Below are positions 1 through 64,000 of a DNA stretch of 64,000 bases, piece by piece. Every line of letters begins with the position of its first letter. Within the stretch, counting starts at the first letter, position 1. The stretch spans positions 5,022,001 through 5,086,000 of the forward strand of contig JBLDXI010000024.1 of assembly GCA_047495785.1 (NCBI GenBank), given 5' to 3'. The DNA is from Lepidodermella squamata (lineage: Eukaryota > Animalia > Gastrotricha). The notes below the pieces were generated by a model, which saw only the letters and a program-made list of their open reading frames with translations, was not told where the DNA came from and ran no database searches. A program made the translations under genes and the position numbers.

Positions 1-42
1 CGTTATTTGCTTTCTTCATTGATTTTTTTCTTCGCCCCCTAG

Positions 43-2168
43 GCGCGCAGTCAATAACAACACCTTCTGAGGATAGCGCGGCGTTGTCGTGCCTCAAAAT
101 CGTCAGTGATTCGCCGCTTCTCAGAAATGGCACTGATTCTACGCCGCTGGGCCAACTGCTGCCAGGCCTAGCTGCGACCTCAAACAGCCTTGAAGTCAGC
201 TCGCTATCGCCGCAACTCTGCGCCTACTACAACTCGGCGCAATTCAACGCAACTATGTTGCCCTTTCCGGATTTCGACTACGGCGCTACTGTTGTGCCTC
301 TTACAGGAAATCAGAGTGGCGTAACCCAACGTGGCTTCTCTGCAGAGTTCATCGAGCATGACATCAACGAGTGGATATCGATCATCATCCCGGCGCTGTG
401 CCTTGTGCTCGGCACTTTTGGCAACGTCATGTCAGTTCTGGTTGTTTCGCGGCTTGGTAACACCCTCAAATCATCATCTGCTGCCTACCTCAAATACCTG
501 GCCTACTTTGACCTAATAGGTTAGTTAAACAAATTTCGGATAGATCTGGGCAATACGCTAATTGAAACATTAGGTATTTATGCTTAATTGCCTGTAAAGT
601 TTACAGAGTGGGAGGGGTCTCAAATCAGAGTGCTATATGATTAACCTCAAAAAGTGACTTGTAATTTCGGAATTTTGCTGGCTCCTCTTTCTCAAACTTC
701 TAAACACCACGTTCAGTATTCCTGGAGCAAATTGAGTTAGAGCTCTTATGTTCCTAGGAATCTGGTCTTCCTTACCGCGTTATTTAACACGTGCCCTCTT
801 GGACTTTGACTTCCGCGACTACCATCCAGCGATATGCAAAATTCAGCGGTTCTCCGTGTATTTTTCGCTCGACGTGGCCGCATGGATCACCGTTGCTGTA
901 ACTGCCGATCGACTGATAGCCGTGCGCTTCCCTTACCACGCCAGCAAATTTTGCACCGAACGCGTTTCCCGCCTTGTCCTGCTCACCGTTTGCCTCGCCT
1001 TTCTACTGCTCGATGGCCACGTCTTTTTCACGTACGGCTACAAAGAAGTGAAGCGTGGCAACAAAACGATAATCCTCAACTGCGCACATCCTAACGAAGC
1101 TTCCGTCTTCATATGGACTTACGTCCAGCCAATACTAGCCACACTAACTTATGCCGTCGGGCCATTCGCATTTCTCCTACTCGCGAATATAATTATAGCA
1201 CAGCGATTGATAAAACAATCAAAATTTCTTAAGAAATGCTCGAGTAACCCGGGAACTCGAGAGAACGAAAACGGCCGTACTGTCTACACTATGTCCTTCA
1301 TGCTGGTTGCTACCTCGGTAAATTCACGGCTTGAGAAATTGATGTATTTCGACCTCGTTTTATTTAGGTTGTTTTTCTGGTTATGAACACGCCTTCATTT
1401 TTTTACATGGTCATCAAAGAGATGATTTTAAGCGATATAAAGGTGAGATTTCATTTCTCACAGATTTGCCGGAGGCTTTAACTGTTCTCTAAACAGATGT
1501 CGGAGCAAGAAAAAGCGAGGCATCGGTTGCTCAAGTCTTGTTTCAACATGGCCATGTACATAAATCATTCCGTCAATTTTTTCATCTACTGCCTATCCGC
1601 AAAGAAATTTCGCGACGTATTCATGCAGGTGTTAACATGCCGAGGTGAAGGGCACCTTGAAGCCCTGATAACTCGGCAAAAGATAGGAGGAGCTGGTCTC
1701 GGAGGCGGCATGCTCAAAACCCTCCACCGGTACACGGCTAGTAACAGCGTTAACGGCTCGCAGGATTTCGCTGGAGCTGCCACGATGGTTTCGAAATTAA
1801 AGCTTCCAAGTGGAAGTAACGAGTTACTCGGTGAAACCTCGGGCCCTATAACTGTTACGTCAACCTCTCTGACCCCATTAAAACCTATGCCAGTATTAGC
1901 CGGTTCCAATGTGGCTCTAGCTGAGCCAACCTCGACTACGGCGCTCCTGGAGCCGCCAAGCAACGAACCTAGTCACGCTTCAGTGGGTATTCAAACAAGC
2001 TGTGAAGTTGCTACCGTCATCGGCAGTAGACCTGGTTTACTGCTGATTCTAGCCAAAGCGTTTCAAACCGCGAGTTCGGACGCGACTCCACCGGGTATGT
2101 CACGCTTCACTGAACCCCGTCAATTTATGTTGATTGACCCCAGCTTATTACTTCGTTGTAACCACTGA
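43..2168 (+). CDS. Class A (rhodopsin-like) peptide-type GPCR, multi-exon, possibly 5'-partial
   Basis: Exons about 43-519, 758-1317, 1368-1442 and 1497-2168 join in frame at GT-AG sites. Motifs: TM1 GTFGN, DRY-like ADRLIAVRFP, TM7 NHSVNFFIYC. First in-frame ATG at 255, but the frame is open back to the acceptor at 42. The C-tail may splice on to 2933. Confidence 0.85.
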
Positions 2169-3474
2169 TTTTTCCATGGCTTGACTGATTTTCGAGCGCG
2201 AAATGTTTATTCTGATTTCATTTCGCTTTTTAATTTCTAATTTTTGTTGCTCTCTGGTCATGATGGCTGTTGTCGCCGTGTTGTGTCTCCTGCCTCGTCG
2301 GATTGCTGCAAGAAAAATCACCACCAATGTGCACTTGTAAAAAGCTTGCCGACTGATATCACCATTTCTGATCACACTTTTCTGTTTTTTCAACATTTCA
2401 TAAACAGCAGTCAATGACGATCACGATCGGCGGACAACCGGCGACAACACGCCACTGACTGGTCATGCGACACCACCTCCGGTAGAAGTCCGACAGTGAA
2501 ATTTCCCCCTGATGTTGTCTTTAGAATCAATTTCATTAGCGGGCACAAAGAAAAATCTAATTTAGCTGGAGGCTTTTACCTCATGAAGTTCTCACTTGAG
2601 CATCGTCCCGTTTATGGTGTTTCTATGAGTTTATTACATTTTTCTGATAACTAGGATCAGCCTCTTCAGCGCGCTCCTTCGTCTCCTCGAGCAGTTCAAC
2701 GCCTGTCGCTGCGAAGGTCGCCGAACCAGAGCAGTGCTCGCCGTCTGCCGTCACTAGCCAGCCAGCCGCTCCTAAGCCGGCCCGACGGCCCGTGCCGTAC
2801 CGCCCAGTCCGCGCTGAATCCAGTCGAAGCCGTGCCGAAACGAAGCGTCTCAACCATGATGCCAGGCTCACCACCGCCGGTCGTGCCTCGGCGCCTGTCA
2901 GCAAACGCCGCTTCCGTGCACCGACCGCAGTGACGGCTGGGTCAAGCGCGGACGCATCTGTTTCATCCACATCCTCATCGCCGTCTCACTGCCTCAATCG
3001 GCCTAACATTCGTAGGCGATACGAAAACGGCCGACCTACCGCCGAATTTCCCGGATTCTCGAGCCCTTACAGCTGCGTGACTGAGCTGTTCACGAGTGGC
3101 GATGAGGCAGCGGTAGATGCCGAGTCGGAGCTATCGCGGGCTGCGGACGCGAGTCGCCTCAAAGTAATAGTGATGCTAAATCGGGAAACATTTTTGTGAC
3201 TAGACATCTTCCGGGTCGATATTAAATTGCTTTTTCTGATCTCATGTTGTCATCATTATCATCGGAATCAAATCTTGTGCCGTATTTCGGCTGATTTTAT
3301 AACTATTTTATGTACCTCGTCATTTATGAACCATACTGCCTCTTATGGCAGCGAGCGTATTATAGCAAACTTATACAAAGAATGGAATAAATTACTGAAA
3401 CTTCCAGGAAATCGAAAAGATACTAGAAAATGATTTTATTTCAAAAATCAGACAACAACTAGCGGTAAAACATT

Positions 3475-5508
3475 TCACACATGATTAGCGCCATGCTGGA
3501 GTAGAATTTCAACAAATCGCCGGCCCTGTACTTCGTTCTGAGCTGTAAAAGCTTCAGCTTCTGCCAACGGAGATCGTCCTGATTTGGTCGGTTTTGTTAA
3601 CAGCTCATTCCGCACTAAATCGATGCTCAAAAGGTAACGCAACATCGACTCACAGCCATCACTTATCGCAAAATGAAGCACTGACCGCTGATCATCATGA
3701 TCGCCAGCTATCGCAGTGACATCAGCACCTTTCTCGGCCAAGTATTGGACAATTTCCAGCTGGCGATAAGCAACAGCTTCATGCATCGGAGTTCGGCCGA
3801 TTGAGCTTCGTTTTTCTAGGAAAGTTTCTCTCTCCTCGCAATCAGCAATTTGAATTTCTTCGACAAAATAGCGGACTAACGGCAGATGACCGTGCATGAT
3901 TGCGATGAAAAGCGGAGTGTCGTTCGCCAGATTCGGTTCATCTACCAATTCGTGGTCTTCTTCGATCAGGTAACAAACAACCGCCAATTGGCCAGACTCG
4001 CAAGCAGCGTGGATCGGCAGATCACGTGCGCCGGGTAAAGACAAATCCGGCTCGAAATCAGCACCTTTCTCAATCAATAGACGAACAATTTCAACATGGC
4101 CGAAACGAGCAGCTAGAGTCAACGCGTCTTCTTTCCGGTGGTTCAGATGGTCCATCTTCACGTGGCAGTTTTCGATAAGAAACCTAGCGATTTCAAGCCG
4201 GCCATGAATCGCGGCAAGATTCAGCGCGGTGTCGCCGTAGTCGTCCTGCCATTGAACTGATTCTCGGTTGCATTCGACCGCGAACCATCGCACGACGTCT
4301 AGATTGCCTCGAGCAACAGCAAGATGAATCGGCGTTGATCTTCGAAGATCCTGAGCTCGTAGTTTAGCTGAAGCACCGCATTCGTTGATGAGAAAATCAA
4401 TAGCAGCCACGTGGTTATTCGCAGCGGCTTGATGAAGAGGGCTCAATAGTTCAGGTGTGGATTTATCGCCGTGTTCGGCAATGAGGCGACGACATGGTTT
4501 CGGAAATGACTCGCGACAAATGAGACGCTCGAGTTTGCTGATATCACCAGATTTAGCGGCTTCGTGAAGGCGGTCATAATCTGTGAAATCAGCGCTGTGC
4601 AACACACATCCTTCTCCGAAGTTCTCCACTCCGAATATCTGAAATAAAACAGTCTTGTTCAGCCGATCAAGATTAATTGAATAAATGTACCTGTTTATCC
4701 TTTTCAGCAACTTTTTGATACAGATCGAAGAAGCGATCGGCTTCGCAGTAAACGAGTGGGCTCAAGCGAGTCGCAACTGTTTGTTCGAAAATTTCCTTCA
4801 GGCCTTGACTGATGTTGGTAATAGCTGCATCCAGTTTGCCTTCATGCTCACTATCAACTTTCGAAAATTTCGCCGAGACATTCATGCGATCGTTGAATAG
4901 TTGCTGAGCCTTTCGGCTAGGTGACTTCACCTTTCCGATGCTGATATTTGAGCAACATCTGATTCTCTCTTCAAACTAGAAATGGAATTTAATTAGAGCC
5001 ATGAGGTCTTTTTCATCAGCCAAAAACTCACCCCACTAGCTGCCCATGCCATTTCGACTCGGACCGTATCGAGATGGTTGAACAAGCACGGTTGGCAGAA
5101 CTTCAATGCACAATGTCTGCAGTCGTAGGGTGACCTCACAAGCGGCAGATGTGGACATGGCCCGTCCTTGCTCGAACCAGCGCCGTGATCGTTGTACTGG
5201 CGCAAGTAGTCGACAACTCGTTGGATCTGTATATTTGTTTTCAAGCCATTGAGGCCGAGCCTGCCTAGCTTGGTGCTAGTACGGCATTCTGGGCAAATAA
5301 TTCGTGGTGGCTCAGCAGCGTTCTCCGCTTCATTATCAGCAGCTGGTTGTTGGTTTTCAAGGACTTTCTTCAAACAATTCAGGCAGACTGAATGACCACA
5401 GCTTGGCAGCAGTTTCGGCGTTTTGAATAGGTCGAGGCATACGGCGCATGTGAAAGCCGACATGAAACTGTCGTTTTCGGATTCATCAAGCCGGTCTTGA
5501 TAAGCCAT
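3475..5508 (-). CDS. TRIM-like RING/B-box/helical-linker protein with C-terminal ankyrin repeats
   Basis: Exon 5508-5032: C3HC4 RING (CAVC..CGHSVCLNC..CPEC) and B-box-like CPH..CRHC..CQPCLFNH. Exon about 4975-4692: helical linker. Exon 4638-3475: about 9 ankyrin repeats (SPLHQAA, TPIHLAV, TPMHEAV). Splices are in frame. Confidence 0.8.
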
Positions 5509-6143
5509 TATTCACTCGGCTATTCCTGCAGTAAAATGCCGTCTAATAATGCTAGAAAATTGGTGAAAATAATGAAATTTAGGACAAGAAGTAACAGAAA
5601 GATGCTATCGCTATTATAGTAGAGGTGTAGCAAAAATTATAGGTTGTCGCGTCTTTAGATTTTAGATAGGTGGCGCTGAGTAATTTTCGTAAAGTTTGTT
5701 ATGTCGTGTCAGCATGACCAGCAAACAGAATGAATGCACTTGGATCGCGTTATGGTTATTTGGCCTACATTTATTTGCGTAACAGGCCACACATTGTGCA
5801 CATTTAGTTCTGAAATAGTTCGAATTGAGCCAACAGCATTGTTTACTTCTTCGAAAACATTCCGGCTAGATACCTAATTCTTGTTCAACTTCACTTCATT
5901 TCTGTTTGATTGGAAGCTAAATCTTTTCAATGCTGCATATCGCATCTAAAACTGCTGCTCGCATCCAAGAAATGCTACATCTGACCCAGCTGACGCTTTG
6001 TGATGCGGGATGAGCCTTAATTTATTATCTATATATTTACATCACGCACTATTAGATTCTACTCATAAATGCCCACCTTTCAGCTGCGATTCAGGCGATT
6101 TACATTTTCATAAACCATTCTTTCTTTAGGAACATTAAAACTC

Positions 6144-8219
6144 ATGGCACGTTGTAGCGAAGATGATATGCTGCGACTTGAATCATTAACAGAGGCAGGT
6201 GATATTGCCGGGGTTCGGGAATTTCTCGCTGAGCTGTCCGAGGAAGCGAAAACTGAAGAATTTTGGGTCAATCTTGTGGGCAACGCTTGCGCTTATGGTC
6301 AGTTGGAACTGCTTAAATTTCTGGTCGAACTGCAGCCAGGATACGAAAATGCTGCCGATAGTACGGGCGATCGACCGATTCACATCGCAGCATGCAGCGG
6401 CCATCTATCTGTGGTTAGATTTCTGGCTGAAGAAAGATCTGTTTCAATCGAACAATTAGGCTTCGGAAATCAAACCCTTCTCCACTGCGCTGCTCAAAAA
6501 GGCGGAGTCGATTTGCTGCAGTACTTGTGTGATAAGGGCTGTACAGTCGACGCGGAATGCTCGGATTCACCCGAATGTAATGAAGTTCAACCTATTCACA
6601 TTGCGGCTAAATTTGGCAATCTCGAGGCCGTTAAATGTTTCTTGGCCAAGAGCCAAGATGCAAAATTCGCTACGACATCACAGTATAACATGCCGAGTCA
6701 CATAGCTGCACTGAATGACAACTTTGAAGTCGTTTACTACTTACTAGAACAAGGCGTCCCGGTTAACCAAGCTGGATTTCACAGCAAAACTGTTGTTCAT
6801 TGCGCAGCTGAAGTTGGAAATATTAACGCCGTTCAAAAGCTGGTCGAAAGCTTCAGTGGCAGCATAGATACTATGGCTCGCGAAGGCATGCCAATTCACT
6901 TGGCAGCAGGATTCGGCCGTTTGGATGTTGTTCGATATTTGGCGAGTATCAATCGCGGTCAAATCGAAGCCAGAAACGGCGTGGACCAAATGCCGATTCA
7001 CATAGCGGCACAGAATGGCTGTATTCAAGTTGTTGAATTCCTACTCTCGGAAATGACGCAAGACATCGAGGTTTGCGGATTTCAAGGCAAGACCGTGCTT
7101 CACTACGCAGCGCATAATGGTCATTTAGAGCTGGTCCAGTTGTTGGTTGCAAAATTCAACGCTAATGTCTTCGCCGCGACAGATCCTGATTTATCGAATC
7201 CGTTACATCTGGCCATGGAGCGCCCGCAATCAAATGCAGTAATCGAATATCTACTTGGCCACGAACCTAGTCTTGCAAATATCAGAGACGGGAATGGCAA
7301 TCTGCCCATTCATCTAGCTGTTCTGTGGGAGCGCACCGACTTGATTCGTGAATGGTTTCGTGAAACAGTTAATACGCCGCAATTCATCGCAGGCGGTTTA
7401 GAATTTCAACCGTTGTACCTAGCTGTCCGAAGCGGGGATTCAGCTATAGTTAATGCTCTTCTCAAAATAGGGGCGGATCTTAACTTGTTGAGTGGATCAC
7501 CGAGCAATCGCAAAGCAACACTCCACCAAGCAGTTCAGTTAAATCGTCAAGAAATCGTTGCGATTTTGCTAGAAAATGGCGCAGATGTTAATTTGCGAAC
7601 TTCGATCGGACACACGCCGCTGGACAGAGCCGTCGAAGAAGGGGTTGATAGTTCGGTGGTCAAAATACTAGTTGCTAAGGGCGGCTTTCATAACCCTGAC
7701 CATTCTTCGTTCGATTCGTGTTTTTTTTGCAAAGTTCACGGCTTTTTCAGCAGCTCGCCTGTCTACAATGCGACTGGCCAGCTAACTGACCTTCGCTGGG
7801 GCTTTGAAGACGATTTCGAATTTGTTAGACAGTTGGGTTTCGCTGGCCTGATATGCCGCAATGTCAGCAGCCCCGACGTAAAATATGCTTTCCCTTTGAT
7901 TTTAAGTTGTGCTCAAAGTTTATCGCTTGGAAATCATCCTCAGCTACTGCCGATGATTGAAGTCTTGCTCTCTGCAAGGAATAAGTCTGGCGTAAGGTGC
8001 GATTTGGCTGCCTACTGGAGAAGTGAAAAAAGTATTGACGACCAATGTTTGCTACGGTTCAAGCAGCTTTTGTACAACATTTTCCCGATGAAGCTACAAG
8101 AAATTTGTCGTATTGTTATAAATCGACATCTGCCGGTAGGCTATCAGCAGCGAAATTTAGCCGTTGATCAACTTTTCAATCTTCCTCACATACTTCGTAA
8201 TTATCTAAGATTTCTTTGA
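6144..8219 (+). CDS. Ankyrin repeat and SOCS-box protein (ASB-like), single ORF of 691 aa
   Basis: Many ankyrin motifs (RPIHIAA, TVLHYAA, TPLDRAV). The C-terminus PMKLQEICRIVINRHL...LPHILRNYL matches the SOCS-box pattern. AATAAA follows at about 8242. Confidence 0.85.
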   Translation: MARCSEDDMLRLESLTEAGDIAGVREFLAELSEEAKTEEFWVNLVGNACAYGQLELLKFLVELQPGYENAADSTGDRPIHIAACSGHLSVVRFLAEERSVSIEQLGFGNQTLLHCAAQKGGVDLLQYLCDKGCTVDAECSDSPECNEVQPIHIAAKFGNLEAVKCFLAKSQDAKFATTSQYNMPSHIAALNDNFEVVYYLLEQGVPVNQAGFHSKTVVHCAAEVGNINAVQKLVESFSGSIDTMAREGMPIHLAAGFGRLDVVRYLASINRGQIEARNGVDQMPIHIAAQNGCIQVVEFLLSEMTQDIEVCGFQGKTVLHYAAHNGHLELVQLLVAKFNANVFAATDPDLSNPLHLAMERPQSNAVIEYLLGHEPSLANIRDGNGNLPIHLAVLWERTDLIREWFRETVNTPQFIAGGLEFQPLYLAVRSGDSAIVNALLKIGADLNLLSGSPSNRKATLHQAVQLNRQEIVAILLENGADVNLRTSIGHTPLDRAVEEGVDSSVVKILVAKGGFHNPDHSSFDSCFFCKVHGFFSSSPVYNATGQLTDLRWGFEDDFEFVRQLGFAGLICRNVSSPDVKYAFPLILSCAQSLSLGNHPQLLPMIEVLLSARNKSGVRCDLAAYWRSEKSIDDQCLLRFKQLLYNIFPMKLQEICRIVINRHLPVGYQQRNLAVDQLFNLPHILRNYLRFL

Positions 8220-8279
8220 TATTAACACTTTCTGCTATTCCAATAAAATTATGATTCATCATTGTGCTGGGAACCTTGG

Positions 8280-8712
8280 TTGCTACTGGTTTCCAGAGTA
8301 ATTAAGTTTGTTACCCCATCTCAACAATAATGAATAGCTGCAAGCAAGAGCAAACAAAGCAACAGGCAAATCATAGAATCTACCGTAGGAGATCGGGAAA
8401 AACTTTGAGTTCAACATATGGCGAGGCGAAAAGGTCCCTGAATCTCCCAGCCACGGCCCAAAATACGACGAGGTTATACAATGTCAAAAGACATGCTATC
8501 AGCTCGCATGCCATCGTAAATGTCCCGAGAAGAGTCAGTCTACGCTTTTTCGGCAGTTTGTTGCTCATTTGGATCTGAATAAACGTCAACGCTAGAAGAA
8601 TGGTCACTGAGTATATTGGTCTATCCGGAAAATTGGGATGAATGAATAGCGATGCTGTTGCGAACAAGGTTAGAACTCCAGTTGGAATCAAATAAACCAT
8701 TACGTGATACAT
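8280..8712 (-). pseudogene. Fragment (TM1-TM4 only) of a Y-type Cys-loop channel gene
   Basis: YLIPTGVLTLF..IHP..DRP.YSVTILLALTF aligns with the TM region of 35540-36673. There is a frameshift before TM4 and no extracellular domain upstream. Confidence 0.7.
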
Positions 8713-8949
8713 AATATTTTTTATTGTTCTATAGCTCTATGTTCTATCCAAAAATTGCCCCGCTCAACTTGACTTGATAATTTCAGGCAATGTACTTGCA
8801 ATACGTCCACCATGCGCGGTTTTATAGGTTTTGAAGACAGTGAATGTCACTCCGCTGAAGAGTAAGTTTCAGTTGGGGTAATGGGTCGGAGTTCATTTAA
8901 TTTGTCTGGTGTTCTTCGATCATCATGTAGCAAGCGGAATAATATATAG

Positions 8950-11900
8950 CTACAATATTGCGCCTGCTGCTAATAGGATATCGACAGTCTTTTGTTTGTC
9001 GGCTTCTGACACGCTATCGTCGCAATTCTGGGCGACGAGCAGAGCTGTCCAGCCCGTCGATGGAACTCGGTAATTGACATCAGCTCCAAGCTCCCTTATT
9101 ATCACATCAACAACAGCATGGCGACCTTGGAATGATGCAGCCATAAGTACACTGGACCTTTTATGAGATGATAATATATCAGACGAGTTCCCAAGTTTCT
9201 TTGACATATGCAAGGCAAGGCCAAGGTTGAATTCGGTAGCATTCACATCTGCCTTGAACTGCGAAGATAGTAGTCTCACAATATCGACATTGCCACGCCA
9301 AGCAGCGATATGAAGAGGCGTAGTTCCATTTAAAGCTTTTGCATTCACTAGAGTAAACAAGTTTTATTCAGTGCTTTGGATTTGATTTGATTTGATTTAG
9401 ACCCTCTTTTCACTTATTTAGATTTGAAATGATTGATTTAAGCGGGGAAGCATTTTGATTTGACTTATTTTGATTTACCCTTGGGGATGCAAGCAAAGTC
9501 AATACCATGAAACTGAAATCATTGATTGATGAGATAGAGAGGGATGATAGTTTCAAATTCGGGCTGTTTTAACCATCTGTTGACATTTGAAAGCCCCAAC
9601 TTCTTGAAAATCTAGATTGTTCGTGGTTTACCTAAATTTTTAGCTGGGAAACTTAGAGGGGCACAGATGGGGTTATTAGCCTGCCATACTTCCTGACATA
9701 TGACCCAAGGTAATAAGCTTGTCCATAGCTTGAGACAATATAATGCAATTGTGAGACATGTTGAATGCAATGCATTGTGAAAGAAAATTGATATATCAAT
9801 GAAGAGATCGGCGACTTTACCGAATGACCCAAAAATGCTTCAATGTGGGGAGGCGTCTAGCCGCTAGTATCTACTACAAAGATATTTGACTCGAACTTCC
9901 TTACATTGAACATTAACATTGCAATTGAACTCTCCTGCTAGCATATTGACCATGTCCGCATGTCCAAACAAAACAGCGATGTGCAAGGAGGTCCAGCACT
10001 CTCCCACCGAGGCATTAACATTGCAATTGAAATCGCCGGCTAATACTTTCACAATGTCAGCGCGACGATTCTTAACAGCGAAATGCAATGGCGTCCAGCC
10101 ATCCTTTCCAAAGGCATTAACATCGCATTTGAACTCGCCAGCTAGTAAGCTGACGACGTTTGCGTGCCCGTACTGAGTAGCTATGTGCAAGGCTGTATCG
10201 TTATTCTTTTTCCGAGCGTCAACGTTACAATTAAATTCTCCTGCTAGCATTCGGACGATTTCTGCGTTTCCAATGTGAGCAGCGAAGTGCAACGGCGTCC
10301 AGCCATCTAACATAGAGGAATTAACGTCGCATTTGAATTTGCCAATTAGTATTCTGACGACGGTTGCGTGTCCGCGTTGAGCAGCGATGTGCAATGGCGT
10401 TGCGCCATTCTCCAAAGTGGCATTAACATTGCAATTGAAATCACCGGCTAATATTTTAACGATTTCAGCGCGACCCTCCTTAACAGCGACGTGCAATGGC
10501 GTCACGCCCTCTAACATCGGGAAATTAACATCGCATTTGAACTCGCCCGCCAGTATTCTGACGATGTCTGCGTGCCCGTACTGAGCAGCTAAGTGCAAGG
10601 CTGTTTCGTTATTCTTTTTCCGAGCTTCAACGTTACATTTGAACTCTCCTGCAAGTATTCTGACTATTTCCGCGTTTCCAGTCTGAGAGGCGATGTGCAA
10701 TGGCGTTGCGCCATTCTCCAAAGTTGCATTTACATTGCAATTAAAATCACCGGCTAATATTTTAACGATTTCAACGCGACCATCCTTAACAGCAATATGC
10801 AGTGGCGTCCAGCCATTTAACATAGTGGAATTAACTTTGCTTTTGAACTCGCCAGCTAGTAATCTGACGACGTTTGCGTGTCCATATTGAACAGCGATGT
10901 GCAAGGCTGTTTCGTTATTCTTTTTCCGATCTTCAACGTTACATTTGAACATGCCAGCTAGCATTCTGACGATTTCCGCGTTCCCTATCTGAGCTGCCAC
11001 ATGCAAGGGTGTCGCGCCATGCTCTAAAACAGCATCGACTTTGCAATGGAAATCACCGGCTAACACTCTCACAATTTCAGCGTGACTATTTAATACAGCG
11101 ACATGCAGTGGCGTGGCGCCCATCTCCATAGTAGCATTGACGTTGCAATTGTAAACTCCAGCTAGAATTCTCACGATGTCCAGGTGTCCATACCGAGCTG
11201 CGATGTGCAAGGGCGTCGCGCCGTCCGCCATAGCGGCATTAACATCGTAACTGTAATCGCCAGCCAGTATACTGACGATTTCCGAGTTTCCATGCGCAGC
11301 TGCGGTGTGCAAGGGCGTCGAGCCATCTTTCATACGAAGATCAACGTTGCTATTAGGATGGCTAGCTAGGAGTCTCACGATTTCCACGTTTCCGAGTCGA
11401 ATAGCAGCATCCAAAGGCGTCGCGCTATTCGTATGCCGGGCATTAATGTTGCAATTGAAATCTCTTGCTAGCATTTTGACGATTTCAGCGTTTCCGTGCA
11501 TAACAGCGATGAACAAGGAAGTCACGTTATCCTCCATGGCGGCATCAACGTTGCAATTGCGCTCGCCAGCTAGTATTCTGACGATTTCCGCGTGTCCATA
11601 CCGAGCTGCGATGTGCAAGGGCGTCTCGCCGTCCGCCATAGCCGCTTCAATATTGCAACTAAACTTTTCTGCTAGCATTCTCACGATTTCCGCGTGTCCA
11701 TACCGAGCTGCGATGTGCAAGGGCGTCTCGCCGTCCGCCATAGCCGCTTCAATATTGCAACAAAACTTTTCTGCTAGCATTCTCACGATTTCCGCGTGTC
11801 CATACCGAGCTGCGATGTGCAAGGGCGTCCTGCCATCTTTCACTGGGAGTTCGAGGTTGCAATTGAAAACTTCAGCTAACATGCAAACCATTTCCGTGAG

Positions 11901-14900
11901 ACCATTCTTAACAGCGATATGCAACGTCGTCCATCCATCGTTTTCAGCAGCGTCAACATTGCAATTAAACACACCGACTAGTATACTTACAATTTCAACG
12001 TTTCCGAGCAGAGCCGCGATGTGCAAGGGCGTCATGCCATTATCTAAAGCGGCATTAACGTTGCAGTTGCACTCGCCAGCTAGTAATATGACGATGTCCG
12101 CGTTTCCAATCATAGCAGCGATGTGCAAGGGCGTCACGCCATTCTCCATTGCAGCCTCAGCATAACATTTGAATTCACCGGCTAATATTTTCACAATTTC
12201 ATCGCGTTTATGTATAAGAGCCAAATGCAGTGGCGTCATGCCATTCGCCATGGCAGCATCAACATGGCAACTGTAAACTCCTGCAAGCATTTTTACGATT
12301 TCTTCGTGTCCACGCCGAGCTGCGACATGCAAGGGCGTCGTGCCATTCGCCATAGCTGCATTAACATTGCAATTGAAATCACCGGCTAACAAGTTCACAA
12401 TATCAGTGTGACCGTACTGAGCTGCGACATGCAAGGCCGTCATGCCATCGTCCATAGGGAGATCAACATTGCTATCGGAATTGCCAGCCAGAAGTTTCAC
12501 GATTTCTGCATTTCCCAATCCAGCAGCTATGTGCAAAGCCACCATGCTATTCGCGTGCCGAGCATTAACTTTACAATTGAACTCTACCGATAGCATTTTT
12601 ATGATTTCCACGTTTCCAAGCTCAGTAGCGATAATCAAGGGCGTCAGCCCATTTTCCATCACGGCGTCAACATCGCATTTGAAATCACCAGCTAACATTC
12701 TCACAATATCAGCGTGGCCATACTGAGCTGCGACATGCAAGGGCGTCGCGCCATTCGCCATAGCAGCATGAATGTCAAATTTGAAATCACTGGCTAACAG
12801 TTTCACAATATCGGCGTGACCATACTCAGCTGCGACATGCAAGGGCGTCGCGCCATTCGCCATAGCAGCATGAATGTCGAATTTGAAATCACTGGCTAAC
12901 AGTTTCACAATATCAGCGTGACCATTCTCAGCTGCGGCATGCAAGGACGTCGCGCCGTTCGCCATAGCAGCATCAACCTTGCAATTGAAATCACCAGCCA
13001 ACATTCTCGCAATTTCTGTTCGGCCATTTTTAGCAGCGAAATGCAAAGGAGTCGCGCCATTCAAATACTGAGCATCAACGTTGCAATGAATCCCGTCAGC
13101 TAGTATTTTTACGATTTCAGCGCGACCATTCTGAGCAGCCCTTAGTAACCGCTTCGCGTTGTCATCAAGTTCAAAATCGCTCCCACCTCCAAGTATTTTG
13201 ACGATGTCAGCGTGTCTATCCTGAGAAGGCATGTGCAGTGGCGTCGAACCATCTCCCATAGCGGCATTAACGTCGCAACTAAACTTCCCTGCTAGCAGTT
13301 TCACCATGTTCTCGTGTCCATTCTGGGCAGCTATGTGTAGAGGCGTTGCACCATTCTTATTCCGAGCGTTAACGTTACAATTCAGCTGAGTTACCAGCTT
13401 TTCGGCCATTTCTACATCTCCTGTTGCAGCAGCGATGTGCAAGGCTGTCAAGCCATCCTCATTTGTAGCATCTGCCGGGCAGTTGAACTCCTGGGCAAGT
13501 GTCTCCGCTACATCGAGGTTTCCTTCCACGACGGCGACATGAAAAGGAGTAAGTCCTGTCGGCATTGTTATGTTTGGATCGATGTATTCACCAGCAAGAA
13601 GTTCAACGACTTCGGGGTGACCATTCGCAGCAGCGACATGCAACGCGGACATTCCGCTCACATCCCGCCTCAGCACGTTTGCTTTCATCTGACCTGCGAG
13701 CAATTCGACAATTTTGGAGTGGCCATTCTTAGCTGCTGACCATATTGGCGTCTCATCATCGTTTTTCACAGTATCGATGCTTTCGGGTGAAACTTCTCCC
13801 AGGATTTTAACAGTTCGCAGCTTGCCGCTATTAGCGGCTATGTGAATAGGAGTTCTATTCAACAGGTCCTTGGATAGAGGATCAGCTTTGAACCTCGTTA
13901 CCAATAGCTCAACAATGTCATCATGTCCTTCTTGTGCCGCTAGAAACAACGGAGAGACACCATCACCGTTTTTGCAATTCACGTTAATATTCCCAGTTGA
14001 TAACAGATGGACGATTTCTTCGGTTTCGTGCTGCATGATTAGGCGAAAAAGCAACTGAATAAAATATGCTAGCATGTTTATAGTCACTGAAAAATTCGTC
14101 ATTACTTTTTCCCCTTCGCTCATCTCGGTTGTAGCATCATTTCCACCGATTTCATCTTCTGTTAACGAACTCTGCGCAGGGTTGAGTAAAGCTTGCGGTG
14201 GGACGCGCTTCGAACCGTTCTTTTCGCGAATTATTCCCAAGATAGTGCTTCGAAATTGTAATGAATAACCACGGGAATCATCAAAGTCTTTCGGATGATT
14301 GCTGTATATGTTAGAAGGTGATTCATGGGTCGGGATTTCAATAGTATTGCAACTTACAGTATGATCTCCGAGGTAGATTCAAACTGAAGAAAAGAATTTT
14401 CAAGAGCCTTCAACTTCAGGCGAGAATATTACTTACGGGCAAGTAGAAATTCGCCAACTCAAACATTGTGACACCTAAAGACCACCAGTCGCTCCCCTGC
14501 GAGTGATCTTTTTTCCCTAATACGTCCGGGGCTTTGTAAAGCTTTGTGACATTCCGAATCGGTTGCTTTTCGTCTATTGGAGAGCTATTGAAACAGTAAT
14601 TTCATATTGGGAAAACGTTTTTAGCGCAAACCTATTACCTATCGTAAATTTTGGCCAAGCCAAAACCCCCGAGCTTGACAGAGGTGCCGTCATATAGAAA
14701 TATATTCTTCGGCTCTATCGCGCGGTGAAGGATTCCGTTTTCATGCAGCATTGCCACTGCCAACGCAAGCTGCCGGGACCATTTCACCAACAAACTTTCG
14801 GGAATGGGCCCCGTCGATTTCTTCATGTAATCGTTCAAATTTCCATCACCGCAATACTCCATAACAAGAGTGTAAATTGTGCCGGCAGAACCATTCTCTT

Positions 14901-16542
14901 AAGAATATAAACATGTAGACGTCGATTATAATGATTTTAAATTGGCCTACCATTGAATGACCCGAAAACAGAAACAATATTAGGGTGCCGTAAATTCTCC
15001 AGTTTACGATTCTATCCGACAACATCTCAAGACGTTAATTTTGGATTATTTAAAATGCGGCTTTACCTCTTCTCGACTTAGGTTGAGGAGTCTTTCGGCA
15101 AAATCAGGATCGTTGTTGTAATTCTGTGGAATTGTGCTTATTTTGAAAGTCTTGACAACATAACGGGCCACGTCTTTGTATCGCCTGCACAGCATTGTTG
15201 TTGAGCCGAAGGTGCCAATGCCCAACTCTTTTTCAAGATTGAACTCGCGGATTGAAGAAAAGCTCATCTTCTCTGCTAATGTTACACGCTCTTCGCTGTG
15301 CTTCCGTTGCCTGATGAATTGACTTTCCAACAGATCCTTAGCCGTTGCTCGGAGAGATTTGTCTTTCAAGAGCATCGAGAGAACAAAGCAGCGGTACTCT
15401 ACTGAATAATTTCGCTCAATATCGAAAGGTTTCGGTTCTTTCCTGAGGATGAAAATGTAAAAGTTAATCTTATTCATGAAGTGGATGTTATTTTTTGCTC
15501 TTCAAGTATTTTAGAATACCAATTTTGCGAGGTAATGTCCAAGTATTGAACTCACCCCGTTATATCACCTTGGCTTTCAAACTGTAACGGGCAAAATTCC
15601 TTTGAATTGCTTAATCTAGAAGAGAGTTTAGCTTACTGGCAAGTAGAAATTCGCCAGTTCGAAGAAAGTTACGCCCAGCGACCACCAGTCACTCGCTTCT
15701 GAATTGCGCTCGTTGTAGAATATTTCAGGCGCCCTGTACAACGGTGTACCAAGTCCTATGAATGAGCTGCTCGACGACCTGCGAAGCAAATGATAGAACT
15801 TCTCCAACCGTGGTATGCCTATATAAAAGCTCACTCGCTTGCTGGCGGTCTAGCCAGGCCGAAATCGCCAAGTTTAACTGTTCTCTCGTCTTCACATAAA
15901 AATATGTTCGACGGCTTGATATCACGATGCAGCACACGGTAGCTGTGCATCTTATCGACGGCTGACACCAACTGGCAAGCCCACCCGTGCAAGACCTCTT
16001 CGAGTATTACCTCGTTGGCTTCTTTTTTCCCTCTGATGTAACCTGCCAAATCACCTTTGGAACAATACTCCATCACCAAGTAGTGAATCTCGTCCTCGAC
16101 TTCCCCATTGTCGAGCCCTTCGCCCGGTTGCCGCAAAATTTCTAAAATAACATGCATTTAGCTCAGGGCAGGTATCAAAGTATTTTGCAATAATACCTGT
16201 AAATGTCCCATAAATGGCGACAATGTTATCATGCTCCACCAATTTTGTTACTTTGCACTGATGCAATAATGACAAATTTTGTATTGTTGAAGAAAACATC
16301 GATTAATTAATTAAGTTTTGAGTTACCTCTCGGCGGATCAATTTTGCAAGCTTATTGCGCTCGTCGACGCTCTTCGTTTCGTTTTTCCTCAGAATCGCGT
16401 TCACATTAACAGCCTTCACAGCGCAGTATTCAATAGCAGAATTATCGGCTGTATGCCGACATAGCCATACAGAACCAAAACTTCCCCCTCCCAGTGGGTT
16501 AAATCTTTTAAATTCAGATATTGAGGTGACCATAGCCGCCAT
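8950..16542 (-). CDS. Tandem NEK-like kinase + pseudokinase + about 40 ankyrin repeats, multi-exon
   Basis: Kinase 1 (16542-about 15320): GGGSFGSV, CAVK, HRDIKPSN, DFG, APE, SDWWSLG. Kinase 2 (about 15270-14190): HRAIEPKN and GFG. The kinase 2 C-lobe exons splice in frame (FESTSEIIL/NHPKDFDD..LGIIREK) into the 1458-aa ankyrin ORF. A probable last ankyrin exon lies at about 9347-8950. Confidence 0.8.
11580..11830 (-). repeat. Near-identical 102-bp (34-aa) ankyrin unit triplication inside the CDS
   Basis: TPLHIAARYGHAEIVR occurs three times at 102-bp spacing with almost identical DNA. A similar duplication lies at about 12700-12920. Confidence 0.85.
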
Positions 16543-17506
16543 GTCGACTAAATGACTTCTAGCCCTCTAAACATAGGAAATAGAGGTAATTCTGGAAAAA
16601 GCAGCGTATGATCTTGGGCCTGAAGCTTCCGGGGATGAAAAACGTACAGTTGGACCCCGATTTCCCGTCACTTGATTTCCAGTCTGACCGGAAATGCGAT
16701 ATGTAAATATTCATGAGCGACTTGGACCTGCAGAAGGAAATTTCCCGGATATCCCGTCGGGATTTTCTTCGTGGAAATCCACAAGGCGGGAAATCAGGGC
16801 AACTGGCAAGTAATTTCAATTACAAAAACGAGCGAGGGAAATTTTGAAGATTACCCACCAACCACCAAACCACGCTTCTAAAACCTCTTAAAATTGACTA
16901 AATAGTAGGCTGAATTTTCATTTTCTTCTCCGGTCTGGCCGAGTTCGGGATGATACCCCCCCTTCTCCCCGAGCACTCCGCCCTAATCCCTCCTACTACC
17001 TGAAAGTCGCACACTGGGGAAAACAAAGTTATGGGCAGTGCTTCTCGCAGGAGAAAATATATACTGGGAGGGAACAATGGCGATAAGATAACTTTTTTCT
17101 TTCAGAGTCAATTCGCTGAATTTCCTGGTTTCAGGTTTAAGTGTTTTGATAAGAAATGTATCTCCGATGTTGAAGTTACATGCAACCGTCAGCTAGCGTC
17201 AATAAGTTTTTATCTTTGTTCCAAGTTCCGAGTAATTGCATCGCGCCAAATTATCATATTTTGACGCCGTATCTGCTCAAGTAATTGAGCAGTTGTCGTA
17301 CAGAGCCAATGCTATAAAAGAATGGTTTTATCGGATTCGTGAACGCTTGGTAATTAATGGCATCATTGGTCGGCATGAAGCCTGCAAAGATCATTTTAGT
17401 AAAAAAATGTTCCGCAAAACACTTTGAATTTCAAATTATTCCGTGGGATTTGCCAGACATTAAGAATGGCGTTTCGGTTGTTTTACATGCCTGTATAAAA
17501 ACCCAC

Positions 17507-17525
17507 TCAATTCCTACTGGCGACG
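17507..17525 (+). pseudogene. 3' remnant of tRNA-Ser(AGA)
   Basis: TCAATTCCTACTGGCGACG plus its downstream flank matches the 3' end of array Ser (41279-41360). Confidence 0.55.
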
Positions 17526-17602
17526 ACAGTTTTTGCATTAGTTGCATTACTGAAACTAAATTCTTCAGTTTTAGCCTCGAGAACAGTCCTCGCTTTCATC
17601 AG

Positions 17603-17674
17603 GCGTCAGTGGTGTAACGGTCAGCATGGTTGCCTTCCAAGCAGCCGATCCGGGTTCGACTCCCGGCTGACGCA
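17603..17674 (+). tRNA. tRNA-Gly(TCC), orphan copy
   Basis: Cloverleaf GCGTCAG/CTGACGC, anticodon loop CT-TCC-AA; same sequence as the array copy. Confidence 0.93.
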
Positions 17675-17753
17675 CACGTTTTTAGCTCACACGTTTGAAA
17701 GCAATTGCTAGTGACGAGATTAAAGCTGTCCTTCCCAAAACCAGCGTTCGAAA

Positions 17754-17825
17754 GGTCCCATGGTGTAGCGGTTAGCACTCTGGACTCTGAATCCAGCGAC
17801 TCGAGTTCGATTCTCGATGGGACCT
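17754..17825 (+). tRNA. tRNA-Gln(CTG), orphan copy
   Basis: GGTCCCA/TGGGACC acceptor stem, CT-CTG-AA loop. Confidence 0.93.
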
Positions 17826-17927
17826 TGATAAGTTTTTTCAAACAAACATAGCTGGAAGGAACTCAACAGCTGGAAACTTGCGATCATAATATTTGTTACC
17901 ATTCAAACCTTTTCTTTCACTAGCCTA

Positions 17928-17999
17928 GGGGGCATAGCTCAGTGGTAGAGCGTCTCATTCGCATTGTGAAGGTCTCGGGTTCAATCCCCGATGCCTCCA
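17928..17999 (+). tRNA. tRNA-Ala(CGC), orphan copy
   Basis: G3:U70 pair, TT-CGC-AT loop, one U-U mismatch in the anticodon stem. Confidence 0.88.
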
Positions 18000-18086
18000 G
18001 TTGGCAATTTTTTCGCGTAACCTCTCGAAGATTAGTTGCTATATCGGTGAAAGTGACCGGAAATTACGCTAAAAATGTGAAAATAG

Positions 18087-18170
18087 TGTCAGAAGTGGGG
18101 TTCGAACCCACGCCCTCTTTCGAGGACCAGATCTTGAGTCTGGCGCCTTAGACCGCTCGGCCATCCTGAC
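18087..18170 (-). tRNA. tRNA-Leu(CAA), orphan copy
   Basis: GTCAGGA..TTCTGAC-A, CT-CAA-GA loop, long variable arm, no intron. Confidence 0.93.
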
Positions 18171-18226
18171 CGTCTGACTGAATATTCAATTTGATTCAGA
18201 TGAACCAATATAAATGTGTAAAGTAG

Positions 18227-18270
18227 TGTCAGAAGTGTGGAAAGAAGCCCGCCCGCAGCGCTCGGCCATC
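18227..18270 (-). pseudogene. Degraded tRNA-Leu remnant
   Basis: The ends TGTCAGAAGTG and CGCTCGGCCATC are kept; the middle is deleted. Confidence 0.55.
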
Positions 18271-19808
18271 ATTATTCTATATGCATGGTGGTCTCTGAGC
18301 CATGCTGAAATTCATTGTCTTCGTTTCTCCTCTCACTGCATCATGTCCCAATTCGGGAATGATACAAAAACTGCGGAAAAAAATGAACATCTCGCAATCG
18401 CCGAACTAATAAAATAGCAAGACCGACTTTCCTGCAGCAATTGAGGAGAAAATTACGGCAGTGTCGATGTCATACAGTCGCGTAATATCATGATCGGGGG
18501 TGTACGCGGCCGAAAGTTATTAACAGTTGAAGCACCTCTCAAGCCGCCGGTATTCAGTTTTTGTGTCATCGTGCCGCAATAAAAAGGCAACCGAGTTGCA
18601 CATCAACACAGGCCAGCTATCGTGCTAGTAATCAAGACGGTGACGCTGCCACTCGTCAAGGCTCAACTGCGTCTGGCCGTATAATGCCGCTACACTGCAT
18701 TGTCATCTCAGTATTTAGGCGCACCTCACTGAGTGGCTGGGTCAATTAAACAGCGTTAATTACCCCGCGTAATCCCGCGACTCATGTGATATCTCAAGTG
18801 TTAGTCAAATACGCGGGCGCGCGGCAGTTTTGCCCGGCTGAATGCTGACTGCTGACTGAGTAGTTTTGCCTGGTGCAATGTCGTGCCACTCGGCCGGGGG
18901 TGGTTGGTTGGTTGGTTTTTTTCTTCTATGTTTTTTTACGACATCGACGACGACAGCGAACCTGGACGAAACACCCTGCGATGTGATAATATCGATCCCG
19001 ATAGAAATCGGCCATGCGCGATAATAGCAAGCAGGAGAGGAGAGCGGCATTAATTGCTATAATGCCCATCGATCGCCGGCTTAAATCACGCCTGATAACG
19101 CTTCCTGTTACTGAGCTGCGTATATTGCGATGCTTCGCCACTGGGTTATATTGAGTTTGTTTTACTCGCCCCTCCATGTATATTATCAAAAATATACGCT
19201 ACTTTTATTAAATTTTTCGCCGTCGTCACAAGCACAGGACCCGACTTCCGTATTTTAATCAGCGGACACGTTGCATCAGCTACATATAGGAAGAAGCGCC
19301 GTTTTCTAAATCCAGACTTTTCTACTTTACTTTTTATACCAGCCGAAAAAAGTTATTTAATTTCGAAAATAGCACTTGACTCGAATTTCGGCTTTTAAGT
19401 TCTGGTTTCACGAATTTTAAAAGCTAGAGACAATCTGTGATTTCATAGGAAAAGTTGAAGTTCAACCAGGCGTGACATCCTAGCCTAAGGTGAATTAGTA
19501 TATTTATTCCGTTGATATGATACTGATGCCATACATTAAAATAGTCACTGATATATCCAATATTTATCCAATTAAATTGATGGAATTTTTTCCGATTTTT
19601 TAGGATTATCTATTTATTTTTGAAATTAATTAAAGTCACTGTTGATTTATTCCGATTTTTTTACTCATTTTTAATAAGTTTCAAGATTATTTTCTCACCT
19701 GTTTCATTGTCAATTTAGTTAGTATCACATTTTATCACGCTTGACTGATTTTTGGTGGAATGCGAATACTGTTGAAGGCGTGAAATTCGACATAAATCGA
19801 CATCTCTC

Positions 19809-22800
19809 ATGGCTTCAAGCAACGACGAAACCGGCGATACGCGCGTCGACGTTCCGGTTCCAGTGCCGGTACCGGCCCCGGCGCCGCCGCCACCAGCGAC
19901 TCAAAGTAAAGCCGACAAGGCGGCAACGCCAGAGCGTGACACATGGGCCGGCAAGCTGGACTTCATCCTATCGTGCGTTGGCTACTGCATCGGCTTGGGC
20001 AATGTGTGGCGATTTCCTTACTTGTGCTATGAAAACGGCGGCGGTGCGTTTCTGCTGCCCTACCTGATCATGCTGGTACTGGCTGGCACCCCGATGTACG
20101 TGCTCGAGGCGTCGCTGGGCCAGTTGACGTCATCTGGAGTACTCGGGTGCTGGCGCATGTGTCCCATTTTCAAGGTGAGCTTATTAATACAATGGGAAAA
20201 TAATTCAGGAATTAAAAAAATTGAATTCAAATACTTATTCAACGTTGAGCAATTAGGAATCATCGAATGGTTACAACCGGTAAAATCAACGAAAAATTCT
20301 GACATTAATTAGAGAAGCTTAAGAAGAACTGTTTATAAGTGAATTCAGCCGCGATTCTTTGTGAGCGGCAATTTAGCAGTGTCAAATCAGATGAGTAAAA
20401 AATTCAAATTTCAAGTTGCCCTGTTGTTATAGACTAGTCTTGACCCAAGGTATAAACTGCTGAAATTCCGCAGCAGAAAGGTCACTGGTTCCAAATCACT
20501 GAAATGAAAAAAAAAATTAATTGGAAAATCGAAAAAATTCAGGAAAAATCTAAAATCACTGCTGAATCGATTGTCGCAGCTGAAATGTCACTGCTCACTA
20601 CAGGGTGGTCAGAAAAAGCCGCTGGAGGGGGGCGAAGGCCATTGATTGGAGTTTGCGTAGATTTAATGTAGAGTTTTAAAATAAAACTGCGGCTTTTTCT
20701 TAAAAACCCAGTAATCACTCATTTGAGCTGCAAAGGTCGAACAACAGTAAAAAAAAAACTAATGACTACTATTTTGAAAGCCTGATATTAAATTTAAAAA
20801 ATGGGTTTCTAGTGAAGACTTGAAAAACGAAAAACCGTTTTCTGGGAAAAAAAAATCTAGCGCTATATAGAGTCGCAAAAACATTGCTGAAATCCTAAAT
20901 ATAGAGTTCGCGCTAAATTAGGGTCAGGGTTAGCTGTTCGGTATATTCGATGATAAATTCAGCAAAAAACGTAAAAATATATAAAATTAAATATTTAATT
21001 AATCATTCATTTTTAAAATTAATTTCGATTTTTTTGAATTTGATAGAAATGAAATTCTTAGAAATATTTCTATTTTCGCCTCTTGCAAGCTGAAACCCTT
21101 TTACCTTTTATTATTATCAAAATTGCTGTGAAAATACAATTCTTATGTACTGGAATGAAATTGATAACAGGGCGTCGGCTATGCGGCGACGATAATGGCG
21201 TTCTGGCTCAACCTGTACTACATCGTGTTGCTGGCATGGGCCGCCTTCTACCTCGCCAACTCGTTCCAAACCCCGTTGCCATGGGCGACGTGCGGCAACG
21301 CGTGGAACACGGCCGACTGTTACACGGACGATGAAATAATCGCGTGCAACGCGGCGAAAGTCGACCCGTCAACCCTGACGTCGCCGGCCTTCTCGTACGC
21401 CAACGCGACGACGCGCATCAACATCGACTGCGAGCGCATCAGCCGCACCGGCGCCGCCTCCGTCTACGAGTTCTGGATCCGCAACGTGCTGCAAAAGTCG
21501 TCCGGCATCGAGGAGCCGGGCGACGTGCGCTGGCAGCTGTGCGCCTGCCTGCTCGCCATGTGGACGCTGTGCTACTTTTGCATATGGAAGGGCGTCAAGT
21601 GGACGGGCAAGGTCGTGTACCTGACGGCGGTTCTGCCCTACGTTCTGCTTATTGTGCTCTTCTTCCGCGCGGTCACGCTGCCCGGCGCCGGCCAGGGCGT
21701 CCTCTACTATGTCTATCCGCGCTTCGATAAAATGCTCGACTCGCAGGTACATACAATGATATTCAGATTTTTTAGATTTCTTTACCTATTTTCGGAGAAT
21801 TTTCATTTATTAAAAAAAAATAATAATGGGATTTTAATGGGAATTCACTACAAAATTATTGAATGCAGTACCAAACATCATTGAATTCTGTACAAAATTA
21901 TTCCATTCATTCCCGAATCTCAATTCCAAGTACCAGCCTCTAACCCTAATCTAACCCCAACCTAACCCTAACCAGTTAAAAACCGAATAAAATGGCCAGG
22001 CTTTGAATTGAATGAAATTTTGTACAGCTGTAAGATTTTCCTAGAAATAATTTTATTTTTGTTTTTTGAGAGGAAAAATATTCGAAAATGCCATATTTTA
22101 ATGAATTATGGAAATATTTTAATGTTATCTTGTCACGTGACCTTACCTAGTGTCAGATTTCCTGGAGAGTTTGATAGCTAGAAATGTATTCAGCTTTGGG
22201 ACACCTGTGATAAGATAATTATTCTGGAGTCATCCTTTTCAATGACACCATTTTATTGACAGTCTTCGCCGCAATCTATACGAAAAACTGGTTCCCATTA
22301 AAGCCGAGAATGTTTTTGGAAAATATTTTTATTTTTCTTTATCTATTGACACGATTAGCTTTTCCGATAGGGAAAATGCGGGGATGAAGAATCTGATAAC
22401 TGCATATTTTTATCATCTACCGTTATTGAGATATTCCAGTGTCAAGTTGTCACGTGACCTTACCTGTTGTCACACCTGGACGATTATCTCAAGAACGGTG
22501 ATAGCTAGGAAGCCGCTTTCAAAGAAAAAGTTTATCAGGGTGATGTGATCTATCTAGAAATGCCTACAGTTGGGTCATAGGAATTACTTCGTGCAAAATC
22601 GATTTTGATGACACTTGGTGACAGTCCCAAACAAAACGGCTCCTAGCTCATCACCAAGACACTGGTCATCTATCCGTTTTCCCCGAATTGATACGATTTC
22701 CCAACTCGGAGATATGCCTTTCAGACACCCTGGAGTTGTAGTCACTCTGCAGGATTTTTTAAATATAGGGTGGCAGGAAAAGATGCCGTTGGGCGTCAAT

Positions 22801-25800
22801 TCACTAGCTAAATTTTTCAAATGACTTTGTTTGTAGTCAACCATATCCCTATATTCCTATACCATTATACTATACTAGTGAATTCTTATAGTGAAACCGA
22901 TTTTCTCTGATTTATGATGAATATTCGCAAAAATGGGGTTATAACTGCGATCTCGCGTTAAATTTCCATAGAACATAGGTCACATATTAATAATTTACCG
23001 GTTATTTGCCCGATATTGATTGGAAGATTGGACGGTCATCAATCGAGGTCGAAAAATTAGGAAGTTCTGAAAGGGGTTTCAGGCCCAACAAATATTCAAA
23101 AATATGGTTTTTTTATTAGGACCCTTTTTTTATTAATGACTAATTTTTTTTAATTTGAAAAATTGGCTCGATAATTTTTGGCTATATATCCAAAATATTT
23201 ATAATTTTCATATTAATTTTTAACAATTAGGTGTGGATAAAAGCCGCGACGCAGATATTTTTCTCGCACGGCCTGGGCGTCGGCGCCGTCGTGGCGCTGG
23301 GCTCTTACAACCGGTTCCACAACAACGTGTACCGCGATGCGATCATGCTGTCGGCCGTCGACTGCTGCACGGCCGTGTTCGCCGGGCTCGTCGTCTTCGC
23401 CACCATCGGCTTCATGGCGCACGTGCGCCAGGAGGACGTGTCCAAGGTCGCGAAATCTGGGCCCGGCCTCGCCTTCCTCGCGTACCCGGCCGCCGTCGCG
23501 CAACTGCCGTGGTCGCCGCTCTGGGCCGTTCTCTTCTTCATCATGATCATCCTACTCGGCATCGATTCACAGTTTTGCACAGTTGAAGGTATGCAATGAT
23601 GGCCGAAACGAAATTGCACAGATGTTGAACTTTTGAAACCGTTATAATGCGATTTTGCTAATTTTTCGAAAAAATCGAGATCATGACCTTAAAAAGTTTA
23701 TCATTTTGTTCCAAATTGATTAATTATTAAATCGAATATTCCCCTCTCTTGAAAGCCTCACTTAAAGGTTCCGGAGCAATTTGACAATTTTCCCAAAATG
23801 TAAATTTTTTTAGATATTTTTGAAAATTTATACGAATTTTCCGGAATTGTTTTGTGATTTTTATTTTTATTTTATAGGTTTCATGACAGCGTGGGTGGAC
23901 GAATTTCCGACTCAGTTGCGGCGACGGAAGGAGCTATTTTTACTCGGCGTCTGCATCGTCTCGTTTCTAGTCGGATTATCGGTAAGATCAGCCTATCCAA
24001 ATGTTCAATGCCGTTTGTCGCTTGAGAAATTGAGGTTTTAATTGCGAGTTTTAGACTGTAAAAATTCCAACTGTCTTCTGGTCGTCTTAAGTATGGAAAC
24101 GTGTCGCCGGGAAATAAAACCCGGAGAAAATGAGACCTGACCGGGTCCATCAAATTACCAAACCAGCCATCATCGGGTTTTTCCGGGTTTCTAATATTTG
24201 TTTTGTAAATTTTTTAAATTCAATTAAATTTAATTAAAATTTCAATTTTACAAATATTTTCAATAGTTTCATTGATTTGGAATTTCCAAGGCAAATGGGA
24301 ATTGGTAATAGGAAGTAATAGGAAGTTACGAGATTAACAAATTTTTCCAATCGGAAAAAAATGAAACCAGCTTTGGAAATTGTATTCAAATAAGGTCTTC
24401 GAAAATCAGCTAGAATTATCCTATAAGCTACGAATATGGCCAACGTAAATTCCAAAATTCAACTTGGGTAGACATTGATATTTTATGAATTTTTGTGAAA
24501 GCACGCAATCTATAACTTTGATTTTTCTCATTTTTTTCTCATTTTTTTTCTCATTTTGTTTATTTTGTGTGTTTGTTAATTTCTTTCCGCACGTCAATAT
24601 GGCTGGTGTAGATGATAACGCAGGGCGGCATCTACGTGTTCGACCTGTTGGATCACTTCTCGCAGACGATGACGCTGCTGTTCGTGATATTCTTCGAGTG
24701 CGTCGCCATATCGTGGTCGTACGGCGTCGACCGCTTCGTCGACGACATCAACCTGATGATCGGCTACAAGCCGTTCATCTTCTGGAAGTTCGCCTGGAAG
24801 TTTTTCACGCCCGCCATTTGCTTCCTCGTCGCCATTTACGGCTTTGTCATTTACAAGCCGCTCACGTTCGAAGAAGGCCCAGGCCACACTTATGTAAGCC
24901 ATACAATATCACAATTATTTTTTTATTTATTGGACAGGTTTACGGCATTATAAGTGGGTAATAATCGAACAGTCGAAAAAAATCAAGCAATTTAAAAAGT
25001 CTCCTTATCCTTATTGAATTCCAATCAATCATTGATTTTCCGAATTATCGATTTTTAATATGAAATCGATTTTTAATTCTGATTCCCGCTCTTTACATGG
25101 GATTTTTTATTAGCTATATGGTGCTCTAATTAGAAGAATTAGCGTTTTTTGGTTCCGGTTCATATCGGAAAAATCACTGATTTGTAAAATCGGGACATGG
25201 AATCGATATGGGCTGTTCAGGCTGAATTTCCTTATTGATAATCGATAATTGATTTCAAATAAATCACTGACTATATCTATGAATGACCGATTTTTATTAT
25301 TAACCAAGTGAAGGTCGCAAACTGACCGGTCATGACCCAAAATTGGGGTAATATCGATCGATCCTAATATCTATCGATTATTGATGAGGGGAATTCAAGT
25401 GCTGGAATCTCAAATGTAGTGCTGGAACCCTTCAGTTAGGATGTTCACTTTTATACCTTTGATTTTTCATATTTTAATATTTTTCTTTAAATTTTTTTAA
25501 TGTAACAGAACTACCCACCGTGGGCGCTGGGCATCGGCTGGTGCATAACGGCGTCGTCGCTAGTGCCGATGGTCGTCTACGCTGTTGCGTTGTTCATCCG
25601 CACGCCCGGTGATATGCGAACGGTAATCAATACATTCGCCAACGCATGCCGTCACGGTTGATTGAATTTATTGTTTATATACTACCCAAATTACAGAGAA
25701 TACGCCTCATGTTCCGGCCTGTGTACACGAACGAAAATCGCGACCGAGCGATGGCGATCCGGCGCGACGCCGAGGCCAGGGCGAAACAGGCGCAACAGCC

Positions 25801-25822
25801 GTTGCTGGAGGCGAAAGATTAA
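19809..25822 (+). CDS. SLC6 sodium/chloride-dependent transporter, GABA transporter (GAT1)-like, 7 coding exons
   Basis: [73 protein letters not shown]. Exons about 19809-20174, 21171-21746, 23231-23588, 23878-23980, 24611-24893, 25509-25622 and 25697-25822. Confidence 0.9.
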
Positions 25823-26610
25823 CTGGCGAAAACTGACAGCATATCCCCAATACCCGAGTACAATTTGTTCAACCCTTTTTGTATGTTGTTCAACCCCAGC
25901 CCAGTGTTTAAACGTGCTATGTCCATGATCGTTCTAATCTATACTGTCTCCGCGAGCTTCCGACGCCCGTTTTGAGGTCAACCGAGACGGAGAAAATTCA
26001 GAGAAAACAAAACAAAAAACTGCCAAACTGATGATTTGTACGAAATTTCTACCCGTTTAATTTTGTTAATAATTTATCTAATTGGAAAGGTGCCTGTTTA
26101 TATGTACGAGCAGTATTTTCGTTAACATTCTTGATTCAAAACTCATAACCGAGTGGCGTGTTATGGAGGAGAATATTCGAATCTTCGTCGATGCTAGTTT
26201 ATCCTAAGTTGAATTACCTAATCAAAGTTATATGTTCTCATTTCTTATTCGAAGTGTTCATAAATGAATGGTACTTTAAATCAATAAGATTTTTAATATA
26301 TATTATGTTGAGTGTCGAAGAAGATGAGTTGAAACATTATGGATTCAAATCTTGTGAGCATGAAAAAACGGTATCGTCCATTGCATATCTTGTTTTGAGT
26401 ACAACTATGGACTTGAAAAGATTATCTGCGTCGCTTTTGTCCAGTAAATGAAAGTTGCTATTACGACATACGCCTTAATTTATGGGTTGAACAGGGTGGA
26501 ACACTGAAGATCCAAAGGTCCTGGTTCGTTCGCTTAGGTAGAGCCTTCCTAGATTAAACGTAAATATAGTGTATCACTAGAGTTGAAAAAGGCTTGACAG
26601 CTGTATACTA

Positions 26611-26654
26611 GGCTGTTAACCGAAAGGTTGGTGGTTCGAGCCCACCCAGGAGCG
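26611..26654 (+). pseudogene. 5'-truncated tRNA-Asn(GTT)
   Basis: Only the anticodon arm to the 3' end is present. A Phe fragment also lies at about 26503-26530. Confidence 0.7.
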
Positions 26655-26731
26655 CAATTTTTTAATCAAACTATAACAGTCTTCTGCAATGAGCTAGCGA
26701 AGCATCAACTTTACCACTGCTGTACATAACA

Positions 26732-26804
26732 GCCGAGATAGCTCAGTTGGGAGAGCGTTAGACTGAAGATCTAAAGGTCCCTGGTTCGATCCCGGGTCTC
26801 GGCG
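26732..26804 (+). tRNA. tRNA-Phe(GAA), inverted orphan block
   Basis: GCCGAGA/TCTCGGC, CT-GAA-GA loop. Confidence 0.93.
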
Positions 26805-26883
26805 TATCGCATGTTTTGCATAAACGCTGGAGACGTTCTAATAAAGTCTTTGGTTGCCAGTTGCCAATTGGCAAAGTCAGGTT

Positions 26884-26955
26884 GGCCCGTTGGTCTAGGG
26901 GTATGATTCTCGCTTCGGGTGCGAGAGGTCTCGGGTTCAATTCCCGAACGGGCCC
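26884..26955 (+). tRNA. tRNA-Pro(CGG), inverted orphan block
   Basis: GGCCCGT/ACGGGCC, TT-CGG-GT loop. Confidence 0.93.
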
Positions 26956-27046
26956 ATTCTATTTTTTGCACAGAGTTGCTGAAGGTGCGATGACGTTGAT
27001 AATTTGAGTTCTTCACAGTTTACGCATACAACAGGGATTTTGCACC

Positions 27047-27118
27047 TCCCTGATGGTCTAGTGGTTAGGATTCCGCGCTTTCACCGCGGCGGCCCGGGTT
27101 CGATTCCCGGTCAGGGAA
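27047..27118 (+). tRNA. tRNA-Glu(TTC), inverted orphan block
   Basis: TCCCTGA/TCAGGGA, CT-TTC-AC loop. Confidence 0.93.
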
Positions 27119-27208
27119 CACTTTTAGCCTTTCCAATTTTGATCCTGAATGGAATGGCTATATAAAAGGGACGGAAGACCTCCGAATGCTGCAAAAAGTG
27201 TCAAGACC

Positions 27209-27280
27209 AGGCTCAGGGGGGGATCGAACCCTCGATCTTCTGCTTACTAGGCAGACGCTCTACCACTAAGCTACTGAGCC
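27209..27280 (-). tRNA. tRNA-Thr(AGT), inverted orphan block
   Basis: GGCTCAG/CTGAGCC, CT-AGT-AA loop; one A-C mismatch in the T stem. Confidence 0.9.
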
Positions 27281-27353
27281 GGGGTTGACTGCTTTATTTT
27301 CGCAAGCGCAGTCTCCTCATTTCAGCCTTTTTTATCTTGCCGAAAAAAGTATA

Positions 27354-27426
27354 TGGAGGATACGGGCGTCGATCCCGTTACCTCTCGCATGCTAAGCGAG
27401 CGCTCTACCATTTGAGCTAATCCCCC
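27354..27426 (-). tRNA. tRNA-Ala(AGC), inverted orphan block
   Basis: G3:U70, TT-AGC-AT loop, GATC-type T loop. Confidence 0.93.
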
Positions 27427-27493
27427 TTCGAGATCTTCATCTTCTTAGCAGCCGGTCGATGCCATAAACATGTTACCCTGGGTAAAAATATTG

Positions 27494-27566
27494 CGCCCTC
27501 CGGGGGACTCGAACCCCCGACCCTGTGATTAAAAGTCACATGCTCTACCGACTGAGCTAGGAAGGC
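27494..27566 (-). tRNA. tRNA-Lys(TTT), inverted orphan block
   Basis: GCCTTCC/GGAGGGC, CT-TTT-AA loop. Confidence 0.93.
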
Positions 27567-27652
27567 CCTTGTGATTATTCTTGACAGCTTGACAAGTGAT
27601 AATTCTGTTGCTATGATAACACCTCAGCCGAAAAGGCCAGCAAAAATAGAGC

Positions 27653-27725
27653 CGACGCTGATGGGACTCGAACCCACAATCTTCGGATCCGAAGTCCGAC
27701 GCGATAGCCATTTCGCCACAGCGCC
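27653..27725 (-). tRNA. tRNA-Arg(TCG), the only intact copy in the window
   Basis: Complete GGCGCTG/CAGCGTC acceptor stem, CT-TCG-GA loop. Confidence 0.92.
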
Positions 27726-27825
27726 TATCGATAGATGCAGCAATGCAATGCGCTCGCCCTTTAAACGGCCAAATTTCTCATATTTTCGGATGGATTACAA
27801 CAATTTCCTAGAGTAGCTACATCTG

Positions 27826-27909
27826 GTCAGGATGGCCGAGCGGTCTAAGGCGCCAGACTCAAGATCTGGTCCTCGAAAGAGGGCGTGGGTTCGAACCCCA
27901 CTTCTGACA
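27826..27909 (+). tRNA. tRNA-Leu(CAA), inverted orphan block
   Basis: Same sequence as array Leu(CAA). Confidence 0.93.
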
Positions 27910-28155
27910 CTATTTTTCACATTTTTAGAGTAATTTCTACCGACTGAGGCTCTTGAAATGCGTGGTCATCCTCGACTGGAAATTGGATTTCAAACCTCTC
28001 TGTAAGCACGTGGCTCATTGATTAAAAACTTCGTTTTACTGTGCGGCTGCTGTCACTCCTTTTGTTTACTTTTTAATCATCAAAATTTGTCCGTAGAGGC
28101 AGATCAGGTCAATTTGATCTCTTTCACGCTCGAGTAGATTCCTCGGCCACTATCG

Positions 28156-29325
28156 ATGGGTTTCCCCAATGTTATGTTTCTGGGATTTCTTCTCACCATC
28201 ATTTTCGCTCCTTTAATGGCTGAGTGTAAAAACTTTGAAAGCTATGCTTTTGAGCACAGGCAGACAGTCGACTTGCTGACAAGGTGTCCACAGTTTTCCC
28301 GCGAATCCCCCAGTGCAAGCTGCTATGAAGGAGGAGGAACCGCAAAGGAGATCACTGAGGTTACAAGGTGTCGAAAGACAAAAGCTAAAATTTATTTCTT
28401 CCCTATTCGTTTGGTCGAAGTTAGTGACGTTCAGCAGACAATCAAAGTTTCAGCAACTATCATGCTCGACTGGATATCCCCATGTGCAAACTTGAGCAAG
28501 GAAGACCACAGGAACGTTTTCTACCCCGACGAATCCCAGTTCTGGTATCCCCGAATATACCTTGACAGAGACATGGAAAACGCCGGACTGCAAGGAGTTT
28601 CCTCCCAGTTAACTGCTATTATACGCAGCGAATCAGTGCAGTTCACGAAGAGGATAACTGGGATGTTTACAGCATCTTGTAAGTTCGACTTTACTCAGTT
28701 CCCTTTCGATCGCCAAATTTGCATAATCATGTTCCGAACTGAGACTTCGCAAGCACAAGTCGATGTCATTGGTTTGAAGGTTTATGATGCCATCACTCAC
28801 AAGCAAAGCAGTTGGATTGTTGAAAGTATAACCTGAAAGTTCAAAAAGTATTCCTCAGATAAAACCAACTACCCGTCGTTCATTTATACATTACGCCGCG
28901 ACTCTACATTCTACGTCCGTTTCCTCATGGCTCCTTGTGCTGTGTTGACCAGCTTCAACCTGATTTCCCTGGCAATGCATGCCTCCATGCCACATCGGCC
29001 TGCCTTTTCGCTGTCGCTAGTTCTATCTCTGACTGTTTTACAGCTCGAAGCTTACGCCAGAACTCCGCAAACGCCACAGCCGATACTGCTTTCGTCTTAC
29101 ATAAAATACTGCGAGCTGTTGTCCTGCATAATAGGCCTGTACACCCTGGCATCTTTCAGCCTAGTCAAAAGCTACAAACACTGGCTTCTTGCTAATGTTA
29201 TTCACTTCCGCTCATTGAAAATATCTCTAAATCGCAGTATTGACATTATTGTCCTGCTAGCAAGTGCCGTATTTTTCTCTTACATTCATTTCTCTGTGTT
29301 TCAAATGCACAGTGAACTTCAGTAA
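28156..29325 (+). pseudogene. X-type intronless Cys-loop ligand-gated ion channel with a single in-frame TGA (28834-28836)
   Basis: Signal peptide, Cys loop CKFDFTQFPFDRQIC and four TMs; collinear with 37008-38210 across the stop, with no frameshift. Confidence 0.75.
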
Positions 29326-29529
29326 TAAAAATTCGAATGCAGTCAACATGCGAACATGATGGTGACAAAAGTGTGCGAGCTGTTGAGGATATTGCGATTT
29401 GCCCACTCGAAATTTTCGACATGTGCGAGTTTGAGAAACCATGTTTTATTGAAACAAAATAATTAATAATAATAACAATTATAAGGGCTGCCCTTGAGCA
29501 AAGCCCATTGTTTCGGCTTCACACGAAAA

Positions 29530-30467
29530 ATGAATAGTATTCTATTGATATTGAAAGCAGCCTACTTTCTTCATTGCTTTGCGACAAAGACTCTGCTGAC
29601 CCAGTCTTACGCCCTAATCTCACACTGCAAGTCATTTTCCCCAGAATCATACGATCCTAATTGTGCTTCGAACACAATTGGGTTTGGAAGCCAAGGATTT
29701 TTCACGAAAATGCCGTCGAAAACGTAGGGATGCAAGGCGCAAGCTCGAGTTTCATAATTTACGTATACGAGCATAATGATTCAACGCTTGCATTTTCTTG
29801 GGCCAGATCTCATGTATTTGTATCGAAGTGTCGAATGGACATGTCGCTGTTTCCTTTTGATCAACACATCTGTGCAGTTTCTATAGCACTGCTCAGCACC
29901 GGAACTGTTACTCAACTGAACCCAGCAAGAATTCACGCGAAGACCAACTTCCAAATCTTGGATGATAATTGGAGTGATTTCAAACTTCTGAAAGTAAAAT
30001 ATACAATTAGCCATGTGCTATTTCGGGTTAAATTCTCCCGCAAATCTACATATCACTTTTGGTTCTACCTTATTCCTACTGGGGTTCTGACCATTTTCGG
30101 CATTGGATCCCTTCTAATCCATCCTACGCTAGGAGATCGACCGTCCTATTCAGTGACCAGTCTGCTAGCTCTTACGTTTATGCAAGTACAAATGAACAAC
30201 GACCTGCCAAAGATGCCCAAGTTTACTCTCCTCGGTATTTTTATCATGTCATGCGAGCTGATATCAGGGCTCCTTACAATGTATAACCTTGCGATCTGTG
30301 GTTTGACCAAAGCATATAAAAGTTCTTTCACTTCGCCGTATCTCCTAGTTGGCGATTTCTCAATCACTCATGCTAGATTCTATGACTTTGTTGCTTTTTG
30401 TACGTCGGCTCTGATGTTTTCTCTTGCGTGCACCTATGTCATTATCGTGGCAAAACTTTTTCTGTAA
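29530..30467 (+). pseudogene. Y-type intronless Cys-loop channel with an internal deletion and frameshift near 29675
   Basis: The N-terminus (..CASNT) and the remainder (WVWKPRI.., CRMDMSLFPFDQHIC, TM1-4) are in different frames; about 60 codons present in 35540-36673 are missing. Confidence 0.8.
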
Positions 30468-30839
30468 CAGGATGATATATAGTAGAAAGTAGTAAACATG
30501 AATACGATTGGAGCAAGTCAAAGCATTCATTAAGGTGCATTTGCAAAACTTTCTCTAAATTCCGTCAATTTCTCGGAATAATTAACTAGAAACCCAAAAG
30601 ACAAATGTTTGCGGAATAACATTGGGATCTGCGAGAAATCGCGGCTTGGACCTAGATCTAAGTCGATTTACAAATATGTCTGCTCCCGTTCAGAATCCTT
30701 GTTTACCATTAAGAGAATAGGCCCTGTTAACGTGACAGTGAGATAAAAAAGGACAGAATACTTGCAGAACAAACAATTCGGTTATGCACTAGCTATCTGA
30801 GCTGATGTCAGTGAACTCTCGGCGCTCATATTGCAGCAT

Positions 30840-32088
30840 TTATAGTTTCTGCTTATCCAGCTTTTTCTTATCCAGCTTATCCAAGTTTTTCTCGCCTTTG
30901 CCATCGACCTTTGCTTTCTTCCAAAGAAAGTTTCCAATTGGTAGGCTCGGAACGCTCCAGTCAATTATTGGAAATCCATTGCCGAAATTGTTCGGGAAGT
31001 AAGGGTTGAAACCACCGAAGCGCGGTAGAGGTGGTGGCCCTAAAAGCACGGGGGGAGTTGGCGTCGTAGCCCTGTAGCCAGGCCGCAGGTAGTAGACAGA
31101 AGCGTAATAGCACGCGGAAATGCAGGCAGAATAGCTGGCATAGTTGTTGCGGCTTTTCACGCATGAGCAGTCACGCAGAACGGCTACACAGTCGCCCTTC
31201 ATGGCGTCAAAGTAGAATCGCTGGTAGGAGGCAGCCTGAGGTGGACAGTAGCCCCAGCCTTTACAAAAAGACATTGAAATACGATTTAAATTTTTGCTTT
31301 ACATTTTAGTACCGGGGTATTACAATTGGCTTTTACCTCAACAAATCTATTATCAGTCTAAGATTTAGCCTTTCCGATTTGATCCTGAATGAAATGGCTA
31401 TATAAAAGGGACGGAAGACCTCCGAATGCTGCAAAAAGTGTCAAGACCAGGCTCAGGGGGGGATCGAACCCCCGATCTTCTGCTTACTAGGCAGACGCTC
31501 TACCACTAAGCTACTGAGCCGGGGTTGACTGCGCAAGTGCAGCCTCCTCATTTCAGCCTTTTTTATCTGCTTTACTGCTGAACTTACCAAGAGGCTGAGT
31601 GTTGCACTGGGTGACGTCGACCCCAGGTGGGTAGGTGCCGCGCTGGCCAGTCGACATAGTTCCTGTCGACTGAGTTACCGTAAAAGATAAAGGCGGCGGC
31701 AAGTCCCCTGAAGTTGTCAAAGGTGGCGGGAGATCAGGCGATGTCGTGATCAAGGGCGGCGGGAGATCGGGCGACGTTGTTATAAGAGGTGGCGGTAGGT
31801 CGCCGGATGTCGTTGATGATGGAAGTGCGGGTGGTAGGTCATAGTAGTATATTGGAGGTGGCAAATCGCTCTGCTTTGGTTTGTATTTCGAGTATTCCCA
31901 TCTCGCTGATACTGCAAAATATTGTTATTTTTGTGTCGTAAAACATCGAATCTGGTTGCGTCTACCCAATTGGGTTAGTAATTGGGTCTAAGGTATGTAC
32001 CTGGATAGCGTTGGCGCTGTTTAGTTTGGTGGACAAGGCACAGAGCAATGATAGCGACAGTCAAGGAAAAAACGATGTCATTTGGCAT
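30840..32088 (-). CDS. Secreted protein with DLPPP repeats, one Kunitz/BPTI domain and a Lys-rich tail, 3 exons
   Basis: Exons 32088-32001 (MPNDIVFSLTVAIIALCLV, signal-like), 31911-31588 (six DLPP motifs, CNTQPLG) and 31258-30840 (WGYC..RFYFD..C..C..NNY..C..C) splice in frame. Confidence 0.8.
31449..31520 (-). tRNA. tRNA-Thr(AGT), intronic solitary copy
   Basis: Complete cloverleaf with a perfect GGGGG/CCCCC T stem; array-type flanks span about 31364-31567. Confidence 0.93.
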
Positions 32089-32546
32089 GGTTACCTACTG
32101 ATTCGACAGGTCAGAAGCAAAATCAGTGATGTTTCTCGGCAATCTGACAAATGACCACTCTAGCTGATCGCCGGTCATCCCTCATTTGCAAGTGCGCATG
32201 TTTGCGTGACCGGTGACGTTTAACTTCACGGCTGTGAGCTGCGACCAAACCTGTAGATCGGTTCGTTCTATTTATCTATAGGACATGCATTTTTCTCGAA
32301 TAATTATACCTGATGGTCAGCACTTGCCCGGTGTAATTATTCGCACTATGAAGATACGCACCCGATAAGAGGGAAAAACGATTTTACTCACTTGTTTTTA
32401 TTCTTTGCGCTTCGAAAATCACAAATATGCTTGTAAATTGAAATAAATGAAGATTTACAGCAGTTGCCAGTGCCGTTCATTGACAGTAAGAACAACACGG
32501 TAGTACCGTCCGAGGTACCTGGAAAAAGCAATGTATAAGTTCAGAG

Positions 32547-34089
32547 TTAATTCTCGTCTTCATACCTGAAAAATCCGAGTTTGCGTGCAATAGCGGCTAC
32601 AACCAGGATGATTAGGAGATAGAAAATCGCGTACAAATTGCGACCGATCGCCATAATAATTGGAGCATCCCACGAGTGCCACGACGAACCGCCGACGTGC
32701 CACAGGAAGCCGTTATTTCCAACATAAGCATCGCCCAACAATACTTTAATACCATCAACCTGATTCGTTTTTTCGCCTGCTTGAAACATTTCGTATAGGC
32801 TATGCTGAGCCGATAGGAACGTCGAGCCTGTTGTTAGCATGACTGTTAAATACGGCAAAATGTAGGCTCGGTTCCAGTATGGCAACGCTTCAATAGCTCG
32901 TTTCATCAACGGATGCTGCGGTCGGAAGCCCATAAAGTCGTTGCTAAAAATAAATGAAAACTCCATTTTTATCAGTTGGAAGGACGTAATATTAACCTGA
33001 AGCCAACCGGCCACGTTTCTGCGAGAACAGCTCCACATCCCGTTATATTGACAAGAGGATCGAAAGCCCGTCTTGCGCCAATGTCGAAATCAACGTAAAA
33101 ACCACCATAGTGATACCTCAAAAAAATCAGAAAAATTCACGTAAATTAATCTGTAAACACTTCAAAATTTCAAAAAACTTCAATCTAAATTTAAATTTAA
33201 TTTTCTATTAATGTTTAATTTTCCCTGTTTTCCGAATATTTTGAGGTTTTCATATTGTTAAATTTACAGAGCAAAGTAGCGAAAAGCATCAACGCGTTGT
33301 ATATTGAGCGAATATCCGTCGTAGGTTTCGAGAAAAGCCGGATACGTCGTTTCGATGAAGCGGCGCATGCTGACGTCGGACCATACGTAGTGCGCGTAGG
33401 CGGCGCCGTGGAAGTGCCGCAGCGTGTAGTGCGCCTCGGCCCAGTCGCGGCGCAGCGAGTCGAGCGACTCGGCGCCGTACGTCTGGTGCAGGATGCGCGG
33501 GATGTTGGTGCCGGCGGGCGGGTTCGTAAAACCGCTACCTACTACGCCAGGGTACACGTTGTTACTCCCCTGGACACCCTGGTAAAAAATCAGAGATAAT
33601 TACAATAAATTAAAAAAGTGAAATTTCAAAAAATCGATAACTGCTAAAATGTTAAAAAGCACTAATAAAAATAATTGTTCATAATTTTGAATTTTTTTGA
33701 AAAATCGTTACCCCGTTGTTGTTAGCAGCGCTGTTACCGCCGACCACCATAAAATTAACCGGTGCGTTGCTGCTCGAATTCGCCGGGATGTTGTAAAATT
33801 TCGACAGTGTCTCTTCCAAGTTCAAATAATCATATTGCGGCGACTGAAAGGTTATGCCCAGCAGAATGGCTCGTAAAAAGAGCCAAATGTAGGCGAGGAG
33901 GGGCGAAAAGCGCTCCAAAGCTGTTGTCATGCCGCTATTATTTGACGATGGTCCGTTAACTTTCGGCCGGCTTAACAAATTGAGCAAGAGAAAAATTGCG
34001 AAAATTATCCCGATACAACAGGCGAAGGAAAATCGGCATTTCAACGACCGATTTGGCCGGCGAATCAGGCTCTTCAGCCGTACAATCAT
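32547..34089 (-). CDS. Glycosyltransferase family 32 (SUR1/CSH1-like, DXD motif), 4 exons
   Basis: IPRILHQT, IQRVDAFRYFALYHYGGFYVDFD, SNDFMG..PQHP, TVMLTTG..FLS, HVGGSSWH; hydrophobic segments at both ends. Confidence 0.85.
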
Positions 34090-35539
34090 GACTGGAAAAT
34101 TACGATACGCTTGGTTGAATTGAGCGAAACATTTCCAGTATTACTAGAAAGAATCTGAATTCTACAAAAAAAATTAACTTCGATATTTTAATGAAATTGA
34201 TTTAAATTTCTCAAAAATTCAATAGGTGGTAATAAAAAATCGAATGAGTCCATATGAATATTATTCTCTAGCAATTTTACGAATTTTACTTGATTTTAGG
34301 TGATTTTAAAATTTTCGCATAAAGAAAAGTTAAAATGAGTTGTTCCAATTAGGATAACATATTTCGCATTTATGCAGCGATTCTTGTGATTTTTCCAAAA
34401 AAATTAAATAAAAAATAGTCTGCGGAAAATGTCGAATGTCGGATTAAGCTACTCGAAAATATCCTAATTAAGAATACACTAAATAATTGTGATAAAAAGC
34501 GGATAAGTAACGAAAAAATGGCCGTCGACATGGCTGGAGTGAATCGTAGTCAAAGGCGTGTAGAGAGCTCTACTCTCGCATATACATTCATCAATATAGG
34601 TAAGTCTGCGGCCATTCACGGCTGAGAAATAACACAACTCGAGTAAATAACACAGCCGTGTACTAGGCAAGCACACATCACGCCTAATTTTTTGTTTACC
34701 TAACAACGACTCAGGTAATATACGATGTATAACTGCAGGAATATCACCTCTTGTTCTTGTTCCTCGCGCCTGCCCAGTTCCGGCGCCGTGCTAAGAAACT
34801 GACCGATGCGACGGTTGTGCAAAAAACCGAAAATACCATCGAGGTGGGCACAATGTCAAGGCCATGATCTTGTATACTACTTACTATCTTCCTTTATTAC
34901 ACACAGGGTGGGTTCTGCTGAGGTGGACAGCACGCAATGATGCGACAATTGGCCGAGTGCAGTGCCTGTTTTGAGCCGACGTGGTCACTATTACTATATA
35001 ATGCGACGGATTGTTTTCTCGGGCGTAAACAAGGCAGGAAAAAACACTTCTTCTCATGGCAATAATTTATTTTTTACGCTATACTTATTCGTTCTTTTTC
35101 CGAGCCGTATCAGAGGCATAATATCGCTTTCCGTTCAAACATATCTTGGTGCAATATGTAATAAATATAGCATAATTTCAGCATTAAAATGGCATCATTT
35201 TTTAATATAGGTACTGCATGCTGGTGTACTATCGAAAGAAAAAGTTTACTAAATAATGGTGGTATAATGATAATCATTAATACCGGCTATAGTTGTGAAG
35301 AAATCAACCAAAGAACGAGGGAAGCGAGGAAATGTTGCAGATTTTCCACTGAAACACTCTCCAAGACCTCTCAAAATTGACAAAATAGCGGGCGGAACTC
35401 TGATTTTTCTGTAGCGGTCTAGCCGAGCAGGGTGATGATACCCCTCTGAAAGTCGCCCACTGTTTGCCTGGAATTAAGTAGCATTTTAGTCGCAATGATC
35501 GTCGACTGTAGAATTATACTACATTCACGTTTATTCCTT

Positions 35540-36673
35540 CTAACTTTGATTTTCCAGAGCACTTTTCGCTACGATACTGACATAAGTGCACGCAATAGAG
35601 AACATCAGAGCCGAAATGCAGAAAGCAACAACATCATAAAATCTTCCGTAGGTGATTGAAAAATCGCCAACTTGAAGATATGGCGAAGTAAAATAGGTTT
35701 TATATGCTTTAGCCAAACCGCAAATTACAAGGTTATACATTGTAAGGAGCCCTGATATCAGTTCACATGCCATGATGAAATTACCGAGCAGAGTTGACCT
35801 GGGCTGCTTTGGCAGCTCGTCGCCTATCTGGACATGCATGAATGTAAGCGCAAGTAGAATGGTCACTGAATAGGATGGCCGATCTCCTAGAGTAGGATGA
35901 ATTAGGAGAGAACTAAGGCCGAACAAGGTCAGAACTCCAGTAGGAATAACATAGAACCATACATGATACGCGTATCGCCGATAGATTTTGAAAGGAAATA
36001 GCACATTGCTTGTGGTATTTTTTACCATCAAAGGCCTGAAATGGCCCCAATGAACATCGAAGTCGCCGAAATTGCTGGCCGTGGTTTTGTCTCTAATTCT
36101 TGGGTACAGTTCAGTTCCAGTTCTCGTGCTGAAAAGCGCTATCGAAACTTCACAGATGTGTTGGTCGAAAGGAAAAAGCGACATGTCCATTTCGCAATTC
36201 GATTCAAATACATGAGATATGACCCAGAGAAATGCAACATTCGAAGGCGTGGAGCTGGGATAAATTTCGAAGCTCGACTTAGCTCCGACCATACCAACAT
36301 CTTCGACGGCATTTTTGTGAATAATCCTTGGCTTCCACGCCCATGACTCCTCAATTTTAGTTTTAGGAAGTATCTTAGGCATGTTCTTACAGTATGCTCG
36401 CCATTTCGAATAAAGCGATCCACGAACTCTGAATGACAGCGATAATTCATCGACGCCGAGAAATGTTTCGAATATGAAATAAACCTCGATGTTTGTAGGT
36501 TTACAGGGTCGCCCGTCCCTCGAACTGTTTGAAGCGCAATCAGGAGCAATCGATTCTGGAGACAACGTCCTGCATTGTGAGATGAGAGCGTAAGACTTTG
36601 ATAGCAGAGTTTTGATCGCAAAGCAATGAAACAAAACAGCTTGAAGGACTGCTATGAATAAAATCCTTTTCAT
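35540..36673 (-). CDS. Y-type intronless Cys-loop ligand-gated ion channel subunit, 377 aa
   Basis: Signal peptide, loop A-like WKPRI, Cys loop C-x13-C (CEMDMSLFPFDQHIC), pre-M1 RR, four TMs, very short M3-M4 loop. Confidence 0.88.
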   Translation of the reverse strand: MKRILFIAVLQAVLFHCFAIKTLLSKSYALISQCRTLSPESIAPDCASNSSRDGRPCKPTNIEVYFIFETFLGVDELSLSFRVRGSLYSKWRAYCKNMPKILPKTKIEESWAWKPRIIHKNAVEDVGMVGAKSSFEIYPSSTPSNVAFLWVISHVFESNCEMDMSLFPFDQHICEVSIALFSTRTGTELYPRIRDKTTASNFGDFDVHWGHFRPLMVKNTTSNVLFPFKIYRRYAYHVWFYVIPTGVLTLFGLSSLLIHPTLGDRPSYSVTILLALTFMHVQIGDELPKQPRSTLLGNFIMACELISGLLTMYNLVICGLAKAYKTYFTSPYLQVGDFSITYGRFYDVVAFCISALMFSIACTYVSIVAKSALENQS

Positions 36674-37007
36674 TTTTGAGTAGAACTGAAATGCTATGTT
36701 TTGCTCAACCTCCTAGCCCAGGAAATTTTGTCTGGGCGAGTCGCAATATCCTGGTCTACTAAATTGAGATTTTTTGTTCTCTGAAATGATATGACGAATG
36801 CATACTGTTAGATTCAATATCAGTGGCGGCAATCAATTCTGAAATCTGAATAAAGATGCTTTATTGTGGAAGCTTACAACATTTCGGTTTTCACAAAACG
36901 CAAGTGTCCGCCCACATGGAACAAATTCATGAAACATCAAGAATCAGTTTTGAGAAGGAAAAGGGACAGTTTTGGTAACAATTACGCCCCAATCTGATGC
37001 ATGGATT

Positions 37008-38210
37008 TTAAAATTTCGAAACATCCTCGGCATCGGTGTCTTGCCCTGGCTCGCTATGAATTTGAAACACAGAAACATGAGTGTAGGAGAGAAACGCTAG
37101 ACTTGCTATCAGGGCGACAATGTCAATACTGCGATTCAAAGATATTTTTAGCCCGCGAAAGTGAATGACATTCGCCAAAAACCGTTGTTTATAAGTTTTG
37201 ACAAGGCTGAAAGTTGCCAAAGTGTATAGCCCAATGACACAGGACAACAGCTGGCAGTATCTTATGTAAGACGAAAGCAGTATCGGCTGTGATGTTTCTG
37301 GGGTCCTGGCGTTAACTTCGAGCTGTAAAACAGTCAGAGATAGAACAAGTGCGATAGAAAATGCAGGCCGATGTGGCATGGAGGCATGCATTGCCAGGGA
37401 AATCAGATTGAAGCTTGTCAGCACCACACAAGGAGCCATGAGAAACCGGACGTAGAATGTAGGGTCACGGCGTAGTTTGTATAAGAATACTGGGTAGTCA
37501 ATTTTATCCAAGCGATACCCTCCTAACACTGGAATTATGTCTTCAACAACCCAACAGCTACGATTGTGAGGCTTGAAGTTTTTGTCCAAAAAAGACCTCC
37601 CGAAGTGTTCAAGTGATTCTGAATTTAGAGTGCGGAATACGATTGCGCAAGTTTGGCGGTCGAAAGGGAAACGGCTCAGGTCGAAATAACAATTTGTTGT
37701 GAACATACCAGTGATTGTTCTTGTGAATTGCACTGATTCCGTGCGTATACGGGCAGCTAGCTGAGTTGAAACTCCGTGCAGGCCTACGTTTTCTACCGCT
37801 CTGTCAAGATATATGTAGGGATACCAGAACTGAGATTCGTCGGGGTAGAAAATGCTTTTGTCGTCTTGCTTGCTCAACTTTGAACATGGGGAATTCCAGA
37901 CGAGCTTGATAGTTGCGGAGACTTGGATTGTCTGCAAAACATCACTGACATCGACCAAGCGAATCGGATAGTAATAAAGGTCAACTTCCGTTTTTCGACA
38001 TTCTATTGCCTCGGCGATTTCCTTTGCCGTTCCTTTCTCATAGCAGCTTGCACTAGGAGATTCGCGGGAGAAATGCGGACACCTCATCAGTAAGTCGACC
38101 GTCATCCTGTGCTCTGAGGCATATTTTTCGAAGTTTTCGCTCCCCACGAATAGTAAAACATAAGAAAAATCGAGCAGAAATCCCAATAACCTCAAATTTG
38201 AGAAATTCAT
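37008..38210 (-). CDS. X-type intronless Cys-loop ligand-gated ion channel subunit, about 400 aa
   Basis: First ATG at 38210. WYPYIYL, Cys loop CYFDLSRFPFDRQTC, LRRDPTFY pre-M1, four TMs, short M3-M4 loop. Confidence 0.88.
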   Translation of the reverse strand: MNFSNLRLLGFLLDFSYVLLFVGSENFEKYASEHRMTVDLLMRCPHFSRESPSASCYEKGTAKEIAEAIECRKTEVDLYYYPIRLVDVSDVLQTIQVSATIKLVWNSPCSKLSKQDDKSIFYPDESQFWYPYIYLDRAVENVGLHGVSTQLAARIRTESVQFTRTITGMFTTNCYFDLSRFPFDRQTCAIVFRTLNSESLEHFGRSFLDKNFKPHNRSCWVVEDIIPVLGGYRLDKIDYPVFLYKLRRDPTFYVRFLMAPCVVLTSFNLISLAMHASMPHRPAFSIALVLSLTVLQLEVNARTPETSQPILLSSYIRYCQLLSCVIGLYTLATFSLVKTYKQRFLANVIHFRGLKISLNRSIDIVALIASLAFLSYTHVSVFQIHSEPGQDTDAEDVSKF

Positions 38211-38576
38211 TGATATTAGAGGCAAGATGAATGAATCAAGAAACTCGTGGATTGATGCTGGTCGCTTAGGGGAAGGTAAATAAGCCTAGCATTCAGATCG
38301 GCACGCCATATCTAACAAAGTGTCATTTTTCATCAAGCAGCTGCTGAAGCGTTAGAATATTATTCAACACCGAGCGGGAGGACGAGATGAGTCAACAGTC
38401 AAAATATACAGCCCACAATTCGCAAATATTTATGAAGCTGGGCTGCAGTTCCAAGGCAGTTCACAGACCCTCACAGGGCTTCTTCAAAGACTAGCTCTCT
38501 GATCCTTGTCATTAGAAATGAATCGTTCGAGGGAATCGAGGAAATTGTTGTAATCCATCCGAAAATGTGAAAATAG

Positions 38577-38660
38577 TGTCAGAAGTGGGGTTCGAACCCA
38601 CGCCCTCTTTCGAGGACCAGATCTTGAGTCTGGCGCCTTAGACCGCTCGGCCATCCTGAC
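38577..38660 (-). tRNA. tRNA-Leu(CAA), module A (intact also at 47052, 51293, 53688, 56083, 63908)
   Basis: CCAGA-CT-CAA-GA-TCTGG anticodon arm, long variable arm. Confidence 0.95.
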
Positions 38661-38760
38661 CAGATGTAGCTACTCTGGGAAATTGTTGTAATCCATCCGA
38701 AAATATGAGAAATTTGGCCGTTTAAAGGGCGAGCGCATTGCATTGCCGCATCTATCGATA

Positions 38761-38825
38761 GGCGAAATGGCTATCGCGTCGGACTTCGGATCCGAAGATT
38801 GTGGGTTCGAGTCCCATCAGCGTCG
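38761..38825 (+). pseudogene. tRNA-Arg(TCG) pseudogene, module A (also at 42099, 47236, 51477, 53872, 56267)
   Basis: Lacks the first 8 nt (GGCGCTGT) present at 27653-27725, so the acceptor stem cannot form. Confidence 0.88.
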
Positions 38826-38915
38826 GCTCTATTTTTGCTGGCCTTTTCTTTCGGCTGAGCTGTTATCATAGCAACAGAATTATCACTTGTCAAGCTGTCA
38901 AGAATAATCACAAGG

Positions 38916-38988
38916 GCCTTCCTAGCTCAGTCGGTAGAGCATGTGACTTTTAATCACAGGGTCGGGGGTTCGAGTCCCCCGGAGGGCG
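38916..38988 (+). tRNA. tRNA-Lys(TTT), module A (6 copies)
   Basis: TGTGA-CT-TTT-AA-TCACA. Confidence 0.95.
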
Positions 38989-39055
38989 CAATATTTTTAC
39001 CCAGGGTAACATGTTTATGGCATCGACCGGCTGCTAAGAAGACGAAGATCTCGAA

Positions 39056-39128
39056 GGGGGATTAGCTCAAATGGTAGAGCGCTCGCTTAGCATGCGAGAG
39101 GTAACGGGATCGACGCCCGTATCCTCCA
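39056..39128 (+). tRNA. tRNA-Ala(AGC), module A (6 copies)
   Basis: CTCGC-TT-AGC-AT-GCGAG, G3:U70. Confidence 0.95.
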
Positions 39129-39201
39129 TATACTTTTTTCGGCAAGATAAAAAAGGCTGAAATGAGGAGACTGCGCTTGCGAAAATAAAGCAGTCAACCG
39201 C

Positions 39202-39273
39202 GGCTCAGTAGCTTAGTGGTAGAGCGTCTGCCTAGTAAGCAGAAGATCGAGGGTTCGATCCACCCCTGAGCCT
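39202..39273 (+). tRNA. tRNA-Thr(AGT), module A (6 copies, T-stem variants)
   Basis: TCTGC-CT-AGT-AA-GCAGA; this copy has two T-stem mismatches (GAGGG/CACCC). Confidence 0.82.
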
Positions 39274-39363
39274 GGTCTTGACACTTTTTGCAGCATTCGG
39301 AGGTCTTCCGTCCCTTTTATATAGCCATTTCATTCAGGATCAAAATTGGAAAGGCTAAAAGTG

Positions 39364-39435
39364 TTCCCTGACCGGGAATCGAACCCGGGCCGCCGCGGTG
39401 AAAGCGCGGAATCCTAACCACTAGACCATCAGGGA
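39364..39435 (-). tRNA. tRNA-Glu(TTC), module A (6 copies)
   Basis: CCGCG-CT-TTC-AC-CGCGG. Confidence 0.95.
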
Positions 39436-39526
39436 GGTGCAAAATCCCTGTTGTATGCGTAAACTGTGAAGAACTCAAATTATCAACGTCATCGCACCTT
39501 CAGCAACTCTGTGCAAAAAATAGAAT

Positions 39527-39598
39527 GGGCCCGTTCGGGAATTGAACCCGAGACCTCTCGCACCCGAAGCGAGAATCATACCCCTAGACCAACGGGCC
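39527..39598 (-). tRNA. tRNA-Pro(CGG), module A (6 copies)
   Basis: CTCGC-TT-CGG-GT-GCGAG. Confidence 0.95.
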
Positions 39599-39678
39599 AA
39601 CCTGACTTTACCCAATTGGCAACTGGCAACCAAAGACTTTATTAGAACGTCTCCAGCGTTTATGCAAAACATGCGATA

Positions 39679-39751
39679 CGCCGAGACCCGGGATCGAACC
39701 AGGGACCTTTAGATCTTCAGTCTAACGCTCTCCCAACTGAGCTATCTCGGC
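39679..39751 (-). tRNA. tRNA-Phe(GAA), module A (6 copies)
   Basis: TTAGA-CT-GAA-GA-TCTAA. Confidence 0.95.
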
Positions 39752-39848
39752 TGTTATTTACAGCAGTGCTAAAGTCGAAGCTTAACTTGTAGCTTAGCTA
39801 GGGAGCTCAATGCAGGCTGCTATGACTTTGGCAGCAAATAAAAAACTG

Positions 39849-39865
39849 CGCTCCTGGGTGGGCTC

Positions 39866-39905
<40 letters not shown>

Positions 39906-39922
39906 AATTGCGCCACAGAAGC
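39849..39922 (-). tRNA. tRNA-Asn(GTT), module A (6 copies)
   Basis: TTCGG-CT-GTT-AA-CCGAA. Confidence 0.95.
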
Positions 39923-40105
39923 TGGCTAATCGCAGACTCGGCATCACCACTCAGCAATATGTAGCTTTTAACGCGAGCGTTGCCATGATCACGTTGTTGC
40001 CGTTACAGTTTGGCTGTAGCCGAGGTTAGATCGGCCTTCGCATAGAATATAAACAGAGCTGAACTGTCCTTCATCAATGATCCTCAGCCGCTTTAGCTCT
40101 GCCAA

Positions 40106-40191
40106 CCCGCGATAGCTCAGCTGGTAGAGCGGAGGACTGTAGATGCAACGCAGCTATCCTTAGGTCGGTGGTTCAAGTCCGCCTCGCGGGA
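40106..40191 (+). tRNA. tRNA-Tyr(GTA) with 13-nt intron (40143-40155), module B (4 copies)
   Basis: GAGGA-CT-GTA-G [ATGCAACGCAGCT] A-TCCTT; intron at the canonical 37/38 position. Confidence 0.93.
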
Positions 40192-40268
40192 TTGCATGGT
40201 TTTTCACTTTCGTTGGGTAGCAGCTTTTCATTCGTTCGTCAGTAAAAATGCGCTGATAGATGTGCAAA

Positions 40269-40340
40269 GGCCCGTTGGTCTAGGGGTATGATTCTCGCTT
40301 TGGGTGCGAGAGGTCTCGGGTTCAAATCCCGGACGGGCCC
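40269..40340 (+). tRNA. tRNA-Pro(TGG), module B (4 copies)
   Basis: CTCGC-TT-TGG-GT-GCGAG. Confidence 0.95.
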
Positions 40341-40424
40341 AAGCTTTTTGAGCTAATAGCTGAAGCGGCAGCATTACAAAAGGTGTTTGCCATAACCTTG
40401 AGCGCATGTAATGTTATCACAGCG

Positions 40425-40495
40425 GCATCGGTGGTTCAGTGGTAGAATTCTCGCCTGCCACGCGGGAGGCCCGGGTTCGATTCCCGGCCGATGCA
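40425..40495 (+). tRNA. tRNA-Gly(GCC), module B (4 copies)
   Basis: GCATCGG/CCGATGC, CT-GCC-AC loop. Confidence 0.95.
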
Positions 40496-40591
40496 AGCGA
40501 CCCTGTTTTTTCATATCAGCTTCGATGTGCATCAGGCAAATTATGAGCGCAGCAAAATTAAAAGCACTGACAATTCAAGACGCTTCAGTCA

Positions 40592-40663
40592 TCCTTGGTA
40601 GTATAGTGGTTAGTATCCCCGCCTGTCACGCGGGAGACCAGGGTTCGATTCCCTGCCAAGGAG
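40592..40663 (+). tRNA. tRNA-Asp(GTC), module B (4 copies)
   Basis: TCCTTGG/CCAAGGA, CT-GTC-AC loop. Confidence 0.95.
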
Positions 40664-40733
40664 TCAGCTTTTTTAGTTGCGGCGCATAGGTTTCGAGCCA
40701 ATTTTTTGAGAAAATTGCTAAAAAGTTGATTGC

Positions 40734-40806
40734 CGCCCGATGTGGGGCTCGAACCCACGACCCTGGGATTAAGAGTCCCATGCTCTACCGACTGAGCTAA
40801 CCGGGC
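40734..40806 (-). tRNA. tRNA-Lys(CTT), module B (4 copies)
   Basis: TGGGA-CT-CTT-AA-TCCCA. Confidence 0.95.
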
Positions 40807-40885
40807 TGAGGCGCTATCAATTGCCTAAGCCGACAATTATGAAGCAGTTGACTGCTGGCGAATGTTGACTGCCATCAAAAATACT

Positions 40886-40958
40886 CGAGGCTGCCAGGAG
40901 TCGAACCTGGAATCTTCTGATCCGTAGTCAGACGCGTTGTCCATTGCGCCACAACCCC
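40886..40958 (-). tRNA. tRNA-Arg(ACG), module B (4 copies)
   Basis: TCTGA-CT-ACG-GA-TCAGA. Confidence 0.95.
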
Positions 40959-41025
40959 ATTCGGTCGAAAGAAGGCTTGCAAGCGCTAATTAGCAGGCAG
41001 GAATGGGACTGAAGTGAAAAATGCA

Positions 41026-41109
41026 TGTCAGAAGTGGGATTCGAACCCACGCCAGTAGAAACTGACTGCGACCTGAACGCAGCGCCTTGGACCGCTCGGC
41101 CATCCTGAC
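41026..41109 (-). tRNA. tRNA-Leu(CAG), module C, native form (also at 44364, 49501, 58532)
   Basis: CTGCG-TT-CAG-GT-CGCAG, T loop TTCGAAT. Confidence 0.95.
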
Positions 41110-41278
41110 GAGATGGTGGAATAGATTGCTGATATCCTGCAGACGGCATTTTGCAAAGCTAAGATATCGCAGAGCAAGTACAGCAAACAGCAAAGTCGTA
41201 TAACTGTTGCCAATATAAAACTAGCCAGCTACGCCGATCGGGGTGTATCGTTTCTTAAACTGCTGAAGAAGCACTCAA

Positions 41279-41360
41279 GTCGCTATGCCCGAGTGGTTAA
41301 GGGGTCTGACTAGAAATCAGATGCGGTCTCCGCGCGTAGGTTCAAATCCTACTGGCGACG
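41279..41360 (+). tRNA. tRNA-Ser(AGA), module C (14 copies)
   Basis: TCTGA-CT-AGA-AA-TCAGA, long variable arm. Confidence 0.95.
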
Positions 41361-41435
41361 ACAGTTATTTTTGCATTATAACGACTGAAACTCAGTTCTG
41401 CAGTTAGCCTCCAGAACAGTCCTCGCTTTCATCAG

Positions 41436-41507
41436 GCGTCAGTGGTGTAACGGTCAGCATGGTTGCCTTCCAAGCAGCCGATCCGGGTTCGACTCCCGGC
41501 TGACGCA
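41436..41507 (+). tRNA. tRNA-Gly(TCC), module C (14 copies)
   Basis: GTTGC-CT-TCC-AA-GCAGC. Confidence 0.95.
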
Positions 41508-41586
41508 CACGTTTTTAGCTCACACGTTTGAAAGCAATTGCTAGTGACGAGATTAAAGCTGTCCTTCCCAAAACCAGCGTTCGAGA

Positions 41587-41658
41587 GGTCCCATGGTGTA
41601 GCGGTTAGCACTCTGGACTCTGAATCCAGCGACTCGAGTTCGATTCTCGATGGGACCT
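41587..41658 (+). tRNA. tRNA-Gln(CTG), module C (14 copies)
   Basis: CTGGA-CT-CTG-AA-TCCAG. Confidence 0.95.
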
Positions 41659-41762
41659 TGATACGTTTTTTCAAACAAACTTTCAGCTCACTCACTCTCA
41701 GCTGATGGAAACTTGCGATCGCAATATTTGTTACCATTCAAACCTTTTCTTTCACTAGCCTA

Positions 41763-41834
41763 GGGGGCATAGCTCAGTGGTAGAGCGTCTCATTCGCATT
41801 GTGAAGGTCTCGGGTTCAATCCCCGATGCCTCCA
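41763..41834 (+). tRNA. tRNA-Ala(CGC), module C (14 copies)
   Basis: TCTCA-TT-CGC-AT-TGTGA, G3:U70. Confidence 0.9.
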
Positions 41835-41921
41835 GTTGGCAATTTTTTCGCGTAACCTCTCGAAGATTAGTTGCTATATCGGTGAAAGTGACCAGAAATT
41901 ACGCTAAAAATGTGAAAATAG

Positions 41922-41998
41922 TGTCAGAAGAGGGGTTCGAACCCACGCCCTCTTTCGAGGACCAGATCTTGAGTCTTATATCGCTCGGCCATCCTGAC
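41922..41998 (-). pseudogene. Damaged tRNA-Leu(CAA) at the start of unit 2
   Basis: GGCGCCTTAGAC is replaced by TATAT (net -7 nt, D arm and anticodon stem lost), plus a T-stem substitution. Confidence 0.85.
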
Positions 41999-43203
41999 CA
42001 GATGTAGCTACTCTGGGAAATTGTTGTAATCCATCCGAAAATATGAGAAATTTGGCCGTTTAAAGGGCGAGCGCATTGCATTGCCGCATCTATCGATAGG
42101 CGAAATGGCTATCGCGTCGGACTTCGGATCCGAAGATTGTGGGTTCGAGTCCCATCAGCGTCGGCTCTATTTTTGCTGGCCTTTTCTTTCGGCTGAGCTG
42201 TTATCATAGCAACAGAATTATCACTTGTCAAGCTGTCAAGAATAATCACAAGGGCCTTCCTAGCTCAGTCGGTAGAGCATGTGACTTTTAATCACAGGGT
42301 CGGGGGTTCGAGTCCCCCGGAGGGCGCAATATTTTTACCCAGGGTAACATGTTTATGGCATCGACCGGCTGCTAAGAAGACGAAGATCTCGAAGGGGGAT
42401 TAGCTCAAATGGTAGAGCGCTCGCTTAGCATGCGAGAGGTAACGGGATCGACGCCCGTATCCTCCATATACTTTTTTCGGCAAGATAAAAAAGGCTGAAA
42501 TGAGGAGACTGCGCTTGCGAAAATAAAGCAGTCAACCGCGGCTCAGTAGCTTAGTGGTAGAGCGTCTGCCTAGTAAGCAGAAGATCGAGGGTTCGATCCA
42601 CCCCTGAGCCTGGTCTTGACACTTTTTGCAGCATTCGGAGGTCTTCCGTCCCTTTTATATAGCCATTTCATTCAGGATCAAAATTGGAAAGGCTAAAAGT
42701 GTTCCCTGACCGGGAATCGAACCCGGGCCGCCGCGGTGAAAGCGCGGAATCCTAACCACTAGACCATCAGGGAGGTGCAAAATCCCTGTTGTATGCGTAA
42801 ACTGTGAAGAACTCAAATTATCAACGTCATCGCACCTTCAGCAACTCTGTGCAAAAAATAGAATGGGCCCGTTCGGGAATTGAACCCGAGACCTCTCGCA
42901 CCCGAAGCGAGAATCATACCCCTAGACCAACGGGCCAACCTGACTTTACCCAATTGGCAACTGGCAACCAAAGACTTTATTAGAACGTCTCCAGCGTTTA
43001 TGCAAAACATGCGATACGCCGAGACCCGGGATCGAACCAGGGACCTTTAGATCTTCAGTCTAACGCTCTCCCAACTGAGCTATCTCGGCTGTTATTTACA
43101 GCAGTGCTAAAGTCGAAGCTTAACTTGTAGCTTAGCTAGGGAGCTCAATGCAGGCTGCTATGACTTTGGCAGCAAATAAAAAACTGCGCTCCTGGGTGGG
43201 CTC

Positions 43204-43243
<40 letters not shown>

Positions 43244-45259
43244 AATTGCGCCACAGAAGCTGGCTAATCGCAGACTCGGCATCACCACTCAGCAATATGT
43301 AGCTTTTAACGCGAGCGTTGCCATGATCACGTTGTTGCCGTTACAGTTTGGCTGTAGCCGAGGTTAGATCGGCCTTCGCATAGAATATAAACAGAGCTGA
43401 ACTGTCCTTCATCAATGATCCTCAGCCGCTTTAGCTCTGCCAACCCGCGATAGCTCAGCTGGTAGAGCGGAGGACTGTAGATGCAACGCAGCTATCCTTA
43501 GGTCGGTGGTTCAAGTCCGCCTCGCGGGATTGCATGGTTTTTCACTTTCGTTGGGTAGCAGCTTTTCATTCGTTCGTCAGTAAAAATGCGCTGATAGATG
43601 TGCAAAGGCCCGTTGGTCTAGGGGTATGATTCTCGCTTTGGGTGCGAGAGGTCTCGGGTTCAAATCCCGGACGGGCCCAAGCTTTTTGAGCTAATAGCTG
43701 AAGCGGCAGCATTACAAAAGGTGTTTGCCATAACCTTGAGCGCATGTAATGTTATCACAGCGGCATCGGTGGTTCAGTGGTAGAATTCTCGCCTGCCACG
43801 CGGGAGGCCCGGGTTCGATTCCCGGCCGATGCAAGCGACCCTGTTTTTTCATATCAGCTTCGATGTGCATCAGGCAAATTATGAGCGCAGCAAAATTAAA
43901 AGCACTGACAATTCAAGACGCTTCAGTCATCCTTGGTAGTATAGTGGTTAGTATCCCCGCCTGTCACGCGGGAGACCAGGGTTCGATTCCCTGCCAAGGA
44001 GTCAGCTTTTTTAGTTGCGGCGCATAGGTTTCGAGCCAATTTTTTGAGAAAATTGCTAAAAAGTTGATTGCCGCCCGATGTGGGGCTCGAACCCACGACC
44101 CTGGGATTAAGAGTCCCATGCTCTACCGACTGAGCTAACCGGGCTGAGGCGCTATCAATTGCCTAAGCCGACAATTATGAAGCAGTTGACTGCTGGCGAA
44201 TGTTGACTGCCATCAAAAATACTCGAGGCTGCCAGGAGTCGAACCTGGAATCTTCTGATCCGTAGTCAGACGCGTTGTCCATTGCGCCACAACCCCATTC
44301 GGTCGAAAGAAGGCTTGCAAGCGCTAATTAGCAGGCAGGAATGGGACTGAAGTGAAAAATGCATGTCAGAAGTGGGATTCGAACCCACGCCAGTAGAAAC
44401 TGACTGCGACCTGAAAGCAGCGCCTTGGACCGCTCGGCCATCCTGACGAGATGGTGGAATAGATTGCTGATATCCTGCAGACGGCATTTTGCAAAGCTAA
44501 GATATCGCAGAGCAAGTACAGCAAACAGCAAAGTCGTATAACTGTTGCCAATATAAAACTAGCCAGCTACGCCGATCGGGGTGTATCGTTTCTTAAACTG
44601 CTGAAGAAGCACTCAAGTCGCTATGCCCGAGTGGTTAAGGGGTCTGACTAGAAATCAGATGCGGTCTCCGCGCGTAGGTTCAAATCCTACTGGCGACGAC
44701 AGTTATTTTTGCATTATAACGACTGAAACTCAGTTCTGCAGTTAGCCTCCAGAACAGTCCTCGCTTTCATCAGGCGTCAGTGGTGTAACGGTCAGCATGG
44801 TTGCCTTCCAAGCAGCCGATCCGGGTTCGACTCCCGGCTGACGCACACGTTTTTAGCTCACACGTTTGAAAGCAATTGCTAGTGACGAGATTAAAGCTGT
44901 CCTTCCCAAAACCAGCGTTCGAGAGGTCCCATGGTGTAGCGGTTAGCACTCTGGACTCTGAATCCAGCGACTCGAGTTCGATTCTCGATGGGACCTTGAT
45001 ACGTTTTTTCAAACAAACTTTCAGCTCACTCACTCTCAGCTGATGGAAACTTGCGATCGCAATATTTGTTACCATTCAAACCTTTTCTTTCACTAGCCTA
45101 GGGGGCATAGCTCAGTGGTAGAGCGTCTCATTCGCATTGTGAAGGTCTCGGGTTCAATCCCCGATGCCTCCAGTTGGCAATTTTTTCGCGTAACCTCTCG
45201 AAGATTAGTTGCTATATCGGTGAAAGTGACCAGAAATTACGCTAAAAATGTGAAAATAG

Positions 45260-45343
45260 TGTCAGAAGTGGGGTTCGAACCCACGCCAGTAGAAACTGAC
45301 TGCGACCTGAACGCAGCGCCTTGGACCGCTCGGCCATCCTGAC
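45260..45343 (-). tRNA. Chimeric tRNA-Leu(CAG) (also at 46156, 50397, 52792, 55187, 59428, 60324, 61220, 62116, 63012)
   Basis: Leu(CAG) body with a Leu(CAA)-type T loop (TTCGAAC) and the Leu(CAA) 3' flank. Confidence 0.9.
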
Positions 45344-47051
45344 GAGATGGTGGAATAGATTGCTGATATCCTGCAGACGGCATTTTGCAAAGCTAAGATA
45401 TCGCAGAGCAAGTACAGCAAACAGCAAAGTCGTATAACTGTTGCCAATATAAAACTAGCCAGCTACGCCGATCGGGGTGTATCGTTTCTTAAACTGCTGA
45501 AGAAGCACTCAAGTCGCTATGCCCGAGTGGTTAAGGGGTCTGACTAGAAATCAGATGCGGTCTCCGCGCGTAGGTTCAAATCCTACTGGCGACGACAGTT
45601 ATTTTTGCATTATAACGACTGAAACTCAGTTCTGCAGTTAGCCTCCAGAACAGTCCTCGCTTTCATCAGGCGTCAGTGGTGTAACGGTCAGCATGGTTGC
45701 CTTCCAAGCAGCCGATCCGGGTTCGACTCCCGGCTGACGCACACGTTTTTAGCTCACACGTTTGAAAGCAATTGCTAGTGACGAGATTAAAGCTGTCCTT
45801 CCCAAAACCAGCGTTCGAGAGGTCCCATGGTGTAGCGGTTAGCACTCTGGACTCTGAATCCAGCGACTCGAGTTCGATTCTCGATGGGACCTTGATACGT
45901 TTTTTCAAACAAACTTTCAGCTCACTCACTCTCAGCTGATGGAAACTTGCGATCGCAATATTTGTTACCATTCAAACCTTTTCTTTCACTAGCCTAGGGG
46001 GCATAGCTCAGTGGTAGAGCGTCTCATTCGCATTGTGAAGGTCTCGGGTTCAATCCCCGATGCCTCCAGTTGGCAATTTTTTCGCGTAACCTCTCGAAGA
46101 TTAGTTGCTATATCGGTGAAAGTGACCAGAAATTACGCTAAAAATGTGAAAATAGTGTCAGAAGTGGGGTTCGAACCCACGCCAGTAGAAACTGACTGCG
46201 ACCTGAACGCAGCGCCTTGGACCGCTCGGCCATCCTGACGAGATGGTGGAATAGATTGCTGATATCCTGCAGACGGCATTTTGCAAAGCTAAGATATCGC
46301 AGAGCAAGTACAGCAAACAGCAAAGTCGTATAACTGTTGCCAATATAAAACTAGCCAGCTACGCCGATCGGGGTGTATCGTTTCTTAAACTGCTGAAGAA
46401 GCACTCAAGTCGCTATGCCCGAGTGGTTAAGGGGTCTGACTAGAAATCAGATGCGGTCTCCGCGCGTAGGTTCAAATCCTACTGGCGACGACAGTTATTT
46501 TTGCATTATAACGACTGAAACTCAGTTCTGCAGTTAGCCTCCAGAACAGTCCTCGCTTTCATCAGGCGTCAGTGGTGTAACGGTCAGCATGGTTGCCTTC
46601 CAAGCAGCCGATCCGGGTTCGACTCCCGGCTGACGCACACGTTTTTAGCTCACACGTTTGAAAGCAATTGCTAGTGACGAGATTAAAGCTGTCCTTCCCA
46701 AAACCAGCGTTCGAGAGGTCCCATGGTGTAGCGGTTAGCACTCTGGACTCTGAATCCAGCGACTCGAGTTCGATTCTCGATGGGACCTTGATACGTTTTT
46801 TCAAACAAACTTTCAGCTCACTCACTCTCAGCTGATGGAAACTTGCGATCGCAATATTTGTTACCATTCAAACCTTTTCTTTCACTAGCCTAGGGGGCAT
46901 AGCTCAGTGGTAGAGCGTCTCATTCGCATTGTGAAGGTCTCGGGTTCAATCCCCGATGCCTCCAGTTGGCAATTTTTTCGCGTAACCTCTCGAAGATTAG
47001 TTGCTATATCGGTGAAAGTGACCAGAAATTACGCTAAAAATGTGAAAATAG

Positions 47052-48340
47052 TGTCAGAAGTGGGGTTCGAACCCACGCCCTCTTTCGAGGACCAGATCTT
47101 GAGTCTGGCGCCTTAGACCGCTCGGCCATCCTGACCAGATGTAGCTACTCTGGGAAATTGTTGTAATCCATCCGAAAATATGAGAAATTTGGCCGTTTAA
47201 AGGGCGAGCGCATTGCATTGCCGCATCTATCGATAGGCGAAATGGCTATCGCGTCGGACTTCGGATCCGAAGATTGTGGGTTCGAGTCCCATCAGCGTCG
47301 GCTCTATTTTTGCTGGCCTTTTCTTTCGGCTGAGCTGTTATCATAGCAACAGAATTATCACTTGTCAAGCTGTCAAGAATAATCACAAGGGCCTTCCTAG
47401 CTCAGTCGGTAGAGCATGTGACTTTTAATCACAGGGTCGGGGGTTCGAGTCCCCCGGAGGGCGCAATATTTTTACCCAGGGTAACATGTTTATGGCATCG
47501 ACCGGCTGCTAAGAAGACGAAGATCTCGAAGGGGGATTAGCTCAAATGGTAGAGCGCTCGCTTAGCATGCGAGAGGTAACGGGATCGACGCCCGTATCCT
47601 CCATATACTTTTTTCGGCAAGATAAAAAAGGCTGAAATGAGGAGACTGCGCTTGCGAAAATAAAGCAGTCAACCGCGGCTCAGTAGCTTAGTGGTAGAGC
47701 GTCTGCCTAGTAAGCAGAAGATCGAGGGTTCGATCCCCCCCTGAGCCTGGTCTTGACACTTTTTGCAGCATTCGGAGGTCTTCCGTCCCTTTTATATAGC
47801 CATTTCATTCAGGATCAAAATTGGAAAGGCTAAAAGTGTTCCCTGACCGGGAATCGAACCCGGGCCGCCGCGGTGAAAGCGCGGAATCCTAACCACTAGA
47901 CCATCAGGGAGGTGCAAAATCCCTGTTGTATGCGTAAACTGTGAAGAACTCAAATTATCAACGTCATCGCACCTTCAGCAACTCTGTGCAAAAAATAGAA
48001 TGGGCCCGTTCGGGAATTGAACCCGAGACCTCTCGCACCCGAAGCGAGAATCATACCCCTAGACCAACGGGCCAACCTGACTTTACCCAATTGGCAACTG
48101 GCAACCAAAGACTTTATTAGAACGTCTCCAGCGTTTATGCAAAACATGCGATACGCCGAGACCCGGGATCGAACCAGGGACCTTTAGATCTTCAGTCTAA
48201 CGCTCTCCCAACTGAGCTATCTCGGCTGTTATTTACAGCAGTGCTAAAGTCGAAGCTTAACTTGTAGCTTAGCTAGGGAGCTCAATGCAGGCTGCTATGA
48301 CTTTGGCAGCAAATAAAAAACTGCGCTCCTGGGTGGGCTC

Positions 48341-48380
<40 letters not shown>

Positions 48381-51292
48381 AATTGCGCCACAGAAGCTGG
48401 CTAATCGCAGACTCGGCATCACCACTCAGCAATATGTAGCTTTTAACGCGAGCGTTGCCATGATCACGTTGTTGCCGTTACAGTTTGGCTGTAGCCGAGG
48501 TTAGATCGGCCTTCGCATAGAATATAAACAGAGCTGAACTGTCCTTCATCAATGATCCTCAGCCGCTTTAGCTCTGCCAACCCGCGATAGCTCAGCTGGT
48601 AGAGCGGAGGACTGTAGATGCAACGCAGCTATCCTTAGGTCGGTGGTTCAAGTCCGCCTCGCGGGATTGCATGGTTTTTCACTTTCGTTGGGTAGCAGCT
48701 TTTCATTCGTTCGTCAGTAAAAATGCGCTGATAGATGTGCAAAGGCCCGTTGGTCTAGGGGTATGATTCTCGCTTTGGGTGCGAGAGGTCTCGGGTTCAA
48801 ATCCCGGACGGGCCCAAGCTTTTTGAGCTAATAGCTGAAGCGGCAGCATTACAAAAGGTGTTTGCCATAACCTTGAGCGCATGTAATGTTATCACAGCGG
48901 CATCGGTGGTTCAGTGGTAGAATTCTCGCCTGCCACGCGGGAGGCCCGGGTTCGATTCCCGGCCGATGCAAGCGACCCTGTTTTTTCATATCAGCTTCGA
49001 TGTGCATCAGGCAAATTATGAGCGCAGCAAAATTAAAAGCACTGACAATTCAAGACGCTTCAGTCATCCTTGGTAGTATAGTGGTTAGTATCCCCGCCTG
49101 TCACGCGGGAGACCAGGGTTCGATTCCCTGCCAAGGAGTCAGCTTTTTTAGTTGCGGCGCATAGGTTTCGAGCCAATTTTTTGAGAAAATTGCTAACAAG
49201 TTGATTGCCGCCCGATGTGGGGCTCGAACCCACGACCCTGGGATTAAGAGTCCCATGCTCTACCGACTGAGCTAACCGGGCTGAGGCGCTATCAATTGCC
49301 TAAGCCGACAATTATGAAGCAGTTGACTGCTGGCGAATGTTGACTGCCATCAAAAATACTCGAGGCTGCCAGGAGTCGAACCTGGAATCTTCTGATCCGT
49401 AGTCAGACGCGTTGTCCATTGCGCCACAACCCCATTCGGTCGAAAGAAGGCTTGCAAGCGCTAATTAGCAGGCAGGAATGGGACTGAAGTGAAAAATGCA
49501 TGTCAGAAGTGGGATTCGAACCCACGCCAGTAGAAACTGACTGCGACCTGAACGCAGCGCCTTGGACCGCTCGGCCATCCTGACGAGATGGTGGAATAGA
49601 TTGCTGATATCCTGCAGACGGCATTTTGCAAAGCTAAGATATCGCAGAGCAAGTACAGCAAACAGCAAAGTCGTATAACTGTTGCCAATATAAAACTAGC
49701 CAGCTACGCCGATCGGGGTGTATCGTTTCTTAAACTGCTGAAGAAGCACTCAAGTCGCTATGCCCGAGTGGTTAAGGGGTCTGACTAGAAATCAGATGCG
49801 GTCTCCGCGCGTAGGTTCAAATCCTACTGGCGACGACAGTTATTTTTGCATTATAACGACTGAAACTCAGTTCTGCAGTTAGCCTCCAGAACAGTCCTCG
49901 CTTTCATCAGGCGTCAGTGGTGTAACGGTCAGCATGGTTGCCTTCCAAGCAGCCGATCCGGGTTCGACTCCCGGCTGACGCACACGTTTTTAGCTCACAC
50001 GTTTGAAAGCAATTGCTAGTGACGAGATTAAAGCTGTCCTTCCCAAAACCAGCGTTCGAGAGGTCCCATGGTGTAGCGGTTAGCACTCTGGACTCTGAAT
50101 CCAGCGACTCGAGTTCGATTCTCGATGGGACCTTGATACGTTTTTTCAAACAAACTTTCAGCTCACTCACTCTCAGCTGATGGAAACTTGCGATCGCAAT
50201 ATTTGTTACCATTCAAACCTTTTCTTTCACTAGCCTAGGGGGCATAGCTCAGTGGTAGAGCGTCTCATTCGCATTGTGAAGGTCTCGGGTTCAATCCCCG
50301 ATGCCTCCAGTTGGCAATTTTTTCGCGTAACCTCTCGAAGATTAGTTGCTATATCGGTGAAAGTGACCAGAAATTACGCTAAAAATGTGAAAATAGTGTC
50401 AGAAGTGGGGTTCGAACCCACGCCAGTAGAAACTGACTGCGACCTGAACGCAGCGCCTTGGACCGCTCGGCCATCCTGACGAGATGGTGGAATAGATTGC
50501 TGATATCCTGCAGACGGCATTTTGCAAAGCTAAGATATCGCAGAGCAAGTACAGCAAACAGCAAAGTCGTATAACTGTTGCCAATATAAAACTAGCCAGC
50601 TACGCCGATCGGGGTGTATCGTTTCTTAAACTGCTGAAGAAGCACTCAAGTCGCTATGCCCGAGTGGTTAAGGGGTCTGACTAGAAATCAGATGCGGTCT
50701 CCGCGCGTAGGTTCAAATCCTACTGGCGACGACAGTTATTTTTGCATTATAACGACTGAAACTCAGTTCTGCAGTTAGCCTCCAGAACAGTCCTCGCTTT
50801 CATCAGGCGTCAGTGGTGTAACGGTCAGCATGGTTGCCTTCCAAGCAGCCGATCCGGGTTCGACTCCCGGCTGACGCACACGTTTTTAGCTCACACGTTT
50901 GAAAGCAATTGCTAGTGACGAGATTAAAGCTGTCCTTCCCAAAACCAGCGTTCGAGAGGTCCCATGGTGTAGCGGTTAGCACTCTGGACTCTGAATCCAG
51001 CGACTCGAGTTCGATTCTCGATGGGACCTTGATACGTTTTTTCAAACAAACTTTCAGCTCACTCACTCTCAGCTGATGGAAACTTGCGATCGCAATATTT
51101 GTTACCATTCAAACCTTTTCTTTCACTAGCCTAGGGGGCATAGCTCAGTGGTAGAGCGTCTCATTCGCATTGTGAAGGTCTCGGGTTCAATCCCCGATGC
51201 CTCCAGTTGGCAATTTTTTCGCGTAACCTCTCGAAGATTAGTTGCTATATCGGTGAAAGTGACCAGAAATTACGCTAAAAATGTGAAAATAG
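47052..51292. repeat. Array unit 3: A-B-C-C (4241 bp)
   Basis: 3345 + 896 bp. Confidence 0.95.
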
Positions 51293-52581
51293 TGTCAGAA
51301 GTGGGGTTCGAACCCACGCCCTCTTTCGAGGACCAGATCTTGAGTCTGGCGCCTTAGACCGCTCGGCCATCCTGACCAGATGTAGCTACTCTGGGAAATT
51401 GTTGTAATCCATCCGAAAATATGAGAAATTTGGCCGTTTAAAGGGCGAGCGCATTGCATTGCCGCATCTATCGATAGGCGAAATGGCTATCGCGTCGGAC
51501 TTCGGATCCGAAGATTGTGGGTTCGAGTCCCATCAGCGTCGGCTCTATTTTTGCTGGCCTTTTCTTTCGGCTGAGCTGTTATCATAGCAACAGAATTATC
51601 ACTTGTCAAGCTGTCAAGAATAATCACAAGGGCCTTCCTAGCTCAGTCGGTAGAGCATGTGACTTTTAATCACAGGGTCGGGGGTTCGAGTCCCCCGGAG
51701 GGCGCAATATTTTTACCCAGGGTAACATGTTTATGGCATCGACCGGCTGCTAAGAAGACGAAGATCTCGAAGGGGGATTAGCTCAAATGGTAGAGCGCTC
51801 GCTTAGCATGCGAGAGGTAACGGGATCGACGCCCGTATCCTCCATATACTTTTTTCGGCAAGATAAAAAAGGCTGAAATGAGGAGACTGCGCTTGCGAAA
51901 ATAAAGCAGTCAACCGCGGCTCAGTAGCTTAGTGGTAGAGCGTCTGCCTAGTAAGCAGAAGATCGAGGGTTCGATCCCCCCCTGAGCCTGGTCTTGACAC
52001 TTTTTGCAGCATTCGGAGGTCTTCCGTCCCTTTTATATAGCCATTTCATTCAGGATCAAAATTGGAAAGGCTAAAAGTGTTCCCTGACCGGGAATCGAAC
52101 CCGGGCCGCCGCGGTGAAAGCGCGGAATCCTAACCACTAGACCATCAGGGAGGTGCAAAATCCCTGTTGTATGCGTAAACTGTGAAGAACTCAAATTATC
52201 AACGTCATCGCACCTTCAGCAACTCTGTGCAAAAAATAGAATGGGCCCGTTCGGGAATTGAACCCGAGACCTCTCGCACCCGAAGCGAGAATCATACCCC
52301 TAGACCAACGGGCCAACCTGACTTTACCCAATTGGCAACTGGCAACCAAAGACTTTATTAGAACGTCTCCAGCGTTTATGCAAAACATGCGATACGCCGA
52401 GACCCGGGATCGAACCAGGGACCTTTAGATCTTCAGTCTAACGCTCTCCCAACTGAGCTATCTCGGCTGTTATTTACAGCAGTGCTAAAGTCGAAGCTTA
52501 ACTTGTAGCTTAGCTAGGGAGCTCAATGCAGGCTGCTATGACTTTGGCAGCAAATAAAAAACTGCGCTCCTGGGTGGGCTC

Positions 52582-52621
<40 letters not shown>

Positions 52622-54976
52622 AATTGCGCCACAGAAGCTGGCTAATCGCAGACTCGGCATCACCACTCAGCAATATGTAGCTTTTAACGCGAGCGTTGCC
52701 ATGATCACGTTGTTGCCGTTACAGTTTGGCTGTAGATTAGTTGCTATATCGGTGAAAGTGACCAGAAATTACGCTAAAAATGTGAAAATAGTGTCAGAAG
52801 TGGGGTTCGAACCCACGCCAGTAGAAACTGACTGCGACCTGAACGCAGCGCCTTGGACCGCTCGGCCATCCTGACGAGATGGTGGAATAGATTGCTGATA
52901 TCCTGCAGACGGCATTTTGCAAAGCTAAGATATCGCAGAGCAAGTACAGCAAACAGCAAAGTCGTATAACTGTTGCCAATATAAAACTAGCCAGCTACGC
53001 CGATCGGGGTGTATCGTTTCTTAAACTGCTGAAGAAGCACTCAAGTCGCTATGCCCGAGTGGTTAAGGGGTCTGACTAGAAATCAGATGCGGTCTCCGCG
53101 CGTAGGTTCAAATCCTACTGGCGACGACAGTTATTTTTGCATTATAACGACTGAAACTCAGTTCTGCAGTTAGCCTCCAGAACAGTCCTCGCTTTCATCA
53201 GGCGTCAGTGGTGTAACGGTCAGCATGGTTGCCTTCCAAGCAGCCGATCCGGGTTCGACTCCCGGCTGACGCACACGTTTTTAGCTCACACGTTTGAAAG
53301 CAATTGCTAGTGACGAGATTAAAGCTGTCCTTCCCAAAACCAGCGTTCGAGAGGTCCCATGGTGTAGCGGTTAGCACTCTGGACTCTGAATCCAGCGACT
53401 CGAGTTCGATTCTCGATGGGACCTTGATACGTTTTTTCAAACAAACTTTCAGCTCACTCACTCTCAGCTGATGGAAACTTGCGATCGCAATATTTGTTAC
53501 CATTCAAACCTTTTCTTTCACTAGCCTAGGGGGCATAGCTCAGTGGTAGAGCGTCTCATTCGCATTGTGAAGGTCTCGGGTTCAATCCCCGATGCCTCCA
53601 GTTGGCAATTTTTTCGCGTAACCTCTCGAAGATTAGTTGCTATATCGGTGAAAGTGACCAGAAATTACGCTAAAAATGTGAAAATAGTGTCAGAAGTGGG
53701 GTTCGAACCCACGCCCTCTTTCGAGGACCAGATCTTGAGTCTGGCGCCTTAGACCGCTCGGCCATCCTGACCAGATGTAGCTACTCTGGGAAATTGTTGT
53801 AATCCATCCGAAAATATGAGAAATTTGGCCGTTTAAAGGGCGAGCGCATTGCATTGCCGCATCTATCGATAGGCGAAATGGCTATCGCGTCGGACTTCGG
53901 ATCCGAAGATTGTGGGTTCGAGTCCCATCAGCGTCGGCTCTATTTTTGCTGGCCTTTTCTTTCGGCTGAGCTGTTATCATAGCAACAGAATTATCACTTG
54001 TCAAGCTGTCAAGAATAATCACAAGGGCCTTCCTAGCTCAGTCGGTAGAGCATGTGACTTTTAATCACAGGGTCGGGGGTTCGAGTCCCCCGGAGGGCGC
54101 AATATTTTTACCCAGGGTAACATGTTTATGGCATCGACCGGCTGCTAAGAAGACGAAGATCTCGAAGGGGGATTAGCTCAAATGGTAGAGCGCTCGCTTA
54201 GCATGCGAGAGGTAACGGGATCGACGCCCGTATCCTCCATATACTTTTTTCGGCAAGATAAAAAAGGCTGAAATGAGGAGACTGCGCTTGCGAAAATAAA
54301 GCAGTCAACCGCGGCTCAGTAGCTTAGTGGTAGAGCGTCTGCCTAGTAAGCAGAAGATCGAGGGTTCGATCCACCCCTGAGCCTGGTCTTGACACTTTTT
54401 GCAGCATTCGGAGGTCTTCCGTCCCTTTTATATAGCCATTTCATTCAGGATCAAAATTGGAAAGGCTAAAAGTGTTCCCTGACCGGGAATCGAACCCGGG
54501 CCGCCGCGGTGAAAGCGCGGAATCCTAACCACTAGACCATCAGGGAGGTGCAAAATCCCTGTTGTATGCGTAAACTGTGAAGAACTCAAATTATCAACGT
54601 CATCGCACCTTCAGCAACTCTGTGCAAAAAATAGAATGGGCCCGTTCGGGAATTGAACCCGAGACCTCTCGCACCCGAAGCGAGAATCATACCCCTAGAC
54701 CAACGGGCCAACCTGACTTTACCCAATTGGCAACTGGCAACCAAAGACTTTATTAGAACGTCTCCAGCGTTTATGCAAAACATGCGATACGCCGAGACCC
54801 GGGATCGAACCAGGGACCTTTAGATCTTCAGTCTAACGCTCTCCCAACTGAGCTATCTCGGCTGTTATTTACAGCAGTGCTAAAGTCGAAGCTTAACTTG
54901 TAGCTTAGCTAGGGAGCTCAATGCAGGCTGCTATGACTTTGGCAGCAAATAAAAAACTGCGCTCCTGGGTGGGCTC

Positions 54977-55016
<40 letters not shown>

Positions 55017-56082
55017 AATTGCGCCACAGAAGCTGGCTAATCGCAGACTCGGCATCACCACTCAGCAATATGTAGCTTTTAACGCGAGCGTTGCCATGAT
55101 CACGTTGTTGCCGTTACAGTTTGGCTGTAGATTAGTTGCTATATCGGTGAAAGTGACCAGAAATTACGCTAAAAATGTGAAAATAGTGCCAGAAGTGGGG
55201 TTCGAACCCACGCCAGTAGAAACTGACTGCGACCTGAACGCAGCGCCTTGGACCGCTCGGCCATCCTGACGAGATGGTGGAATAGATTGCTGATATCCTG
55301 CAGACGGCATTTTGCAAAGCTAAGATATCGCAGAGCAAGTACAGCAAACAGCAAAGTCGTATAACTGTTGCCAATATAAAACTAGCCAGCTACGCCGATC
55401 GGGGTGTATCGTTTCTTAAACTGCTGAAGAAGCACTCAAGTCGCTATGCCCGAGTGGTTAAGGGGTCTGACTAGAAATCAGATGCGGTCTCCGCGCGTAG
55501 GTTCAAATCCTACTGGCGACGACAGTTATTTTTGCATTATAACGACTGAAACTCAGTTCTGCAGTTAGCCTCCAGAACAGTCCTCGCTTTCATCAGGCGT
55601 CAGTGGTGTAACGGTCAGCATGGTTGCCTTCCAAGCAGCCGATCCGGGTTCGACTCCCGGCTGACGCACACGTTTTTAGCTCACACGTTTGAAAGCAATT
55701 GCTAGTGACGAGATTAAAGCTGTCCTTCCCAAAACCAGCGTTCGAGAGGTCCCATGGTGTAGCGGTTAGCACTCTGGACTCTGAATCCAGCGACTCGAGT
55801 TCGATTCTCGATGGGACCTTGATACGTTTTTTCAAACAAACTTTCAGCTCACTCACTCTCAGCTGATGGAAACTTGCGATCGCAATATTTGTTACCATTC
55901 AAACCTTTTCTTTCACTAGCCTAGGGGGCATAGCTCAGTGGTAGAGCGTCTCATTCGCATTGTGAAGGTCTCGGGTTCAATCCCCGATGCCTCCAGTTGG
56001 CAATTTTTTCGCGTAACCTCTCGAAGATTAGTTGCTATATCGGTGAAAGTGACCAGAAATTACGCTAAAAATGTGAAAATAG
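51293..56082. repeat. Array units 4 and 5: A-C deletion units (2 x 2395 bp)
   Basis: Identical junction GGCTGT-AG-ATTAGTTGC at 52734 and 55129; module B is absent. Confidence 0.95.
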
Positions 56083-57371
56083 TGTCAGAAGTGGGGTTCG
56101 AACCCACGCCCTCTTTCGAGGACCAGATCTTGAGTCTGGCGCCTTAGACCGCTCGGCCATCCTGACCAGATGTAGCTACTCTGGGAAATTGTTGTAATCC
56201 ATCCGAAAATATGAGAAATTTGGCCGTTTAAAGGGCGAGCGCATTGCATTGCCGCATCTATCGATAGGCGAAATGGCTATCGCGTCGGACTTCGGATCCG
56301 AAGATTGTGGGTTCGAGTCCCATCAGCGTCGGCTCTATTTTTGCTGGCCTTTTCTTTCGGCTGAGCTGTTATCATAGCAACAGAATTATCACTTGTCAAG
56401 CTGTCAAGAATAATCACAAGGGCCTTCCTAGCTCAGTCGGTAGAGCATGTGACTTTTAATCACAGGGTCGGGGGTTCGAATCCCCCGGAGGGCGCAATAT
56501 TTTTACCCAGGGTAACATGTTTATGGCATCGACCGGCTGCTAAGAAGACGAAGATCTCGAAGGGGGATTAGCTCAAATGGTAGAGCGCTCGCTTAGCATG
56601 CGAGAGGTAACGGGATCGACGCCCGTATCCTCCATATACTTTTTTCGGCAAGATAAAAAAGGCTGAAATGAGGAGACTGCGCTTGCGAAAATAAAGCAGT
56701 CAACCGCGGCTCAGTAGCTTAGTGGTAGAGCGTCTGCCTAGTAAGATGAAGATCGAGGGTTCGATCCCCCCCTGAGCCTGGTCTTGACACTTTTTGCAGC
56801 ATTCGGAGGTCTTCCGTCCCTTTTATATAGCCATTTCATTCAGGATCAAAATTGGAAAGGCTAAAAGTGTTCCCTGACCGGGAATCGAACCCGGGCCGCC
56901 GCGGTGAAAGCGCGGAATCCTAACCACTAGACCATCAGGGAGGTGCAAAATCCCTGTTGTATGCGTAAACTGTGAAGAACTCAAATTATCAACGTCATCG
57001 CACCTTCAGCAACTCTGTGCAAAAAATAGAATGGGCCCGTTCGGGAATTGAACCCGAGACCTCTCGCACCCGAAGCGAGAATCATACCCCTAGACCAACG
57101 GGCCAACCTGACTTTACCCAATTGGCAACTGGCAACCAAAGACTTTATTAGAACGTCTCCAGCGTTTATGCAAAACATGCGATACGCCGAGACCCGGGAT
57201 CGAACCAGGGACCTTTAGATCTTCAGTCTAACGCTCTCCCAACTGAGCTATCTCGGCTGTTATTTACAGCAGTGCTAAAGTCGAAGCTTAACTTGTAGCT
57301 TAGCTAGGGAGCTCAATGCAGGCTGCTATGACTTTGGCAGCAAATAAAAAACTGCGCTCCTGGGTGGGCTC

Positions 57372-57411
<40 letters not shown>

Positions 57412-60400
57412 AATTGCGCCACAGAAGCTGGCTAATCGCAGACTCGGCATCACCACTCAGCAATATGTAGCTTTTAACGCGAGCGTTGCCATGATCACGT
57501 TGTTGCCGTTACAGTTTGGCTGTAGCCGAGGTTAGATCGGCCTTCGCATAGAATATAAACAGAGCTGAACTGTCCTTCATCAATGATCCTCAGCCGCTTT
57601 AGCTCTGCCAACCCGCGATAGCTCAGCTGGTAGAGCGGAGGACTGTAGATGCAACGCAGCTATCCTTAGGTCGGTGGTTCAAGTCCGCCTCGCGGGATTG
57701 CATGGTTTTTCACTTTCGTTGGGTAGCAGCTTTTCATTCGTTCGTCAGTAAAAATGCGCTGATAGATGTGCAAAGGCCCGTTGGTCTAGGGGTATGATTC
57801 TCGCTTTGGGTGCGAGAGGTCTCGGGTTCAAATCCCGGACGGGCCCAAGCTTTTTGAGCTAATAGCTGAAGCGGCAGCATTACAAAAGGTGTTTGCCATA
57901 ACCTTGAGCGCATGTAATGTTATCACAGCGGCATCGGTGGTTCAGTGGTAGAATTCTCGCCTGCCACGCGGGAGGCCCGGGTTCGATTCCCGGCCGATGC
58001 AAGCGACCCTGTTTTTTCATATCAGCTTCGATGTGCATCAGGCAAATTATGAGCGCAGCAAAATCAAAAGCACTGACAATTCAAGACGCTACAGTCATCC
58101 TTGGTAGTATAGTGGTTAGTATCCCCGCCTGTCACGCGGGAGACCAGGGTTCGATTCCCTGCCAAGGAGTCAGCTTTTTTAGTTGCGGCGCATATATTTC
58201 GAGCCAATTTTTTGAGAAAATTGCTAAAAAGTTGATTGCCGCCCGATGTGGGGCTCGAACCCACGACCCTGGGATTAAGAGTCCCATGCTCTACCGACTG
58301 AGCTAACCGGGCTGAGGCGCTATCAATTGCCTAAGCCGACAATTATGAAGCAGTTGACTGCTGGCGAATGTTGACTGCCATCAAAAATACTCGAGGCTGC
58401 CAGGAGTCGAACCTGGAATCTTCTGATCCGTAGTCAGACGCGTTGTCCATTGCGCCACAACCCCATTCGGTCGAAAGAAGGCTTGCAAGCGCTAATTAGC
58501 AGGCAGGAATGGGACTGAAGTGAAAAATGCATGTCAGAAGTGGGATTCGAACCCACGCCAGTAGAAACTGACTGCGACCTGAACGCAGCGCCTTGGACCG
58601 CTCGGCCATCCTGACGAGATGGTGGAATAGATTGCTGATATCCTGCAGACGGCATTTTGCAAAGCTAAGATATCGCAGAGCAAGTACAGCAAACAGCAAA
58701 GTCGTATAACTGTTGCCAATATAAAACTAGCCAGCTACGCCGATCGGGGTGTATCGTTTCTTAAACTGCTGAAGAAGCACTCAAGTCGCTATGCCCGAGT
58801 GGTTAAGGGGTCTGACTAGAAATCAGATGCGGTCTCCGCGCGTAGGTTCAAATCCTACTGGCGACGACAGTTATTTTTGCATTATAACGACTGAAACTCA
58901 GTTCTGCAGTTAGCCTCCAGAACAGTCCTCGCTTTCATCAGGCGTCAGTGGTGTAACGGTCAGCATGGTTGCCTTCCAAGCAGCCGATCCGGGTTCGACT
59001 CCCGGCTGACGCACACGTTTTTAGCTCACACGTTTGAAAGCAATTGCTAGTGACGAGATTAAAGCTGTCCTTCCCAAAACCAGCGTTCGAGAGGTCCCAT
59101 GGTGTAGCGGTTAGCACTCTGGACTCTGAATCCAGCGACTCGAGTTCGATTCTCGATGGGACCTTGATACGTTTTTTCAAACAAACTTTCAGCTCACTCA
59201 CTCTCAGCTGATGGAAACTTGCGATCGCAATATTTGTTACCATTCAAACCTTTTCTTTCACTAGCCTAGGGGGCATAGCTCAGTGGTAGAGCGTCTCATT
59301 CGCATTGTGAAGGTCTCGGGTTCAATCCCCGATGCCTCCAGTTGGCAATTTTTTCGCGTAACCTCTCGAAGATTAGTTGCTATATCGGTGAAAGTGACCA
59401 GAAATTACGCTAAAAATGTGAAAATAGTGTCAGAAGTGGGGTTCGAACCCACGCCAGTAGAAACTGACTGCGACCTGAACGCAGCGCCTTGGACCGCTCG
59501 GCCATCCTGACGAGATGGTGGAATAGATTGCTGATATCCTGCAGACGGCATTTTGCAAAGCTAAGATATCGCAGAGCAAGTACAGCAAACAGCAAAGTCG
59601 TATAACTGTTGCCAATATAAAACTAGCCAGCTACGCCGATCGGGGTGTATCGTTTCTTAAACTGCTGAAGAAGCACTCAAGTCGCTATGCCCGAGTGGTT
59701 AAGGGGTCTGACTAGAAATCAGATGCGGTCTCCGCGCGTAGGTTCAAATCCTACTGGCGACGACAGTTATTTTTGCATTATAACGACTGAAACTCAGTTC
59801 TGCAGTTAGCCTCCAGAACAGTCCTCGCTTTCATCAGGCGTCAGTGGTGTAACGGTCAGCATGGTTGCCTTCCAAGCAGCCGATCCGGGTTCGACTCCCG
59901 GCTGACGCACACGTTTTTAGCTCACACGTTTGAAAGCAATTGCTAGTGACGAGATTAAAGCTGTCCTTCCCAAAACCAGCGTTCGAGAGGTCCCATGGTG
60001 TAGCGGTTAGCACTCTGGACTCTGAATCCAGCGACTCGAGTTCGATTCTCGATGGGACCTTGATACGTTTTTTCAAACAAACTTTCAGCTCACTCACTCT
60101 CAGCTGATGGAAACTTGCGATCGCAATATTTGTTACCATTCAAACCTTTTCTTTCACTAGCCTAGGGGGCATAGCTCAGTGGTAGAGCGTCTCATTCGCA
60201 TTGTGAAGGTCTCGGGTTCAATCCCCGATGCCTCCAGTTGGCAATTTTTTCGCGTAACCTCTCGAAGATTAGTTGCTATATCGGTGAAAGTGACCAGAAA
60301 TTACGCTAAAAATGTGAAAATAGTGTCAGAAGTGGGGTTCGAACCCACGCCAGTAGAAACTGACTGCGACCTGAACGCAGCGCCTTGGACCGCTCGGCCA

Positions 60401-63400
60401 TCCTGACGAGATGGTGGAATAGATTGCTGATATCCTGCAGACGGCATTTTGCAAAGCTAAGATATCGCAGAGCAAGTACAGCAAACAGCAAAGTCGTATA
60501 ACTGTTGCCAATATAAAACTAGCCAGCTACGCCGATCGGGGTGTATCGTTTCTTAAACTGCTGAAGAAGCACTCAAGTCGCTATGCCCGAGTGGTTAAGG
60601 GGTCTGACTAGAAATCAGATGCGGTCTCCGCGCGTAGGTTCAAATCCTACTGGCGACGACAGTTATTTTTGCATTATAACGACTGAAACTCAGTTCTGCA
60701 GTTAGCCTCCAGAACAGTCCTCGCTTTCATCAGGCGTCAGTGGTGTAACGGTCAGCATGGTTGCCTTCCAAGCAGCCGATCCGGGTTCGACTCCCGGCTG
60801 ACGCACACGTTTTTAGCTCACACGTTTGAAAGCAATTGCTAGTGACGAGATTAAAGCTGTCCTTCCCAAAACCAGCGTTCGAGAGGTCCCATGGTGTAGC
60901 GGTTAGCACTCTGGACTCTGAATCCAGCGACTCGAGTTCGATTCTCGATGGGACCTTGATACGTTTTTTCAAACAAACTTTCAGCTCACTCACTCTCAGC
61001 TGATGGAAACTTGCGATCGCAATATTTGTTACCATTCAAACCTTTTCTTTCACTAGCCTAGGGGGCATAGCTCAGTGGTAGAGCGTCTCATTCGCATTGT
61101 GAAGGTCTCGGGTTCAATCCCCGATGCCTCCAGTTGGCAATTTATTCGCGTAACCTCTCGAAGATTAGTTGCTATATCGGTGAAAGTGACCAGAAATTAC
61201 GCTAAAAATGTGAAAATAGTGTCAGAAGTGGGGTTCGAACCCACGCCAGTAGAAACTGACTGCGACCTGAACGCAGCGCCTTGGACCGCTCGGCCATCCT
61301 GACGAGATGGTGGAATAGATTGCTGATATCCTGCAGACGGCATTTTGCAAAGCTAAGATATCGCAGAGCAAGTACAGCAAACAGCAAAGTCGTATAACTG
61401 TTGCCAATATAAAACTAGCCAGCTACGCCGATCGGGGTGTATCGTTTCTTAAACTGCTGAAGAAGCACTCAAGTCGCTATGCCCGAGTGGTTAAGGGGTC
61501 TGACTAGAAATCAGATGCGGTCTCCGCGCGTAGGTTCAAATCCTACTGGCGACGACAGTTATTTTTGCATTATAACGACTGAAACTCAGTTCTGCAGTTA
61601 GCCTCCAGAACAGTCCTCGCTTTCATCAGGCGTCAGTGGTGTAACGGTCAGCATGGTTGCCTTCCAAGCAGCCGATCCGGGTTCGACTCCCGGCTGACGC
61701 ACACGTTTTTAGCTCACACGTTTGAAAGCAATTGCTAGTGACGAGATTAAAGCTGTCCTTCCCAAAACCAGCGTTCGAGAGGTCCCATGGTGTAGCGGTT
61801 AGCACTCTGGACTCTGAATCCAGCGACTCGAGTTCGATTCTCGATGGGACCTTGATACGTTTTTTCAAACAAACTTTCAGCTCACTCACTCTCAGCTGAT
61901 GGAAACTTGCGATCGCAATATTTGTTACCATTCAAACCTTTTCTTTCACTAGCCTAGGGGGCATAGCTCAGTGGTAGAGCGTCTCATTCGCATTGTGAAG
62001 GTCTCGGGTTCAATCCCCGATGCCTCCAGTTGGCAATTTTTTCGCGTAACCTCTCGAAGATTAGTTGCTATATCGGTGAAAGTGACCAGAAATTACGCTA
62101 AAAATGTGAAAATAGTGTCAGAAGTGGGGTTCGAACCCACGCCAGTAGAAACTGACTGCGACCTGAACGCAGCGCCTTGGACCGCTCGGCCATCCTGACG
62201 AGATGGTGGAATAGATTGCTGATATCCTGCAGACGGCATTTTGCAAAGCTAAGATATCGCAGAGCAAGTACAGCAAACAGCAAAGTCGTATAACTGTTGC
62301 CAATATAAAACTAGCCAGCTACGCCGATCGGGGTGTATCGTTTCTTAAACTGCTGAAGAAGCACTCAAGTCGCTATGCCCGAGTGGTTAAGGGGTCTGAC
62401 TAGAAATCAGATGCGGTCTCCGCGCGTAGGTTCAAATCCTACTGGCGACGACAGTTATTTTTGCATTATAACGACTGAAACTCAGTTCTGCAGTTAGCCT
62501 CCAGAACAGTCCTCGCTTTCATCAGGCGTCAGTGGTGTAACGGTCAGCATGGTTGCCTTCCAAGCAGCCGATCCGGGTTCGACTCCCGGCTGACGCACAC
62601 GTTTTTAGCTCACACGTTTGAAAGCAATTGCTAGTGACGAGATTAAAGCTGTCCTTCCCAAAACCAGCGTTCGAGAGGTCCCATGGTGTAGCGGTTAGCA
62701 CTCTGGACTCTGAATCCAGCGACTCGAGTTCGATTCTCGATGGGACCTTGATACGTTTTTTCAAACAAACTTTCAGCTCACTCACTCTCAGCTGATGGAA
62801 ACTTGCGATCGCAATATTTGTTACCATTCAAACCTTTTCTTTCACTAGCCTAGGGGGCATAGCTCAGTGGTAGAGCGTCTCATTCGCATTGTGAAGGTCT
62901 CGGGTTCAATCCCCGATGCCTCCAGTTGGCAATTTATTCGCGTAACCTCTCGAAGATTAGTTGCTATATCGGTGAAAGTGACCAGAAATTACGCTAAAAA
63001 TGTGAAAATAGTGTCAGAAGTGGGGTTCGAACCCACGCCAGTAGAAACTGACTGCGACCTGAACGCAGCGCCTTGGACCGCTCGGCCATCCTGACGAGAT
63101 GGTGGAATAGATTGCTGATATCCTGCAGACGGCATTTTGCAAAGCTAAGATATCGCAGAGCAAGTACAGCAAACAGCAAAGTCGTATAACTGTTGCCAAT
63201 ATAAAACTAGCCAGCTACGCCGATCGGGGTGTATCGTTTCTTAAACTGCTGAAGAAGCACTCAAGTCGCTATGCCCGAGTGGTTAAGGGGTCTGACTAGA
63301 AATCAGATGCGGTCTCCGCGCGTAGGTTCAAATCCTACTGGCGACGACAGTTATTTTTGCATTATAACGACTGAAACTCAGTTCTGCAGTTAGCCTCCAG

Positions 63401-63907
63401 AACAGTCCTCGCTTTCATCAGGCGTCAGTGGTGTAACGGTCAGCATGGTTGCCTTCCAAGCAGCCGATCCGGGTTCGACTCCCGGCTGACGCACACGTTT
63501 TTAGCTCACACGTTTGAAAGCAATTGCTAGTGACGAGATTAAAGCTGTCCTTCCCAAAACCAGCGTTCGAGAGGTCCCATGGTGTAGCGGTTAGCACTCT
63601 GGACTCTGAATCCAGCGACTCGAGTTCGATTCTCGATGGGACCTTGATACGTTTTTTCAAACAAACTTTCAGCTCACTCACTCTCAGCTGATGGAAACTT
63701 GCGATCGCAATATTTGTTACCATTCAAACCTTTTCTTTCACTAGCCTAGGGGGCATAGCTCAGTGGTAGAGCGTCTCATTCGCATTGTGAAGGTCTCGGG
63801 TTCAATCCCCGATGCCTCCAGTTGGCAATTTTTTCGCGTAACCTCTCGAAGATTAGTTGCTATATCGGTGAAAGTGACCAGAAATTACGCTAAAAATGTG
63901 AAAATAG
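56083..63907. repeat. Array unit 6: A-B-C x6
   Basis: C modules at 58532, 59428, 60324, 61220, 62116 and 63012. Confidence 0.95.
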
Positions 63908-64000
63908 TGTCAGAAGTGGGGTTCGAACCCACGCCCTCTTTCGAGGACCAGATCTTGAGTCTGGCGCCTTAGACCGCTCGGCCATCCTGACCAGATGTAG

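Follow-up and report, generated by a model that had tools for sequence, protein, structure and literature searches.

The DNA analysed here (the window) is a 64,000-nucleotide stretch of genomic DNA from Lepidodermella squamata, a gastrotrich, and a tandem array of tRNA genes (tDNA array) occupies its right-hand part. The left edge of the array adjoins protein genes in a gene-dense flank and carries a 27-bp copy of the 5′ flank of the left-most Leu-CAA gene (about 38,540–38,566). Per-gene BLAST counted exactly 149 tRNA genes or pseudogenes at 38,577–63,991. ARAGORN detected 138 of them (38,576 to 63,991), its intron-aware mode added four Tyr-GTA genes and one damaged Leu-CAA gene, and the truncated Arg-TCG copies were recovered by an Rfam search. 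The figure of about 149 copies in 25 kb given in an earlier note on this DNA thus holds as a count, but seven of the copies are damaged, namely six dead Arg-TCG genes and one Leu-CAA gene (41,922) with a 7-nt deletion. The array, its first complete unit and the genes of that unit are as follows; composite features are given without a strand.

38562–64000: whole tandem tDNA array, open at its right end, where it runs off the window
38562–41906: first complete 3,345-bp unit with 20 genes, from self-BLAST and segmentation
38577–38660, − strand: tRNA-Leu(CAA), the left-most gene
38753–38825, + strand: dead tRNA-Arg(TCG), whose Rfam match covers model positions 9–63 only
38916–39273, + strand: Lys-TTT, Ala-AGC and Thr-AGT
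39364–39922, − strand: Glu-TTC, Pro-CGG, Phe-GAA and Asn-GTT
40106–40663, + strand: Tyr-GTA (13-nt intron), Pro-TGG, Gly-GCC and Asp-GTC, from intron-aware ARAGORN
40734–41109, − strand: Lys-CTT, Arg-ACG and the parental Leu-CAG
41279–41834, + strand: Ser-AGA, Gly-TCC, Gln-CTG and Ala-CGC

The complete unit measures 2,449 + 896 = 3,345 bp and holds 20 genes, one per 167 bp; tRNA makes up about 45% of the sequence. The earlier note had described a 3.3-kb unit of 20 tRNA genes at a spacing of about 170 bp; intron-aware ARAGORN, Rfam and per-gene BLAST returned exactly 20 and matched the listed gene order and strands exactly. As it had also claimed, no anticodon is repeated within the unit, which has no gene for Met, Trp, Cys, His, Ile or Val. 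The 20 different anticodons, distributed over both strands, serve 14 amino acids, six of them twice. A search for 5S genes within the unit gave none at E ≤ 10, the long spacers hide no tRNA or 5S remnants, and Tandem Repeats Finder reported no match beyond 31.8 kb and thus none in the array.

The 19 intact genes score 53.6–70.5 bits against the Rfam tRNA model. In Arg-TCG, an 8-nt deletion between two GGCG repeats has removed the 5′ acceptor strand in six of six array copies, and Thr-AGT carries one or two T-stem mismatches in the array, being polymorphic at 39,262. The genes show A34 anticodons, the 13-nt Tyr intron, an Ala G3:U70 pair and no encoded CCA, and judged by these eukaryotic features they are cytosolic eukaryotic tRNA genes. 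A tRNA-derived SINE was ruled out, since the unit contains 19 distinct full cytosolic-type tRNAs rather than one tRNA-like head with a tail; an organellar or bacterial tRNA operon was ruled out by the A34 anticodons, the Tyr intron and the presence of genes on both strands. Low-score intron-containing ARAGORN predictions to the left of 38 kb were rejected as they had no Rfam support.

In 20 of 20 genes the sense strand has a run of four or more T residues no more than 16 nt downstream, compared with one of 20 upstream and a background of 14.5%. Since each gene has its own T-run terminator, standard Pol III anatomy suggests that the genes are separate Pol III units rather than an operon. Of the three spacers between head-to-head genes, two are long (183 and 169 bp, against 67–104 bp for the others), which fits the upstream room that each gene would need and is suggestive only. 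An upstream TATA or CAA motif was not found (10 of 19 genes versus a background of 40%), and clustering of the genes by strand within the unit was not significant (p = 0.066). The 19 intact anticodons would read from 28 (strict) to 34 (generous wobble) of the 61 codons, missing 27–33, and they cover 53–60% of the codons in the long ORFs of the window. These figures, and the dead Arg allele in all six copies, bear on the proposal of the earlier note that the cassette may supply a large part of the decoding set.

Cutting the array at each Leu gene gave three classes of segment: AB of 2,449 bp (n = 4, one of which is 2,442 bp), S of 896 bp (n = 14) and A of 1,499 bp (n = 2). As assembled, they follow one another as AB S AB S S S AB S S A S A S AB S S S S S S, and a new Leu-CAA follows the last S segment at the end of the window. 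The repeated 3.3-kb unit of the earlier note is therefore tandem, but it is complete only four times, starting at 38,562, 41,907, 47,037 and 56,068, with only the first two adjacent; the rest consists of 896-bp and 2,395-bp units. The S segment, a sub-unit of five genes, accounts for 12.5 of the 25.4 kb, and the two 2,395-bp units are without six genes (the Tyr-to-Arg-ACG block). Gene dosage is consequently 14:6:4, with 14 copies of Leu-CAG, Ser, Gly-TCC, Gln and Ala-CGC, six or seven of the genes from Leu-CAA to Asn and four of those from Tyr to Arg-ACG. The shorter units are located as follows.

45261–47052: two extra 896-bp sub-units, each beginning with a chimeric Leu-CAG
50398–51293: further 896-bp sub-unit with a chimeric Leu-CAG
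51294–56083: two 2,395-bp deletion units
59429–63908: run of five 896-bp chimeric sub-units, from segmentation

Alignment revealed that ten of the 14 Leu-CAG genes are chimeric: a CAG body is followed by Leu-CAA sequence at the T-loop base, the 3′ end and the flank downstream. All ten have one common crossover interval, the 14 bp around the B box (T-arm) that Leu-CAG and Leu-CAA share, and the chimeric product is predicted to fold like its parent. The two paralogues lie 896 bp apart, and unequal exchange between them would account for the S sub-unit. A spacer SNP is common to the alternate sub-unit copies at 60,325 and 62,117. In the deletion units, the junctions lie at 52,734–52,735 and 55,129–55,130 with 2-bp microhomology, and the Asn–Tyr spacer (equivalent to 40,019) is fused to the spacer preceding a chimeric Leu gene. 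As the junction abuts the spacer of the chimera, the 11-gene deletion appears to postdate the chimera. Furthermore, the two deletion units carry different Thr alleles, and the same polymorphism is split among the full units; with the junction on both alleles, at least one exchange or new mutation must have occurred after it formed.

The earlier note placed the array at 38577–64000. Diverged pieces of the cassette are also present outside these limits, at 17.5–18.2, 26.6–27.9 and 31.4–31.6 kb, the second of them in one arm of an inverted duplication.

17507–18254, + strand: outlying piece with the Ser 3′ end, Gly-TCC, Gln-CTG, Ala-CGC, Leu-CAA and a decayed Leu remnant
26611–27925, − strand: inverted outlying piece from Leu-CAA to part of Asn, with an intact Arg-TCG; left arm of the duplication
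31364–31568, − strand: outlying single Thr-AGT with flanks
28156–30467, + strand, and 35540–38225, − strand: two pairs of intronless Cys-loop receptor genes, an old inverted duplication

The three outlying pieces, all to the left of the array, are 93–96% identical to the cassette (93.7% to the unit for the first and 95.6% to the array for the inverted one). The intact Arg-TCG is at 27,653–27,725 within the inverted piece, and the outlying Thr-AGT has a fully paired T-stem and scores 73 bits, against 60 in the first array units. The arms of the inverted duplication span 26,611–30,455 and 35,564–39,892, and each consists of two intronless Cys-loop receptor genes with the cassette joined at the same point on the outer side. 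Between the receptor paralogues, identity is about 77% and divergence 0.44 substitutions per four-fold site, whereas between the cassette arms the first kilobase matches at about 99% and the spacers have diverged by 0.027 substitutions per site. Identity between the arms steps from 0.68 to 0.99 at the 3′ end of Leu-CAA, and in likeness between the arms the cassette surpasses the adjoining coding genes about 16-fold. Such a contrast across one duplication is direct evidence that the array undergoes concerted evolution. The simplest reading of these sequences is that the cassette has probably resided at the locus since the duplication and that homogenisation has acted on it from then on, over a distance of 11 kb and between inverted copies; its recent independent insertion at both of the paralogous points is a less likely account.

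Within the array, copies of the 896-bp sub-unit differ by a mean of about one position per 896 bp and by three at most, spacers and genes both being near-identical. The concerted evolution proposed in the earlier note is thus borne out within the array as well as between the arms. Between the outlying pieces and the array, 4 of 943 sites are substituted in genes and 38 of 1,113 in spacers (p = 4 × 10−7), so that spacers drift about eight times faster than genes. Variants among copies, tallied by hand, are divided 7:5 between genes and spacers, compared with 5:55 for the outlier differences (p = 3 × 10−4); the outlier comparisons overlap slightly in the Thr region, which makes both p values somewhat optimistic. 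The two ratios fit weak selection on any one copy combined with purging over the long term. Alternatively, genes may have stayed more conserved than spacers through conversion with tRNA genes at other sites, and not because the array copies are used.

The locus is a genuine nuclear tDNA array, exceptionally dense, multi-isoacceptor, and modular rather than uniform. A head-to-tail tRNA unit, near-identical spacers, full Rfam matches for 19 of 20 genes and terminators for all 20 are what was found of a tandem tDNA array. The comparison with rDNA drawn in the earlier note applies to turnover only, as genes on both strands with their own terminators make no single precursor, and three unit lengths with six strand switches per unit differ from the one uniform, co-oriented transcription unit of rDNA. 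Taken together, the sequence data favour, with a probability of roughly 0.7, a dense multi-isoacceptor array under concerted evolution that is likely to be one of many redundant sources of cytosolic tRNA. From the observed anatomy, junctions, homogenisation and gene-over-spacer conservation, a probable order of events may be proposed. A compact cluster of 20 independent RNA polymerase III genes, with internal promoters and their own terminators, would have been amplified head to tail, its copies being homogenised by unequal crossing-over and gene conversion as in rDNA. Crossovers would have taken place within the tRNA genes themselves, and the 896-bp sub-unit would stem from a misaligned exchange within the 14 bp common to Leu-CAG and Leu-CAA. 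A later microhomology deletion would have taken 11 genes out of a pair made up of one full unit and one sub-unit, after which the sub-unit and the deletion product would both have been re-amplified. Transcription and any role in dosage are presumed: the likely function is bulk supply of cytosolic tRNA by many such redundant arrays, with selection acting on the genome-wide pool, so that single copies and even a whole gene type (Arg-TCG) may decay locally. The spread of the dead Arg allele and of a damaged Thr allele through the array speaks against such a supply role.

The array might instead be real yet mostly silent. On this view a tRNA cluster happens to form the building block of a repeat resembling a satellite, which persists through chromatin or boundary effects or without any reason, and the working tRNAs are encoded in other arrays. 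Arg-TCG is dead in all six copies, the Thr T-stem is damaged, variants within genes occur among copies, and dosage is skewed by position rather than by codon need; furthermore, clustered tDNAs of Arabidopsis are described as silenced in two reports (PMC7544208, PMC12308677). However, despite an apparent residence since a duplication 0.44 substitutions per site old, 19 of the 20 genes remain intact, as do all terminators, and the spacers have drifted about eight times faster than the genes. Silence of the array is considered improbable, if the least so of the alternatives. A more far-reaching reading may also be considered. Essentially the whole cytosolic tRNA set might have moved into a few compact multi-isoacceptor cassettes arrayed at many loci, where Leu × Leu crossovers would re-dose subsets of anticodons and the choice of cassette and number of sub-units would tune the pool by stage or tissue; this reading is speculative, with perhaps one chance in eight or so of being correct.

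The probable source of the window is the published L. squamata assembly (122 Mb, 157 contigs, GC 43%), for which the DNA of a single animal underwent multiple displacement amplification (MDA) and was sequenced as HiFi reads of 13.4 kb, less than the length of the array, and which has 2.25× coverage in repeat-rich blocks (PMC11660948). The cassette could then be real while its modular order and copy number arose partly in assembly or in whole-genome amplification, where phi29 may switch templates or copy an 896-bp circle by the rolling-circle mode. MDA chimeras join at 2–21 nt of complementarity, like the 14-bp and 2-bp junctions of the array, but more than 85% of them are inversions (PMC1855051), whereas the array junctions are direct. 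In addition, the junctions recur ten and two times with copy-specific SNPs, two alleles carry the deletion junction, the inverted outlier retains an intact Arg gene and at 95.6% identity is no 100% copy, and the authors of the assembly found no chimeric contig (PMC11660948). Recurring direct junctions with copy-specific SNPs, together with outliers at 4–7% divergence, speak for a genomic origin of the cassette and its modules, and a partly artefactual module order and copy number is quite unlikely. Least credible of all is an adaptive, dosage-balanced decoding cassette with selected content and order and a partner cassette for the remaining codons, to which the lack of repeated anticodons among 20 genes, the strand blocks of about four genes and the two long divergent spacers would lend themselves, but in which balance has been freely lost (14:6:4), 27–33 codons are missed and the strand clustering is not significant.

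The earlier note held that known tandem tDNA units carry far fewer tRNA types. This stands for the animal examples found, which have at most eight genes, and fails for the fungus Schizosaccharomyces japonicus, chromosome 2 of which bears tandem 5.6–6.8-kb units of 18 tRNA genes in 34 and 46 copies (PMC7619369). Each unit serves 16 amino acids and includes three 5S genes and LTRs, and a subtelomeric 15-gene unit also has a shorter deletion variant (PMC7619369). Both organisms therefore have tandem units of many different tRNAs; however, the L. squamata unit contains no 5S gene and is about twice as dense, and its array, the right end of which lies outside the window, abuts protein genes at the left edge; the S. 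japonicus arrays lie in gene-poor centromeric or telomeric DNA. The two are presumably of independent origin. Units of comparable complexity are thus already described in S. japonicus, but not in an animal in the literature searched.

Among animals, the 3.18-kb repeat that occurs in tandem in Xenopus laevis has eight tRNA genes (Muller, Clarkson & Galas, 1987, cited in PMC1635290) and resembles the present unit in its length and in having several isoacceptors, but holds 8 genes rather than 20, and the Xenopus clusters are described as oocyte-specific. The human 1q23.3 tDNA VNTR has five genes in 7.3 kb (PMC4041453), with less than 6% tRNA as against about 45% here. Near-identical spacers in animal tandem tDNA are shared with human 1q23.3 and with Hydractinia and Nematostella; the passages on Hydractinia in PMC11067881 describe regularly spaced arrays whose copies are nearly identical, and contain no unit of 20 types, and the paper terms tandem tDNA arrays unusual outside Entamoeba. 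In Entamoeba, nearly all tRNA genes are in homogenised tandem arrays of several unit types, with at most five genes per unit (PMC2652664), and the spacers of E. histolytica are filled with short tandem repeats, unlike those between the genes of the L. squamata array. Richer animal units or nuclear tRNA arrays of gastrotrichs were not found in the literature searched, which excluded most subscription journals, and the L. squamata genome paper does not mention tRNA (PMC11660948). Small-RNA data from L. squamata are described in PMC6468455. In metagenomes, the Thr-AGT pattern had no match, and the Gly–Gln adjacency pattern matched two unrelated contigs.

The richest animal unit found described therefore has eight genes, while that of L. 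squamata has 20 at near-minimal spacing. The locus is a rare natural experiment on concerted evolution, in which a dated duplication sets coding genes that have diverged next to a cassette that has been homogenised, one crossover is placed within 14 bp, and a dead Arg-TCG spreads although an intact one persists at a distance of 11 kb. It brings two old questions within reach of existing kinds of data: whether selection acts on tRNA gene dosage anticodon by anticodon, and whether tRNA genes are hot spots of recombination. For the centromeric repeats of fission yeast, recombination mediated by tRNA genes has been proposed.

The proteins encoded in the window are of animal type. No exact record was found for a 691-amino-acid ankyrin protein, and a GPCR piece had no match, which says nothing on kin of other lengths. 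The two best matches to an SLC6 exon lie on contigs without tRNAs; with exons searched singly, this exon gave full-length matches at 44–49% across animals.

Within the tandem tDNA array, the discriminator base of tRNA-Phe(GAA) (39,679-39,751, minus strand) is apparently G73, as it is in the copy lying in the outlying, diverged cassette pieces to the left of the array (26,732-26,804, plus strand); the discriminator of animal Phe tRNAs is usually A. A pseudogene confined to a single copy was found for Leu-CAA (41,922-41,998, minus strand), in which a 7-nt deletion and substitutions in the D/anticodon arm are accompanied by a change in the T-stem. The full unit at 56,084-58,532 carries several private differences, located in the Lys T-loop, the Thr anticodon stem and three spacer sites and exceeding those of the other units, and possibly reflects conversion from another array.

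A tandem unit of 1.7 kb with four vertebrate-type tRNA genes (two Gln-CTG, Glu-CTC and initiator Met) was also encountered on two metagenome contigs unrelated to the array:
L003, 1-2130, contig with the four-tRNA tandem unit
L004, 1-1747, contig with the four-tRNA tandem unit
The spacers of this unit show no homology to those of the array, and both contigs are probably fish DNA.

The outlying cassette pieces include a truncated Asn gene at 26,611 and have two decayed scraps next to them:
26,500-26,611, Phe-like scrap
18,212-18,254, Leu-like scrap

Four intronless, divergent Cys-loop receptor genes belong to an old inverted duplication, the centre of which holds two further features:
28,156-30,467, plus strand, Cys-loop receptor genes, part of the set of four
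30,840-31,274, minus strand, small ORF rich in Cys and Pro
32,547-34,089, minus strand, possible glycosyltransferase-like gene
35,540-38,225, minus strand, Cys-loop receptor genes, rest of the set
The left copy of the first receptor gene contains an in-frame stop at 28,834-28,836. The tested pieces of the Cys/Pro-rich ORF and of the glycosyltransferase-like gene had no match in Pfam.

Further protein genes were located to the left of the array:
3,475-16,500, ankyrin-repeat gene cluster, which also includes a kinase-like piece
4,993-5,508, RING-finger ORF
6,144-8,219, ankyrin-SOCS-box protein, a member of the cluster
9,864-14,240, ORF of 1,458 aa built of 34-aa repeats, in the cluster
19,809-24,961, plus strand, SLC6 (GABA/betaine-type) transporter gene with several exons
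One exon of the SLC6 gene shares an identity of only 44-49% with its best full-length animal matches.
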